Part shown: positions 1-58,259 of the stretch, one piece after another | How the letters are laid out: every line of letters begins with the position of its first letter | Position numbering within the stretch: the stretch's first letter is position 1 | NCBI GenBank assembly: GCA_001724265.1 | Contig: MEDY01000374.1 | Span: 1 to 58,259 of the forward strand | Source: Rhizaria sp. SCN 62-66 | Taxonomy: Eukaryota | Reading direction: 5' to 3' | DNA length: 58,259 bases | Notes under the pieces: generated by a model | The model's input: only the letters and a program-made list of their open reading frames with translations | Databases searched by the model: none | What the model was told of the DNA's origin: nothing | Made by a program: the position numbers and the translations under genes

Positions 1-5
1 CCTCA

Positions 6-38
6 GTGACTGAGTTATGATCGTGACTGAGTTATGAT
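6..38. repeat. Direct repeat GTGACTGAGTTATGAT x2 (6-21, 23-38)
   Basis: Seen directly. Confidence 0.85.
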
Positions 39-561
39 GACTTATGCGATAGTTCATTTTTGTTCGTGTGAGTTATAGTCCGCTTAAATATATACTACTT
101 TATATGCCTTAATACCCCTTTTTAAGTTGTGCCAAGCTGATAACGTGTTGTAGCGCGAGTGTGACATCAGTAGGCAGCCGCAAGCTTCACATAGTCTGGA
201 CCCAAAAGTTGAGAATAATTGAATATATAACAGTGATAATTCTTGTATCTAAAAAAACTACTTTATGATTAGTGATAAAATATGATTTTGTATTGCAAAA
301 TATAATTTAATTTAATTTAAATAATTGTATGACACCGTTATAATAATTATTAGTCTTGTGGCTGCTTCGCACGTGAGAGACTTGCTGGTTGTCAGAATGG
401 TTTGGCTCGAGCAGACTTTTCAGTAACATTGTCAAAACAAAAGGGAGTAATCCTTTTAGTTTAAGGTATGAACCTGGACATTTGTTCGGTTATATCTGCT
501 CAACTCACGTGAGATGAGCATCCGCCTACTTGTTGCTGGTGTTTCAATCAAAACAACAAAT

Positions 562-607
562 AGTCACTAGTCACGTGTCTTATCGTATCACCAGTCACTA
601 GTCACGT
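562..607. repeat. Direct repeat AGTCACTAGTCACGT x2 (562-576, 593-607)
   Basis: Seen directly. Confidence 0.85.
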
Positions 608-1052
608 TGTATACTTCGGATCATATCATCAAGCCTGCAACGCTTCATTGAGACGTGTTGATGATTCGTGATTCTCGTTTATACAATTCTTTTTGATATG
701 TATTGTTGCAGTGCGAGGTGTTGGTAACACACACTGCGTACTAAAGTCAAACAAAATACAGAAGAAGACATAAAGGCTATTGATATATGGCTGCGCTCCC
801 CATCCGACGCTTTTTGAAGACCCAATCGTGATGTGTCGCTCCTAGCTTACACAGCAGACAAAAGCACAACACACATATGGGCAGCATCAAAGCTTTCACA
901 CAGACAGCAAGCGCAGCCCGTTATTTTTTCATTTCTTTGTTTTCATACAAACTACGACTAACTACTACTACATAACGCCCCAGGTTCAAAAAAGACTCAA
1001 CAACAATAGAAACAAGACCAAGACTAAGTTATTTGATCACGAGAGCAACAAC

Positions 1053-3306
1053 TTAGCACGGCAAGTCCTGCCAGTTACGTGCATAGCTCTGCGTCTGCTG
1101 TCCCTGGCCCTGCTGCGTCTGCTGGTACTGCTGGCCGTAGCCCTGGCCCTGGCCCTGGAGCTGCGTGGGCTGCTCGTAGTGCTCGTCGGCCACGGGCTGC
1201 TGGACGAACTCGCTCTCGGCGTCGTCCTCGACGAAGGGCTGCACCAGCGGCATCTCCCACAGGAATACTGCGCCCTCGTCGCCGACCGTCACGATCGTCT
1301 GCTGGTCCGGGGAGATCTCGGCCTTTGTGATGGCACCGCTGTGGCCCAGACCCGCAAAGTGGCAGCAGCCTTCGTCGTAGCTCCACACGCGCACGATGCG
1401 GTCCGCGCCGCCCGACACGAAGGCGTTGCCGTCGGCGGTGATGGCGATGGTGTTGACCACGTCCGTCTGCGAGCCGTCGACAACGCGGATTGCCGTGCCG
1501 TCGACGGCGTCCCAGTAGCTCAGCTTGCGGTCAGAGCCGGTGGTGAGGAGCTGCGACTGGTCGGGGTGGTACACCACGGCCTTGAACTGCGTCGATGCGA
1601 AGAGGCAGGTGTTGCGCGAGAAACGCTCGAGCGACCAGACGATGCAGGAGCCGTCGGCCGAAGCGGACACGCACTCGGAGTCGTCTGCGTTGAGCTTGAT
1701 CGAGTGCACACACGACTTGTGCTCCTTAAGCGAGGCCGCCATGCGCGTCGCGGTGCCCTGCACGACCCACACGCGGACCTGGCCGCACTGGCCGCCGCTG
1801 ATAATGCGGCGCCCGTCGGCCGTGACGGCCAGCGCGGTGACGCCGTCGCGGTGCGCGTCGTTGATCGTGTAGAGCAGCTGCCCCGACTGCGGCTTGAAGG
1901 CGCGGATCTTGCCGTCGCTCCAGCCGCTGAGGATGCTCTTGCCGTCGCGCGCGAAGGCGATGGCCAGGCAGTCGAGGTTGGGCACGCGGATGCGGAGCAG
2001 CTCGTTGCGCGTCTTGGACGACCACACGCGGATGTCCGTCTTGGCGCAGGTGGCGAAGAGGTCCGAGAAGCCGACGGGGAAGGCGACGCCGTTGATGCCG
2101 CCCGAGTGGCAGGTACTGCGGAGCTCGTGCTGGAGCGTCTGCACGTGGCACAGGTACGTGTTGCACTGCTGCGTGCCGACGAAGAAGTGGTCCTTGGCGG
2201 CGTTCATGACCAGGGACGTGACGGCACCGCCGTCGAGCGTGGTCTTGGCCATGATCTTGAGCGACTGCTGCGAGAGTACGGCCACAGTGCCGTCGCCGGA
2301 GCCGACGACGACGTTGCCGTTCTTGGTCAGCGTCGTCGCTGTGATGCCCAGCGAGAAGGGCTTGCCCAGAGGGCCGGCCTCCTTGAAGAGCTTCGACGTA
2401 AGGGAAACCTTGAGCAGGTCGCCAGACTTGGTGCCGCAGTAGACGTACTCGTCGTTGGCGTCGATGCTCACAGTGTTAAAGCACCGCTTGAGCTGGCCCA
2501 AGCTGCAGTCGGTCGGCCGCAGCTTTCGGTTCGCCAGGTCCAGCGACCACACGCGGAGGTTGTAGTTGCCCGCCGTCACGAGCTGGTCGTCGGTGTTGTT
2601 GAAGAAGCGGACGACCGTGGCCGTCTCGTTGGCGGCGGGCGAGCCGCACACGGCCTGGCCGGACTCGACGTCCCACAGCACCAGCTTGTTGTCGTCGCGG
2701 CCGCCCAGCGTGGCGAGGAAGCGCTCGTTGTGGGAGAAGGCGAGGTCTTGGACCTTGCCCTTGTGCAGGACGAGGCGGTGCATCACCTCGTACGTCTCCA
2801 GGTTCCACAGGATCACCTGCGCGGGGAAACCCATGTGCGTGACCTAAGATGATGGATGAGAGAATCAGGAACAGAAAAGAGAGATATTTGGGGGTATACG
2901 TGAGTAATTCAATATTTTTTTTTGATTTCCAGGCCAGTTATGCAGAACAACACGTGATAATTCAATGGAAATATGTAATTCATTGATCTTTATCGCAAAT
3001 TCAAGTGTTTTGTCGTGTGGGACGTACCTGACCGGTGGCGAGGTACTTGCCGGAGCGCGAGAGGGCGAGGCACGAGATGGTGCTGTTGTGGCCGCCGCGC
3101 TGAAGGAAGGCCTGCGTGTTCTTGAGCAGGTGCTTGACAACGATGGTGGAGCCGAGGGGGTAGATGATGTGCTGGTCGCCGGGGTGCAGCAGCAGCCCGT
3201 TGGGGACGTTGCCGTTGAAGCCGATCACGCCCTTGAGCACGAGCTCAGCGGTGCCGGCCTCCACTGCACCCGCGGCGCCGTACTGCGTGCTGTCAGCGTT
3301 CTCCAT
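1053..3306 (-). CDS. CFAP52: Cilia- and flagella-associated protein 52 (WDR16/FAP52), WD40-repeat axonemal microtubule inner protein; exons 3306-3028 and 2843-1053, about 689 aa
   Basis: Splicing GTACGT(3027)...TTAG(2844) joins LATGQ|VTHMGFPAQVILWN in frame, matching the CFAP52 pattern ASGQVTxMGFxAxxIxW. Other characteristic segments are VIGFNG, YPLGSTIVV, LRIRVPNLDC, SGWSDGKIRAF and TTGSDRKLSYWD. Stop is TAA. Confidence 0.93.
2844..3027 (-). other. Spliceosomal intron in CFAP52 (184 nt, phase 0)
   Basis: GTACGT donor, AT-rich body, CTGAT plus pyrimidine tract, TTAG acceptor; removal restores a continuous conserved frame. Confidence 0.9.
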
Positions 3307-4193
3307 CTGCGATAGCCAGTGCACAGTGGCAGACGAGAGAGTAGATGCGTCGGAGAGAGAGAGCGCGCGGATGGGAAGGAGGTGAACGAAAAAGAATCGG
3401 GGTGACGAGGAAGCCAAGGAAAAGAGCAAGATGTGCGGGAGAAACAAGGGTTAGAGGAATGTAAGCGTAATTAATGGATGTAAAGAGACATGAATGCACT
3501 ATTACACATGACGAGATATCATTGAAAAGTAAAACAAGTGCATGGCAGCAAGGTTTGCAGGTGGGCGAGCACTGTGGGTTTGGGTTGTAATCGACGCAAA
3601 CTAAAGGAGCATCCGCACGGCTATTCTCCGTAGAGATGCAGCACTAAAATAAAAACCCGGTTCTTTCATTACAGCAAACATCCTGAATTTACTCCCCAAG
3701 CGATAGCACAGCATACAGCACTCACACGACACGATTCCGATTCAAGAAAGAACGGTTACTTCGACCCAGCGAAGAGAGCGACGGTTGGAGCCGTGCAGCG
3801 ACCCGCCTCGGTTCGTGAAAAAGGTCGAAGGAGTTAAGCGAGGTGGGGGCAATCGGGGAGGATGCTTGGCGTGCGCTTTCGTTCTCGACGGCCCGCAGAC
3901 TCATTCGACCATTCTTGCCTTCCGAATTTCTGTTGCAACGCAATATACGTGATCTTGTTTGTTGACCATTTTCTTTTTTTGCATAAAACGCATGTTGACC
4001 CGGTCTGGCAGAGGCAGAAAGCTGACCCACTTTGAGTGGGTGACTCGATGCTCCTCCACTTCCCTTTCGGGTTGTCTGCGGCAACTTTCCTTGCATTCTT
4101 TTGAAATGAATCCTCTGTAATCCTATTGCTAACCACATTTCATCTCCGTTCTCCTGCAATATATCCTATTCCACGCTACGGCACAGTCTCTAG

Positions 4194-4865
4194 ATGGGTC
4201 GCAAGAACTGGGGCGAGCGCATCGGGCGCAAGATGCTAATTGTGTCCGACGTCATCTTCATCCTCTGCGGCGTCGCCATCCTCATTACCGCGATCATCAG
4301 CCACGCCGAAGTGAAGGACATGCAGGATCGCACCGACCTGCTGAGCGTCATGAACATCGACACGTACCTCGTCGTCGCCATCTTCGTCGGCGCGGCGGCC
4401 ATCATCGGCGCCCTCCTCGGCCTCATTTCCGTCCTCAAGCGCTACAAGCGCCTCCTCGTCTTCTCCGTCATCGTGATGTTCATCGTCTTCGTCGTCCAGA
4501 TTGTCATGGGCTCGCTCCTGCTCTCGGCCAAGACCTCCGAGGTCTACGACGCCTTCCGCGAGGACTCTGCCGCCGGCTACGCGCGTCGTGAGGCCTTCCA
4601 GCAGGACATGCAGTGCTGCGGCTGGAACTACATCACCGAGGAGTTCTTCCCCGAGCGCGTCGCCTGCATCGCGCGCCACCCCACCTTCACCGAGACGTGC
4701 GCCTCCGCGCTCGAGACCTTCCTCGACAAGTGGGCTCAGCCCGCGGGCATCGTCCTCATCGTCTTCTCGATTCTCGCCTTCATCGCGCTCGTGGCGTCGA
4801 TGCTCGTCGTCTTCTCGTCACGCACCGTCAAGGAGGACTTCTTCGAGAACCCCTTCTCGTTCTAA
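4194..4865 (+). CDS. Tetraspanin family membrane protein, 223 aa
   Basis: Three N-terminal hydrophobic helices, a large loop with the CCG motif (MQCCGWNY) plus two further Cys, a fourth TM helix and a short tail. Strong C/G third-position bias. Stop is TAA. Confidence 0.88.
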   Translation: MGRKNWGERIGRKMLIVSDVIFILCGVAILITAIISHAEVKDMQDRTDLLSVMNIDTYLVVAIFVGAAAIIGALLGLISVLKRYKRLLVFSVIVMFIVFVVQIVMGSLLLSAKTSEVYDAFREDSAAGYARREAFQQDMQCCGWNYITEEFFPERVACIARHPTFTETCASALETFLDKWAQPAGIVLIVFSILAFIALVASMLVVFSSRTVKEDFFENPFSF

Positions 4866-6176
4866 GTGCGCGGCGTTGCAGTCGTGGACTTGCATCCACA
4901 ACATTTCTGTCAACAACGTTGCCAACACGCATGTTGTTGTTCTAAGTGCCTCACTTATCACTTTGCTCCAAGTCAGCGCCCAGCGAAGTATTTCGCATTC
5001 GTGTTACGACAACATCGTTACAGTATGGCTTCACACAGTCCTTATGATATAGCCACAGTGACAGTCACATTTGCAGTCGCAATCGCCTGCTGCCACAAGT
5101 TGGTGCAGAAACTAACCTAACTGCAACTGCTACTTGATAGTGAGCACTTTTGTGTGGCGTGAGCTACGCAGCAAACCATACTCCCATACTCTTTGTAGCT
5201 TAAAAACTCGGAGCGAACCAAGTCTGTACAGATCGTTTATATTTTCCCCTTTTTGTTTTCTATTTTCCTCAAAAACATGGTTGCATTACCGTTAACAGTT
5301 TTGGTTGCGAGTCATGTTTTTGTTTTTCTTGGTGACCCAGTTTTATGCTTCTGTTTTTATTTTCTTCTTTTCGTTTCTCTTTTCGCCGTGTGGTGGTTTC
5401 AGCGACATACTTTTGCTTTAAGTAGCGTAAATGTGTGGTGTTGATGGAACGCCGTCTCAGTCTTGCGATCGCTAAACGTTTGGTCAATCTTTTGCAATAT
5501 CACGACATTTCACACAGACACGTTGCAAAGTGTTTCTATAGAGGCAGAAATGCGGCGAGCGCGGTAACGAAGTGCACACCATCGGTGCGGGGGCTTCACC
5601 GGTCCTCCTCACAGCTTGCTCGAATTTGTCAGCAGATATACGTTCCGCCACTCGGAGATGACGTGGACCACATTGTTAACTGTAGTGTTCGTTGTAGTGT
5701 TACCAATGAAATTTTCTTCACCTACAGCCTACTCTATAGTCTTTCTTTTTGCTTCTCTCTAACTCTCCCTTTTCACACTCGCTCCCACTGCTGATGATAC
5801 TGTGTGCGCTGCTGCTGTTACTTCCTGTCGCTGTTGAGCAACAAAACAGCTGCAATGCAGCACAAACACGTGTCGTCCTTTGCGATTGATGTCTTCATCA
5901 TACTTCTCTTCGTCTACGTTTTGTTTGCTTGCTTGTTTGTTTGTGCTTTTCTAATCGTTCATTACCTTAACTGAGAGCAAAGTAACACGAAACCATAGTC
6001 ATCTGTTTTAGTCGTAAGTTAGCAGCATATGTATGTATATCCTATCAGTTTTTTTTTTCTCAATAGTTCTTTTATCATAACACAATACCCGAATCAATAA
6101 AACAAACATAACCTTTAAAACAAACCAATAACATCTGACACCGCTGACATCACAAGTCGTGCTAAGATTGACTGCC

Positions 6177-9100
6177 TTAGACTGACGAGGACAGGAATGC
6201 CTGGCAGCTACCCAGCCGGCCCGCGATGCTCCTGGTAAGCGCAGCCACCCTCGCCGCGGTGGCCGCGTCCCCGGCCTCAAGCCCGACCTCGACTCTGTGC
6301 GCCAGGGCTTGGAAGCGGGCAATGCTAGCGCTCGTCGGGCTCAGCTGACCGTGGGCAACGGCAGCAGAGTGACCGTGCGCAGCGGCAGCGGTGGAGTGGC
6401 CATGGGAGTCGGAGGGGCGGCGCGAGGGCACAGCGGACACGTCTGAGGGAAACGGCGGTGTGTCGGTGCCGCCAACTACGCTTGCGTTGACAGCGCACAT
6501 CGGGGCAGAGACGGGAGTCGCGTTTGCAGCCGCGTAAACGCTGTTGCTGACAGGGTTGCTATTGCTGTTGTTGACCGCGTGGGCGCCGTTGTTGTCGTTC
6601 TTGTAGGCGTTGGCCGCAGCAAGGGAGTAAGGGTTGGGCGATCGCATGTACGCGCCCTGAGCCTGGGTACTGAGATTGTGGGCACTTAAACGGGCCGGGG
6701 ACGCTGGGGGCGAGTCGTCTTCAACCGTGGCCGCTGGCGCATTGCTGTTGCTGTTTTGAGTTTGTTGCTGCAGCGTCTGTGATGCGTTAAGCATCGATAG
6801 CGCAGCTTGCTCGGCTAATGCAACAGCCAAATCGCCATCGTAGTCATCGTCGTTGCCTACGTTGAAGTCATACTCATCAGCAAATTTCGACGACTGTGTC
6901 TGCGACTGCGAATGCGACTGTAGCGGCGACTGCGGCTGCGTTGACGGCTGCGTCGACGACTGCGTCACAGTCACGGGCACGGAGTTGGCGGCAGCGAAGC
7001 GCACGCTGCCGGGGGACGCCACGGCGGGGCCATGCACTGCAGCAGCACCCGTGAAACTTGTGACGCCCGTGACGGCACCGGTGCCAATAGCAGAGGCGCT
7101 GGCATCGGTTGTGACGGCATCGGTCGCAGTTGCAACCGAGCGGTTGAGGCTGTTCACCAAGTGACCGTGCGCATTCAGGGAGTGACCGTGCGCAGCAACG
7201 GAGTGACTGTGGGCAGCGATGGCGCTCTCGACCTTGTCGAAGCGCGCGTCAATGCCTTCGATGCGGCTCATAAGCAGCTGCTGCGTGTTCGCCAGCACGT
7301 TGATCGCGGCGGCAACGGCGTCCAGACTCGCGTTGGTGCTGCTGCTACCAGTGTCGCTCTCAGGTGTCGCAGCAGTCGTAACAGGGGCGGCCGCAGCGTT
7401 GCTGCTGTTGCTGTTGTTGCTGTAGTTTACTGCGACTGTGGGAACAGGAGTCGGTAACAGCGAAGTGAAAGCGCTCTGGGGAGTCACAAACAGCTGAGCC
7501 TGCGCCTGAGCCTGCGCCTGCGCCTGAGCCTGTGCAAACGCGAGCTGCTGCTGCTGCTGGTAGTACAGCTGCTGATGCTGGTGCTGCTGCTGCTCAAGCG
7601 TCGCCACCCCCTGCTCCACCGTTAGTGCCCCCTCGCCGGATCTAAGTACCCCGCCGCGCCCCCAGGGCAGCCCGGTCACGGGCGTGGGTCCGAACGGCCC
7701 CCCCGCGGGCACCGCCACGGCCGCGGTCCCCAGCGCCGCAAGGAGCGGGTGAGAGACGGGCAACGGCAAAACCACCGACTGCTGCTGCTGCTGCTGCTGC
7801 TGCGGCGGGACGGGGCCGCAGTGCGAGGGACCCCTGCGCACCGCCACGCCGCTCGCAGGGTTGCCCACGGCGGCGCCGTGAGACGCAGTGACGCCGGGGG
7901 CGCCGCGGGAGCGACCATGAACAGCGCCGGCGTGAGCTTGGTTGCCACCGTGGCCGTGGTTGTTGCTGTTGAAGAGCGAGTGGGCAGTGGACCGGGCGCG
8001 CGAGCGCGCGCGCGGCCCCCCCGCGGCGGCGGAAGCGGCGGCGGCGGCGGCACGGGCCTGCTCCAGGCGCGAGACCGCGGGGTTTGCGGTGGCGGCCGCG
8101 GGCACGCCCACGCCGGGCAGGTAGGCCCCGCCGAAGCCGGCGACAGGGATGGAGCCAGGGGCCGCGAGGTACTGCTGGTACTGCTGCTGCAACATGAGCT
8201 GCTGCTGTTGCTGAAGAAGCTGCTGCTGCTGCTGCTGCTGGTACTGGAGCTGGAGCTGAGTCTGACCAGGGTAGGCGCTTGGCATGGGGACAATGCCAAA
8301 GCCGTCCGCAGTCGCACCAACATGAGCACCAGCATTGTCCATGGCGTCGCCAGGATAAGCAACGGGCGCACTTAGAAGAGGAGCAGGAACAGGTGCAACA
8401 GAGACGGCGGCAGCAGCAGCAGAGCTGGCAAGCATAGAGGCGGGCGTATGCACTGGCACGGAACCGCCAGCTAGAGGAGCCTTGGCCCACAGCTGCGCCT
8501 GCGCCTGCGCCCGCGACCGTGGCCGTGACAGTGACCGCGACTGTGCGCCACTCTTGTTGTCGGGGTTGCCGCGACTGCCCGCGGTGGCGCTGGGCGGGCG
8601 CGGCTTCGCCTTCGCGGGCGACATGGCCACGGCGGCCTTCAGGGACCGCGGCGTGTGCGCCGTGCTGAAGTCCACCACAGCGCTCGCGGCGTTGGCGGCG
8701 AAGGCCACCGACCGCGGGCTCGCCTTGGTGACGCGCACCGGCGACGCCGCCGCTGACGCCGACCCCGCCGCGCCGCCGCCGCCGCTCTCTGCGGCGCTGT
8801 GGGACCAGACGCCGGCGCTGGTGCCGACGGTCGCGGCGGCGGCGGCGGTGCGGGAGCGGGAGCGGGAGCGGTTGCCGCCGCTGGCACTGCTGCTGCCGGC
8901 CGTGTGTGCGCCGTCGAGCTGGCTGATCTTGGCAAGAGTGGCAGTAAAGATGTCACAAACAAGCTCCATCTTTGGCGCGGCGTAGCCGATCTGGAGGAAC
9001 TGGGCGACCGTGAGCCGTGGCGTGAGCTGCAGCAGTGAGCGCGCGAGGCGGAAGACTGACTCGGTGAAGCGGAGGTCGTTCTTGGAGTAGAGCTCGTAGC

Positions 9101-9419
9101 CCTCGGCAACAATGAACTTGGCAAATGAGTGGCTATAGGTCAGGAAAAGGTAGTGGAGGATCGGGAGAAGCGACTCGGGCTCGCCAGCAAGAAGTCTATA
9201 TAATGATAAAAGCAAAGGGGGAAAGTATGACAGTCAGTGTGTCAGGAGATGTCAGTTGTTACCGTTGAGTTGCAGAGCAAGGGAATAATGGGTAATTAAA
9301 GTGAGAGCTCGGGAAAAATGAGATCAGACGTACTTCTCGGTGACAACGGGGTGGCTGTACTTAATGCGTGTGAGGTGGCGGCGCAGCACCCCCAGGTTGT
9401 TGAGGAGACTGCTCGACAT
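6177..9419 (-). CDS. CEP44: Centrosomal protein CEP44 homolog with a long low-complexity middle region; exons 9419-9334 and 9195-6177, about 1034 aa
   Basis: Spliced N-terminus LRRHLTRIKYSHPVVTEK|LLAGEPESLLPILHYLFLTYS...ELYSKNDLRFTESVFRL...QFLQIGYAAPKMELVCDIF matches the CEP44 N-terminal domain (GDPxxxLPIxxY, KNDLRF, KIQIVCDI). A central coiled coil is present. Stop is TAA. Confidence 0.88.
9196..9333 (-). other. Spliceosomal intron in CEP44 (138 nt, phase 2)
   Basis: GTACGT donor, CTGAC branch-like motifs, pyrimidine tract, ATAG acceptor; AA|A gives an in-frame Lys. Confidence 0.85.
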
Positions 9420-9561
9420 GCGGACTGTCAACTGGCGCTTGTGAAGCGCTGGCTAAACGGCAGAAGAGTTGAGTGAAACCAAAATGCACAAACGTTAACA
9501 ACTAAATTACAGTATTAATAATTTCATTATACTTGTAAAACTCAATTTGACGATCATTATA

Positions 9562-9640
9562 TGGCGAAATTTCAAAATTGTAGAAGCTGTTCATTCCATT
9601 CTCAAGCTCCAACGGCTCTCTGTATTTGTCGCTGCCGTTA
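9562..9640. promoter_or_regulatory. Candidate cell-cycle promoter module upstream of CEP44 (E2F-like + CHR + MSA-like sites)
   Basis: TGGCGAAA (9562-9569) lies next to TTCAAA (9571-9576), followed by TCCAACGGCTC (9608-9618) and GCCGTTA (9634-9640). Function is inferred from motif similarity only. Confidence 0.35.
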
Positions 9641-10705
9641 GCGGCAGTCGGCACATTTGCATGTTACACGAGTTTTCACAATCAAGATAAACACCAAGTC
9701 ACAAAAAACTCACAATTAAGAAGTAGTATTTCTTATATTTTTCAAATTTTATTGTTATTGTTCGGTGAACAACTATTCTAAGTACTATTTTTCTTTACTG
9801 GTGAATCAAAGGCTCTCTCGATCGACTCCAGCGGTGACTCTTGTGACAGCAATACAACAGTTGCTGACCAATCTTGACTGGCGACAAATAGTGACTGTGA
9901 TAATGAATATAAGGACTAAAGGACTATACGACTGAACCGAGAAGACAGACTTTGAACACAAATTAACACACACACTAGAGACAGGAATGAGAGATATATA
10001 TAAAGTGATATTTTACGAGCTTTGAGAAAAATAAGGTAGCGAGCGACAGCTGTACAGAAGCATGAGTACTCTTCAACTAAAGAGTCTTAGTTGCTGCTGT
10101 TGTGTTTTGCTGTTACCGTACATAGCCTTCCTCCCACTGGTTCTGTTGTTACTGCCGCTAGGGTTGCTGTCGTGTGGTTGCTGTTGCTGATAAAACAGTT
10201 GCAGAGCACTAGTGTGACACCACATAAACTGGAACGTTGAAACATGGAGACAATGTAGAAGAAAGCTGAGGTCAAGACAAACGGAAAGGGAACACTTTTT
10301 AAAACAAAATATGAGACAAAAAACAAAACAAATCAAAACATACAAAGCAGCACGTCACATCACGACACGACATCAATCAACAAAGCGACTTGCAACGTCA
10401 GTAGTCACTTTGTTTCGCTAATCAGCAATAGAAACACTTCTCAAAGTACAACATCAGTCACCCTTTACTTGAATATAAAAGCAAACGCTTACACAAGCAA
10501 CTGTTCAAGATCATTGTTACTCTGACACACAAACAAACCAAAGACCAAATTCGGTGTTTGTTTCGCAGCAAAACACCACTACACGTTATGCACTGCGCAT
10601 ACACGCTACACGCTACACGCGGAGAATTACAAATGTTACTGCTTCTGCTACTGCCGGTTTTACGGTTCATACTTATTACACATCGCCTTTGTGTTTTACG
10701 CGCGC

Positions 10706-11620
10706 TTAGGCGGCGTTGCGCGTCTTGAGCGTGTGGTTGATGACCTGAATGGCGTTAACGACGCCCTGCTCGAGCATCGCCTGCGCCTTCTCCTGCGCCT
10801 TCTCGTTGCCCTCGGCGGCCTTGGCCCAGGCGTACGAGTCCCACAGCATCTGGCACTGCGGCTGCCCGTCGACGCCCGCGGGGAGCTCCTTGAGCGAGAA
10901 GGAGATGAAGTGGCGGTGGAACAACACAGGTCCGTCCACAGTCACGTAGTCGACGGCGTGCTCGGCGTCGTTCAAGCCAAGGAGGATCTCGTGGAAAGTG
11001 CCGGAGGGAAGCGTCACGGTGCGGTTCAGCAGCGACGGGTGGTCGGGCTCGTGGCCAGTAGTGACGGAGACCTTGGAGGAGTAGGCGACGAGGTACTCGA
11101 CGTTCCAGTCCGATACGAGCGACCAAACGTCCTGTGAGCAAGAGACGTTTTGCATTTGTGGCAGATATAACAAAAGTTAAACGGAGTAAAAAAGGTTTTG
11201 GGGGTAGAAGAGAGTGAGGTACATACATGGCTAAAGAATTTGTTCGAGAGAAGTTGGGAATGCAAAGATACAGCGTCAAAAGCTAAGGTGGGTGAGATCG
11301 TTGACGTTTGCTGTACTTACCTTGAGGGGGAACGGGAGCACAAAGGTGTTCGAGTACGTGAGCTTGGCGGCCTTGTCAAGGCCCTTAATCGTCTTCTCGG
11401 TCCAGCTCGTCGCGTCCTTGCTCTTGCCGCCGGCGGCGGCAGCGCCCGAGGCGGAGGCTGAGGTGCCAGCGCTCTCGCCAGAGCCAGCCGTAACGACCTT
11501 CAACTCATGCTCGTGCTGCTGCTGTTGCTGCTTCTGCTGGTTGTTGTTGTTGCCCTTGGTCTGGGGCTGAGCAGTGTCGGAATCAACGCCGACGGTCGCC
11601 TTGGAACTATTGCAGCCCAT
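10706..11620 (-). CDS. N-terminally acylated SRPBCC/START-fold (polyketide cyclase 2 / PYL-like) protein; exons 11620-11321 and 11131-10706, about 241 aa
   Basis: MGCNSSK start fits myristoylation at Gly2 and palmitoylation at Cys3. Spliced PFPLK|DVWSLVSDW followed by RTVTLPSGTFHEILLGLNDAEHAVDYVTVDGP and a long C-terminal helix follows the helix-grip SRPBCC pattern. Stop is TAA. Confidence 0.7.
11132..11320 (-). other. Spliceosomal intron in the SRPBCC gene (189 nt, phase 0)
   Basis: AAG|GTAAGT donor, ACAG acceptor, in-frame join of two GC3-rich ORFs. Confidence 0.85.
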
Positions 11621-12715
11621 GTTGTTGCGCGCGGGTTAGAGAGCGGGGGCAGGGAGCGAAGAGAGAGCCTTGGTAGGTGGAGGCCGGGAGCGGAAACAGA
11701 GCGAACGACGGGGGGAAGCGGAAGCAGAAAAACTAAAAACAGTTTTTGTGCTAAGACTTCAATGGGAAAAAGAGACTGAAACTCTTTGACTCAACGGGCC
11801 GTTTGGGGTGCACGAACGACAAGGCCGTTACTGCCGCTTCTTCACCCAACCAAACCCTGGGTCGGTCGCGGTCAAACGGCTCTTGCCGTCGTTGTTGCTG
11901 GCGAATTTTTAGGAACCGCAACGACAAGACTGCCACATAAAAGAGAATATTTAGCTGAGGAGCAGGACTATTATTGCTAAATTATACTTGAAACGCTAAT
12001 TTAGTGTTTCTTTATAACTTTTTGTCGCTCGTATATTTGTCATAAAACGCTGTTTTGAACCTTGTTTCACTTGTTTAGTGGTTGTTGCAACTGTGTTACG
12101 CATGACTTCAACGTAATTTTTAGAGTCATAGGATAGATATATTGTCTCAGATCTTGATAAAGACTTGTCATTATATCAAAATTAATGTTTTAAATTGTAT
12201 AAAAACTATTTGTTAATGTTAACCCAAGTCTGAGTGACATATATCTTTATTTTGTTCATTGAATGTCACTTCCAGAAAGTGCCCTTATATCCAACTCTGT
12301 TTCATTTGTTGAACAAGCTTTGATCACATCAAAACTTAAACATATTGTATTTAAGAGTATTTATTACAACATAGCCAGAAATGGCATTGCTAAAGCAAGA
12401 ATATAAAGAGTTAGACTAGGTTAAGTCCAAGTTACCTGAGCTCACTGCATTTCCGGTTTGGAGCTCTGGCGCCAGCGCACCCTTCGATTCAAACCTAAAA
12501 GCACACCTCGAACTACTTTGAACCGTCGTCAATTAGGGTCAACATTCAAAAGAGAAAGAAAAATTTTACATTAAATACTATATTTTATATTTTTATTCCA
12601 TAAAACACATGTTTCACTCACCTACCACACTTGTTCTTCCACCCCAGCCCAGTCCCCACTCCCGCTTCTCTCTCCACCCTCTTCCGCCTCACTCAGCGCC
12701 ACCGTCTTTTTCGCA

Positions 12716-15700
12716 ATGAGCCGCTCGGGCTCCGTGGTGACCCTGCAGATTGGGCAATGCGGCAACCAGGTCGGCACCCACCTGTTCCACACGCTCGCGC
12801 GCGAGGCCGCTGCGGCGGGACCCGGCGACCTGCAGGACCGCATCTTGCACCAGTTCTTCCGCGAACCGGTCTCCGCGACCGAGCGCGCGGCTGCTTCGAC
12901 CTGCTCTTCCGCCGCCGCGACTGCTGACGGGCTGGCGGCGCCCTCGGCGGCCGGGCTCCCGATTGCGCGCGCCGTGCTCATCGACATGGAGCCCAAAGTG
13001 ATCGGCGACGCTCTAGCCTCCGCGAGCAGGTCCCCGCTGTGGCGCTACTCCCCCGCGCGCACTTTCTCGCAGCAGTCCGGCTCGGCCAACAACTGGGCCT
13101 TCGGCTACGCCGTGCACGGGCCCGCGCACGAGGAGCGCATGCTCGACACGGTCCGCCGCGAGGCCGAGTGCTGCGACACCTTCGGCGCGGCGCTGCTGTT
13201 GCAGTCGCTCGCGGGCGGCACCGGCAGTGGCGTCGGCACCTATGTCAGCGAGCGCCTCCGCGACGAGTACCCCAAGGTGCAGCTCGTGAACCAAGTTGTG
13301 TGGCCCTACAGCATCGGCGAGGTCATCGTGCAAAACCTCAACGCGCTGCTCTCGCTCGCCCACCTGCACGCCGCCTCGGCTGGGCTGCTCGTGGTGCAGA
13401 ACGACGCCGTACACAACATCGCCGTGCAGACGCTGGGCATTGCGCGGCCCAACTTCGATGATCTCAATGGCATCATCGCCACTCACCTGGCCTCGGTGCT
13501 GCTGCCTGCCTTCCACGCCGTGCCCAACACGCTACCGCCGGCCCATGCAGGGCAAATGCCATTGTATAACAGCGCTGATAACGGCAGCGCTGCGTACGCG
13601 TCGCCGTACTATAGCCCTTACACGGACCCGGGGCACTTACCCGCATGGGCGAATGCGTACAGCGGTAGCAACGGCAGCACCACTTACGCCGACATGGCGT
13701 CGCTGCTACGCTCTGCAACCGCTCAGAGCAGCGCCACTAACTCCGTGAGCTCCCGTTGCTTGTCGCTGTCCGATATCACGGACCACCTGTTCTCACACCC
13801 CAGCTACAGGCTGTCGTCTTTGTCCGCGATCCCGAATGTAAGCCGCAGCGCACAGCGGTTCGAGGCCACGACCTGGGGCTTCGTGACGCGCCACCTCCTG
13901 CAGGCACACATCACTCCGGGCCACGCGTTCGGGACCAACCCTTACAGCACCAACATGGGCGGCGGCGGCGTGAGTTCTCAGTCACATTCGCAGTCTGATC
14001 CGCACGACGGTGAGGGCGCAACTGACCGTGAGCAGACAAGTGACCGTGAGCGCCTGAGTGACCGTGAGCGCGACCGTGAGCGTTACCAAGGCGCCAGCGC
14101 CGTGAGCGCGGGCGGCTTCGGGGCCGGCAGCGCCGCGGCCGGCGCCGGGGCCCGCGCCCGCCGCGCCGCGGCCGCGGCCGCGTCCGCGCGCAACGCGCAG
14201 CGGTACATTGACTGGGGCATTGAGCTGGGCCGCCCCTGCCACCTGGACGCGGGGTCGAGGCTCTTCGCGCCGCCGCCTACTTACACCGCCGCGCAGGGCA
14301 CTTACACCGGGGCGGGCGCCTTGAATTCGAGGCTGCACCCTGGCGCTGCCGCGACGGCCAGTGCTTTTTGCGCTGGCTCTAGCTCGAGCTCTAATGCGAG
14401 TGCGAGCGACAACTGCAGCGAGAGCACTCGCCAAGCGACGACGTATAAGAACGATTTCTATGATGGCAGCGAGTTTTGCTATGAGTTTGAAGAGGACGAG
14501 GAGGAGTGGCACCGCTCTCTCTCTAGTTCGTATAACAACATCAACAGTCACAACAACAACGATGACTACGACGATGATGCTAGTAATGACGCCGACAGCA
14601 ACAACAGCATCAGGCACGGAGGTGCTAACTCCCATTCCCAGTCTGGCCAGTCTGGCCAGTCTGGCGCGACCGGCCGGCCCTCGTATCACAGCGCGCGCGT
14701 GCCCCGCTTTGCGCCGCGCCCCTCGGCCGCCTCTGCCGCCGCCGCCGCCCGCTCCCGCGCCCGCCGCTACGGCGGCAACAACAGCAACAGCAACGGCGCT
14801 GGCACTGGCAATGCTGCGAATGAGCACGGCAGTGCTGCGCTGTCTCCCTCGGTGGGCAGCCGCAGCGGCCGCGGACCCCGCGGAAGGGCTTTTTTTGGTC
14901 CCGCGTCTCGGTTCCAGTCCGTGCACGGGTTCTCCCCTGCAATGCCATTCACTCATGGTACGTTCGACAGTGTGAGTGACAAAGCGACAGTCGCATGCGA
15001 CGACGACGTACTAAATCACTGTTTGATGACTTTAATGGACCTTATAGTTGATAAATTTGATAAAGCCGATTTATTGTATCAATAATTGTTTTCCAATTTA
15101 TTTTTACTCACATTTATTAACATCTTTTTCTTTTTCAATTCATTCCCAGGCTCCGCCAACCACGCCGCCGCCACCCGCGCCCGCAGCGGCACCAGCAGCG
15201 CTGTCCCGGTGGCCGACAACACCGCCGGCTCCCGTGGGAGCGGCGTCGGCGTCGGTCTAACCGGGGTTGGCATGGGCAGCGACTACCACCACCACGGGAG
15301 CAGTCGCGCTGCGTCCGCATTCGCGGGGAGCGAGTTCACGGTGGCTATGACTCCGTTCGAGCTGGCCGGCATCCTCGAGGCCGACGCGGCCGCGCTCGCG
15401 CTCGCGCACAAGCAGCACAACAACAACGCTAAGTCGAGCGCGCAGCAACAACAGCAGCAGCATCAGTATTGCCGCGACTTCTACTCCCCGTCCGCGGGCC
15501 TTACCAGCGCCCCCCCCGACGCCGCGCCCCCAGCCAACAAGTCTCTGGCAGCGTACCTTATCCTACGCGGCGACGGCGCCTCGGCGGCGCTGGCAACGGC
15601 GGCGCTGGGCAACGCCACGGCCGTGGCGGCGGCGGGGGGCGGGGTCGGCGCGGCGCCGTGCCACACTGCGTACCCCGCGTTCACGCCCACTGCGGCGGCC

Positions 15701-16177
15701 TCTGCAGCGCTTGTATTGACCGGGAGTAGCCCAGGGAGCAGCGCGAGCACGAGCGCGAGTGCGGCTGCGGCAGCTGCGGGGGCCCGGGCCGGGGCTCGGC
15801 GGGGCGACGCCTCGGCCGCCGCCACACTGGCTGCGCTCTCTAGCAATGCTAGCAGCAACAGCGGAGGCAGCAACAGCGCCGACGAGCCCGAGTGGTTGGG
15901 CTTCGCGCACCCGTCGCTGTACTCGTCGCACAACCCCGCCCCGTTACTCTGCGGCGTGGCGGCCGCGCCCTTCAACGGCGACGCGCGCTCGGGCGCCGTG
16001 TGGGCCGTGTCGCAGCGCGTGGCGGCGCCGCTGTCGCACGTGGTGGGCCGCGCGTGGCAGATGTTCCGGTCGGCTGCTTACACGCACCATTATACCGCGC
16101 ACGGCGTCGAGGCCGAGGACTTCGTCGCGCACTTTGCCACGCTCGAGGGCGTCGTGCAGGCCTACCAGAACATGTGA
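12716..16177 (+). CDS. TUBD1: Delta-tubulin with large low-complexity insertions; exons 12716-14957 and 15150-16177, about 1089 aa
   Basis: Motifs LQIGQCGNQVG, ARAVLIDMEPKVI, QSGSANNWAFGY, LAGGTGSG, VWPYSIGEVIVQNLNALLSL and a C-terminus AWQMFRSAAYTHHYxxHGVExEDFxxxFATLExVVxAY are typical of delta-tubulin. Stop is TGA. Confidence 0.92.
14958..15149 (+). other. Spliceosomal intron in delta-tubulin (192 nt, phase 1)
   Basis: GTACGT donor, AT-rich body, long pyrimidine tract, CCAG acceptor; G|GC gives Gly in frame with the downstream ORF. Confidence 0.87.
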
Positions 16178-16610
16178 GGAACATTTGACTGGTGAGAATG
16201 CAGGAAGGTGATATGAGAAGTTTTTCTCGATGTGGACTCGCGCCGAGATGACAAATCTTGTTGTCAGTGGTTTGTTCTGTTGTTAAAATGAGTTATTTAG
16301 ATTAATGATACGATATCTAGGATTAACTGTTGCGGATTTCTTGTGATGAAATCCATCATACACAATTCGCCTTATGATGAAAGTATATCAAGAGAGTTTG
16401 TATTGCCATAAGAACAATAGAGTGTAATTCTTTGTGTGATGAGCTATTATAACGTGAATCTGTGTTGCTAATTAGTGAGATAAAAAAAGATTTCGGGCGA
16501 TTGGTGACTGTTGTTGAGTTATGAAGAAGAAAACTTGCCTGAGCTTGTTTCGCTTCGTTTTCGCCACTTGAGTCGCCAGTCTAAGTGCCCCCTTAGAGGC
16601 GGCGCGGCCC

Positions 16611-18002
16611 TCAGTCAAGCCCGTCAGCGCGCCCACCCTGCTTGGCTTGCTTGAACATGACCTTGCGGACGATGATCATGAGGATGAACAGCGAAATCAG
16701 CGCCACCAGTATAAACGGCAGCTCGGACCGCGGCCGCGGCGGCTGCGGAGCCCGCGCCCGCTGCTGCTGAGGCTGCGCTGCTGCTGCTGCTGCTCCCGCG
16801 GCTGCCGCTGTGGCAGGCGCCCGGTGCCTGCGCTTGCGCCTCTCCGTGACCTCACCACCACTCGCCGCAATAGCAGCGCCAGCAGCGCTCGCGCTGGTAG
16901 CGGTATTGGGAGTGGTCGTCGCACTAGCACTGCGAGCAGTCGTCGCAGCAGAGTTCGCGGCTTGATTGTCGTTCTTGCTGCTGTTAGCATAGTCTTCGCT
17001 GTCACTGCTATCTGAGCCAGAGCCAGAGGCAGAGGCAGCAGTGGCGCTAGAGCTCGTGCTCGTTGTGCTGCTGTTGCTGTTGCTGTTAGGCAACACAGCA
17101 GGAGCAGGACTCAGACTGCTGCTACTGCTACTGCTGATACTATTACTGTTATTGCTAACAGCAGTTGTCGCAGTTGCAGCAACAGCAGGAGCAGCAACAG
17201 CTGGGGCAGCTGCGGCGGCAACAGGAGCCGGGGCAGTAGCAGCAGCGACAGCAGCAGCAGTACTGGCAGCGCTCTCGCTCTCAGCAACACTCGTACTCGC
17301 ATTCGCAACAGCAACAGCAGGAGCAGCAACTGTAGCAGCTGTGGCAGCAGTGGCAGTGATCTCCTTCTTGTTCTTGTTCAGATCGCTGTTGTCAACGTCC
17401 GTCTTGGCCGCCAACGCCTCGGCCTGCTCGCTAGTCATAACGCCGCCGCCCGCCGCGCCCGCGTCTGCGTTGGCGCCGGTGCTGGCGTCGGCGCCGTCGC
17501 CGGGAAGCAGGCCGAGGTTTGACTCCTCGCACGTCGGACAGCACCAGTCTGCCGAGAGGCGCGCCAGCTCCTTGCGCTCGGGCTCGCCCCAGTCCAGCGC
17601 GCCCACGGCGTTGTCGCCCGGCGTGGGGAAGAAGGCGATCAGCGCGAGGAGCATCTTCTGGATCGACCACGAGGGCTGCCACTCCTCTGGATGGAAGCTC
17701 GAGATCGACAGGCAGACCTTCTTGTTGAGCTCGAACCGGCCCGAGGGCGTCAGGAAGAGGATGTCGGGCGGGCGGTAGGGATAGTCGGGGGGCAGGATGA
17801 GGCGGCCGTGGTAGCGTCCGCCGGCGAAGGGCGAGTTGGCGGGCCCGCGGATGGTGAAGTGCCACTCGAAGAGCGACTACTCGAGCGGGTACGCAGTGAA
17901 CATCGGGGACGGGTTGCGGCACATCTCGCGGTACTCCGCCTGCAACCGGCGCACCGCCACCGAGGACGGGTTTCCGCCCGCGCCGCGCTTCTTGTCAGCC
18001 AT
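16611..18002 (-). CDS. UBE2J1: Tail-anchored ERAD ubiquitin-conjugating enzyme E2 J1 (Ubc6e/UBC32-like), 463 codons including one in-frame TAG at codon 42 (17879-17877)
   Basis: Manual translation from ATG 18002: AVRRLQAEYREM...AYPLE*SLFEWHFTIRGPANSPFAGGRYHGRLILPPDYPYRPPDILFLTPSGRFELNKKVCLSISSFHPEEWQPSWSI, continuous with the 347-aa ORF. The catalytic Cys is intact and there is a C-terminal TM helix (LPFILVALISLFILMIIV). Stop is TGA. Confidence 0.9.
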
Positions 18003-18578
18003 TGAGAAGAGCGGTACAGAGAGCGCTTGGTGGGGGAAGGAGTGAGAGGTCTCTCTCTGCTTGGGATGCTTTGCTGAGAAGTGCTATGTGGGGGACATAC
18101 AAGTTTCAAGAAAGTGTACAATAGTGAGTGGTATTCATTGAGTGCGTTGTTTGTCACATGCACGTAGAGTCTCGGTTGACGATAAATACAGAGAGAATTC
18201 TATTACTTTAGATCCCTGCTGACTGGGCAGCTCGTGTTTGTGGTCGAGTCGAGGTCATTGCTCACGGTCACCATTTTCTTACTCACAAGATAGCCGTTGA
18301 GAAGAGTAGGACAGAGACGTTGGATGCAGCGAGTGATTGAAGACATCTGTAGAGACGTGTAATCTCCGTATAATGACACTGTGGTGAAATAATCAAAATA
18401 ATTACAACATTTTCTATTGTATCTCTATTTTGTTTCTCACAAATCCCTCAAATTCTTCCCCATTGAACCCCTCGGTTTCGTCCCTTGCCTTCCCAGACTA
18501 CAAGCACAACTTCCCCTCTCTTCCCGCTGTTTCCCGCTCTTGTTTCGCTTCTCATCGTTACCAACACACATTAAGCGC

Positions 18579-19917
18579 ATGATGAACCACGTCGAGTTCC
18601 AGCAGCAGGAGAACTACGACCCGAAGGCGCACGCCGAGGCCGCGCAGGCCGCCGCGCACTCGGCGGTCAAGACGGCCGCGGCGCCGCTCACCGTGCCGCG
18701 CACGCTGGTGCCCAGCACCACCGTCGTGGGCGGCAGCTGGCGCCCCTCGGTTACTGGCCGCTGCTCGCGCCCCTGGCGCCTCTCGGACTTCGAGGTCGGA
18801 CGCGGGCTCGGCCGCGGCAAGTTTGGCTATGTCTACTTGGCGCGTGAGAAGAAAACCCACTACATCATCGCGCTCAAGGTGCTGCTCAAGAAGCAGCTCA
18901 ACGACGCTGGCGTCGAGCACCAGCTGCGCCGCGAGATCGAGATTCAGTCCAACCTGCGCCACCCCAACATCCTGCGTTTCTTTGGCTACTTCCACGACGC
19001 AGACCGCGTGTTCCTGATGATCGAGTACGCCGCCAAGGGCGAGCTGTACAGGCTCCTGCAGAACAAGGGTCGCTTCGACGAGGCCACCGCGGCGCGCTAC
19101 ATCCTCTCACTGTCGCGCGCGCTGGACTACTGTCACTCGAAGCACATCATGCATCGCGACATCAAGCCCGAGAACATCCTTGTCGACGCGTGCGACGAAG
19201 TCAAGATCGCCGACTTCGGTTGGTCGGTTCACGCGCCGCAGAACCGCCGCGGCACGCTGTGCGGCACGCTCGACTACCTGCCGCCCGAGATGGTCAACGG
19301 CGAGCGCCACACGCACGCCGTCGACCTGTGGTCGATCGGCATCCTGCTGTACGAGTTCCTTGTGGGCACGCCGCCGTTCGAGGCGCCGACGCACAAGGAG
19401 ACGTACCGGCGCATCGCCAACGTCGACCTTCGCTTCCCCGCGCACGTGGGACCCGAAGCGCGCGACCTCATCAGCCGCGTACGTCGACCGCCCGCCCGCA
19501 GATATATACTCGCTAAAACACACTCACGCACATCGCTTGAACAGAACCTTGTCGACGTATGCGCAAGTTTTGATTGTCTTTATGTGTGTATTTTGATGCT
19601 TTGCATTTGTATATTGATTTGATTTCCTGATTATTTCCGCTAATTATGATCTTTTTTTTTTTGTGTGTGTTCTTTTGTTGTTGTTGTTGTTGTGTTCCTT
19701 ACAGCTCCTGGTCAAGAACCCGCAGGACCGGTTCAAGTTCAGCGATATTCCCACGCACCCGTTCATCGTCAAGAACCTCGTCTCGACCTCGCGCGGGCCC
19801 GCCGCGCAGCAGCAGCAGTACCTTCAGCAGCAGCGACAGCAGCAGCAGATGCAGCAGCAGGGGCAGGGCTACGGGGTTAACGCCGGCCCCCCGCCCCCCG
19901 CCGCCGGGCACTATTGA
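18579..19917 (+). CDS. Aurora-family Ser/Thr kinase; exons 18579-19478 and 19705-19917, about 370 aa
   Basis: [59 protein letters not shown] and [16 protein letters not shown] are Aurora signatures. The splice ARDLISR|LLVKNP completes subdomain XI. Stop is TGA. Confidence 0.95.
19479..19704 (+). other. Spliceosomal intron in Aurora kinase (226 nt, phase 0), containing a (TTG)n microsatellite
   Basis: GTACGT donor, GCTAAT branch-like motif near 19639, T-rich tract, ACAG acceptor. Confidence 0.9.
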
Positions 19918-20245
19918 GTGTGTGGCCTGAGTGAAAACGGCAAGTTGAAGGACGTATGTACTCCACATGTTTTTGACTTGGTTTGAGATTGGTGACGTTC
20001 AGAATGATGTGGAAGTAAGTGCGAGCTGAGAGTGGATCTCAGTCGTCTTTAAATATTCCCTTGCACTGTGCAAGGAATCATCATTGTCGTTAATGGAGAT
20101 ATGAGCAGGCCAGATATGAACAAGGTCAGTGGTTAACACATCACCTTCTGTCTAGTTTTAGCATTTCTATTCGCAATTTAAATACAACATATTTCATTTA
20201 AAGAAAAGCACTCGTGCAGCAAGAGTCACTTACCATGGTTATTTA

Positions 20246-20275
20246 GATCTACCTTGAGTTGATCTACCTTGAGTT
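20246..20275. repeat. Perfect 15-bp tandem duplication GATCTACCTTGAGTT x2
   Basis: Seen directly in the spacer between two convergent genes. Confidence 0.85.
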
Positions 20276-20456
20276 TTTGGCAAATTAACACGCTCTTAAT
20301 GAGATTTGATTCGGTCTGATATTGAATGGTGACTGCTGAAATTCAGAGATGTCTCTCTTGAAGCTGAAAAGGCTCAATACATTGAATTTTTATTGCTTAT
20401 TGCTGACAAAAAGAGCTGATTTCAGATTCATACCTTTGCTAAAGTCAAGCTTCTGT

Positions 20457-23400
20457 TTACTTCTTGTTGTTGTTGCGCTGCTTAGCGATCTCTGACTGCA
20501 GCCACTTGACCACATTCTTCGACGTATTATCGCTTGCGCTCGCATTCACGCTCGCGTTGCTGTCACCAGAGCTAGTTCCAGTCCTCTGACTGCCTTGACT
20601 CTGGCTGAGACTTTGGCTCGAGCGCTGACCGAACCGCTGGCTCTGGCTCCGACTCTGGCTCTGGCCATAGCCGCTGCCCCCATCCTCGTCGCCGTCGACA
20701 TCGAACTCGTCGTTGTCGTCGTGCTCTCCGGGCGTGTCCAGCAGACTAAAGAGCATCTCTTGGCTCAACACGTCGCCCGCGCCCAGCGACTGCGAGCTCC
20801 GCAGCCGCGACTGCGACTGCGAGCCAGAGAGAGACTGTGTGGGAGGAAACAGCAGACTAGGCGGCTGAGCTTTAGAGGCGCCCCTTGTGCTCCTCGCACG
20901 CTTCTCAGCCACACCCACACTTGGACTTGCACTAGCCTTGTTCTTGCTGTTGATGCTGATGTTGTTGTGACTCGCGGCGGCACTAGCTTGCGCGTTGGCA
21001 ATGGCGTTTGCCCTGGCGAGGGCGTTGGCGTGCTCGATGGCTTTGAGCTCGGCGTTGCTCGGCCGGCCGGGTCCGCGCTTGTTGCTGCCGCTGAAGGAGT
21101 ACAAGTCCCCCTGGACCTTCGCCACCTCAGCCGCCGCCGCTGCCGATGCAGCAGCAGCAGCAGATGCAGCATCAGCCTGCGCAGTTGCAACCGGCCCCTG
21201 AGACCGCGCCTGAGACTGCGTCTCAGTCCGCGTATCACCCCGTGTATCGGCCCGCGCGTCGGCCCGTGTATCGGCCTGTGTCTCGCTGTACACAAGCCTG
21301 CGGGCAGTGGCGGCGGTGCGCTGGCTCGTTATCGTGGCCGCAGCAGTGCTTGCATCGGTACCAGTGACGGCGTCAATGACAGGCTTACTCCTCGCAGCAG
21401 CGCCATCAGCAGCAGTGGAGGCAGTGGCCCGGTGAGGCTTGGCGGTCGCCACGGTCGCACGCGCACTCGGAGCGAACTCGGCCTCCGACTCCGACTCTGA
21501 ATCTGACTCTGCCGCGCTCTTGCTCTGGCCCGCATTCACAGCTGATGTTGCCTTATCGTAGTCACTGGCAATCTGAGCAGGAGACGCCGTCGCCGTCGCT
21601 GCCTTGCCAAACACCCTGTCCGCCGCCGCCGCCGCGGCCGCCGCGGCCTTGGACGCCGCGGCCGCCCTCGCCGCCGCCTGTGCCTGCGACTGTGCAAACT
21701 GCGAGACTGAGTACGGGGAGTGTGGCGCGGGGAGGCGCACGGCCGAGGGACTGGCGCGCGGGGGCAGTTGGCGCGGGGGCGGCAGCTGGTCCGTATCGAG
21801 CAGACTCTCGTCCCCGCCCGAGAGCAGCAGCAGCGCAGAGGCCGACGACAGCGTCGAGGCTGAGGCAGCGCCTGAGGCGGGCGTGGGCTTCGAGAGCGAT
21901 GACAATGACGATGACGACACAGCAGTGTCGCTGTCGCGGTCAGTCATAGCAGCGCCGACACCAGTGTGGTGCGCGGCCTGACCGCCCTCAGCACTCTGAG
22001 CGCCGTTCCCAGCGAGACCATTGGCGGCGTTGCTGTGGGCGGCGGCAGCGGCAACGGTAGTGGTGGCGCCGAGCAGCTGGTCGAGGAGGTCGCGGTCGAC
22101 GTCGGTGCGCTCTTCCTCGGGGACTGAACATTTGGTGATACAAAATCGGAGAGAATTACACTGGTGAGCACATTGATACAAACAAAATTCACGTGAACAA
22201 CACTGAAATAGCCACATTCACTTGAATAGCAGATCGTTGCACAAATAAGACTAATTTCCAAACACTTTTGACTTCATTTCATTTCATATGCAATCACAGC
22301 AGCGGGAACGCGTGACTGAACCCATGACTGGACGTACTTGCGAGCACCTCGGCGACGCGCTTTGCGCGCATCTGCTTCGCGCTCTCGCGCGCCACGGCCC
22401 ACTCGGCGTCGTGCGCCTGCCGCGCCTGCTGCAGCCGCTCCCAACGCGCCAGCGCCTCGGACTGCTGCTGCTGCTGCTGCACCTGCACCTGCTGCTGCTG
22501 GTGGTGGGCTTGAGACTGCGTGTGTTCATGTGAGGCGGGGAGGGCGTAGGTGCGGCGGCCGGTGACTGCACTGCTGGTAAAGGTGTTGGGGTAAGTTAGG
22601 CCGCTCTTGGGGGGCCGGCCGCGGGAACGCTTGACCACAGGTGCCGAGTACCATTGGTCCTCATCATCATCATCATGATCATAGTCGTCGTCGCCGTTGC
22701 CGGCGGCGGCAGCGGCGGCGGCAGCAGCGGCGGCGGCGCGGCCCTGTAAGAGCGCCCGCAGCCTCAGTTGCTGCTCGCTGTCACTGTCCGCGTCGTCGTC
22801 ATAATCGTCGTCGCCGTTAGCGGTAGCAATGTCGCTGTCGCTGGAGTCGTCGGCGAACACGCGCATGCTGCCCCCCTTAGACTTCTTGTACCCGGCCCCC
22901 TCAGACTCGTCCAGAGAGCCCCTGAAGGCCGTGCGGCGGCCCGTACGGCGCACACTCGTCACCTCGACGCCCTCACCGGCACCCTCACGCGTCAGGTCGA
23001 CTGCGCTGCGGCTAAACCCACGCGCACCCCCATGCGTTCCATAAGTGCCCAGTGCGCCGCCGTCATCGTCGTCCAGGGTTAGCGGACGTTTGAGGCCCGC
23101 AGGCACGCCAGGCATGCGGCCGCGCCTGCCGCCGGCGCCGCCACCTGTGCCAGCGATCTTTGGCCTAGCCGAGAGGAGGCCGGTGCGGCGCATGACGTCC
23201 GAAGCGAAGAACGAGGGTGGGACGGTGAAAGCGTCGGCCGGCCGGTCCGGGTGCAGGAAGCTCATCCGCCGCGGCTTAACCCCTCTACGCGCACCGGCCC
23301 TCACGCTCTCCACATCATTGTCGTTGTCGTCGTCGTCGGCGTCGAAGGCGTGGCGGCGCTGAAGCAGCAGCTCCGCCGCCAGTGCCATCGCAGAGGCGTC

Positions 23401-26400
23401 CAGCCCGTCGCCGCGGCCGCCGCGACGCCCGCTACCTGCGGCGCCAGCAGCGGCGGCGGCGGCGTTCTCGGGGGACTCAGCATCGTAGTCGGCGTCGTCG
23501 GGTGATGTACCGGCGCCCTTAGTCCTGCGGGGGTACTTAGTCGCGGCCAGGCGGGGACGGCCTACCTTCCGCGGGCCGCCCGCGAAGGGGCCCGCCGCGG
23601 AGGAAGCGTGTAAGGGCTTCAGGCCAAGGGCCCTGAGAAGCGCGTGCGCCTGGTGTAGGGGGATCGGGTAAGGGGCCAGGCCGGGCAGCGAGATGAGCCT
23701 CTCGGAGGCAAAGGTACTTACACCGGCTAAGGGGGTCGGCGCTGCAGCACTCGCACTAGCATTGGCAGCAGCAGCAGCGGCGGCAGCAGTGGCGGCGTTT
23801 GGCTGAGCGTTAGCGTCAGGCTTGGACTTGGGTTGACTCGCCTTGGCAGGGGTGTTTTTGTTGAGGTTGATGCTCGTCTTGAAGCTGAACAAGTCGTCCT
23901 CCTCCTCCTCTTCCTCCTCCACTTGCTGCTGCTGCTGCTGTTGCTGTTGATTGGCGTCGTTGCCATTGACAGTCGTAGTCGCGGCGGACGCCGAGGCCGA
24001 GGCGGCATCAGTCGCGGCGGCGAAGTGCGTGGCGTTGACGACGGCGGAGAGAATGGCTCGGCGACTCATGGGCACACCCACAGGTAACCCCGTCACAGGT
24101 ACGTGGTTGACAGTGCTAGGCGCGGTGCTCGCGTCGTGAGGACGAGCAGCGGCGACGTTAACGTTCGTACTACCATTAATGTTGTTGCCGTTGCTTGGGG
24201 CGCCTGTGCCGTGCGTATAGTACATGCTCACGTCAAGATTCTCAGCACCATCAGCATTCGCAGCAGCAGCATCGGTGGCAGCAGCGTCACTTTGCTGCTG
24301 CTGTTGCTGTTGCTGCTGCTGCTGCTGCTGCTGCTGGTGGTGCTTAGCACTAGAAGCGCTGTTCTTCTTCTTCTTGTCGTTGATATTGTCATAATAGAAG
24401 TAGTTCTCATTATAGTCACTCAGGTTATAGTACAGTGCGCTATCCTCATCCTCATCCTCCTCGTCCTCACCATCAACAGAACTCGCACCCGCGACATTGC
24501 CAGTGCCACTGCTGTCACTGGAGCTGCCGATATAGCTACTGCTACTGCTCGGGACGATGTACAGCCCCGTCCTGATCCTGCCCAGCCCACCCGCGGCGAC
24601 GGCGGCCGCGACCACGTCGCAGCTCAGCACAACGCTGCGCCGCGCGGCCTGCGGGGACCGGCGCCAGAGGCGGTACAGAGCGGCACTGCCGCGGTCGCCG
24701 CCGGTGGGAGCCAGGAACAGGGCTGGGGCGACGAACGGGGGAAACGAGAAGGCTGCGGCTGCAGCAGAGGCAGAGTCAGCGCTGTTATCAGCGGCGTTGG
24801 CGTCGAAGGGGGCTGTGGCGGCGGCGGCGGCGGCAACGGCGGCGGCGGCGACAAGCAGCGGGAAGCCCCGCACCGTGCGACCGCCCGCAGAGGGGGCAGC
24901 AGCGGCAGCAGGAGCAGCAGCAATGGCGCCGGCCCAGGCAGCGTCAGCCCCGCCCTTGCTGTTGTAACCATATCCCGCGAGCGCTGTCAGCGTGTCGGCA
25001 ACGGTCACATCGGCGTCGGTCTCAGCGGCTGCCACAGCAGCCTCGGCGGCTGCCATAACCCTGGCCTCGGCCTCGGCCTCCACCTCGGCCTCCGCAGTCG
25101 CCGCGGCCGCGGCTTTGGCCGCCGCCGTCTCCGCCGCCCTCAGCGCGGCTTTGGCCGCCGCTTTGGCCGCCGCGCGCACAGTTTCTGCCGAGGCCTCGGC
25201 GGCGCTCTTGGCGGCGGCCGTCGCTGCGGCGCGGGCTCTGGCGGCGGCCTCCGCATGTTCGGTCTCGGCAGCGCGCGCCGCGGCGGCCTTGGCGGCGGCG
25301 GCGTCGGCGGCCGCAGCGGCGGCGGCTTCCTTGTGCTTGCCGGTTTTGCCCTTGCCCTTGCCCTTGCTCTTGCCCGCGCCGCCGCCGCTAAGGCTGAGGC
25401 TGACGCCCGTCTTGTGCGCCTTGGCCTTGGCCAGCCGCAGCTGCCCTTTGGCCGCAGCGGCCGCACTGGCGGCCTTGCCCACCGCGATTACGGCCTCGTT
25501 GTGCTGCTCGGCGAGGGCGGCAACCTTGGCCTCGGCCGCCTCCGCCGCCGCAGCCGCGGCCCGGGACTCGGCCTCGGCCTTAGCGGCAGCCCTAGTCGCG
25601 GCGGTTGCAGAGGCGGCGGCAGCAGCGGCGGCGGCGGCGTGAGCCGGGTCCGGCGCGGCCTGACTTCGGAGGTATTGAACATAAGCCGCCGGGTCGGCCT
25701 TATAGCTGGTGACAACGGCGGTGACGGCGGCAGCTGCGGCGGCGGCGCGCGCGGCGGCCCGGGCGGCGGCGGCGGCGCGCGCGTGGGCCTGCGCGGTCGG
25801 GAAAGGGACAACGACGCCGCCCGCGCTCAGGTACAGGCCGCGGGCCGCCGCGGGGACTGTCGGGGAAAACCAGCACGTGACGCCGGCGAAGACTTGGGGC
25901 ACAGTGTTGTTGTCAGCCGATGAAGACGCAGACGCAGACGCTGAGGCTGAGGCTGAAGCAGAGCTAGAGCGTGAGCTATCCGAGGAGGCTGGAGCGCTGA
26001 GAGGAGGCTTGTTCTCCTTGTTATTATCGACATTGACGTCGTTATTGTTGGAGTCCATGTCATAGTCTTCATCCGTCATCGCGTTTGAGCTAGAACTCGA
26101 GCTCGAGCTTGAGTTTGCCGAGGCAGCAGAGACGGAGGCTGAGGCAGCGTCAGCAGCAGCAGCAGCTGGAGGAGCGGGAGCAGGAGCCGGGCCAAAGGGC
26201 GTTGCGTTAGAGACCCCCGAGCCAGCGCTAGAGCCCACAACAGCAGCAGTAGCAGCACCAGCATCAATAGTGGCGTTTGGCTTCGCAGGGGCAGCAGCGG
26301 CGGCGGTAGCCGTTGTTGTTGTTGTTGCGGCGGGCTTGGGCTTGGGCGCGAACGAAAACATCGAGGGCTTGAACGCCCTCAGCGAGGCGGCGCCGGGCAT

Positions 26401-26409
26401 GGTCGCCAT
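20457..26409 (-). CDS. Large low-complexity, probably nuclear protein with a split BRCT/TERB2-like domain and AT-hook-like motifs; exons 26409-22338 and 22123-20457, about 1912 aa (start codon uncertain)
   Basis: Two long ORFs are joined in frame by GTACGT(22337)...TCAG(22124). Contains VFAGVTCWFSPTV...GGVVV and GRP motifs KRSRGRPPK, RKVGRPR and KRGPGRPS. Stop is TAA. The CDS is well supported; the product call is tentative. Confidence 0.7.
22124..22337 (-). other. Spliceosomal intron (214 nt, phase 1)
   Basis: GTACGT donor, AT-rich body, TCAG acceptor; A|TC gives Ile in frame with PEEERTD. Confidence 0.8.
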
Positions 26410-26963
26410 GTGGAGCAAAGGCAGAACGCAAAGGTTGGATCTGCGAGCTAGGTTGGCGATCTGTGGCGCTGGAAAGCTTTGCTCTGGATCCGTTGATGAG
26501 AGGGGAGAGGGACGATGTCGGGTAAGTCGAGGTATCTCAATGAAAATAAGAGATCTCAGAAAAGATTTAAAATAATGATACATTTACAACAAAATACATA
26601 CAATCTCTGAGAGTTGTTTTTATATGACGTAGGTTTATGACGCTAGATCAATTCTTTAAAGGCTCTCTTGTACCCTCAAGCTGCCACCGTCGCCGTCGTG
26701 TTTCAAAAAAGCTCTGTCCACCAGTCGTTTCTGCGTTGTTCATTCCATCTCTCATGCACCCGTCTCTCCGTCTATGCACATATGTCACACAAAACCACGA
26801 ATCAAATGAACGGGATTATATTATATTTAATTTCCACTTTAAAGCACTCACTATACCCCTGCTTAATATTCCCTCTAAAGTTCGCCCTAGTCCTCCTAGC
26901 CCTCTTCAGTAGTTCTCTAGATCCTCACTCAGCCCCAGCCCTCAACCCTCAGCCCTCTGCGCC

Positions 26964-29900
26964 ATGAGCAGTGCCGGCGCCCCCCGCCCCAGCGGTTTCT
27001 CGCGCCCGCGCAGCGCGCACCCGCCGCCGCCTCGCGCGGCCGCTGCGCCCCACCCGCCCCCGCAGCAGTTACCCTCAGGCTGGTCTGCCGCCGGCGCCAC
27101 CACGGCCTCGCGCGCCATCCCCGCCTCGGCCGCCGCCTCATCTGCTGCCGCGACCGCGGGCGACGATTTGTCCGCTGCGGACGTGGCCGCGGATGCCGAC
27201 GCTGCGGCGGCCTCGGCGCACAGCGCGTACCTGACGAAGCTGGAGCAGCAGCGGCGGCAGCGGCGGCAGCAGCAGCAGCTTCACGCCTGCAGCGCCGCCG
27301 CGCGCCTCGAGGCCGAGCTCCTCTCCTCGCCGGCCGACGCCGCCGCAGGCCCCCACGGCGCACCTGGGGCGGTTACTTTGGGCCCCGCCGTCCCCGCTTA
27401 CGCCGGCAGCGGCGCGGCGGCGGCAGCGGCAGCAACGGGGTCAGTGACCAGCGCCAGCCGTGACGTCGATGGCGAGCATTACGACGAGGACGATGCCCAC
27501 GGCGACAGCGCCCAGCACGAATCTGACGACCTTAGCGCCGTCGTTGCACTTGCACGCTCCGGCTCCGGCGCGGCCGCCGTGTCCGCCTTCCTCTGCGAGC
27601 GCCGCCGCCGCCTACGCCTCCAGCAGTCGCAGCTTCTTGAGGCTGGCAATGGAGCTGCTGCTGTGCCGTGGCTGCTGCCAGGCGCCCCCAGCCACCTCAT
27701 GCCCAACGGCATTAGCAGCCACACAACTGACGCCGCCGGCTCAGGCTCTGGCTCTGGATATAGCTATAACAATCACGCCAGTGCGAGTGCGAGCGCGATC
27801 GTGAACACGAGGACGCGCCGTCCCCGCCCGGCCTCCGCCTCGCCGCTCTCCATCTCCGCGTATAATGGCACCATCAACGCCATCTCCAGCTGGGGCGGCA
27901 GCGGCTCAGCGCAAGCGGGTGCAACTGCGAGCGCGAGCTCGAGTGCGAGTGCAGCCTTCACCCCTCTGCCACAGGCGCCGCCGTCGCTGTCGCCACACCG
28001 GCCGCTGCTGCTGCGCGTGGGCGACCTTGTGCGCATGCTGTACACGCACAAGTGCCGCGACCTCTCGGTGCCTGCCACGGCCGCGCACCGGGCGCGCTTC
28101 CTGGCGCGCTTCTACTACTCGGCCACCACCGACGCCGCCAGTCTGCTCTGCGACCTCCCCGCCGCCGCCGCCAGGGACCCAGCGGCGGCCGCAGCGGCGG
28201 CGGCCGTTGCCAATGGCTCCGGCTTATTCGCGGGCGCGGGCGGTGGTGCCGGCGCCAGCGCCGGCAGCGGCAGCAGCAGCAGCAGTGGCAGTGACGCCAG
28301 CGACGACGACGACGATGACGATGACGACGACGATGATGTCGGCTTTAAGGGCTCTAGCAATAGCAACGGCAGTAGCAAGAAGAGCTTTCGGTCTGAGCAC
28401 CCTGACGGCGATGACGCCGACGGCGCCACGGCCTTACTTATAGACAAAGTGGTCTCACATAAATCTGCCGCCGCCGACGACGACGGCGATGACGCGGCTT
28501 ACCTTTCCGCCGCGGAGGCTGACAAGTGGGCCGCGGCGCAGGCCGCGCGCAAGCTCGCCCGCGAACAGCGGCGGCAGCGGCGGCGGCTCATGCGGCGGCA
28601 GCTGAGGCGCCAGCAGCGCCAGAGGCTCTTGGCTGTTGCTGCCGCCGCTGCCACGGCCAGTGCCAATGCAAGCGCTAATTCTAGCAGCGCGAATGCGGGC
28701 GGTAGTTCCAGCGCTGGCACTGCTATTGGTGCGAGCGGGGCTGTTACGAGCCCTACTAGCAGCAATACTAGCTCATCAGAAGTTGTGTCGATTGCGGCTT
28801 TATTCCCTAGCAGCGTCTCGAACACAGCGGGCTCTAACTCTGCTGTTGCCGCGGCCAACGCTGCCGCCGCCGCTGCCGCCGCCGCCGCGACCGCGGCCGC
28901 AACCGCCGCCTCCGTGGCCGCCGCGGCCGCCGCCGTCACCGCCGCCGCCCCCACCACCGCGCCCGGTGACTCCACCGGCGTTGGCGGCAGCTCGAGTGCT
29001 GGTGTGGCGGGCGGCGGCCGCGGCGCCGGCAGCAGCGTGACGGGCGGCGCGGGCGTGTATTTCGCGCTCTCGGCGGGGCCCGCGTACAGCGTGTACGGCG
29101 CAGACACGGCGGCGACGGAGCCGACGCTGCCGTGCCCGGGGTCCGAGTCCGAGGCCGACGCCGACGCCGACGCCGAGAGTGACAGTGAGGGCGACGGCGA
29201 CGGCGACGGTGACGGTGAGAGTGATCGGGGGAGCGACTTTGACTCTGGCTTAGACGCGGGTCAGCATGACTTCAGTGAGCGCAAGGCGAGTGCCAGTGTG
29301 GATGCCACTGCGAGGCGCGGGCGCTACCGCCAACGCACTGTCGACCTCATCACCAACAACGATCCTGCGACCAAGTACCTCCTCTCGCTGCTGCCGCCCA
29401 GCACAGCCGCGAGTAATCCTTTCACCCCCGCCGCCCTCGACTGCGCCAGCGACTGCGAGACGGACCCGCAAGACTGCCCTTTGCTGGGCGCGGTCCGCAG
29501 CCCCCTCGCGGCCTCGCTGCCGCCCACGGTCGCGGCCCGCGCCGCCGCCGCGGCGGCCCCTGTGGCGACCGCGGCTACGGGAGCTGCCGCGCTGGCCGCG
29601 CTCGTCGCCGCGGCGGGCAAGCGGCTCGCCACGGGCCGGCTCTCTGGCCCGCAAGCGGCGCGCGCGCGGGCCCTGCTGGCCTCGCTCGTCGCGCTCCCCA
29701 ATAGCAACAACGGCAATAACAATAGCAATAATAACGGCCAGTTGGCTGCTGCGAGTTCTGCGAATGCTGCGGGCGCTGCGAGTGCCGCGGCGAAGCTCAT
29801 CGCCTGCGCTGAGAGTGATAGCGCGACAGCGTGGATCGTCGACGCGCTCAAGAGCGCGGTGCGGCACAAGGACGTCATGGCCGCAACGGCACTCATGCAG

Positions 29901-32900
29901 TCGCAGGCGCAGGCCCAGGTGCTTACGTTTGACACGAATAAGAGCCACAGTAAGAGCGGTGCTAGCGCAGCGAAGTCAAGCCGCCTCTTAGACCCGAAGC
30001 CCGTCCACGGTCCCCGACGCCACGTCAGGGTGATCGCGTACAGCTCGCCATTCCCGGCCGCGCCCGCCACCGCCGCGGCGACTGCGGCGGCCGCAGCGGC
30101 CGCGGTCGCCTCCACTGTGTCGGCCACGGCGACCGCGATCGCCGCCACCGGCTCCTCCGGCTCCAGCTCGAGCTCTGGCCCTCACACTGGCTCGCACACC
30201 GGGTCCAGCTCTGTGTCCGCCTCTGCTGCCGCTGCGGCCGCGGCCGCGAACGAGACGGCCGCGGTCACGGCCGCCGTCGCCGCGCTGCCGTCTTTGTCCA
30301 GCGCCATTGCGCTCGCCGCCAACTCGCAGCTGCACAGCGCTAAGGGGTACTTAGACGACTCTAGGGGCTACTTGCTGCCCCTCTCGGACCCGTATTATAT
30401 GCACTTCACCGATGTGCCCCCGCCGCAGGGTGCTTCATACACGCCCCCCAAGTCTTCCATTGCAGCCGCAGCCGCCGCCGCCGCCGCTGTTGCTGCTTTA
30501 GATGCTGCTGGCGGCAGCGCGGGACACGGCAGCACTGATGTTAGTCCCGGCGGCGTCGGCGTCGGTGTCAGGCGCATCCAGACCGGCAGTCAGCAACAAC
30601 AGCAACAACAGCAACGTAAGTCTCTCGCCAACAACAACGCGAGCGCGAACGCCCCCAGCAACACCGCTGGCGGTGGCCCCAGCGGCGGCGCTGTGTCTGC
30701 CGGGGCCGTCACCGCGGCCACGGTCGCGCTCGTGAAGTCGGGCGCCGAGTGCCTCGTGCGCGCGGCCGCCACGGTCACCCACACCACACACGGCAACAAC
30801 GGCACCAAGAGCGCGGCGGCAATGGGTCGCAGCTCCGCGAGCGCCAACGCCGCCAAAGTGACCGTGACTGGGGGCGCGGGCGCGAGCGGGAGTGCGACGA
30901 CAGTGCCGGTGCCGCCGGGAGGGCTCGTGCTGTCGTTGCCGAGCCTGGGGCTCACGCCCACGTGCGTTGCGCTGCTCTGCCAGTTTCTGCTCCTCGACTC
31001 GCGCGCGTACGTTACCGCCTGTTGGCGTGCGCACCTCGCGCGCGCTGCGGCCGAGGCGGCGGCCGCGGCCGTGGCCGACGCCGCCGCAGTACTCGCCAAG
31101 GAGCTGCACTGGGCGCAGGCGCACGGCCGCGTCAGGGCCGCAGCCGCCGCCGCCGCCGCTGCTGCTGCTGCCGCCGCTGCTGCGTCTGCGGCTGCAGCGA
31201 CGAGTGACAGCGCCGGCGCTCTGAGCAGCAGCAATAATAGCAGTGGGGGCAGTGGCAGTAGCAGTGCGGCCGCGCTGTCGCGTTTGCCGCCGACCAAGGC
31301 CGCCGTGCTGAGTGCCCTCGAGGACCTGCCTCCCACGGTCACACTTACACCGCAAGGCGGTCTAAGTACCCCCGGAGGTGTAAGTGCATCTGCGGACCCT
31401 TACGCCGACCTCGAGTCCGCGATCGCTGCCGCAACGACTGCGCTGGCAATGGTGCCCCGCCGCTTCCCGCATTGCAACAGCAGCCGCAACACCAATATCT
31501 GCTCACAGTCACTGACCGTGGGCCCTATTGTGCGGCCCACAGTTACCACTGTTCCCGCCGCGCCTCCCGCGCCCGGGCCTGTGCCCGCGCTGGCCCTTGC
31601 CGCCACCGCCAGGCTCATCGCGTGCGCTGAGGCCGCCTTCACTCCCGGCGGCAACAACAACAACAACAATCAGATGGGCTCGCACAGCCCCAGACACCGC
31701 AGAGCGTCGATTGCCAGCGCCAGCGCCGGCGCCCCCGGCGTCTCACCCGTGGCGGCAACCACCCACGTCACGAGCTCGGGACACACCGGACACAGCGGCC
31801 TCGGCAACAGCAGCAGCAGCGGCGGCGGCGGCGACAGCGTTGTCGTGCTGACGCAGCCTCTGCCCGCCTCGCTCGGCGCGGCGCTGTCCGGCCCCCCCGT
31901 TGCGCTCACCACCACGCTCGCGAGCGCAAGCGCTGGGTCCGCCGCTGGCGATGACGGCAAGGGCGATGGCGCCGGCGGCGTCGGCGTGACCGCAGTCGCG
32001 GGCGCCGCCGTGCCGATCCCGCAGGCGCTCGCAGCGGCCGCGCGCGCGCTCGACGCCGCCGTGGCCGTGTACGTATCGGCGCTCACGGGACAGCCGCCCT
32101 CGGCTAACACAGGCGGCAGCAGCAGCAGCAGCAGTGCGAGCGGCCCCTTGGGCGCCGCCGGCGTCAGCACCACCTCTGCCCTGGAGTACTGGGTGCCGCC
32201 GCCGCGCTTCACGCACTTGGTGCTCGACGGCAATGCGCTCGCTTCTCCGGTCGCCGTCGCCGCCCTTTGTGCGCTGCTCACGCACTCGCGCACGCTTGTC
32301 TCGCTGTCGATCCGCGGCACCGGGCTCAACCAGCAGGGCTACGAGGCCATCTTCCGCGCCCTCACGCCCGCGCCCGCGCCCGTGCCCGTCAACGGCGCCC
32401 CGCAGTCGCACTCACCGCCGGCGCTGTTGCTGCCAGAGCCGGCGCTGCTGGCGCTGGACGCGTCGAGCCTGCCATCACACGACCGCATGACTCTGGGCCC
32501 GCGCGGCGCGGCGGCGCTGGGACGCATGCTGCGCCGCAACCAGCGCCTGCGAAGGCTCGCGCTCGCTGGCGCCGGCGTCGCTGGCCCCGCGGTCTCCGCG
32601 CTGGCGGAGGCCTTCCTCCTCAGCCCCAGCGGCCCCGGCGGCGGCGCCACGGCGGGCGGTCGGCGCGGCACCGGCGCGGCTGCGGGCAACTCGACCAAGC
32701 CGCTGCTGTGCCTGACTGACCTGGATCTGAGTTACAACCAGCTCACGACGGCCTCGGCCCCCGCGCTCGCGGCGCTGCTGGCGGCCGCGCCGGGGCTGCG
32801 GCGCCTGTCACTGGCGCACACGGAGCTCGGCGAGCAGGGTCTGCTCGCGGTGACGCCCGCCCTTAGGGCTATGGCCCGCCTCCAGCGGCTCAACCTGCGC

Positions 32901-35900
32901 GCGTCGCGGCTGAGCCTGCGCGCGCTCACGCTGCTGACGGACATCATCGCGGACATGCCCGCGCTTGAGGAGCTGTACCTGGACAACAACGCGTTCCTGG
33001 ATGAGTACGCGACCGGCAGCAGCAGCTCGCAGCAGCAGCAGCAGCGGCCCGGATCCGCCAAGAGCGGCGGCGGCAAGGCGGCCGCAGGCTTGCTGGGCGG
33101 CTCTGCGGCTCTCGCGGGCGCCGGCGACGACGACGACGGGGACGGCTTTGCGGGCCGGCTGGTCGCCGCCGAGCGCGCCGTTGCGCTGCGCAAGCAAGAG
33201 GGCGCCGCGCTAGACAAGGGCTTGCTGGCGCCCTCATTTGTGCTCCAGCGCGTGCGCCAGCAACAGCAGCAGCAGCAACAGCAGCAACAGCAGCTGCAAC
33301 AGGCTGACTCGAGTGGCGGCACTAACCTCAGCAGCTTTAGCTCTGATTTCAACCCCAACAGCGCGAACAACAACGCCAACACCGCGCCCTCTTCCGGAGG
33401 CGGCCTAAGTTCTCCCTCCGCCGGCAGCGGCCTGAGCTCTGCCGACGCGGCCCTCACTGCGGCGTTGTCCGCGACCGACGCCATGTCCACCGCGCTGCGC
33501 AGGCTCGGGCTCTTCCCGCCCACCGTCGTATCCCCGCGGCTGCCGTTGTGCTCGAACCTCGCCGTGCTGTCGCTGCGCGACTGCAAGCTCAGCGGCAGCG
33601 TCGTCGAGAGCCTGCTCGCCGCCTTCACCCCGGCAACAGACGCCGCCGGCGCCGCGGCCAAGCGCCGCAGGCAGGCCGCCGCCTCGGCAGCAGCGGCGGC
33701 GGCCGCGGCGACGGCGGCGACCGCGCCCGGCGCCGGCGGCCGCCGCGGCAGCAGCGCCGGGGCCGGGTCCGCGTCCAGCGCCGCCGTCGCTGTCGGCGAC
33801 AGCAGCGGCGGCGGCAGCGGCGGCGTGGGCGAGGACGGGTTGGGCCGCTTGCTGCCGTCAGTCTCTTTTGCCCACCCGCCGCCCCAGCCTGCCAACAGCT
33901 CTACCGCGACTGCGACTGCTAGCGCGAGCACGAGCGAGAGCAGCGCCGCAGCCGCTCCGGTTACTGCGAGCGCGAGCGACAGCGCCGCCGCAAGCGCAGG
34001 CATCGCGGGCGTCGCGACCGATACTACGGTGGCGACGGTGACCGAGGGCGCTGATGCGCACTCGGCGTCGACGGCGCGCTCGCTGCGGCCGCGAGTGCCG
34101 CTGCCGTGCCCGCGCTGGGCGCGCCTGCCGCTCACATCGGGCTCGCAGGCGTTCCCCATGCTCGACTGCCTGGATCTCAGCGGTAACCCGCTGCGCGACC
34201 GCGGCGCCGTGGCTGCCGCGCGCTGGCTGTCCCATCCGCGCACGGCCGCGACCGCGCTGCACCTCGACGGCTGCGGCATCGGCGACGTTGGCGGCGCCGC
34301 GCTCGCGGCCGCGCTCGCGGGCGCCACGCTGCCACCCGCCTCCGTGACCTCGTCCTCGTCTGCGTCCTCGTCTTCGGTCGCTGGCTCGGGGGGCAAGGGC
34401 ACGGTGACCACGGTCGCCGAGGCTCTGTCGGGTGTCACTGCGAGCATGGTGGTCTTTTCTTTGGCACCCACATTGCGCAGCTCCTACACTGCCGACGGCG
34501 GCGCTCTCATCGACACGGACACCGCGGCCACCGGCGGCCTCCGCGGCGGCGCCGCGGGCGGCCTGACGTTCGGCGTGGCCCCAGGTCCGCACGCGCCGTG
34601 CCTGGCGCTGCTCTCGTTGCGGCACAACGCGCTGGGCGCGACCGCGGGCGCCGCGCTGCTGCGCGTGTGCGCGCTGCGGAACCTGGGCCTGTCTCCGTCG
34701 CCGCTTACAGTCGCCACGCTCGGCTCCAGTATGCCTTTCGCCGTCGCCGACGCCATCGCGGCGCTTTGCCCCGGCACGTCCGCGCGCGCCCCCGCCTCGG
34801 CCTTCGCCGCCGCTGCGGCCGCCGCGTCGGCTGCGGCGTCGGGTGTGCTGTCGCCCGCGCCGTCGCTGGCGGCGCCTGCCACCGCGGCTGCCGCAGCCGC
34901 CGCGGACCGCGCGCGCGACGTTGCCGCGCTGCACCGCGCGCGCTCGCTCTCGCATCACTGGCAGTGGCTGCTGAGGCGCGCCGCCGCGCTGCGCCGCCTC
35001 ACGCGTCTCACGCGCGCGGCGGCGGCGCTCGCGACGCTGTACACTGCGGCTGCCGATTCGGCCGCGGCCGCGCTGCCCGCGTGGCGCGCGCGCGAGGAGG
35101 CAGGCTCGCGCGCGCTCGCCGCCGAGGCGGCCGAGGCCGCCGACGCCGCGGCCGCCGCGCGGACCGCGCTGGCGGCGGCGGAGGCGGCCGTGGAGCTGCG
35201 GCACCGCGAGTACGAGGCACGCGCCAAGTGGGTCGCCACGCAGCGCGAGAAGGAGCAGCGGCTCGCGCAGGGGCTTGCCAGGCAGCTGGAGAGTGCGCGC
35301 GACCTCCGCGCGCGCGCCATCTCGACGATCGCCTACGACTCTGACAACGTCGCGTCCGCATCCGCGTCTGCGCAGGGCAAGGGCGCGGGGTTCGACCTGG
35401 CCGCCGCGTTGGTCGCCGCGGGCGTGGTCTCGACCTCCGCCGCGGCCGCCACCGCCGCTTCGAACCTCAGCTCGAGCTCCGGCGCGGGCGCCGAGGCCGC
35501 GGCGCTGTCGCTGGTGCTCGCGGAGGAGACGGCGGCGTGCGGCGAGTGGCGTGGGCAGCTGCAGATTGCGCTGGCGGCCGTCGTCAGCATGGTCGCGACT
35601 CTCGAGGCGACGCAGAGGGTCGCCGGCGGCAACGCTCCCGCCAACAGCGCGAGCGCTGCCGCGGGCGCCAATGGCGGCAAGGCCGGTGCGAGGTCGCGAC
35701 CCAGCACTGCTAACGGGGGCCAGTCACCTCGCCGCGCCGCGCGCCCCGCCACTGCGACTCACGGCGCCAACATCGGCAGCGCTAGCGTCGCGAGCGGCCG
35801 CCGCGCGCGCCCTGCCTCTGCGTCCGTCAGCGGCAGCCGCGGTTTCCCCAGTGCGCTTGCGAACGCCATCGAAGACCCCGCTGTCGTCGCCGCGCGCATC

Positions 35901-37522
35901 ACGCAGTGGCGGCAGCACGGCGTGCCCTCGAACATTACCTTCACTGCCAGCCTCAACAGCGGCGCGGGCGGCGGCGGCAAGCCTACGGGCGCGGGCGGCG
36001 GCGGCCACGGCGGTCTAATGGGTCTGCAGCCGTTGCGCGCGGGCGACGTCGCGGCCGTGTCCGCGCCCCCCGTGGCGGGGGCTCTGGGCCGCAGCGCCGG
36101 CGCGGACCCTAACGCACCGCTCTACCGCACCGCCGCGCCGCCGCAAGAGAAGGGCGCAATTAGTGCTAGTATTAGCACAGGCGCTAGTCAGCCGCAGTCT
36201 CAGAACAAGAGCCACGGCGGGGTTGAGGACGCTGGCGATGACGTTTTTTCAGAGCTGTTATCCGCCCCTGTGCGCGCCACACCGACCATCGCTAGCAAGC
36301 CCAGCACTGGCGCCACCGCCGCTGTTCAAGCCGCTGCCTCCCCTGCTGCTCCTGCTGCTGCTCCTGTTGCTGCTGCTGCTCCCGTTGTTGCGGGCGGCAG
36401 CAATAGTGCAGTTGGCGACGGCGGCAGCGGCATGGGCGGCGGCGGCGGCGGCGACGACTGGGACGGCGGCTTCGACTCAGCTGCCGCTGCCGCGGCCAGC
36501 GCGATCAGCAGTCAAAGCGGTGTCAGCCCAACTGCCGCCACCACCGCCGCCGCCGGCGGGAGCAAAACCGCAGCCGGCGCCCGCTACAGCTCGACCGCGG
36601 TGTTCGGCGGCCTGCGCCCCACCTCCGCCTCCGCCGCCAACAGGGGTCAGTCTCGCACCGGCACCAGCCCGCGTCGCAGTCACGAAAGTACCGCCAGCGG
36701 CGCCGGCAGTCGCCCCGCGAGCGCCAGTGTCCCAGTCGCCGGCCCACGCACTGGCGCCAGTGCGAGGCCGACTTCGGCGCACGGCAGCGGCGGCAGCGGC
36801 AGCAGCGCGCTCGACCGCAGCGCCAGCCCACGCACGCACGCTGGCAGCGCGAGCGGCAGCGGCGACGGCGCAAGTCGCCCCACTGGCCCCACGGGTGCTG
36901 CGGCGAGTGCGGGTACTCGCGACGGTACCCATGATCCCGCCGCCGCGCCGGCGTCGCCGCACAAGCGCTCGGTGCGCGGCAAGTCTGCGGCCGTCCTGAG
37001 CGACGAGGCCGACTCTGCGCCCGCGATGTCGCCCGCCGTAGTCGACTCGATGTTAAGCCGCATGGACCCCGCGACTGCCGCGGCGATGCGACTCGCGCTG
37101 AACAAACTCGCAGGCATGGACGTCCCGGTCAAAAAGCCGCAGGCGCGCGCGTCGCGGCTCGCTCCGCTTTCACAGTCGCAGTCAGGCTCTAGTGCTGCGG
37201 CCGCGAAGCCTCCTGTGAGGGTGCGGCCGGCGTCTGCGACTGTTGCCTCTCAGGCTCAGTCGCAGGCTCACCAGTCTCAGGCCCATAAGCCTGCGCTTGC
37301 CGCGCCTGCTAGCGCCGCTGCACAGCCTCAACAGGAACAGCAGCAGCATCAGCCGCCTCAGCGCGCAGCGCGTCCCCAGTCGGCCCAAGTGCACTCGCAG
37401 CCTCTTGCACACTTGCAGCCTCATGCGCACGCGCGGGCGCCCGTGCTTGCGACGACTGCAACGGCCGCGAGTACTGCGAGCGCTCCCGACGGGACCAGTA
37501 TCGGGACCAGTGCCGGCCCCCG

Positions 37523-37561
<39 letters not shown>

Positions 37562-38684
37562 AACTGACGCAGTGCCCCCGCTGCCCGCTGCGACACCGCC
37601 GTACTTATTGCCTCTGCCGCTGCCGCTGCCGTTGCCGTTGGCTTTGCCTTCGCAGCAACAGCAGCAGCAACCTAACAGTATGTGGCTGTCTGGCGGCTTA
37701 GCTTCCGACCGCAGCGCTGGCGGCCTGACTTCGGACCGCAGCGTTGGCGGCTTGAGTTCCGGCGACGAGTGGTCTCCCCATCCGTCCAACCGCCCCAACA
37801 ACACCGCCGGCGCGAGGAGCAGCGGTGTGTTTGCTGACGTGTCGCTGGCTTCGGATAAGGGTGCCGCTCCAGGCGGTGCCGCTCCAGGCGGTGCCGCCCC
37901 AGGCGGCCAGTCTAAGGGTGTTTCGTGGGGCCGGACGATGGTGCGCACTTTTGGCAACACGCCCCGCAAGCCCGGGGAGCCGGAGACAGAGACGGAAACC
38001 GAGGCCGACACAGAGAACGACAGCGCGCGCAACCTCAACAACAATGCTACCAATGCGAGCATGGGTGCCTACGTGAGGAACGGGTACGACGATGACGATG
38101 ACGACGAGACCGACTACAACTTCAGCGCGCAGCAGCCCGAGCTGGCCAACGGTGACAGCACCGATAGCCGCAGCCTGCTAAGCGGCGGCCGGCGCGGCGC
38201 GGGCGAGGACGACAGCGAGCAGAGTGACGACTGCGGCGTCACCGTGCGCGTCACCGGCGGCACCTCCGACCGCCCGCTGTCGAGCTCGAGCGCGGCCCTC
38301 CGGCAGCGCCAGCTGCAGCAGGGCCAGGGCGTCGGGCCCGGCGGGCTGGCTGGCGTGCCCGAGGAGGAGCACGACCGGTACGGCCACGGCCATAGCGGTT
38401 TGAACCCGAACGGCGGGCGTGACTTCGACTTGGGCGGTGCGGGGCTGTTTGTGGTCAAAGACGACGACGGCGACGGCGACGGCGAGGACGGCGACGGCAA
38501 CGACTTTGCGGACCAGTTCGACCTGGTTGCCGCCGGGCCTGCCGGCGCGGGTGCCGAGGGCCAGGGCCAGGGCCAGCAGGGGCAGCAAGGCCGGCCGGGC
38601 AGCGGCGCGGGGCTGAGGCCCGGGAGCGCGGGGCTGCAGCGGCCCGGCAGCGCCTCGGTCAACGGTCAGCGCATGCGCATGTGA
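26964..38684 (+). CDS. Giant RNI-type leucine-rich-repeat protein with coiled coil and disordered tail, 3906 aa
   Basis: An 11.7-kb stop-free ORF. Dispersed LRR units include FTHLVLDGNAL, LVSLSIRGTGL, LTDLDLSYNQL, LRRLSLAHTELGEQG, LEELYLDNNAF, LAVLSLRDCKL, LDCLDLSGNPLRDRGA, LHLDGCGIGDVGG and LSLRHNALG. Stop is TGA. Confidence 0.85.
37524..37559 (+). repeat. (GCT)12 coding microsatellite (poly-Ala)
   Basis: Pure GCT run seen directly; one of many trinucleotide runs in exons. Confidence 0.85.
37860..37904 (+). repeat. 15-bp tandem repeat x3 (GGTGCCGCYCCAGGC, encoding GAAPG)
   Basis: Seen directly; one mismatch in the third copy. Confidence 0.9.
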
Positions 38685-39295
38685 AAACAACATCAATGAC
38701 AACTTACTTAGGCTAGTGCATTACTGCGGTCCCTGTATGACTATGTTACAAGTCGCAGTGAATGAAAATGTATCTTGTACAGTCACTCAGTGACGGCTGC
38801 TAAGGCGGCGGCCCCAAACCCCTAGGCGTCCGAAGGGGAATTTTGATGCATGATTATTTTAAGATTCTGATCGACTTAAACGTTTAATTTGATATATTTT
38901 ATACAAAGCTTCTTATTTTCTTATATAATTCAAATTTACTATGCGCATGTGAGTCTATCTTTGTCCTATTTGACACTCTATCAATGTCCCTTCGCACAGC
39001 TCTCTGCACCTCCCCATGCTCGACCAATTTGTACGCGATTCTCACCAGGAAGACTATCACATTTTTGGTGTTAACCCGGCTTTAGGTGGATAACATATTT
39101 GGGAAAGCCGTACCACATTGGTGCTAATTCTTATCCTTTTGATTCTATTGCGCAGCTGAGGTTCTTCCCAGCTCTCGCATCGCTGACTCACAGCTTCATT
39201 AGTTGTCGTCGTTTTGACCGCCGCCTGAGGCTCCTTCTCTCGCGTCACTTCTTCCCCGTTGCCGCCACAGCGCGCGTGTTTGAGTTGCGTCCGTG

Positions 39296-42200
39296 ATGTC
39301 CGCCATGGCGCGCGGTTTCGACATCCGCGCCTTCACGGCCCCCGGCGACGGCGCCTCGGACGACGATGACGCCAACGACTACGGTGACAACAATGGCACC
39401 AGGACTGGCAACGACTCTTCAGACATCCGCCTTGGCACGATGACGACGGCGGCGGGCGTTGGCGCGCACACCGTTGGTTACAACGGCCCTGCTCACAGCG
39501 ACGACGACGACGACGATCACGGCGACGGCGACGGCGACGGCGACGGCAGCAGCGATTTGGACCTCGACTTCGACCAGTACAACCCCGACAGCGTTATCAG
39601 CGGCGCTAGTGCCGGTAAGGCGGGCATTCTGAACAACCGCAGCGCGCATAGCGCCGGTGGCAGCGGCGGCAACACTAGAGCGCGCCACAAGCAGCAGCTG
39701 CAGCAGGGACACAACCACTGCGCCTGCCTCCCCTGCTGCGGCGGTGGCAACAGCACCAGTTCTAGCACAAGCGGTCAGCCGCAGTCAGCGTGCGTCCACG
39801 GCTTATATTTTGTTCTGCATCTGCTCAAGACGGCGGTACTCTCGCTGCCGGTGCTCGCGGTCACCGCGCTCGTGCTGTATGACTGGCGCCTCTTCACCTT
39901 CTCCTACAGCCAGTGGTCGCCGCTAGCCCCGCTCGCGCTGGCGCCCACGATCACGTCCCCGCTGCTGACGCTGCTGTACTGGGTGTACTTCCTGGTCTAC
40001 CAGTGCGTGATCGCGCTTATCCTCGTCAGCTACTTCCGCACATGGCTAACGTCCAACTCGCTCTCCGCCAACCCGCCCCCCGCGGGCTACTTCCGCGAGC
40101 TGGCGCTGCGCCTGACGACTGTGCGCGACAGCGTGCGCCAGTACCGCCAGCGCGCGCTCGCAGTGTGGTTCGCGCAGAGGCAGGCCGCGCGCGCCGTCGC
40201 CACGGCCGCGCGCGCGCAGCGCAAGGCGCTACAGCAGCAGCAGCCGCAAGGGCAAGAACAGCAACAAGAGATGAACGCGAGCTCTAGTTCTAGCTCTAGT
40301 TCTAGCTCTAGTGTGAGTGCAAGTGCGGCTAGGGGCGGTGTGAACGCGGCCAACGTGAGCATGGCCAGCGCGCTGTCGATGCTCGGCGCCCCCGCACTGC
40401 GCAACAACAACAACACCAACAACAACAGTAACCACACTGCGACGACTGCGAATGCGGGGAATAACGACGTTGACGCTGACAGTGATAGCGATAGCGAGGC
40501 CGACATGCCCTTTGTGGCTCCGATTCCCCCTTTACCGGTGATTCTGCGGCCGTTTGCACCGCACGTGCACGCCTCGGACTTCGCCGAGATCAAACACTGC
40601 CGCCGCTGCCCCGTGCCGGCCCCCGCGCTGCTGCCTCAGCTTACGCTCGCGGGCGACGCCACGGGCGCCAGCAGCAACGCGGCCGGCGACTGTGAGCATC
40701 AGTCGAGCCAGGGTGACCGTGAGCAGGGCCTGCAGCCGCTGAAGCCGCCGCAGACGCACCACTGCTCCGTGTGCGGCGACTGCATCCTGCGGCTCGACCA
40801 CCACTGCCCCTGGGTCGCCAACTGCGTCGGCCACAGGAACTACAAGTTCTTCGTGCTGTTCGTCATGTACGCCGCGCTCGGCTGCTGCCTGCACACACCG
40901 GCCAGCTTCTCCACGGTCAAAACCATCTTCGACCAGCCGCCGCCGCTGAAGAAGGCCGGCGCGGGCGCAAGCAGCAACGGCGCGGCTGTCGTCGGGGCTG
41001 CGAACTACGTGCCCGGTGTGTCCAAGACCATCGGCGACGTGTCCCGGCCCGCCAAGTCCTTCCGTCCCCAGTCCCTCGGCAGTGTGTTTGCCCCGCTGTC
41101 CACTTCTGAGTTCCACTCCTTGGCCTCAGCGGCTGCGCCTGTCCCGGCCACTGTGGTCGCGGGCGGCTTCAGCGCCGACGACTTCGCGTCCGCATTCGCT
41201 CACGACCGCGCCCGCCTGCTGCACCTCAAAACCACCGTGAAGCAGCCCGCGCACACCCACGCGCTCACGGGGCCCGCAGCGCACGGCAAACCCCTCTCGC
41301 AGCCCCACACGCAGGTGTACCTCTCGTCGCTGCAGTTGGCCGACGCGGCCTCGGGCGCGGGCCCGCAGCTGCCGCGGCCGGCGCGGCTGCCGCTGCCCGC
41401 AATGCCCGCCACGCGCGCCAACTACATCCGCTCCCGGTTCGCCCACTTCGAGCGCCATTGGTGGACCGCGCCCATGAACCCCGTGCTGGCGGCGCGGTAC
41501 AAGGACCCCGCGGCTTACCTTCTGTCGCTGCCGCCGGTGACCGCCAACGCGGTGGCACCGGGCGGGAATGTGGCCGGTCACGGGCAGTTTGCGTCCGTCA
41601 CGGGCCCCGTCTCGGCGGTGACCGTGAGCACGCTCACGAGCGCGGCGGCCGTGGCGGCGGCCGAGACGGGCTCACCGGCGGCCGTCGCGGCCAGCGGGGT
41701 CGGCACCGAGGCGACCGGCGTTTGGCCAGCCGTGCTCTCGCAGAGGGCCCGGGGCGCCGCAGCGGGGCACTTACACGCCGTGCCGGCCACATACACTCCC
41801 CCCGCTGCCACTGCGACTGCCGCTGTGCCTGCGCAGGGACAGGGTACTTACACTGGTGTAAGTGCCGGCACCGGTGCTCCTGCCCCTGCTGGCTACAGTG
41901 CGAGCGAGATTGCTGCTGCCGCAGCTGCCGGCATTGACATCTCCATTCCTCATAGCTACGCTAGCACTCCATCAACCGCGAGTACCACGAGTACGAGTAC
42001 TTACACTGGAACTTACACTGGTACTAACACTGGGGGCGCTGTGCTGACTGGCAATGCGGGCGACCTCCTGCTCTACACGCCCCACGTCAACAGCAACGGC
42101 GACGGCGCGAACGCTGGTGGCCTGACTTCCCCCCTCGGCGGCTTAACTTCCGGCGACGACGCGGCTGACGAGGAACGCGCTCCCGAGTTCGCGGCTCTGC

Positions 42201-42733
42201 TGTGCGGAGTGATCACGACCGCGTTCGCGGTGATGCTGATGTGCTTCAGCGCGTTTCACTGGTCGCTGATCTTGTCGGGTGAGACCACGCTCGAGTCTGT
42301 CACCGGCACCGGCAAGAACGGGAAGAAGAAGAAGAGTTCTAACGCCGACAGCAACGAGCTGTCGGACGTCGAGGCCAACCAGGGCATGCTTGCCGCCAAC
42401 GACAGCGACAACAACGACGACGACGACGACGGCTACAACGACAGCGGCGACACTGCGGGCCAGAGCAAGGGCTCGCGGGCTCAGCAGCCGCCGGCGCCGC
42501 CGGTGCCGCAGTGGCGGCGCAACGTGTGCGCGGTCTTCGGGCCTAATCCTTGGCTGTGGTGGCTGCCGGTGGCGACCGTGAGCGCGGCAGAGCTCTACCC
42601 CATGGTGCACCCGGTGCTACTCACGCCGCTGCCCTCCGTCGGGGCAGTTAGGCAGGCGCTCGCCGCCGCAGAGGCGGAGGCCGCGGCGCGCAGCGGCAAC
42701 AGCAATGGCGGTAACGCAGCGAGCCAGCTGTAA
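39296..42733 (+). CDS. DHHC-type protein S-palmitoyltransferase (ZDHHC2/15/20-like) with large insertions, about 1145 aa
   Basis: [40 protein letters not shown], TTxE motif (ETTLES), PaCCT-like [19 protein letters not shown] and four TM segments. First ATG at 39296. Stop is TAA. Confidence 0.92.
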
Positions 42734-43429
42734 CGTCAACAAGATCTTGTAGATTTAGACTGCGAGATGAGTTTGGATCGAGTTATATATATAAGCAGGG
42801 GAATTAATTCTTTATATTGAGTATGAATGTGTTACATAGATGTCAATCAAATTCGGTTATGAGTGCGTTTGATGCGATTTAGCGGCTGCAACTGGCGTTT
42901 GTGGTTCCCAGGGACCGAAAGCTGACTGCAGTGTCAGCAGAATACAAAAAGTCGCGACTTTGAAACTATCTTTCGTCAACCTAGATCAAAGCAACGACTT
43001 TCTATAGTGATTTGAGTTTGTGATATTATCTTTTTAATTATCTTTTTCGAATGTTCCGTCTTCACCTGATTCCAGCTTGCGCGCGCGTCGGTTCTCTCTC
43101 AACGGCTTGCACCTTCACTCCCGTCACTTTTTCCCTTTGCTGCGCTCTATCAGCTCGCACTTTTACGCAGTTTAGGCGACCAGCCGATTTCAATTGCACG
43201 GGATTCTTTATTGGTTGCACACACATTTGTTGCCAGTCTCCCCCTGGCCCACAAAACTCTATCTCCGCCTCTCAGGCCTCTCGCGACTGCTGCAGAGCAA
43301 TCTCTCCCCACAGCCGCAGCAGCTCAGTCGCAACAGCAGTATTGGCAGCGGCCAGGCTAAACTCTAGCGCGCCTAATGCCTTATTTGCGCCCGGGCGCCC
43401 GCGCGCGCCTGGCCCAGACATGGCGTGCC

Positions 43430-46400
43430 ATGACAACGTATATATTCCTGCTGTTTCTGTTGCTGCCGCACACGACCTTGTCAGTCAACCCGTCGCATCA
43501 CTTGCGTTACACCGGCAACGGCAACGGCAACGGTCGCGGCAGCGGAAACAGCGATGGAAACGGTAACGGCAACAGCGGGCACCAACATGGCGCGCGCAGC
43601 GCACAGCCACATCAGCAACCGCAACGTCAACCTGGTGCAAGTTCTACAAGCTATGCGAGTTCCGCAAGTTCTCACTCAGGGCCTCGGTCGAGCGACTTCA
43701 CGTTCATCAAGCTCGCAACGGGACACATTGCTGCGTACCTTACCCCGCCCGTGGCCGCTGCCGGTGCAAGTGCCGCGCCGGCCGATCTGAGTGCCCCCGT
43801 CGGCGTCGCCCCAGCGGAGCTATTGTGGGTCCGCGATCCCAAGACTCTGATCAACCCGCGGTCTGAATGCTTCCTGCTCTCTCCGTCAACGGCGACGACG
43901 ACGCCGACAACAGCTGCATCCGGTTCTGGCTCTGACGCTGGTTTGCGCCCCAGTTCTACGTCCAGGGCCGGTGGCAATGACGATGACGCGGCGGCAGGGT
44001 CGACCATGTCACAGTCTGAGCCACACACCGCGACCGGCACTGGCCCTCGTTCTACCTCTAGCTCTAGCCATCGCTCTTCTGGGCTTGATACACGCGAGAA
44101 TGAGGCCAACGCGAACGACAACTCTAAGGCCCCGCAAGAAACACTGACCACAAGAACAGCAGCGACTCCGTCCTCTGCGACTGCGACTCCGACTGCGACC
44201 GCTGCCGTCGCCGCGTACTCCCCGCCTGCCGCCGCCGCTGCGCCCCGCGCGGCCCCGCTGGTGTTGGTGCAATGCGCGTCTGGCGTCACGCTGACGGCCG
44301 CGGCGCCGCTGCACCTGCACCGCGCCTGCGCAGTCATGCAGAGCGCCATCGCCCCCACACCTGCCTCGGACCGTAGCGCGAATGCGCAGGCAAATGCGCA
44401 GGCGGCGAGTGCTGACCGCAGTAATAACAGGGCGTTTGCCGGCGACAGCGGGCTTGAAATGGCGGCTTACGTTCGCGACAACAGCGCTCTCCGTGGCAAC
44501 GGAGTCGGGAACAGTAACAACAATAATGACAACAAGCAACAACAGCAACAGCCGAAGCAGCCGAGCTTCAAGCAGCAGCAGCAGCAGAGGCGTGGCGCTG
44601 CTTTCACTGCTGACAGCGACGACGGCGATAACGGCGCTTACATCGGCGGCGCTGGTAGCAGCACGGGCGGCTTTCTTTTCTCTCTGGACGGCTTAACTTA
44701 CTCGCGCTCGGTGGAGACGTATCCTGTCGCGATCAATGCTTTGACCGGTGACCCTCTTGATAATGACATTACTCACGGCCACTTTAGCAAGGTTAACAAC
44801 AACAGCAACAACAACAATGATCGTAACAGCAACAGTGCTTTCAGCTCGAGCTCGAATTCTGGCGCGAGCTCCAATGGCGCTCGTGACACTGCCAGTGCCA
44901 GTGCCAGCGCAAGTGCGAGCTCTCATACGGGCGATGATGCGGGCGACAACGCGGCTGTAGTGCACCGCCTGTGGCTGCGGCGCACCGCGGTGACCGTGCG
45001 CGCGCGCGACCCCGCCGGCCGCGTGCATAACGTGCTTTGCCACGACACTGTGGAGCTGGAGCTCGCGCCGCAGGCGGCGGACGCTGAGCACCTGTCTGAG
45101 TCCCAATCTGGGGCGCAGTCTGAGTCGGGTGCTCACAGTCACGGGCATTTTGGCACTCGTTCGAGTGGCGACTCTAAGAGTCAGAGCGGCGATCCCAGTG
45201 AGCGTGTTGTTCTGCCACCGCTGTGTATGTTGGTCGAGCAAACTGATTTGCTTTCTGCGCAGACTCCAGACACCAGCGCGAACAGCGACATGAAGAGCCA
45301 AAGCCGCTCTACAAACAGTCATTCTGACGCTGACACGGGCGTTAGTCACATCTCGTACCCATTCTGCCCGCACACGCGCAGAGATTCGCGGCTTAACTTC
45401 GACCAGTGTCTTGCTGAAGTGACAGCATCGTCGACAGGAGCAGCAAAGACGGCGAGTGTCGGTGCTGCGAAATCTGCAGTTGCAACTGGGGAAAGTAGAG
45501 CCGGTGTAGTGACCTTGCCTCTGCTGCCTTCTGCGACTGGTGTTGATGCTGATGCTGTCGCAGTCACCGTTGCACATATGTTGCACGCTAAGTCAGGATC
45601 TAAGAGTCCCAACACAGTCGCGAGCACGAAGGTTGCAGATCCGACTGCAGGAGTCGGAAGCAAAGATGGAGCATCAGGCGATAGCGCTGCTAAGCAACAA
45701 CAGTCAGAGTCACATTCTCAGCGGTTGCACTCAAGGTCTTCACAGCCACAACCACAGTCTGCCCGGTATGTGTTGGTGTGTTCACAGAGCATTTCACTTA
45801 CTTCTGAGGACTTTTTCGGTCCCGCAGTCACTGCCAACTCTGCTAACATAAACGCGACTGCTGCCAATGCTGCCACTAAGAGTACTTATTCTGCCGACCA
45901 CGCTGCCGCTTCTGAGTCCTCGGACTCAACGTGCGCTGTACCCACCCACTCGAGCGGCCCTGCGTGTCACGTACTAACATCGTTCATGGACTGGCACTGC
46001 CACAGCTCCTTACATTCCGGCGGCATTTTCAACAGCACGATCGGCGATGCATCAAGTCGTCCCGGCGTTAGTGCGAGCTCTAGTTCGAACGTCGCCGGTG
46101 ACTTTTCGTTGCCCCGTTCCAACACCCGCGCCTACAGGTCTCTGCTGCGGCAACTGCGCGCCCCCGGCGGCGTTACGGTGATTGCTATCTCGGATACACT
46201 TGCGACCGCAGCAAACGCGGCTGCCGTAGGCGCTGCTTCTGCGTCCAGTTCTGTTGCCGGCAACGGTGCTGCAGCGACCGATGCCGATGCCGATGCAGAC
46301 AAGAACAGTGCGAGCGTTGTTGATGGTGCGACTCCTGCTGCCGACAGTGGAATTGTGCTTGTAGTCACAGCTGACAACGGCAATAGCAACGCCAACACTC

Positions 46401-49400
46401 AGATTCCTAAGATTACTCACAAGACCAGCGACAACGCCAACACAGCGACCTCTGACTCTGGCGCAAGCGACACCGAGAGTGAGGGTGATGTTGACAACAG
46501 CGGCAGTCGAAAAGCAGCTGTGGCAGCATTCTCACCACAGTCACTTGTTTCAGTGTCTCGCGGCACGTTTGCTGGCAAAGCGATGACGTTGTCGGCAACA
46601 TCTCTGAACGCTGTCAGTACGTACCATGCTGATCAGCATGAATCACACGAGGTTCAAAAAAGCTCGACTCCTTACATTGACGATCCTTACGGATTCCCTG
46701 ACTCCGACGACGACGGTGACAACGGCACTAGCGATGACAATCACCACGATTCTAGCCATGGTAGCGACACACGCAGTAACGATGTTGTTGTGGCGATGAC
46801 TGTTGGCTCTCGTGAAATGCCGTTTGTATATGGTGTTGCTGACACGCTCACCGTCGCAAAGCCTGATGTCACTGTTACTGCCACTATGCCAACAACCTCA
46901 ACGATTGTCCCTCGATTCGGCTCTGGCTCTGACGCCGCCGAGTCCATGTCTGACTCTGAGTCCGGCTCCGCTGTTGTGTACATTGGCAGTGATTCCTACG
47001 CGTTGCTTGCGCGGCTGCTTGAGCTCTCCGCCCGCAAGCTTGCCGCTGCAGCCTCAGAAGCTGCAACAACTGGCACTCGTCCTGGAAAGGGGACTTCGAC
47101 AGCGACAACAGCGGTGCTGCCGTCCTATTTCCCGTTGCACCCGCTTTCCGCTGGCAGCTCCATGAATTCAAGCAAAACTAGCGATAACGACCACGCTACG
47201 CGCCCTGGAGTTAACTCAAATACCAACAGTGATAGCACTGACTTTGACATTCAAAACCGGTTGCCGTTGCCTCCTCCGTCGTAGTCGTATTCGCAGTTAC
47301 AGGCGCTGCTGCCGCCGCCGCCGCTGCCTGCGCGCTCCCACGCGGCCACCCTGACATCTTACTTAGCCCCTTATAGCACGTTTGCTTTTGAACCGTCGAA
47401 CAATCTGTACAAGACATTTTTCGGTCCGACCGCTCCTAGTGATGGCGATATCAACAATAATGTTAAGTCTGACGAGAGCGACATTGTGGGTAATCTGCTC
47501 TTGCGACCGCTGGCCCTCGACGCTTGCGACTGCGCGCGTGTCAAGACCGACGCTACGGCATCATCATCGACCGTACGCTCTGCCGCGGCCTCCGTCTTTG
47601 GCAAGTCAGCGACGACGATGACGAAGGCGGCAGCGACCGCCGTTGATGCGGCGTCTGCGCTGGGCACTGGGAGGATTACTTCGGCCGTTGACTTTGACTC
47701 TGAGGCTATGCTTGCAGAAGTGCAGGCTTTGACTGACTCTGCTCTCGCAGACTCCGCTTTATTCGACGATGAGACATTCAACACTGTGATGTCTCGGCTG
47801 GCTGAGCTGACTGAGCAGCTCACTGCCGTTACCGATGCCACGACGAACAGCCATAGCCGCAGCCGCAGTCGCTCAAACAGGGGCAACGATGACAGCCAGT
47901 CGCTTACTGTGGTTGCTGCTGCTGGGGAGAACCTAGTCAAGTCTACAAAGTCGACACTCACTGACGGTGCAAGTACCTTTGGTGCTGGCGCTGGTAGCTC
48001 ACGTGATACTCCAAGTAGTCTTGGTTTCGAACTCGAGCTGGTGACGCACTACTTAGACGACGAACCTTTACAACACGATCACATGCACGATGGCAACACC
48101 GGCGCCGGTACTTCTGCGGCCCACGGTCGATCTGCGAACGCTAAGCCGTCTCCAGCAGCGGGCCACATGCCCCTTGAGGTCCTAGCGGCCGCATCTGCCT
48201 CCGCCGCTGGCTCTGCTATGACCGCCTCCAGTGATCGTGACCGCAGCGGCAGCGTTGTTGACGGCAGCGCAGTTAGCTGGGATGCACTTATCGCTCGCAA
48301 GCAACAGCTGCTGCAGCTGCTGCTGTCTGCGCGCGCCGATGCGTGCGCCTGTGTCTGCGCCTGCGGTCGCCGCTGCCGCGCAACTGCGGCTGCCGCTGCG
48401 AGCTCTGAGCGGTTTGCAGTGGCTCAGCGCGCGACCAGTGCCAGTGGCGGCGTTGGTCTTAGTGTAAGTGTGAGAGTCAACGGCGACAGCGATGCTCGTC
48501 TGACAAGGCCTCCCGTTGACGGAAATGGTGACGCTGTTGAAGATATGGGTGCCGTGACGAAGTATATTGATGTTGTCAGCTATAGCGATGATGACATCAC
48601 AAGGATCAATAGCGATGGCGACGATAACATGTATTACTCTGACTATAGTGAAAATGACAGTGACGGTGATGACTATGATTACGAGTCTTTGCCATACTGC
48701 GACTCCAACGTCATCATCACGGCGACGACAAAGCCAGCTAAAACGGCTACGAGCAGTCCTCTTTCTCACACCAACAAATACTTGAATAGCCAGAACCATT
48801 TGGAGCTGGAGACGTGTGCTGCCCCTGATTTAAGTCGCAAAAATTACTTAGATTCAGACGCAACTGATAGTTGCCCTATCGTGTTCCGCACTTTGCCGCC
48901 CGAGCCGAAGACCAAGTCAAGCTATCCGTCATACTTAGATGGCATCGATGCTTACACGGATATTGACTTAGATCTGGACTTGGACGGCGCAAACGAAGAC
49001 GACACCAAGGACGACGACTCTCGGAGCGCGTCTAAGGGTGTAAGCGTCAGTGACGAGATGTGCATTGCTCCGTTGCACCCCGACGCTGAATCCGACAGTG
49101 GTGATTCTGGAGCTAATAACAATGACGATACTCAAGACTACAGCATGCCTTCTAGTTCGCGCTCGCACTCGCACTCGCGCGCGCTCTCGCACGCGCACTC
49201 GCGCTCGCAGTCGCAGGCGGAGGCGGATGCGGAGGACGACGGCGTGATCGAGCTGGGCGACGACTGGGACGACGTTCCGCTCTCCGCGCTGCCCGTGGCA
49301 GTGTCCGTGGCCGCAGACGGCCAGGTGACTGTGGGCAGCCAGCACGCCGCTGGGTCCGCTTCCAACCCGGCATCAACGTCAGCAGGAGTCACTGGGAGGA

Positions 49401-52400
49401 TCACTGACTCTAGTTCGAGCGCTAGCGGCAGCCCGGGTAAGCCACTGCGCTGCCGTCCCCGCATTCGCACTCACAGTCACGATCAGTCGCGCCACGCACG
49501 TGCTCGTTCCCGGACTAGTCGCGGCGGCGCCCAGTGCCTCCATACAGCCCACGGCCATTCGGCTCACGGTCAGTGCGCGCCCCGCATCGCGGCCTTCGCG
49601 CAGTCGGCGCTCGCGCTGTCGGTGCCCGCGGGCTGTCTGGCCGCGTGTCCCGCTCGCTGCGGCCGCGCGCGCTCGCAGGTCCTGCTGGCGCACGCGCACT
49701 TGCTCGCGCTCGCCAAGATCGAGGCGCGCTTTGCACCGAGGCAGCAGGCTGGCACCAGCTCTCGCACTGGCGCTGGCGCTGGTTCGAGGTCAAGTGATGA
49801 TGTTGCAAAGGGGTATTACTGTGCTGCGATCGACATCAGCGAAGGGAAGTCTCCACAGTCGCCCACAAGTGCCGATGACCTTCGCGGTAAGTGTCCCGCG
49901 GCGCCTCAAACGGTTGGCGAGGGCGATGGAGACATCGACACCAGCACGCTGTCCCAAGGCGGCCTGACTTCGCAGTCCTCCGCGGGTCTGATCTCGCGCC
50001 TGCTGCTGCGCTGGTCGCATCGCAGCCCGCTGGCGCGGTGGCTGCACACGCGCTCCCAGTCGACCGCGCTTGTGCTTGCCCGCACGCGCACTGCGCTCGT
50101 CACCGCGACCGCGCGCCTCGGCGCGGGTGCCGCGCGCTCGCAGTGGACGCTCGCCGCGGCGCTGCTGGCGCTGGCAGTCGTCGCGGCCGCGCTGCGCAGG
50201 GCCGCCGCGGCGCAGGCGGCCGCGGGCGCGGACTGGGGCGAGGACCCTGAGGCCGCGGCCAGGGCCGGCGTCACGGCTATGGCCCCGTTGGCGCCCGCAG
50301 CCACTGCGCTCACGGTCGTGGGCAACAGCGATAGTAGCAGGAGTAGCAACGCGACTGCGAATGAGACCGTTGTTGTTGCGTTGATTGTCGGTGACGATGA
50401 CGGCTTTGTGTATTCGTTCCCAACAGTCGACTCTGTTAACACCCCGGCTGGTGATGAACAAGCACCCGCAGACTCTCTCAACGCTGCCGGCGCTACGAGT
50501 GATGATATTCGTGCCGATCTCTCTGCTTCTGTTGCTCCCGTCGCTGTCCACAGCTCTGCCGCAGCGCCCACACCGCTGTCCTGCTACTGGCACGGCGCGC
50601 CCGCGCTGCTGCAGCGCCGCAGCAAGGCCTTTTGCCCTCCGCAGGCGCTGTGGCAGTCGCGCGCGCTTGCAGCCGCCTGCGCCGCTGAGGCTAACGATGC
50701 GCAGATGAAGGTGGAGGCTAAGGAGGCACTTACACTTCGATCCGCTAAGGCAGGCGCACCGGTCTCTAGCGTCCATCACAGTCACAATAGCTCAAGTTTG
50801 AGCGCTGCTATTGCCGGCTCTGGCGCTTATCCTCACGCCGGCGCTCGTGCCAGCGGGCGCGTTACGATGGCTCTGCTGCAGCTGCTGGCTCTGGCCCGCG
50901 TGGACAAGGAGGCTGCGCTGCTGAGGGCAGCTGCGGCCGGCGTCCCAGTTCTGTCTGCCACAGTTGCGGCCGCGATGAGTACTGCGTTGGTGACGGCATC
51001 GGCCTCAGGCTTGCCCGCAGTCGACGGAGGTAAGCAACAGCAGCGTGGCCGCAGCCGTGGTAATATTGGCGGCAGTGGCGGCGGTAGCGGCCGTGGCAGC
51101 CGGAGCAATAGTGGACACAACACCCCGTTGAGCTCCCCGGGGCGGCACTTGAATTCGCAAGTCAACGGCGCCGGCATCGGTGTCGCTTCCAACAACACCA
51201 GTGACGCACTGAGTGTGATATTGTCTGCTCGCATTTCAACGCCAGGCAACAATAACTCGAACGCTGGCACAACTCATAGTTCCGGCGCTGCTGGCGCTGT
51301 AAGCGTTGCCACCACGTCTATCAGCGGCGTGATGCCGCTGCTGGCCCTGCTGCAAGACCGCAGTAGTGCCTACTTAGTGCTGTCCGCGCACCTACCCCTG
51401 CTGCCGCATCCTTACACTTACGGTTTCAGCGCTCATCACCCCTTGAGCCGCACAACAGGTTTCGCGCCCTCGCGGCGTCCGCAGTCGATTATGCGCTACC
51501 GGCTAACTGCCAACTCGCCCTTGCTCAGCACGTACGCTGGTGCGGGCGCAATTTATACTCACGGCGCGAGGGGCGCGGCACTGGGCAGCGACAGCTGTGT
51601 CGCCGACGCGCCTGTGTCGCTGCTGGCCGCGGTGACAGCGCTGCGCTTTGTGGCCCACGTGCACTCTACTGTCTTTGCTCCTGACTCTGGTCACAGCAGC
51701 AACAACAATAACAACGGTAGCGCGAGCAGAAACAATGACATTATTTTTAACACGAATGGTGCTCTCAAGTCTGCGTGTGGAGCTTTTGGCAACGCGGACC
51801 CGGTTGACTGCTATGGCGCCGCTCACGGTCTGTATCAGTCTCTTACACCTGTAAGTAGTCGCTTTGCAGTCAGTTCGCACAGTCATCGCACGCTGCTGTT
51901 CCCTAGCCCCGCTGCATTGTCATGGGCGCGCGGCTTAACTTACGCCCCCACGGCACACCACCGCGCCGCCACTACCGCGGGGCCCTGGGCAGCGGCGCTC
52001 GCGGCTGCGCTGCCCGCCGCGGTGGCCGCCGCTGCCGCCGCTGCAGCAGCCACCGCGAGTGTGACACAGAGCGACGCCGCGCGCGCGACAGCAGCGAGCG
52101 CTAGCCTGACGACGATCCGTGCTGCTGGCGTTTCGGGCGGGCCCGCGCCGCCGCGGCCGAACTTCGACTGGGTCCCCACGCTGCTGAGCGTGTGCCGCGG
52201 CGCTCTCACGGCGGCGGCGCGGCTGCACGTGACCGTGGGCGCCGCTCACGGTCATATCTGTCCCAGGACGCTGCTGCTCACGCCGACTACCGCGGCGGCC
52301 GCGAGCGCCGGCTCCGTGGCCAGCGCTGCGGCGGCCACGGCGGCCGCCGCGGCGGCGACTGCTGCGGTTGCTGGCAACAACTCTGGTTCTAGTTTTAGCT

Positions 52401-55400
52401 CTAGCTCGAGTTTTAAGTCGAATGCCAGTTCAAGCTCTAGTTCTAGCTCGAGCGCTGGCTCGAGCCCTTTGGCTGGCGTGACTGCGGGCAGCGCCGCAGC
52501 AGCGACTGTTAGCAGCGTGTGCGCCGCTTGGGTGGGCACGTCGCCCGCTGACGTCAGCGAGTGGACGCTTACACTCACGGGGCTTGAGGACGCGGCTTAC
52601 CTGATCGATGACGAGGCGGCTTTTTTCAAGAGCATCCGCCGCAGCACCACCTCGAAGAAGAAGTCGGTCTGTGTCAATAAGGACAAGAGAGGGAGTAGCT
52701 CTAGTAGCAGCGCTGAGCATGATGAAGAGGCCGCTTTACTGCAAGACTTTTCTTTTTCTACCAGCACGACCACTGGTGTTAATGCGACTGTTACGAGTTC
52801 TGAACTTACGGTTGGTTTCTTAGCAGATTATGCGTCTGACGATTTTTTCGGTCCCGCACTGGCCCTGCTCGCTTTGCCCGAGTCAGAACCGCGCTCGCCG
52901 TTTTACTCGCTGTCACAGTCGCAGCCACGGTCGCCGCTCGAGCTTCAGCCGCTGCAGTCCTCGTCGTCTCTGTCGCAGTCCGAGTCGGAGTCGCAGTCGC
53001 AGTCGCCTGTGACAGATTCCGAGTCGGACCCTGCCTCTTCTTCTGCTGCAGCGACTGCGGCCGTGCAGCTCCCGCCGTCAGTGCCGCTGCCGTCGCGCCG
53101 AGTGCTCGCCGTTGCGAACGCTCTCCTGGCATCACTTTTACCGCCGCCGACGCACAACGCCAACGGCAGCGCTAGTTCTTATAGGAGCACTGAGCAGAGC
53201 TCTATTGATGCTGCTGCTTCGATCAATGGCGATGCTGGTAGCACTGCCAGCGTGCCTGTGTCTCGCGCTGTTGCCGCCGCTACCGCTGCTTTGGCGTTCA
53301 CTGCGCCCGAAGTCGCCCTCGCACGGCTTAACTTCCTGTCGGGCGTGTGTCTGTGGGTGCAACGGGCCTTATTGGCCGCTGCAGCGCGATATCGGGCCTG
53401 TGACGGCAAGTTGCAGCCGCAACAGGGGACACAGCAGGGGCAGTACTTAGACAAGAATGGAGGCATTATGTCTCGGAACAACACGTCAAAGTACACCTTA
53501 TGCAACTATTGTAGCAAAAAATCCTCATCGAAGCCGCACTTGCTGTCTCCCACCACCTCAACCGACTCGCACTACACTGTGCCGTCTCTGCCCTTGCTCC
53601 CGGCGCCCACGGTTGCCGCTGACTCCTACTCTCTGGGCTGCTGCATGCACTTCATCTTCACGCGAGGCGCGCTTCCGTACACTTACAGCGATGGTACTTA
53701 CACTGGCACAGAGAACGGCGAGTCATCAGCGAACTGCTCACACACAGACAGCAGCAGCAGCAGCAGCAGTACTTCCATCACTGTGAAGCACTCGGCGTCG
53801 TGTCTGTCTTGCCGCCTCCGCTGCAGTGCTGCTGCGGTGCTGCGCCTGCGCACTCGGTTCCTCGCCCCGGTCACCGCGCGCGTCGCCAGTCGCCGTCCGC
53901 TGCTGCCCCCGCTGGCGACGCTCGGTGCGAGCTTCTCCGCTGCCACTGCCGCTACGGCGGGGACCGTACACGGCCAGTCTGCGGCTTGCATGGCGGCGCC
54001 TCTATCAGTGGTCACGGCGATCTCGCCCACCGCTGTGCTGCTGCAGGGGGCATACACAGCGAAAACTGCACATGCGCTGCCTCACAAAAACACCAATGCG
54101 GAGAGCACCCATCGCTCAGGCATCAGCTCCAGCCTTAGTTCGAACGGCATTGTGGCTGCGGCTGCAGGGGCCGTCACCTTCCCCGACGGCCACATTTCTG
54201 CCAGCGGCATCACCCACTCCAGCACTGGCGCTGCTTCTGCCTTGATATCCCCCACTGCGGCGCTGTCACACCTCCCGCCCACGGTCGCCGCCGCGGCCGC
54301 GCTCTCGACCGCCACCGCCGCCGCCTCGGCCGACAGCGCGGACCCGTTCTCGGCGCTGCCCGCGGCCTGGCAGGGCCTCCCGGCCTCGGTGGCGGCCCCG
54401 CTGGTGCATCTCGTTGGCCTGCTTACTGCGCGCGCGCCGCGGCGCCGGCCCGCCCCGCTGGCCGCGCTGCAGCACCCGCTCTTCTGGCCCGCAGAGCGCA
54501 AGGCCGCGTTTCTCGTGCACGTGTCCAACCTGGCCGCCGCGAGGCCCAGCGGCGGCGCCAACAGCGGCAACAGCAACAGCAACAGCAGCTGCAATACCAG
54601 CGCCGGCGGTGCTGGAGGCCAGGTGGGGCTGTGTGCGCCGCTGACGGCGGGGTACCTTGACAAGACCAGCTCAAACACGACCTCCGAGACTGCTGCTGTT
54701 GCTGCTGCTGCTGCTGCGGCTGCTTCTGCCTCTGCGGCGGCGCTGTCACTGCCACTGCCCTGCGCTGCCGTGCTCACCGGCGCTCTGGAGCGGGGCGCCG
54801 GCTTGCCCCTCACCGCTCTCGCGCACTTATCCGTGCCCCCAGTTCATTCCTCGACTTCAGCCCATGTTGCGAGTGCGATTAGCGCGGTCAATGCTGTGGC
54901 ACCCGTGGGCTGGCTGCAGGCCACCACCCCGCCGTCCGTGCTGCGCTTGCTGCTGTCCTCGCGCCCCTTCACCGAAAACAGCATAATCGAGACGCTGCGC
55001 TTTGTGAGGAACCGCGAGGCGCACTCCAAGGACGCCCCTTCCGAGAACCTGAGCAACAGCAGCGGCGGCGGCAGCAGTAGTAGCAGCAGCAGCAGCAGCG
55101 TGGGCGCGACTGACGCGGACTCAGGAGCCCTTAATAAGACCCCGGGCGCCACTGCCGGCGCCCACGGTCTCTCTGCGGTCTCCACAGCTGTGCCGAGCTC
55201 CGCGGCGGCCTCCCCGAGCGCGCAGGCGAGGCCGCCCCCCGGCCAGAGCTCGTTCCGCGAGCTGGTGGGCAGCGGCAGCGCGACGGCGGGCCGCATGCGC
55301 TTTGTTGAGGCGCGTCTGCCGCTGCTGCTGCTCTCAGTCTACACGGCCGCCGCCGCGACTCTGCTCAGCGCTCGCGGTCACGGCGGTCGCGGTGCCGCGG

Positions 55401-55798
55401 GAGGCGGCGGCGCCGTGCGTGACAGGGCGTGGGTTGCTGCCGCGGTCGCCAGGTTTGCTGAGAGGGCACTTAAGACGGGTGATTCAGGAAATCTCAGTGC
55501 GGGAGGCGGTGATGTCAGTCGTCGGAACTCTAGTGCTACTGCGTTTGCTGAACGCGAGCTCGATATCAGTGACGGCTATTGTGAAGACGAAAGTAACGTC
55601 GGGAGCAACGACACTGACAACGACGATGATTCGACTGCTGAGGCGGACGATGACGAGGATGAGGACGAGGACGAGAGCGAGAGCGAGCCAGTGACCGTGA
55701 GCGCGTTGACTGTGTCCGAGGCGGGCCGAGAGGTGGCCGCGTTTTTCGATTTTGTTGATCCTGCGATGCTCAATGCACTGCAGCAGCAACACTGGTAA
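43430..55798 (+). CDS. IRE1: IRE1-like transmembrane (pseudo)kinase / KEN endoribonuclease, about 4120 codons with one in-frame TAG at 47282-47284
   Basis: Signal-peptide-like MTTYIFLLFLLLPHTTLS. Luminal-domain-like fragments SLDGLTY...AINALTG and LWLRRTAVTVRARD. TM-like segment near 50144-50200. Kinase C-lobe APE, ADSYSLGCCMHFIFTRGALPY and RRRPxxxxALQHPLFWPAERKAAFLVHVS. KEN segments SIIETLRFVRNREAH and ARLPLLLLSVY. ORFs 43376-47284 and 47486-55798 share one frame with only a TAG between them. Stop is TAA. Confidence 0.8.
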
Positions 55799-56069
55799 CT
55801 AATCGCACTTCTGCGAACTATTTTTATTGATTTATTTTGATCTGCGAATTACTTAGACAACGAAATACATTAGAATTATTTTATATTAATATTTTCTACG
55901 ATTCATAGATGAGAGCATGGCAATGAAATGAAAGACGAAGAATATTGCTGTAAGCTGCTCCATTCAGTCATCATGGTGTTCTTCAAGTTCTCTATGTCCA
56001 AGAAGTGAAACAGTTGCAACGCCTGCTCGTTCGATTATGATGTCTGAAAGACCGTTAATACAAAGTTGT

Positions 56070-56426
56070 TCTAACGGCTATACACAAACCGCGATCAATC
56101 ATTGGTTTAAACAAGACTGCCCTAATCATGCTTACAAATTACTAAAGTTACACACAAATGCAGCGTCATATGAACTGCGCGAGGCAACTTGAACTTCGAT
56201 TAATTTCGATAGTTGACATCGTTTCAGTGCTATTTGCATCAAGGTCAAGCGACCAAGCTATGAATTTTCCTTTACACAGCATGCCGTTTTGCACGACTGA
56301 GTTGATATTAGTATCTCGCGTCACATCGAGCTGCCTGCATCAGGAGACGGTCGATCAAGGATAACGGCTGGCTTCGATCGTTGAACTTTCATATGTTGTA
56401 TCTCTACATAATCTCCGTTATTTGAA
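56070..56426. promoter_or_regulatory. Candidate MSA/CHR-like promoter motifs upstream of the 56600 ORF
   Basis: TCTAACGGCTA (56070-56080) matches YCYAACGGYYA fully. Also TAACGGCT (56362-56369) and CCGTTA directly followed by TTTGAA (56415-56426). Confidence 0.35.
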
Positions 56427-56599
56427 ATGCCACAACAGTTACAAACTTTGACATTGTGGATTAATATAATATTTCTTTTATAACTCTACAGTGTCTTACT
56501 ATTATGAATTGGGACCTTGTTTTTGCTTCGTCTTGTCCCAGTCAGTCTCTCTTTCGACACACATCAACTATCCATCTTGCCTCAGGCTTGCAGTGCACG

Positions 56600-58259
56600 A
56601 TGGAACCTTCCGAGCCGGCCGAACGCACCGCTTCTGCCGTGTCACACATTTCGGGCGTAGCCATCCCACCCTTCGCGCTCAAACAGGCTCCAGGCAGCGC
56701 GAGTACCACGGGCTCCCTGCTGTCGGCCAGCAACGGCCTCCCGTTCGGCCCGCTGCCCTACTTGCTCACCCCCAAGTCTGACGGCCTCACGCCCACCTCC
56801 TCCGCGGCGTTGTCCGGCCTCGAGGCCCAGCTGCAGGGTCAACTGTCGTCGCTCGCCGCGCTGTCGGCGCTGGTCACGGACGCGGAGTCTTCGCTGGCGT
56901 CGCTGGCCACCGACACCGACGCCGCCGCCTTCCTGCTCGCGCGCCCGCCGCCCGCGCAGGCCTTCTCGATTATCGGCGACCTGCAGGAGGAGCTGGTTGC
57001 CGAGGCGCGCGCCAACCGCGCCACGCGGGCCGACCTGGCGCGCGCGATGCGCGGTAAAGCCAGCGCGGACTCAGTCGCCGCGGCCGCGCGCGAGACCAAG
57101 GAGGCCGCCGAGGCCGCCGCAGAGCTGTGGCTGCTGCGGGCGCGCGCGCGGCGTAGCGGGGAGCGCGCCCGCGCCAAGGCTGCCGCGAGGGCCAGGGCGC
57201 GGACATCGATCGACATGCACAACAACGCGAGCAGGGCGGCCAACAGCAACAGGGCGGCCAACAGCAGAGCTAGCAAAGCCGGCAGCGCGGCGGTGAGTGC
57301 GACTGCTGGTGTTGATGATGACGCTGACGCAGCTAAGAGTGTTGTTCTGACTGCCGATGGTTTTGACGACGTTGAAGATGATAGCGATCTGGATGAGGAG
57401 ACGATTGCTACCATTGCCCTTGACGTCACAAGCACGAACAGCAACATCACTGACGCCAACGCCAACTCTCTCACAGACGCACAGTCGCTGTCGCGGTCGC
57501 AATTGCTGCTCTCAGCGGGCGCAGACCAGCCGCTGCTGCCGCCGCACTCGGGCCCCGCGCCACGGCTGCGTATGTCGCGCGTTCACAGCCCGCCCCCGCC
57601 GCCCGCCTCGGTCGCCGCGCAGGGCGGCAGCGGCGCCAACACCGCGAACGCGAGCTTGAGTGCCGGCGGCTATGGCGCCAGCGCCAGCAACAGCAACACG
57701 GGCCCAGCCGACTCGGCGCTGGCTGCGCTGCTGATGTCCCCCGCCGCCGCTGCTGCTGCTGCCGCCGCCGCTGCGGCCGCCGCCAAGACGGCTGCCAAAG
57801 CCGACAAAAAGGCGCTTGCAGCCGCAGCCTCATCTGACGACTCATGCTTCCTATTACTCCACAATAACAATAACAACAACAGTAATAGCGGTGCTAACGC
57901 CCACCCGACTGGCGACAACTACGGCAGCGAGGACGTCGACCTCGGCCCCGGCGCTGCGGCTCTGACCGGCGGCGCCGACGACGACGACGCAGCTGAGGTG
58001 GCCCGGCTGACTCGCGTCGCCTTCACGCTGCAGCGCCGCAGCGTGGACCCCGCGCTGACCGCACTGGAGCGCCTCTCGGCCACCGCGGCCGTCGCGCGCG
58101 CCCGCGCCGCGCTGTCTGCCGCGCGCGCGGCGGCGCTGAGGCGGCAGGCAGACCGCGCGCGCGGGGCGCTGCTGCAGTCGGACTCTGAGCTGCTCGCGCT
58201 TGTCGCGCGCTGGGCGCCCGCGGCCGCCGCGCCCACTGCGGCCGCCGCCGCCGCGGTCG
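56600..58259 (+). CDS. Hypothetical Ala-rich helical protein, 3'-truncated by the window end (at least 553 codons)
   Basis: Manual translation from ATG 56600 (MEPSEPAERT...) is open to the end of the window, with the same codon style and low-complexity runs as neighbouring genes. It is missing from the ORF track because no stop is reached. Confidence 0.8.
   Translation, partial: MEPSEPAERTASAVSHISGVAIPPFALKQAPGSASTTGSLLSASNGLPFGPLPYLLTPKSDGLTPTSSAALSGLEAQLQGQLSSLAALSALVTDAESSLASLATDTDAAAFLLARPPPAQAFSIIGDLQEELVAEARANRATRADLARAMRGKASADSVAAAARETKEAAEAAAELWLLRARARRSGERARAKAAARARARTSIDMHNNASRAANSNRAANSRASKAGSAAVSATAGVDDDADAAKSVVLTADGFDDVEDDSDLDEETIATIALDVTSTNSNITDANANSLTDAQSLSRSQLLLSAGADQPLLPPHSGPAPRLRMSRVHSPPPPPASVAAQGGSGANTANASLSAGGYGASASNSNTGPADSALAALLMSPAAAAAAAAAAAAAAKTAAKADKKALAAAASSDDSCFLLLHNNNNNNSNSGANAHPTGDNYGSEDVDLGPGAAALTGGADDDDAAEVARLTRVAFTLQRRSVDPALTALERLSATAAVARARAALSAARAAALRRQADRARGALLQSDSELLALVARWAPAAAAPTAAAAAAV

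Follow-up and report, generated by a model that had tools for sequence, protein, structure and literature searches.

The window analysed here is a stretch of 58,259 nt from an uncultured, GC-rich, intron-poor protist of wastewater and bioreactor samples. Its gene models were rebuilt independently of an earlier sequence-only reading of the same DNA, giving 11 complete genes in 58 kb. A twelfth gene, found from 56504 onward on the forward strand, runs past the window end and was left out of the census.

The CFAP52-like WD40 gene (1053..3306, reverse strand), identified with Pfam and having some homologues which bear the name CFAP52, consists of two exons separated by an intron at 3027-2844 (donor GTACGTC) and ends in TAA (1053-1055). 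It is followed by a tetraspanin gene (4194..4865, forward; Pfam Tetraspanin, 4.1e-21; TAA at 4863-4865) and the CEP44 gene (6177..9419, reverse; Pfam CEP44, 2e-29; TAA at 6177-6179), where exon 1 (9419-9334) precedes an intron at 9333-9196 with a GTACGTC donor. The next gene (10706..11620, reverse; TAA at 10706-10708) was modelled from open reading frames and GC3 as having two exons. Its previous SRPBCC label agrees with a Pfam Polyketide_cyc2 match (6.2e-4), but at 20.5 bits the match stays under the 27.4 cut-off, so the gene is called SRPBCC-like here. The delta-tubulin-like gene (12716..16177, forward; Pfam Tubulin, 1.7e-40; TGA at 16175-16177) carries large low-complexity inserts and an AT-rich putative intron (15008-15149), within which an in-frame TAA (15083-15085) is located.

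At higher coordinates than the UBE2J gene discussed below lie an Aurora-like kinase gene (18579..19917, forward; Pfam Pkinase, 2.5e-65; intron 19478-19704, donor GTACGTC; TGA at 19915-19917) and a large low-complexity gene of two exons (20457..26583, reverse; TAA at 20457-20459). The intron of the latter, at about 22336-22124, also has a GTACGTC donor and contains a TGA (22294-22296). This gene was formerly described as encoding an AT-hook protein, a label that found no backing in Pfam, as no family matched any of the three segments searched. A giant LRR-containing gene of 3,906 codons (26964..38684, forward; Pfam LRR_6, 1.3e-7; TGA at 38682-38684) and a DHHC palmitoyltransferase gene (39296..42733, forward; Pfam DHHC, 5.2e-26; TAA at 42731-42733) precede the IRE1-like gene. 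Two joints in the contigs of one sequencing run were considered as introns and rejected: an intergenic indel (198 bp, flanked by TCTATAG) accounts for one and an unaligned repeat for the other.

Stop codon usage in the window

Seven of the 11 complete genes end in TAA, four in TGA and none in TAG, so the terminator tally of the sequence-only reading was reproduced with our own models. That reading had also found TAG only internally, twice in roughly 15,700 codons. The same two TAGs are the only in-frame stops among our 15,850 modelled codons (TAA 0, TGA 0), one at UBE2J codon 42 and the other at codon 1303 of the IRE1-like gene, a frequency of about 0.13 UAG per 1000 codons. As a trinucleotide in all frames, TAG is nearly as common as TAA (341 vs 351 on the forward strand, 395 vs 417 on the reverse), so it is not rare in the DNA of the window overall.

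The probability of finding no TAG among 11 terminators is 0.086, 0.042 or 0.020 if the normal TAG share is 20, 25 or 30%. Taken alone, the terminator census is thus only suggestive, as had been cautioned earlier for a sample of eleven genes. The coding sequence is GC3-rich, and 2135 of the 3329 one-step stop precursors in it (64%) lead to TAG, which puts the chance that a random pair of nonsense mutations consists of two TAGs at about 41%. With this bias towards TAG, it says little that the internal stops are both of this kind. The window holds no tRNA gene, no Rfam match and no eRF1 gene.

Two genes with an in-frame TAG

UBE2J, coding for a UBE2J/Ubc6-type ubiquitin-conjugating enzyme, occupies 16611..18002 on the reverse strand. 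Its 463 codons run from ATG (18002-18000) to a TGA stop (16611-16613), and the product ends in a hydrophobic C-terminal tail, presumably the tail anchor typical of the family. The UBC core is present and the top matches are named UBE2J1, with E-values down to 1.8e-60 and identity of at most 62%. The TAG (17877..17879, reverse strand; PLE-TAG-SLFEWHF) lies within the UBC fold, and Pfam UQ_con is matched after it (4.8e-15). The surrounding region aligns without gaps and collinearly with 120 homologues, which excludes an intron spanning the TAG. The column aligned with it is variable and polar, with hydrophobic residues in none of the 120 homologues (D 34, N 27, S 17, H 17, T 15, E 8, G 2). Tabulating residues opposite internal TAGs, a check proposed in the sequence-only reading, could be done at this one alignable site.

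The conserved Cys-containing block VCLSIS...HPEEWQPSW, which we take to be the catalytic-Cys block, and the hydrophobic tail are both located downstream of the TAG, while the first Met after the TAG comes only beyond this block. Translation through the TAG is therefore a precondition for a functional E2. The frame stays open for 421 codons past the TAG, and the UBC domain encoded there is conserved as in any orthologue (up to 62% identity, E 1e-60). A search of 5.8 billion proteins found no intact allele of this gene, the best of its 271 matches being 62% identical. Likewise, no close relative appeared among the 53 matches to short UBE2J fragments, only the window's own 41-aa piece, and a scan of metagenome contigs with UBE2J brought up 12 loci of only distant similarity (38-59% identity), none of them orthologous.

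The IRE1-like gene (43376..55798, forward strand) is one continuous frame of 4,140 codons ending in TAA (55796-55798). Its product begins with what looks like a signal peptide, contains two hydrophobic segments (residues 2259 and 2874), and towards the C-terminus resembles a degenerate kinase C-lobe followed by a KEN motif. The IRE1 label it had been given holds in so far as all 16 matches in a PDB search were IRE1 kinase/endoribonuclease structures. However, the best of them had an E-value of only 7e-5 and covered 47 residues where kinase and KEN meet, Pfam Ribonuc_2-5A (9.7e-4; 19.7 bits) fell short of its 23.3-bit cut-off, and Pfam found no Pkinase domain in the protein. A PDB search with residues 1-2375 for the luminal domain yielded two matches, both low-complexity noise.

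The TAG of this gene (47282..47284, forward strand, codon 1303) stands in the context TCG TAG TCG within a low-complexity stretch, in a single frame that extends over 1,302 codons before it and 2,837 after it. The signal-peptide-like start lies only upstream of it. Both TAG-bearing genes need read-through to give a functional protein. A tiny intron removing the TAG was considered and rejected, since excising a GT..AG intron of 16 or 22 nt, the lengths available, would shift the frame. A phmmer search with 1,200 residues centred on the TAG against 1.84 billion representatives returned no bridging homologue, only two matches, both the window's own split products. The matches that identify the protein as IRE1 are weak. 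Because its luminal domain went unrecognised, the case for a single gene is one of composition and reading frame; homology spanning the TAG plays no part in it. UBE2J and the IRE1-like gene are both connected with ER quality control, an observation that also fits co-ordinated gene decay or correlated loss.

Alternative explanations of the TAGs

The lack of any gene ending in TAG, together with two otherwise intact genes that carry an internal one, suggests that UAG may be read as an amino acid. With a standard code, the two genes would instead be recent pseudogenes or null alleles with fixed nonsense mutations, perhaps reflecting decay of ER stress and ERAD functions, and the absence of TAG terminators would be due to chance. 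Such decay would readily produce TAG, given the 64% mutational expectation, and no TAG in 11 terminators has a chance of 0.02-0.09; two genes drawn at random from the 11 would be this ER quality control pair in 1 of 55 cases, and the IRE1-like kinase region, with no Pfam Pkinase, does look degenerate. We nevertheless consider gene decay rather unlikely. Two broken genes out of 11 is a high rate for a compact, gene-dense locus, the frames remain open for 421 and 2,837 codons beyond the TAGs, the post-TAG UBC domain retains its conservation (up to 62% identity, E 1e-60), the protein collection searched holds no intact UBE2J allele, and the same TAG alleles occur in assemblies from runs dated 2015-2025. 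It is less likely still that UAG generally remains a stop but is suppressed at certain sites, in a programmed or context-dependent way, or has a double stop/sense meaning, so that the full-length proteins arise at a reduced or regulated level. The heptamer G-TAG-TCG is common to both TAGs and is the context of just 12 among the window's 736 TAG trinucleotides (both strands), in-frame UAG is extremely rare, and dosage control would be plausible for two ER-membrane stress proteins. We know, however, of no recognised read-through context of this form, which counts against such suppression. Moreover, the heptamer is over-represented in the window (12 found vs 5.4 expected), would arise just as well if TCG had changed to TAG in a sequence rich in TCG, and the expected TAG terminators are missing from the window genes.

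The TAG at 47284 might also be a true terminator of a 1,302-aa secreted low-complexity protein, with a separate IRE1-like gene starting by chance at a downstream in-frame ATG and the UBE2J TAG as the sole anomaly. Public gene callers split both TAG-bearing genes at the TAG (P0171, P0299 and P0324), and here P0324 starts 312 codons past it. No homologue bridges the site among the 1.84 billion representatives, and a DG-containing strand motif past the hydrophobic segment at residue 2259 resembles the beginning of a canonical IRE1 luminal domain. This arrangement is nevertheless very improbable. In all 11 intergenic spacers of the window GC is between 0.37 and 0.48, stops occur at 3.6-7.9 per 100 codons and the length is at least 380 nt, whereas the 111 codons that separate the TAG from the next ATG are free of stops, and the GC content of these 333 nt is 0.58, next to 0.566 and 0.571 in the flanking coding sequence. 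From the stop densities of the spacers, the chance of a stop-free in-frame spacer of 111 codons is roughly 0.4-2%. Inside the frame no AT-rich spacer was found; from 43376 to about 55700, GC does not drop below 0.41 in any window. That both TAGs are sequencing or assembly artefacts is hardly credible, even though the window stems from a single metagenome assembly. Six contigs carry the 41-aa piece of UBE2J that the TAG terminates, as many as carry the neighbouring CFAP52, and three carry the upstream IRE1-like product ending at the TAG (P0299), the same number as for DHHC; these contigs come from several sources. One contig of another study, whose library was flagged "probably DNA", has no differences over 17783-18049 and keeps the UBE2J TAG. 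Among the listed pieces of a polyA run (X8), none spans this site; stretches lacking listed cover in X4 and X8, and runs contributing only small shares, were not counted as evidence. The TAGs are therefore neither assembly errors nor a minor allele.

UAG as a probable sense codon

We think it probable that the organism decodes UAG as an amino acid and terminates translation with UAA and UGA alone, although 58 kb cannot prove such decoding. The UAG-only reassignment proposed in the sequence-only reading keeps its two main supports, as both in-frame TAGs are reproducible and none of the 11 genes ends in TAG. The exclusive occurrence of TAG among the internal stops has lost weight, since 64% of one-step nonsense mutations would give TAG anyway, and the shared ER role of the two genes fits gene decay as well. 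Both TAGs are placed tolerantly, in a variable polar column of UBE2J and in a low-complexity stretch of the IRE1-like protein; together with a UAG frequency of only about 0.13 per 1000 codons this fits an early stage of codon capture.

Ser or Glu would fit best as the meaning of UAG and Leu worst. Among one-step meanings at the single UBE2J site, Ser (0.78) and Glu (0.74) rank above Gln, Lys, Tyr, Leu and Trp; the BLOSUM mean of the column is -2.9 for Leu and -0.03 for Gln, which occurs in none of the 120 homologues but would be chemically tolerable. The TCG TAG TCG of the IRE1-like site looks like a former (TCG)3. Presumably, a tRNA with anticodon CUA would outcompete eRF1 at UAG, and a single anticodon change could turn tRNA-Ser(CGA) into such a reader. 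Seryl-tRNA synthetase ignores the anticodon, so a mutated tRNA-Ser would remain charged.

Several known codes uncouple UAG from UAA, and the present case would be a further instance. The precedents named in the sequence-only reading (Gln in Iotanema spirale, Leu in a rhizarian, some ciliates) also appear in PMC5304391 and PMC11687900. According to PMC5304391, Rhizaria sp. exLh (Sainouroidea) reads UAG as Leu and uses UAA and UGA as stops, with 384 in-frame UAGs in 71 genes, terminators exclusively UAA (56) and UGA (15), and UAG under-used in some gene classes. The window resembles it in having only UAG in frame and only UAA and UGA at gene ends. It differs in the number of UAGs (two in 11 genes and 15,850 codons), in habitat (wastewater, as opposed to an insect) and in its only alignable site, where Leu is the worst fit (0/120 hydrophobic, BLOSUM mean -2.9). 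In Iotanema spirale (Fornicata), PMC5304391 gives UAG as Gln and UAA as the main stop. UAG is similarly uncoupled from UAA in the window and UAA dominates (7/11), whereas Gln is found in 0/120 of the aligned residues. The window contains no pointer to metamonad affinity; its GC-rich composition, CEP44 and delta-tubulin say little either way.

The green alga Scotinosphaera, as cited in PMC11687900, reads UAG as Ser and keeps UAA as a stop. Ser is likewise one of the two best one-step meanings in the window (17/120 in the column; TCG TAG TCG). However, the CFAP52 tree separates the window from the sampled green algae (Chlamydomonas, Pterosperma, Cymbomonas) with 99% support. PMC11687900 and PMC10553269 describe UAG-only or split UAA/UAG reassignments in phyllopharyngean ciliates, Protocruzia tuzeti and ciliate PL0344. 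If UAG is sense in the window, UAG and UAA would differ in meaning there too, but the window falls outside the alveolate clade, which includes Protocruzia, in the CFAP52 tree. Ciliate macronuclear DNA is AT-rich, unlike this long multi-gene contig with 62% GC. Ambiguous stop/sense codes of Condylostoma, Blastocrithidia and Amoebophrya extend to two or three of the stop codons, with numerous in-frame stops whose meaning depends on context or position. The window shares with them in-frame stops in intact genes, yet these are only TAG and only two, the TAA at 15083 lying in an intron-like segment.

The CFAP52 tree is a single-gene tree of 76 of about 125 proteins (all 17 named ones plus the environmental matches P0177-P0235), in which the window is placed among 58 environmental sequences. 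The nearest named sequences (Colponema, Ancoracysta, Gefionella and others) are only 54-57% identical. The closest relatives are the sources of P0177 and P0178, encoded on contigs of 46.5 kb and 111 kb. Scanning genome contigs with the CFAP52 alignment for the DNA of a relative gave 69 pattern stretches, none of which encodes one.

A more specific scenario, which we put forward as speculative and unlikely as a whole, is that of an unsampled lineage at the very start of UAG capture. A tRNA-Ser (or tRNA-Glu) with a CUA anticodon would read UAG, UAG would have been purged from gene ends, and a few new UAGs would have arisen, each from TCG in G-TAG-TCG, at positions that tolerate them in genes of low expression. 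Decoding might still be incomplete, with UAG then acting as a dosage valve on ER quality control genes.

Changes of meaning nearly always affect UAA and UAG as a pair, and each independent uncoupling is a test of the reasons for this. According to PMC5304391 and PMC11687900, the two are known to be uncoupled in one rhizarian, one fornicate, one green alga and a number of ciliates. As public gene callers cut both genes at the TAG, standard-code proteomes of this organism would be fragmented wherever TAG occurs. If UAG is indeed sense here, a usage of about 0.13 per 1000 codons would place the organism near the moment of capture, a stage that is rarely observed and is disputed between the codon disappearance and ambiguous intermediate models.

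Stop codons and in-frame TAGs

Independent gene models yielded 11 complete genes terminated by seven TAA, four TGA and no TAG, reproducing the census proposed in the sequence-only reading. TAA ends the genes for CFAP52, tetraspanin, CEP44, the SRPBCC-like protein, a two-exon low-complexity protein, DHHC and the IRE1-like protein, while TGA ends those for delta-tubulin, UBE2J, Aurora and the LRR protein. A TGA at 22294-22296 was rejected as the end of a 1,429-codon ORF: it lies inside an intron linking this ORF to the one at 20457-22217, so the earlier count of 11 genes is correct. TAG-ended ORFs with high GC3 (e.g., 4190-4441 and 57919-58257, both on the minus strand) were rejected as genes, being shadows of better-supported genes on the opposite strand or in another frame. 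TAG was also said to occur only internally, twice, and two TAGs are indeed the sole in-frame stops among 15,850 in-frame codons. In the DNA overall TAG is about as abundant as TAA (341 vs. 351 trinucleotides on the plus strand, 395 vs. 417 on the minus strand).

The UBE2J CDS (18002-16611, minus strand) reads MADKK...TAYPLE-TAG-SLFEWHFTIRGP..., with TAG as codon 42 (17877-17879). This TAG occupies exactly one ungapped column in the alignment with the 120 best homologues, which excludes an intron there. This polar, variable column is made up of D 34, N 27, S 17, H 17, T 15, E 8 and G 2, and lacks Q, K, L, Y and W among these homologues. Downstream are a conserved block containing a Cys, presumably the catalytic one of the E2, the remaining UBC fold (Pfam UQ_con, 4.8e-15) and a hydrophobic C-terminal tail. 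Since the Cys block precedes the first Met after the TAG, UBE2J would be functional only with the TAG decoded. The best UBE2J matches come from diatoms and chytrids, and none of them exceeds 62% identity.

In the IRE1-like gene (43376-55798, plus strand) the TAG is codon 1303 (47282-47284) and alone divides 43361-47284 from 47285-55798, which share one frame. A segment resembling a signal peptide opens the upstream part. The C-terminal part matched IRE1 in 16 of 16 PDB matches (best E 7e-5, kinase C-lobe/KEN junction) and Pfam KEN below threshold. No homologue bridges the TAG: a search of 1.84 billion representatives returned only the window's own two pieces. No IRE1 luminal domain was recognised in a PDB search with residues 1-2375. 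Within residues ~2259-2345 (plus strand) a hydrophobic segment, encoded at 50150-50210, is followed about 60 residues on by a strand-plus-DG motif (~50380-50440) that resembles how the luminal domain of a canonical IRE1 begins; the topology may be other than a plain succession of signal peptide, luminal domain and transmembrane segment.

The two TAG-bearing genes (16611-18002 and 43376-55798) encode an E2 of the ERAD type and a putative sensor of the unfolded protein response, a shared link to ER quality control expected in 1 of 55 random draws of two genes from 11.

Source and gene content

Long open frames run along both strands of the window (58,259 bases, 52-77% GC), whose DNA, whole or partial, is present in 17 of the 18 public runs listed, from 12 studies of bioreactor, wastewater, activated-sludge and fuel-cell metagenomes; four of the runs each contain at least half of its sampled words. 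For these reasons it is a contig from an uncultured eukaryote. We found genes for a CFAP52-like WD40 protein, CEP44, delta-tubulin, a UBE2J-type E2, an Aurora-like kinase, DHHC, tetraspanin, an LRR giant, the IRE1-like protein and, by a weak match, an SRPBCC-like protein. The last starts (11618-11620, minus strand) with MGCNSSK, which we take to resemble an N-myristoylation/palmitoylation signal. No tRNA or tmRNA genes and no Rfam families were found within the window. Low-complexity inserts rich in Ala, Ser, Asn and Gln hugely enlarge conserved proteins (12716-16177, 26964-38684, 43376-55798), giving ~1,100 codons in delta-tubulin, 4,140 in the IRE1-like gene and 3,906 in the LRR gene.

Introns are few, 138-227 nt long, with GC of 0.35-0.41. 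The donor GTACGTC is used on the minus strand in CEP44 (9333), CFAP52 (3027) and the large low-complexity gene (22336) and on the plus strand in Aurora (19478), together with CTGAC/CTCAC-type branch motifs, and this signature could aid binning of the organism's other contigs; the SRPBCC-like gene has GTAAGC. All 11 intergenic spacers have GC of 0.37-0.48, and coding sequence has GC3 of ~0.6-0.94. An AT-rich delta-tubulin segment (15008-15149, plus strand, GC 0.25) carries a CAG acceptor, a pyrimidine tract and TACTCAC as a branch-like motif, and the in-frame TAA at 15083 lies within it. Its consensus-like donor GTACTAA (15008) mismatches exon 2 in phase, an in-frame GT..AG being possible only from 15021, 14976 or 14970, and a contig from the polyA-RNA run X8 (14447-15217) keeps the segment. 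The 198 bases at 5535-5732, absent from a contig of run X2 and flanked by the direct repeat TCTATAG, were rejected as an intron and represent an intergenic indel between strains. An X8 contig differs from CFAP52 (1767-2017) at 28 of 251 bases, so a related species or strain (~89% identity) lives in the same kind of sample.

Probable reassignment of UAG and its alternatives

Both in-frame TAGs are real. The 41-residue UBE2J fragment ending at the TAG (protein-search match P0171) is found on six contigs, as is the neighbouring CFAP52 (P0176), and the 1,302-residue upstream product of the IRE1-like gene (P0299) on three, as is DHHC. A contig from run X5, of a different study, covers 17783-18049 with no differences; this library is flagged "probably DNA", and the listed pieces of X8 cover neither TAG site. 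An artefact is thus scarcely credible. An intact UBE2J allele would rank first in the protein search, where the best of 271 matches is 62% identical, so none is present there. It is very unlikely that the IRE1 region holds two genes: the 333 nt past the TAG lack both stops and ATG, and their GC of 0.58 is that of flanking coding DNA, unlike all spacers. At spacer stop densities (3.6-7.9 per 100 codons) 111 open in-frame codons would arise by chance in roughly 0.4-2% of cases by our arithmetic, and a windowed scan of the 12.4-kb frame found no stretch with GC below 0.41.

We regard the decoding of UAG as an amino acid as fairly probable, on the grounds of two intact genes needing it and zero TAG terminators. 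Fixed nonsense alleles in both genes are a lesser though appreciable possibility: at TAG shares of 20, 25 and 30% the probability of no TAG among 11 terminators falls only to 0.086, 0.042 and 0.020. One-step precursor codons in this codon usage number 2,135 for TAG, 650 for TAA and 544 for TGA, so 64% of random nonsense mutations would give TAG, and the common role of UBE2J and the IRE1-like protein in ER quality control is compatible with correlated decay. Site-specific read-through at UAG seems unlikely. Both TAGs share the heptamer GTAGTCG (17874-17880, minus strand; 47281-47287, plus strand), which may reflect TCG-to-TAG origin in both or a decoding context; it occurs 12 times in the window vs. 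5.4 expected from shuffles, and is therefore a lead only. The UAG-only reassignment suggested by the sequence-only reading stands as plausible and the best single reading, but 58 kb is not enough to establish it.

Possible meaning of UAG and known UAG-only codes

Of the residues that one step separates from TAG, Ser (17/120) and Glu (8/120) are present in the UBE2J column, while none of the 120 homologues has Gln, Lys, Leu, Tyr or Trp there. The mean BLOSUM62 fit is 0.78 for S, 0.74 for E, -0.03 for Q, -0.52 for K, -1.7 for Y, -2.9 for L and -3.2 for W. The IRE1 site reads TCG TAG TCG inside a Ser-rich stretch, a context that suggests a former TCG. Ser or Glu would be the best fit as the meaning of UAG. 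Seryl-tRNA synthetase ignores the anticodon, which would make reassignment to Ser mechanistically easy. Scotinosphaera (UAG = Ser) is a reported precedent, and UAG-only changes are also reported in Protocruzia tuzeti and phyllopharyngean ciliates (PMC11687900).

CFAP52 is 72, 70 and 67% identical to environmental relatives, against only 54-57% to its best named relatives: Colponema, Ancoracysta, Gefionella, Guillardia, Cymbomonas, Palpitomonas, Chlamydomonas, dinoflagellates, Protocruzia, Mantamonas and Cyanophora. In a single-gene ML tree of 76 rows, the window groups with two search matches (P0177, P0178; support 100) within a clade of 58 environmental rows, split from all named taxa sampled (support 99).

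Rhizaria sp. exLh (UAG = Leu) has 384 in-frame UAGs across 71 genes, terminated by 56 UAA and 15 UGA, and Iotanema spirale (UAG = Gln) is another UAG-only change (PMC5304391). If reassignment is true, the window has its pattern in common with these cases, whereas its lineage is apparently different. Relative to exLh, Leu is the poorest fit in the window and UAG use is about two orders of magnitude lower. The open-access literature searched describes no wastewater protist with a code of this kind. If true, this would be a UAG-only code of an already known type, notable for its early stage.

Follow-up and report, generated by a model that had tools for sequence, protein, structure and literature searches.

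An in-frame TAG codon in a ubiquitin-conjugating enzyme gene of an uncultured wastewater eukaryote: UAG as a candidate sense codon

A tail-anchored ubiquitin-conjugating enzyme gene with TAG as codon 42

The window, i.e. the whole stretch of 58,259 nucleotides that was analysed, is a eukaryotic contig whose two strands carry some 12 genes, a number of which are very long single exons. Its GC content is about 60% overall and amounts to ~60-76% in exons, with intergenic regions and introns being AT-richer. The source habitat is represented by wastewater and bioreactor metagenomes, and the eukaryote in question is uncultured and intron-poor. The gene of interest encodes a ubiquitin-conjugating enzyme (E2) and shows the following features.

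16611..18002, minus strand: ubiquitin-conjugating enzyme gene of the tail-anchored UBE2J1/Ubc6 type, a single exon of 463 codons including an in-frame TAG, with TGA as stop
17877..17879, minus strand: codon 42, an in-frame TAG located in the loop that precedes the conserved (L/I/M)FEWHF strand
17712..17714, minus strand: codon TGC of the catalytic Cys97 (KVCLSIS), 3' of the TAG and at the place of the Cys in Ubc6 and UBE2J2
16653..16721, minus strand: predicted C-terminal hydrophobic tail anchor, approximately residues 428-450, from hydropathy

The frame of the E2 gene begins with the ATG at 18002-18000, meets the TAG at 17879-17877 as codon 42 and then continues for 421 codons without a stop, up to the TGA at 16613-16611. 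It is therefore open through the TAG as far as the tail anchor, as an earlier note on this DNA had reported. The translation reads MADKK...FTAYPLE-x-SLFEWHFTIRGP..., where x corresponds to the TAG. A UBC core fold was recognised by Pfam (UQ_con, E=1.7e-19) at residues 19-130, a match that spans the TAG, and phmmer searches against the PDB revealed similarity to yeast Ubc6 (9en5_A, E=3.9e-40) and to human UBE2J2 (2f4w_A, E=6.6e-38). These two alignments run from residue 14-16 to about residue 150 and are ungapped at the TAG, which faces D in the case of Ubc6 or S in the case of UBE2J2. The catalytic cysteine, Cys97 in KVCLSIS, is intact, in agreement with the earlier note, and is matched by a Cys in both Ubc6 and UBE2J2 (LCLSMS and LCLSIT). 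Similarly, TPSGRF of the E2 pairs with TPNGRF in the Ubc6/UBE2J2 alignment, the motif that replaces HPN. The top 19-residue window of a Kyte-Doolittle analysis (2.81) covers residues 427-445 of 463, ELPFILVALISLFILMIIV, and this segment is the tail anchor predicted from hydropathy alone.

Cys97, TPSGRF and the hydrophobic anchor are all located 3' of the TAG. The first in-frame methionine past the TAG is Met117, which lies beyond Cys97, and a start at the downstream ATG 17654 was rejected, as its product would be devoid of the catalytic residue, a consequence that the earlier note had already pointed out. On a codon-usage score trained on other genes of the window, codons 1-41 of the E2 obtain a value of 0.25, which is reached by 1.6% of intergenic windows of the same size.

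UBE2J1, UBE2J2 and Ubc6 are tail-anchored ER E2 enzymes of ER-associated degradation. The enzyme encoded here resembles them in the UBC fold, in the catalytic Cys within CLS(I/M)S, in the presence of TP(N/S)GRF instead of the HPN of other E2s and in the predicted C-terminal anchor. It is unlike them in having a TAG at codon 42, in a low-complexity, Ala/Ser/Asn-rich linker of ~260 residues between core and anchor (roughly residues 165-425) and in showing at most 62% identity to any database protein matched.

The best identity obtained for the E2 was 62% among 5.8 billion proteins (254-811 residues searched), 61% among 1.84 billion representatives and 59% among metagenome contigs. The first of these searches yielded no full-length form and no intact near-identical copy, the second likewise no intact near-identical copy, and in the third the window's own contig was absent from the matches. 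A search of genome contigs gave no match for the E2 and none for the Aurora kinase relative. The closest E2, with 62% identity, is from a diatom, followed by those of chytrids and other fungi, and the best matches are labelled 'ubiquitin-conjugating enzyme E2 J1' by their source databases. An E2 ORF of 347 residues from the window was absent from the protein collection searched. With the closest orthologs at ~62% identity in the searches of proteins, representatives and contigs, the ancestral codon at the position of the TAG was not readable from them.

The alignment column at the TAG of the E2 gene

In a MAFFT alignment with the 120 best database homologues of the E2, the column of the TAG is occupied in all 120 (D34, N27, S17, H17, T15, E8, G2). 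The columns before it are near-invariant, with L in 113/120 and E in 107/120 homologues, and the column after it is D or N in 120/120. Together with the lack of any gap versus Ubc6/UBE2J2, this bears out the view of the earlier note that the TAG fills exactly one residue of a colinear alignment. The column itself is polar and variable; Trp occurs in none of the 120 homologues and Glu in 8. Among the amino acids known to be specified by UAG elsewhere, only Glu appears in this column, and Gln is chemically close. A single variable column would, in any case, be insufficient to name the amino acid (Gln or Glu) that UAG might specify.

Introns in the window

Two introns of the window were defined by protein homology.

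19479..19704, plus strand: intron of the Aurora kinase gene, GTACGT...ACAG, ~39% GC
14958..15149, plus strand: divergent tubulin gene, intron of 192 nt, GTACGT...CCAG, ~34% GC

Intron lengths in the window are thus 192-226 nt according to these two cases, and further GTACGT/GTAAGT sites with a sharp fall in GC are found at 22337, 11320, 9333 and 3027 on the minus strand. In the vicinity of the E2 TAG the GC content is 65%, versus ~34-39% in the introns. A 16-nt GT..AG segment that starts within the TAG, GTAGTCGCTCTTCGAG, would cause a frameshift upon excision, and each of the only three consensus-like in-frame GT..AG candidates would delete 414-600 nt, including the start codon and the conserved UBC core. 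An intron removing the E2 TAG was rejected on the basis of the ungapped one-residue alignment, the GC content of 65% and the lack of a usable GT..AG pair, and the earlier note had come to the same view that no intron fits here.

The only in-frame TAA that bridges two ORFs in the window, TAA 15083, joins two tubulin ORFs. It was rejected as a case of recoding, since it sits inside the 192-nt AT-rich GTACGT...CAG intron.

The TAG of the E2 gene in other samples

The stretch 17450-20450 is present, as a whole or in part, in 19 public runs from 11 studies, all of them metagenomes of bioreactors, wastewater, activated sludge or microbial fuel cells, and at least half of the sampled words were found in only 4 of the 19 runs. 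Contigs of four runs were compared with this stretch. Contigs from run X2 (17774-18308), run X4 (17682-18439) and run X6 (17783-18049) span the TAG with 0 differing letters, and these runs belong to three studies (2017-2025), each of which is distinct from the likely source. No alternative letter at 17877-17879 was encountered among the compared contigs, i.e. 3/3 covering runs have TAG, and neither CAG nor GAG, the codons that the earlier note had named as signs of an assembly error, was seen. Since three other studies provide identical letters, an assembly error is excluded at the contig level. Runs were compared by their contigs, which drop rare variants, and a minor or heterozygous sense allele may therefore escape detection. 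The sampled populations are near-identical, with 0 differences over the compared pieces, and the persistence of the TAG across studies is consequently no sign of selection. In X6, which is described as RNA-Seq cDNA and classed 'probably DNA', the TAG is unchanged. The TAG is a genuine, in-frame and exonic codon at a one-residue, ungapped position of the E2.

A second in-frame TAG in a giant open reading frame

A stop-to-stop scan of the window revealed a further gene with an internal TAG.

43376..55798, plus strand: low-complexity protein, open frame of 4,140 codons broken by one TAG only
47282..47284, plus strand: codon 1303, the second in-frame TAG, flanked on either side by coding-like sequence of the same frame, as read in the window contig

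In the scan, ORF 43361-47284 ends in this TAG and ORF 47285-55798 begins with the next codon in the same frame, the TAG joining 1,302 and 2,837 open codons. For the 111 codons from TAG 47282 to the next ATG, the codon-usage score is 0.327 in frame, whereas the alternative frames, both rich in stops, yield -0.88 and -0.65. Reference values are a mean of 0.30 (sd 0.16) for in-frame coding windows and of -0.445 (sd 0.24) for intergenic ones, and 0.65% of 11,040 intergenic windows reach a score of 0.327. The intergenic regions, too, contain stretches of up to 124 codons that are stop-free in some frame. The 111-codon stretch has a GC content of 58%. Of the seven flanking regions without an assigned coding exon, six have 38-47%; the seventh (4866-6176) has 43% GC and contains a GTAMGT match on the plus strand at 6014 with no drop in GC. 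Two more regions were tabulated: 2835-4193 (51% GC), where the splice site at 3027 is located, and 8970-10754 (44% GC), part of which is shared with G4 and with the exon upstream of 9333.

The giant protein as a whole gave no Pfam match; near its C-terminus there is a weak KEN/Ribonuc_2-5A match below threshold (E=0.01, 16.4 bits vs a cut-off of 23.3). No homologues spanning TAG 47282 were found when region 1000-1700 of the protein was compared with candidates of 2,277-7,245 residues. Among 153 in-frame GT..AG candidates that span this TAG, none has a GTAMGT-like donor. Judged from coding statistics alone, the second TAG sits in continuous coding sequence.

Stop codon usage in the window

With corrected gene-model frames, the 15,011 codons of the window contain two internal in-frame TAGs, no TAA and no TGA, which corresponds to a TAG density of 0.13 per 1,000 codons or 0.17 per gene. 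The 12 gene ends consist of seven TAA, five TGA and no TAG; in this small sample UAG is unused as a terminator. If TAG normally makes up 15-35% of terminators, the probability of finding none in 12 would range from 0.14 to 0.006. In the off-frames TAG occurs 31 and 151 times (counted for a gene set that includes one misframed exon), versus twice in the corrected frames, and in-frame TAG is still strongly avoided in the window. The other conserved genes of the window, i.e. those for WD40/EML, tetraspanin, tubulin, Aurora kinase and DHHC proteins, contain no in-frame TAG. No further lesions were found in any gene of the window, and the ORFs of 3,906, 2,837 and 1,415 codons are free of frameshifts. 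Searches of the window for tRNA genes and for Rfam families yielded none, and eRF1 is not among its genes.

Other stops with open flanks were discarded as candidates. They are antisense to GC-rich genes, or located in 5' flanks (TAG 2846, 4191, 18086 and 26910), in the tubulin intron or in short non-coding ORFs.

Is UAG translated in this organism?

The occurrence of two TAGs among 12 otherwise intact genes, the absence of TAA, TGA and frameshifts, the open frames downstream and the lack of genes ending in TAG favour a translated UAG. We consider it rather probable that UAG is translated in this organism and that UAA and UGA are kept as stops. The earlier note had proposed, from the E2 codon, that UAG is decoded as an amino acid, probably Gln or Glu. 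Decoding has gained indirect support from the second TAG at 47282 and from the 0/12 TAG ends, with some probability left for the nonsense mutations considered below; the choice of Gln or Glu goes back to one variable column. From two codons and twelve genes, then, we infer the decoding of UAG, its agent and the amino acid.

If UAG is translated, it would not be treated as a normal terminator and genes would be ended by UAA and UGA. The likeliest agent would be a tRNA bearing a CUA anticodon, derived from a Gln or a Glu tRNA, and it would be accompanied by an eRF1 with poor recognition of UAG. The E2 gene would then give rise to a full-length, active, tail-anchored enzyme of the UBE2J1 type with one polar residue at position 42, and the giant neighbour gene to one protein of 4,140 residues. 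Gene callers that apply the standard code would split or truncate genes of this organism. More tentatively, and with some doubt on our part, the window may have caught a very early code change, in which UAG is gone as a terminator, is decodable and is barely re-emerging as a sense codon at substitution-tolerant positions (~0.13 per 1,000 codons). If true, this would represent a natural 'codon capture' intermediate, a stage long passed by the known UAG-sense lineages.

Under the standard code, the two TAGs could be recent nonsense mutations, with the E2 gene and the giant gene being young pseudogenes or truncated alleles, fixed or major in a near-clonal cosmopolitan population. Such an origin would fit the fact that TAG is otherwise shunned in frame like a stop, with 2 in 15,011 codons. 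Codons one step away from TAG are also the most numerous in the window (1,934 for TAG vs 622 for TAA and 550 for TGA, in the gene set that includes one misframed exon), so that nonsense changes would mostly produce TAG, and, as the sampled populations are sequence-identical, one clone could carry both lesions everywhere. In addition, Ubc6-type E2s are dispensable in yeast. However, two independent losses among 12 genes would be required with no frameshift, TAA or TGA in 15,011 codons, and both losses must then have happened very recently, because 421 and 2,837 downstream codons are open with coding-type usage. Neither the lack of TAG terminators (0/12) would be explained, nor was an intact near-identical E2 copy present in the 5.8 billion proteins (254-811 residues) or the 1.84 billion representatives. 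With regard to a pseudogene, no further lesion is seen and the downstream frames score 0.28-0.33, although a very young pseudogene would look alike. On balance, we regard a pair of nonsense mutations, the chief rival to a translated UAG, as unlikely, and were they real, the finding would be an ordinary one.

Also under the standard code, a near-cognate tRNA might read through these two TAGs in a site-specific manner, frequently enough for a certain amount of full-length protein to be made, with UAG ending genes elsewhere. In-frame TAG is indeed very rare, and both TAGs are at places that tolerate substitutions, one in a variable polar loop column and the other in a low-complexity stretch. The context G-TAG-TCG is common to both sites, but the window contains 12 occurrences of GTAGTCG in other frames and strands, which makes the shared context weak evidence, and it was dropped as a recoding signal. 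Readthrough contexts such as CAR-YYA and those of the CUAG type are absent here, the next codon being TCG at both sites, which leaves no known context for UAG readthrough. The RNA downstream was not predicted to form a stable fold (z = -0.35 and +1.68 vs shuffles), and neither TAG displays the 3' context or the downstream structure of programmed readthrough. A readthrough of a few percent at codon 42 of a housekeeping E2 would moreover be costly, and the 0/12 TAG terminators would again be left unexplained, which makes this a quite improbable explanation. Editing of the mRNA, for instance A-to-I editing from UAG to UGG (Trp), would account for intact genes carrying a genomic TAG. Certain filamentous fungi edit in this way during their sexual stage, with UAG as the preferred triplet, and the genes described here resemble the premature-stop-corrected genes of filamentous ascomycetes in being intact genes with a genomic in-frame TAG. 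In contrast to ascomycete editing, no hairpin is predicted near either TAG, and Trp is unsuited to a column in which 0/120 homologues have it; furthermore X6, the sole cDNA-described run over the codon (classed 'probably DNA'), keeps the TAG. We therefore judge editing to be very unlikely. For an artefact, be it a mistake in assembly or sequencing or the excision of the TAG with a short intron, there is only the general prior that an isolated odd codon in a metagenome contig may be an error. Against this, contigs of three other studies carry the same letters, the alignment has room for exactly one residue and no gap, and the introns of the window (192-226 nt, ~34-39% GC, GTACGT donors) differ from the surroundings of the TAG with their 65% GC, where the 16-nt segment would shift the frame. 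An artefact of this kind is hardly credible.

Comparison with known UAG-sense lineages

To our knowledge, nuclear code changes of UAG alone have occurred in no more than a few lineages, and we know of no UAG-only lineage with a GC-rich genome or with the reassigned codon at so low a density. Blepharisma, whose code is NCBI table 15, provides a UAG-only reassignment with UAA and UGA as stops. A literature search retrieved no report of UAG recoding in a GC-rich wastewater eukaryote. If confirmed, a translated UAG in this organism would add an independent UAG-only case and might show an early phase of stop-to-sense reassignment.

According to PMC5304391, UAG encodes Leu in the sainouroid rhizarian exLh, with 384 in-frame UAG in 71 genes (5.4 per gene) and gene ends comprising 56 UAA and 15 UGA. 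The same paper reports UAG as Gln in Iotanema spirale, with 204 in-frame UAG in 126 genes (1.6 per gene) and 104 UAA and 15 UGA as ends, both organisms keeping UAA and UGA as stops. The organism studied here is similar to exLh and Iotanema in having in-frame UAG (here one in a conserved gene), no UAG terminator and UAA still as a stop, and it is unlike them in that in-frame UAG is 10 to 30 times sparser, with 2 in 12 genes. It further differs from both in its GC-rich genome, as seen over 58 kb. With regard to in-frame UAG in several conserved genes, the window offers one in a conserved domain and one, based on coding statistics, in a homologue-less protein.

Among ciliates, repeated UAG reassignments in phyllopharyngeans (PMC11687900) and a code in which UAA and UAG differ (PMC10553269) are described. 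In both, UAG acquires a new meaning independently of UAA, and in this respect the present case would be alike. Unlike the ciliate cases, it concerns a contig of 58 kb with multiple genes, about 60% GC, conventional GT-AG introns and TAA as a stop. A contig of this sort is presumably unlike ciliate macronuclear DNA.

Coverage of the E2 and Aurora kinase genes in individual runs

Coverage by run X6 reaches 18049 over the E2 coding region and 19477 over Aurora exon 1, and the E2-Aurora intergenic region at 18056-18560 is bare. Over the Aurora intron, the depth in X6 is 0.38 in 19470-19570 and then 0. The DNA runs X2 and X4 cover 18056-18560, and the intron bins are without depth in either of them. 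The coverage pattern of X6 is a weak hint, and its uncovered part proves nothing. Within the E2 gene, the poly(A) RNA run X11 extends over 17450-17592, which is outside the TAG. It also contains Aurora intron sequence (19497-19747), so that transcription is not established by X11. The nearest relatives of the Aurora kinase have 77% and 75% identity, and the ORF for this kinase in the window is recorded in JGI/IMG, Logan and ENA on 6 contigs.

A second in-frame TAG in a giant low-complexity gene

Besides the TAG within the E2 gene, the window contains another TAG codon that bridges two open reading frames lying in the same frame.

47282-47284, + strand: second in-frame TAG, within the open frame 43376-55798

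When the ORFs of 1,302 and 2,837 codons are linked across this TAG, a single low-complexity protein of 4,140 residues is obtained. Close to its C-terminus, a match to KEN/Ribonuc_2-5A was found (E=0.01, sub-threshold) and, on the basis of this match, the protein may be IRE1-like. Residues 2259-2277 rank second in the hydropathy of this protein. Also, its N-terminus appeared hydrophobic when judged by eye.

Intron donors and other genes

Further genes of the window, and an intron in one of them, are listed here.

12716-16177, + strand: divergent tubulin-family gene (PDB search)
14958-15149, + strand: intron of the tubulin-family gene, 192 nt
20457-26583, - strand: ORF pair 22294-26583 / 20457-22217
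26964-38684, + strand: single exon of 3,906 codons, 70-77% GC
10706-11635, - strand: small gene, N-terminus MGCNSSK

Six intron donors can be recognised. Five of them have the sequence GTACGT, located at 19479 (in the Aurora kinase gene) and 14958 on the + strand and at 22337, 9333 and 3027 on the - strand; the sixth, at 11320 (-) in the small gene, is GTAAGT. In both fully read introns, those of the Aurora kinase and tubulin genes, U-rich tracts occur upstream of AG. The 5' splice site is unusually uniform and might be useful for placing the organism.

The tubulin-family gene product is about as distant from gamma-tubulin as from beta-tubulin in the PDB search and harbors a low-complexity insert of hundreds of residues. 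Its intron has a length divisible by three, so that two ORFs seem to be connected through an in-frame TAA.

The ORFs 22294-26583 and 20457-22217 are separated by 77 nt and differ in reading frame, and at 22337 (-) the GTACGT donor coincides with a steep fall in GC. Probably, both form one intron-containing gene; no Pfam family was found for either ORF.

For the 3,906-codon exon, the only matches obtained were weak ones to leucine-rich repeats. Its antisense strand shows long spurious ORFs.

The small gene starts with what we take to be a motif of the N-myristoylation/palmitoylation type. In its second exon, following the GTAAGT intron, the similarity to Polyketide_cyc2/START-like domains is weak and falls short of the cut-off (E=6e-4).

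Occurrence in public metagenomes

The 3-kb stretch 17450-20450 was found, in parts, in 19 runs from 11 studies (2015-2025), only four of which runs contain at least half of its sampled words. These runs are bioreactor, wastewater, activated-sludge and microbial-fuel-cell metagenomes. The compared pieces from three other studies were identical to the window. Judged from these sequences, this occurrence and identity point to a widespread and nearly clonal source protist, whose proteins would be at most about 77% identical to any on record.

Follow-up and report, generated by a model that had tools for sequence, protein, structure and literature searches.

Does the lone TAG that interrupts a 12.4-kb reading frame end a gene, or is it read as an amino acid within one? 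We addressed this question in the window, that is, the whole 58,259-nt stretch of DNA analysed here, in which the locus comprises the following features.

43376..55798, + strand: gene for an IRE1-like low-complexity protein, 12,423 nt, 4,140 codons plus TAA, with TAG codon 1303 as its only interruption
43376..47281, + strand: upstream part, 1302 aa, with a hydrophobic N-terminus (MTTYIFLLFLLLPHTTLSV) and no homologue detected
47282..47284, + strand: lone in-frame TAG, codon 1303 of the 12.4-kb gene, context ccgtcgTAGtcgtat

The site reads ccg tcg TAG tcg tat and is surrounded by degenerate hexamers (TCGTAG TCGTAT TCGCAG). It is the sole stop within a 4,141-codon frame that runs from ATG 43376 to TAA 55798. 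A sequence-only reading of this DNA had described two ORFs of the same frame split by a single TAG, as is indeed the case: the stop-to-stop ORFs span 43361-47284 (1307 codons) and 47285-55798 (2837 codons, ending in TAA), with no further stop. Because the per-codon stop probability for random sequence is ~0.028 (computed from the base counts of the window), open frames of 1307 and 2837 codons far exceed chance.

A base-call error, a possibility raised in the sequence-only reading, was checked against a contig assembled separately from another sample. Depth in the public runs is low, at ~4-7x, and the comparison with them covers 38260-58259, but an 870-nt contig from runs X2 and X3 (which look like a single data set deposited twice, X2 and the probable source sample coming from one study) aligned to window positions 47110-47979 with 0 differences and 0 gaps and with the TAG unchanged. 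The TAG is therefore not a base-call slip of one assembly. In addition, the assembly holds 12-kb frames open without any frameshift, and the second in-frame stop of the window is again TAG, so a sequencing or assembly error is hardly credible. A contig from run X4 matches the window only to 47276, 5 nt before the TAG, and continues with 37 unplaced letters; this end could mean that strains differ here, or that the tool trimmed the contig where the sequence becomes low in complexity. Since another X4 contig is cut likewise at the trinucleotide-repeat mask 39490/39491, and (GCC)n begins at ~47304, it was not taken as evidence for a variant. RNA contigs from X5 lie on both halves of the gene, with none shown bridging the TAG. 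None of the 15 read joints listed (117 further joints) falls at the TAG; those listed all link low-complexity repeats and were set aside.

The TAG at 47282-47284 is genuine, and the coding signal is continuous across it. Two features frame the comparison with ordinary gene boundaries.

47285..47617, + strand: stretch of 111 codons from the TAG to the first ATG, scoring as coding in the gene's frame
55796..55798, + strand: terminal TAA of the IRE1-like gene, followed by an AT-rich spacer (GC 0.38)

The coding score is 0.32 bits per codon in the upstream and downstream halves alike, and the 40 codons on either side of the TAG score 15.9 and 11.1 bits in frame. Windows of 30 codons over 47330-47450 reach 15.2-30.3 bits; the mean over the whole gene is 13.9 (sd 9.5). 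The first in-frame ATG past the TAG lies at 47618, and the GC of the 96 nt after the TAG is 0.65. Intergenic spacers elsewhere in the window are about 640-670 nt long and AT-rich (GC 0.38-0.47), with a coding score that is negative in all frames; no spacer of this kind was found after TAG 47282-47284. With the coding score unbroken at the TAG, the first ATG only at 47618 and no AT-rich spacer, the locus is best taken, as had been proposed, as one gene and not two. The database gene models nevertheless split it, into P0001 (1302 aa, ending at the TAG and 100% identical to the upstream part) and P0002 (2526 aa, starting at ATG 48218). Such a split would fit two separate same-frame neighbours, namely a secreted or membrane low-complexity protein that ends at the TAG and an IRE1-like kinase/RNase that begins at a later ATG, as would the observation that no homology links the two halves. 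However, every other gene boundary in the window has a spacer of roughly 600 nt that is AT-rich and closed in all frames, the coding signal in this frame already covers the 111 codons ahead of the first ATG, and a downstream gene alone would be devoid of an N-terminal signal sequence. We regard two neighbouring genes as very unlikely.

Downstream of the TAG, 4 of the 5 strain substitutions are synonymous third-position changes (53137, 53614, 53731 and 54079), and the comparison also shows one in-frame 6-nt deletion; the downstream half of the gene looks to be under selection. No homologue across the TAG was returned by two word-indexed protein searches (600-aa and 275-aa queries), and when 1.84 billion representatives were scanned in full by HMMER with 1200 aa, the sole matches were the two proteins into which this locus is split. 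A JGI metagenome scan for the TAG region gave 230 pattern matches, 0 of them confirmed, and the exact 32-mer is absent from genome_contigs and viral_contigs. Alignment evidence at TAG 47282-47284 itself is nil, the region having no homologue in these searches, and this counts against reading the codon as reassigned.

The encoded protein is of very low complexity (Ala 17.5%, Ser 14.8%). The following segments lie past the TAG.

50150..50206, + strand: best candidate transmembrane segment, LAAALLALAVVAAALRRAA, Kyte-Doolittle 19-residue mean 1.92, second highest of the protein
54389..54529, + strand: end of the kinase C-lobe and start of the KEN domain (...RRRPAPLAALQHPLFWPAERKAAFLVHVSN), for which the 16 best PDB matches by phmmer are all IRE1 (E 2e-4 to 9e-3)
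54929..55045, + strand: sub-threshold match to Ribonuc_2-5A (KEN; Pfam PF06479), E 0.0025, 18.4 bits against a cut-off of 23.3, containing RFVRNREAH

The earlier designation as IRE1-like survives in part. It is carried by ~47 residues at the kinase/KEN junction, for which the 16 best PDB matches are without exception IRE1, whereas Ribonuc_2-5A falls below its cut-off and relaxing the limit to E 10 brings no Pfam match for Pkinase; the PDB alignment shows no more of the kinase than a C-lobe fragment of 1.9 bits. The protein shares with IRE1/ERN1 (3fbv, 2rio, 4yz9 and others) the junction HPLFWP..K..FL..VS and, within the sub-threshold KEN match, an R-N-x-x-x-H motif; a type I membrane protein would fit its hydrophobic N-terminus and its internal hydrophobic segment. 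Unlike IRE1/ERN1, it is ~4x longer, with huge low-complexity inserts, and has neither a Pfam kinase match nor similarity to the luminal sensor domain. The "luminal fragments" described previously were not recovered, as neither the upstream 1302 aa nor the 1571 aa that follow the TAG (43376-47281 and 47285-51997) showed any Pfam or PDB similarity. With so much Ala in the protein, several segments score about equally, and the transmembrane candidate is ambiguous. Judged by eye, the HRD equivalent is HGH, and the kinase is probably inactive.

The strongest bearing on the question comes from a second gene, about 30 kb away.

16611..18002, − strand: predicted gene for a UBE2J/Ubc6-type ubiquitin-conjugating enzyme (E2), 463 codons plus TGA, with a C-terminal hydrophobic tail
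17877..17879, − strand: second lone in-frame TAG, E2 codon 42, context ctcgagTAGtcgctc, in the UBC fold between helix 1 and strand 1

The predicted product has the UBC core, the catalytic Cys and the C-terminal anchor of a UBE2J/Ubc6 tail-anchored E2, the hydrophobic tail LPFILVALISLFILMIIV being read straight off the sequence. With the TAG entered as X, UQ_con matched at 70.2 bits over profile positions 1-113, compared with 55.8 bits over 27-113 without it. PDB alignments run gapless through the TAG with the catalytic Cys aligned (Ubc6, E 5e-40; UBE2J2, E 9e-38). The best named database matches are UBE2J1. Among 5.8 billion database proteins the best identity is 62%, and the matches at 51-62% identity are spread over diatoms, chytrids, Mucoromycota and animals. 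A single residue stands opposite the TAG in 80/80 loci (D25 T25 S18 E6 A3 Q2 G1) and in 120/120 proteins (D34 N27 S17 H17 T15 E8 G2). Because one residue aligns there in 200/200 homologues, splicing cannot account for this TAG, and because the next Met of the frame comes after the catalytic Cys, rescue by re-initiation is impossible. A functional E2 would thus be made only by translating the codon.

Stop-codon usage in the window points in the same direction. Among 12 gene ends scored, TAA occurs 7 times, TGA 5 times and TAG 0 times, a result that is merely suggestive by itself (chance ~0.07-0.01 if TAG ended 20-30% of genes). Among 18 coding-like ORFs, TAG ends only the upstream half of the IRE1-like gene. 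No in-frame TAA or TGA and no frameshift occurs in the 14,373 codons of 12 coding segments; the lone in-frame TAA of the tubulin-family gene falls within a verified intron. By contrast, sense-strand in-frame TAGs inside genes number two (47282-47284 on the + strand and 17879-17877 on the − strand) in ~14,375 codons of ~12 genes in 58 kb. The coding-score screen also picks three antisense TGAs and has limited specificity alone. Further TAGs lie outside coding sequence: that at 26910 belongs to the AT-rich 5' leader preceding ATG 26964 of the following gene, and those at 4191 and 2846 come shortly before a start codon or an exon.

Given the second lone TAG in a conserved E2 core and the absence of TAG from the gene ends of the window, TAG 47282-47284 is most likely translated. 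The proposal that TAG is decoded, first made from this locus alone, is strengthened by the E2 site at 17879-17877 in the UBC core, where all homologues have one residue. We consider it probable, on these grounds, that the organism decodes UAG as a rare sense codon and has kept UAA and UGA as stops. Counted against such a reassignment is that just two sites are present, 2 TAGs in ~14,375 codons of 58 kb.

Removal of the TAG from the mRNA was compared with the organism's own splicing, for which two introns verified by protein homology served as references.

14958..15149, + strand: 192-nt intron of the tubulin-family gene, used as reference intron 1, GTACGT...CCCAG, GC ~0.32 (computed on 14971-15150, almost wholly within the intron)
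19480..19704, + strand: 225-nt intron of the Aurora-type kinase gene, used as reference intron 2, GTACGT...TTACAG, containing an extended T-rich tract

The second of these interrupts the kinase after ...DLISR. A 96-nt frame-preserving interval, 47281-47376 (GTAGTC...TATAG), is present over the TAG as the sequence-only reading stated, and its doubts about this interval as an intron are borne out: the donor GTAGTC agrees with GT[AG][AC]GT at 3/6 positions, and the GC is 0.65. We enumerated 712 candidates of length 3n over the TAG and found none convincing. The sole strong donor within 1 kb is GTACGT at 46617, the use of which would delete 750-1134 nt of well-scoring coding sequence, and the remaining candidates have a GC of 0.54-0.59 (0.65 for 47281-47376) or weak donors. 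No spliceosomal intron of the organism's type, with a GTACGT or GTAAGT donor, an AT-rich body, a pyrimidine tract and a YAG acceptor, lies over TAG 47282-47284.

An unusual frame-preserving intron such as 47281-47376, or RNA editing (UAG to CAG, or UAG to UIG read as Trp), would nonetheless take the TAG out of the mRNA or change it there. The 96-nt interval does have a CTGAC ~20 nt ahead of its TATAG end, but its donor, its GC and its (GCC)n Pro-coding core stand against the GTACGT donors of the reference introns and the GC of 0.32 in the tubulin intron, and at the E2 site an intron is impossible, since codon corresponds to residue in every homologue. As for editing, the minimum-energy fold of the E2 mRNA places the UAG in a hairpin loop closed by 9 bp, and a hairpin-loop UAG is the kind of site that is A-to-I edited in some fungi. 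However, the folds at the TAGs are no more stable than those of shuffled sequences, Trp is found in 0/200 homologues at the E2 column, and no differing letter is listed at 47282-47284 for the RNA run, the contigs of which may not reach the site. Splicing and editing taken together appear quite improbable.

The TAG might instead be a true premature stop, a nonsense allele fixed in the assembled population, in which case translation would yield just a 1,302-residue N-terminal product, leaving the 2,837 codons past the TAG as a recently orphaned remnant or as sequence expressed by re-initiation. TAG is one mutation from TCG, CAG and TAT, all of which occur in the local hexamer run; gene callers divide the locus exactly in this way; and the X4 contig stops fitting just ahead of the site. 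Against this, the E2 gene 30 kb away is conserved and, apart from its own independent TAG, intact; two recent nonsense hits are unlikely. The coding segments contain no TAA or TGA hit and no frameshift, the strain differences past the TAG are mostly synonymous, and the TAG is carried by samples dated 2015-2017. A fixed nonsense allele is accordingly judged improbable.

Programmed readthrough is known in standard-code organisms from the viral gag-pol and TMV types, in which a single UAG likewise lies within a long open frame. Here, UAG would still be a stop, and context-dependent readthrough at G-UAG-UCG in two places would yield full-length IRE1-like protein and E2 from some initiations. Both TAGs sit in G-TAG-TCG, a neighbourhood (G before, TCG after) that only 1.07% of codons have, and in-frame TAGs are very rare. 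An ordinary sense codon has no need of this shared context, which at the second site would arise by chance in ~1%; it may instead reflect context-dependent suppression. To our knowledge, however, G-UAG-UCG is not among the known leaky contexts (UAG-CAR-YYA and UGA-CUAG), which counts against readthrough. In contrast to the classical cases, whose contexts differ, the window shows no stable RNA structure at or downstream of either TAG (z-scores 1.41, -0.11, 0.58 and -0.43). One of the sites, moreover, is not at a natural C-terminus but at codon 42 of an enzyme core, where a readthrough site would squander most translation, and TAG ends none of the 12 genes. We therefore think readthrough unlikely.

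For a UAG that is read as a sense codon, Gln is our best guess, with weak backing from codon context. TCG follows CAG in 33/485 cases (6.8%), versus 2.4% overall, and CAG stands in the G-x-TCG neighbourhood in 19/485 (3.9%), compared with 1.07% for all codons, 3/338 for TCG and 2/335 for GAG. The preference for Gln put forward in the sequence-only reading is to this extent supported, but TGG is equally biased (G-TGG-TCG, 4/93), and the statement that TCG-CAG-TCG is very common was too strong: it accounts for 3/13 TCG-x-TCG triplets in this gene and 4/25 in the big ORFs. Gln also occurs in just 2/200 homologues at the E2 column, which was counted against reassignment. Glu or Ser is possible, whereas an aromatic or aliphatic residue is unlikely; Leu in particular is disfavoured, since aliphatic residues appear in 0/200 homologues at that column.

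If UAG is a sense codon, TAG 47282-47284 would be one codon within a single gene for a 4,140-residue, highly divergent IRE1-like protein, and the ribosome would insert an amino acid there. The organism would have given up UAG as a terminator and would now use it as a very rare sense codon. This would presumably involve an eRF1 that has lost recognition of UAG and a tRNA able to pair with the codon, either one with a CUA anticodon or an efficient near-cognate tRNA-Gln. The 58-kb window itself contains no tRNA genes. More tentatively, the window may have caught a stop-codon takeover at an early stage: in a GC-rich genome of otherwise standard code, UAG would have vanished as a terminator and would be starting to return as a sense codon, rare and probably for Gln. 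The intermediate state of "codon capture" models is predicted but seldom observed, and an early takeover, if true, would be a natural snapshot of it.

Nuclear UAG-only reassignment is known from a handful of lineages, to which the window organism may well be an addition. Codes in which UAG alone is reassigned while UAA and UGA go on serving as stops have been documented for Iotanema spirale, for a sainouroid rhizarian (both in PMC5304391) and for phyllopharyngean ciliates, where UAG is read as Leu or Gln (PMC11687900). In Iotanema spirale, UAG encodes Gln and 204 in-frame UAGs were recorded in 126 genes (PMC5304391). The Iotanema code resembles the pattern seen here: UAG is in frame in conserved genes and never a terminator, UAA is the commoner stop, and UAA and UGA are never in frame. 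In the window, an in-frame UAG falls, by alignment, where homologues have an amino acid (E2 codon 42), UAG ends 0/12 genes in what is a small sample, and UAA and UGA remain stops that never occur in frame. The window differs in that UAG is far rarer (2 in ~12 genes, against 204 in 126), and its organism is a different one, GC-rich and free-living or sludge-associated, whose E2 reaches at best 62% identity with any database protein.

The sainouroid rhizarian "exLh" reads UAG as Leu (PMC5304391). Together with the phyllopharyngean ciliates, it shares with the window the reassignment of UAG alone, the retention of UAA as a stop and discovery in meta-omic data of uncultured organisms; it parts from the window in its residue, Leu being unlikely at the E2 column. 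The window is also a 58-kb multi-gene contig with GT-AG introns, an organisation that ciliate macronuclear DNA is not known to have. UAR encodes Gln in Amoeboaphelidium, hexamitin diplomonads, oxymonads, some green algae and many ciliates (PMC5304391). Where eukaryotic nuclear codes have changed the meaning of UAG, it has most often become a Gln codon. The CAG-like codon context of UAG in the window is reminiscent of these codes, but TAA is clearly a stop here (7/12 gene ends, never in frame).

A further independent UAG-only case would be one more data point for understanding how the meaning of stop codons shifts, and this one would be informative in lying outside the ciliates, in a GC-rich genome in which UAG is extremely rare. 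On the practical side, standard-code gene callers cut the IRE1-like gene into two database proteins and truncate the E2. Because these callers split or truncate TAG-containing genes, wastewater eukaryotic bins that hold the organism will be mis-annotated. The organism, an uncultured eukaryote, occurs in bioreactor, wastewater and activated-sludge metagenomes, and both public DNA runs and polyA-RNA runs contain it. An Atlas look-up of the window kinase returned "Aurora kinase" from all kingdoms.

The TAG at 47282-47284 (+) in the IRE1-like gene lies, on direct reading, in the local sequence cct cct ccg tcg TAG tcg tat tcg cag. It is the sole stop between two stop-to-stop frames, 43361-47284 (1307 codons) and 47285-55798 (2837 codons, ending in TAA), which share one reading frame; because stops are expected at about 2.8% of random codons (arithmetic from the window base counts), both half-frames extend far beyond chance. 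From the first ATG at 43376, the gene comprises 12,423 nt, or 4,140 codons plus the stop, with the TAG as codon 1303. A sequence-only reading had described same-frame halves without a further stop, which these ORFs bear out, and its coordinates, including a 96-nt GT...AG interval at 47281-47376, proved correct when the sequence was re-read. The observation itself is confirmed.

Twelve gene ends in the window could be scored (WD40, tetraspanin, CEP44, a small START-like ORF, tubulin-family, E2, Aurora kinase, two unknowns, the 3.9-kaa gene, DHHC and IRE1-like), with TAA at 7, TGA at 5 and TAG at 0. Only 1 of 18 coding-like ORFs is closed by TAG, namely the upstream half of the IRE1-like gene. 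The 12 coding segments (14,373 codons) contain no other in-frame stop, and the only sense-strand in-frame TAGs inside window genes are this one and that at 17879-17877 (-), in a UBE2J/Ubc6-type E2 gene; TAGs at 26910, 4191 and 2846 were ruled out as in-gene codons, being sited in leaders or introns. Decoding is the economical reading because there are two lone TAGs in intact genes, with neither a TAA/TGA equivalent nor any frameshift or TAG terminator. We consider it reasonably probable that UAG would be a rarely used sense codon, probably read as Gln, inside a single IRE1-like gene.

The E2 TAG was traced by looking for what the same reading had called the first lone TAG. In minus-strand ORF 16611-17876, the Pfam UQ_con match begins only at profile position 27; read further upstream, the translation is MADKKRGAGGNPSSVAVRRLQAEYREMCRNPSPMFTAYPLE*SLFEWHFTIRGP..., which puts the TAG inside the UBC fold, at codon 42. 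The full gene has 463 codons from ATG 18002 up to its TGA stop. When X stands for the TAG, the UQ_con match extends to profile positions 1-113 (70.2 bits), and alignments with solved structures of Ubc6 (E 5e-40) and of UBE2J2 (E 9e-38) are gapless over the TAG with the catalytic Cys aligned, X facing D in Ubc6 and S in UBE2J2. Exactly one residue occupies this position in 80/80 related metagenome loci (D25 T25 S18 E6 A3 Q2 G1) and in 120/120 database homologues (D34 N27 S17 H17 T15 E8 G2), and the next Met lies past the catalytic Cys. Since no intron fits in a single codon, the E2 TAG is translated, altered in RNA, or lethal to the enzyme. This second TAG is the main evidence for decoding.

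Residues at the E2 column are polar or small in 200/200 homologues, which argues against Leu, Tyr and Trp and makes no choice between Gln, Glu, Ser or residues like them. Within the window genes, 33/485 CAG codons have TCG as the next codon (6.8%, vs 2.4% overall), and G-CAG-TCG accounts for 19/485 (3.9%, vs 1.07% overall), the same context holding for TCG in 3/338, GAG in 2/335 and TGG in 4/93. The enrichment of CAG in this context lends modest quantitative support to the case for Gln made from codon context, although TCG-CAG-TCG is not "very common", as had been claimed. Both TAGs share the flanks G-TAG-TCG, as context-dependent readthrough at both sites would have it; no supporting RNA structure was found (z-scores 1.41, -0.11, 0.58 and -0.43), and we regard such suppression as unlikely. 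The minimum-energy fold forms a 9-bp hairpin with the E2 UAG in its loop.

Whether one gene or two is present was addressed with a coding score, a codon-usage log-odds built on the window's large ORFs. The 40 codons on each side of the IRE1-like TAG score 15.9 and 11.1 bits in frame, and 30-codon windows at 47330-47450 reach 15.2-30.3 bits, vs a gene-wide mean of 13.9 (sd 9.5). No in-frame ATG follows the TAG until 47618, 111 codons further on, so coding-like sequence precedes any possible start. True spacers (42734-43375 and 55799-56464) have GC of 0.47 and 0.38 and negative scores in every frame; the 96 nt that follow the TAG are at GC 0.65. Gene callers split the locus into proteins of 1302 and 2526 aa, and a 1200-aa query against 1.84 billion representatives matched only these two proteins of the window itself. 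That two genes meet at the TAG is very improbable.

Protein homology verifies two introns in the window, both with GTACGT donors:

14958-15149, + strand: intron of the tubulin-family gene, 192 nt, GTACGT...CCCAG, GC about 0.32, containing an in-frame TAA
19480-19704, + strand: intron of the Aurora-type kinase gene, 225 nt, GTACGT...TTACAG, with a long T tract, splitting the protein after DLISR

We enumerated GT...AG intervals of length 3n over the IRE1-like TAG (n=712). Among their donors only GTACGT at 46617 fits the consensus, and its use would cost at least 750 nt of well-scoring coding sequence. The 96-nt interval 47281-47376 has a GC-rich, Pro-coding core, and its GTAGTC donor matches 3/6 consensus positions, in line with the mismatch noted earlier. 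No AT-rich island was found near the TAG, and none of the 15 joints listed from the aligned runs, which gave 117 more, falls at it. Its removal by an intron, or its change by RNA editing, is distinctly improbable.

The stretch is present in public bioreactor, wastewater and activated-sludge metagenomes, and one polyA metatranscriptome run holds about a fifth of the window's words. Contigs of four runs were aligned to 38260-58259. An 870-nt contig from two DNA runs (X2 and X3) spans 47110-47979 with 0 differences from the window and carries the TAG unchanged, which shows that the TAG does not belong to one assembly alone; a sequencing or assembly error is barely credible. Contigs and depths are identical between X2 and X3, probably duplicate filings of a single data set, and probably from the same study as the likely source or one close to it. 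Contigs of a polyA RNA run (X5) lie on both gene halves (e.g., 43495-43738, 44256-44521, 49410-49669 and 54051-54413), although presence in an RNA library is not proof of transcription; none of those listed bridges the TAG. A 1049-nt contig of a 2025 DNA run (X4) matches 46265-47276 only, ending 5 nt before the TAG with 37 letters unplaced. A second X4 contig is cut likewise at 39490/39491, exactly at a trinucleotide-repeat mask, and a (GCC)n tract begins near 47304. The end at 47276 could reflect a strain difference or a cut at a low-complexity mask, and we count it as unexplained, not as evidence.

Strain differences in the aligned runs comprise two replacements upstream of the TAG and, downstream, a replacement at 48465 and synonymous third-position changes at 53137, 53614, 53731 and 54079. 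In these small numbers, 4/5 downstream substitutions are synonymous, as expected of a translated, selected frame; that the TAG is a genuine nonsense allele is quite unlikely. X4 also carries an in-frame 6-nt deletion at 52989, within a GAGTCG-type repeat. This deletion and the scattered synonymous SNPs indicate at least two strains of the organism, in different studies years apart.

According to PMC5304391, UAG encodes Gln in Iotanema spirale (204 in-frame UAG in 126 genes, no UAG terminators) and Leu in a sainouroid rhizarian, with UAA/UGA as stops in both; phyllopharyngean ciliates, as described in PMC11687900, read UAG as Leu or Gln and likewise stop at UAA/UGA. We found no report of UAG reassignment outside these groups in the open-access literature. 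The present case differs in how rare UAG is, 2 in about 14,375 codons. If true, UAG as sense would be a further case of a known type of code variant, notable for how seldom the codon is used, and public runs in which the organism occurs allow a direct test.

Pfam searches of three large pieces of the IRE1-like protein gave no match at E < 0.01; at E 10 the sole match was Ribonuc_2-5A, the kinase-extension/RNase (KEN) domain, around RFVRNREAH (18.4 bits, below the 23.3 cut-off). With the C-terminal 1266 aa, the 16 best PDB sequence matches were all IRE1 (E 2e-4 to 9e-3), the aligned stretch ...RRRPAPLAALQHPLFWPAERKAAFLVHVSN being the kinase/KEN junction. What we take, from a by-eye motif comparison, to be the HRD-equivalent at 52247 (+) reads HGH (motif HGHICPRTLLL), with no obvious DFG; because of this HGH the kinase is probably inactive. 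This motif reading suggests a pseudokinase joined to a KEN-like domain. The N-terminus is hydrophobic, and the best membrane-span candidate (residue 2259, KD 1.92) lies in a protein of 17.5% Ala. Of the downstream TM, kinase and RNase proposed earlier, only the kinase/KEN junction is supported; the KEN match is sub-threshold and the TM is a candidate in Ala-rich sequence. The "luminal fragments" were unconfirmed, as neither the upstream 1302 aa nor the 1571 aa after the TAG showed Pfam or PDB similarity. We classify the product, from its sequence, as a putative, very divergent IRE1-like kinase-extension/RNase protein with an N-terminal two-thirds of orphan sequence.

Both genes that carry a TAG are ER quality-control genes (an ERAD-type E2 and an IRE1-like protein), which may be coincidence, there being two sites, one in the window's largest gene. 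Further genes encode CEP44, a tubulin-family protein with large inserts, a double-propeller WD40 protein, a tetraspanin, an Aurora kinase and a DHHC palmitoyltransferase. The organism is thus a eukaryote that bears centrioles; its coding sequence is rich in GC, its spacers are rich in AT, and introns are few. No protein in the collection exceeds 62% identity to the E2, and its matches at 51-62% fall in diatoms, chytrids, Mucoromycota and animals alike, giving no lineage placement. Giant low-complexity proteins seem typical of the genome. Two other genes stood out:

12716-16177, + strand: tubulin-family gene (Pfam Tubulin 1.7e-40), about 1,100 codons, Ser/Ala/Gly/Asn-rich inserts, one intron
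26964-38684, + strand: second giant single-exon ORF, 3,906 codons, GC up to 0.77, one borderline LRR_6 repeat as its only Pfam match
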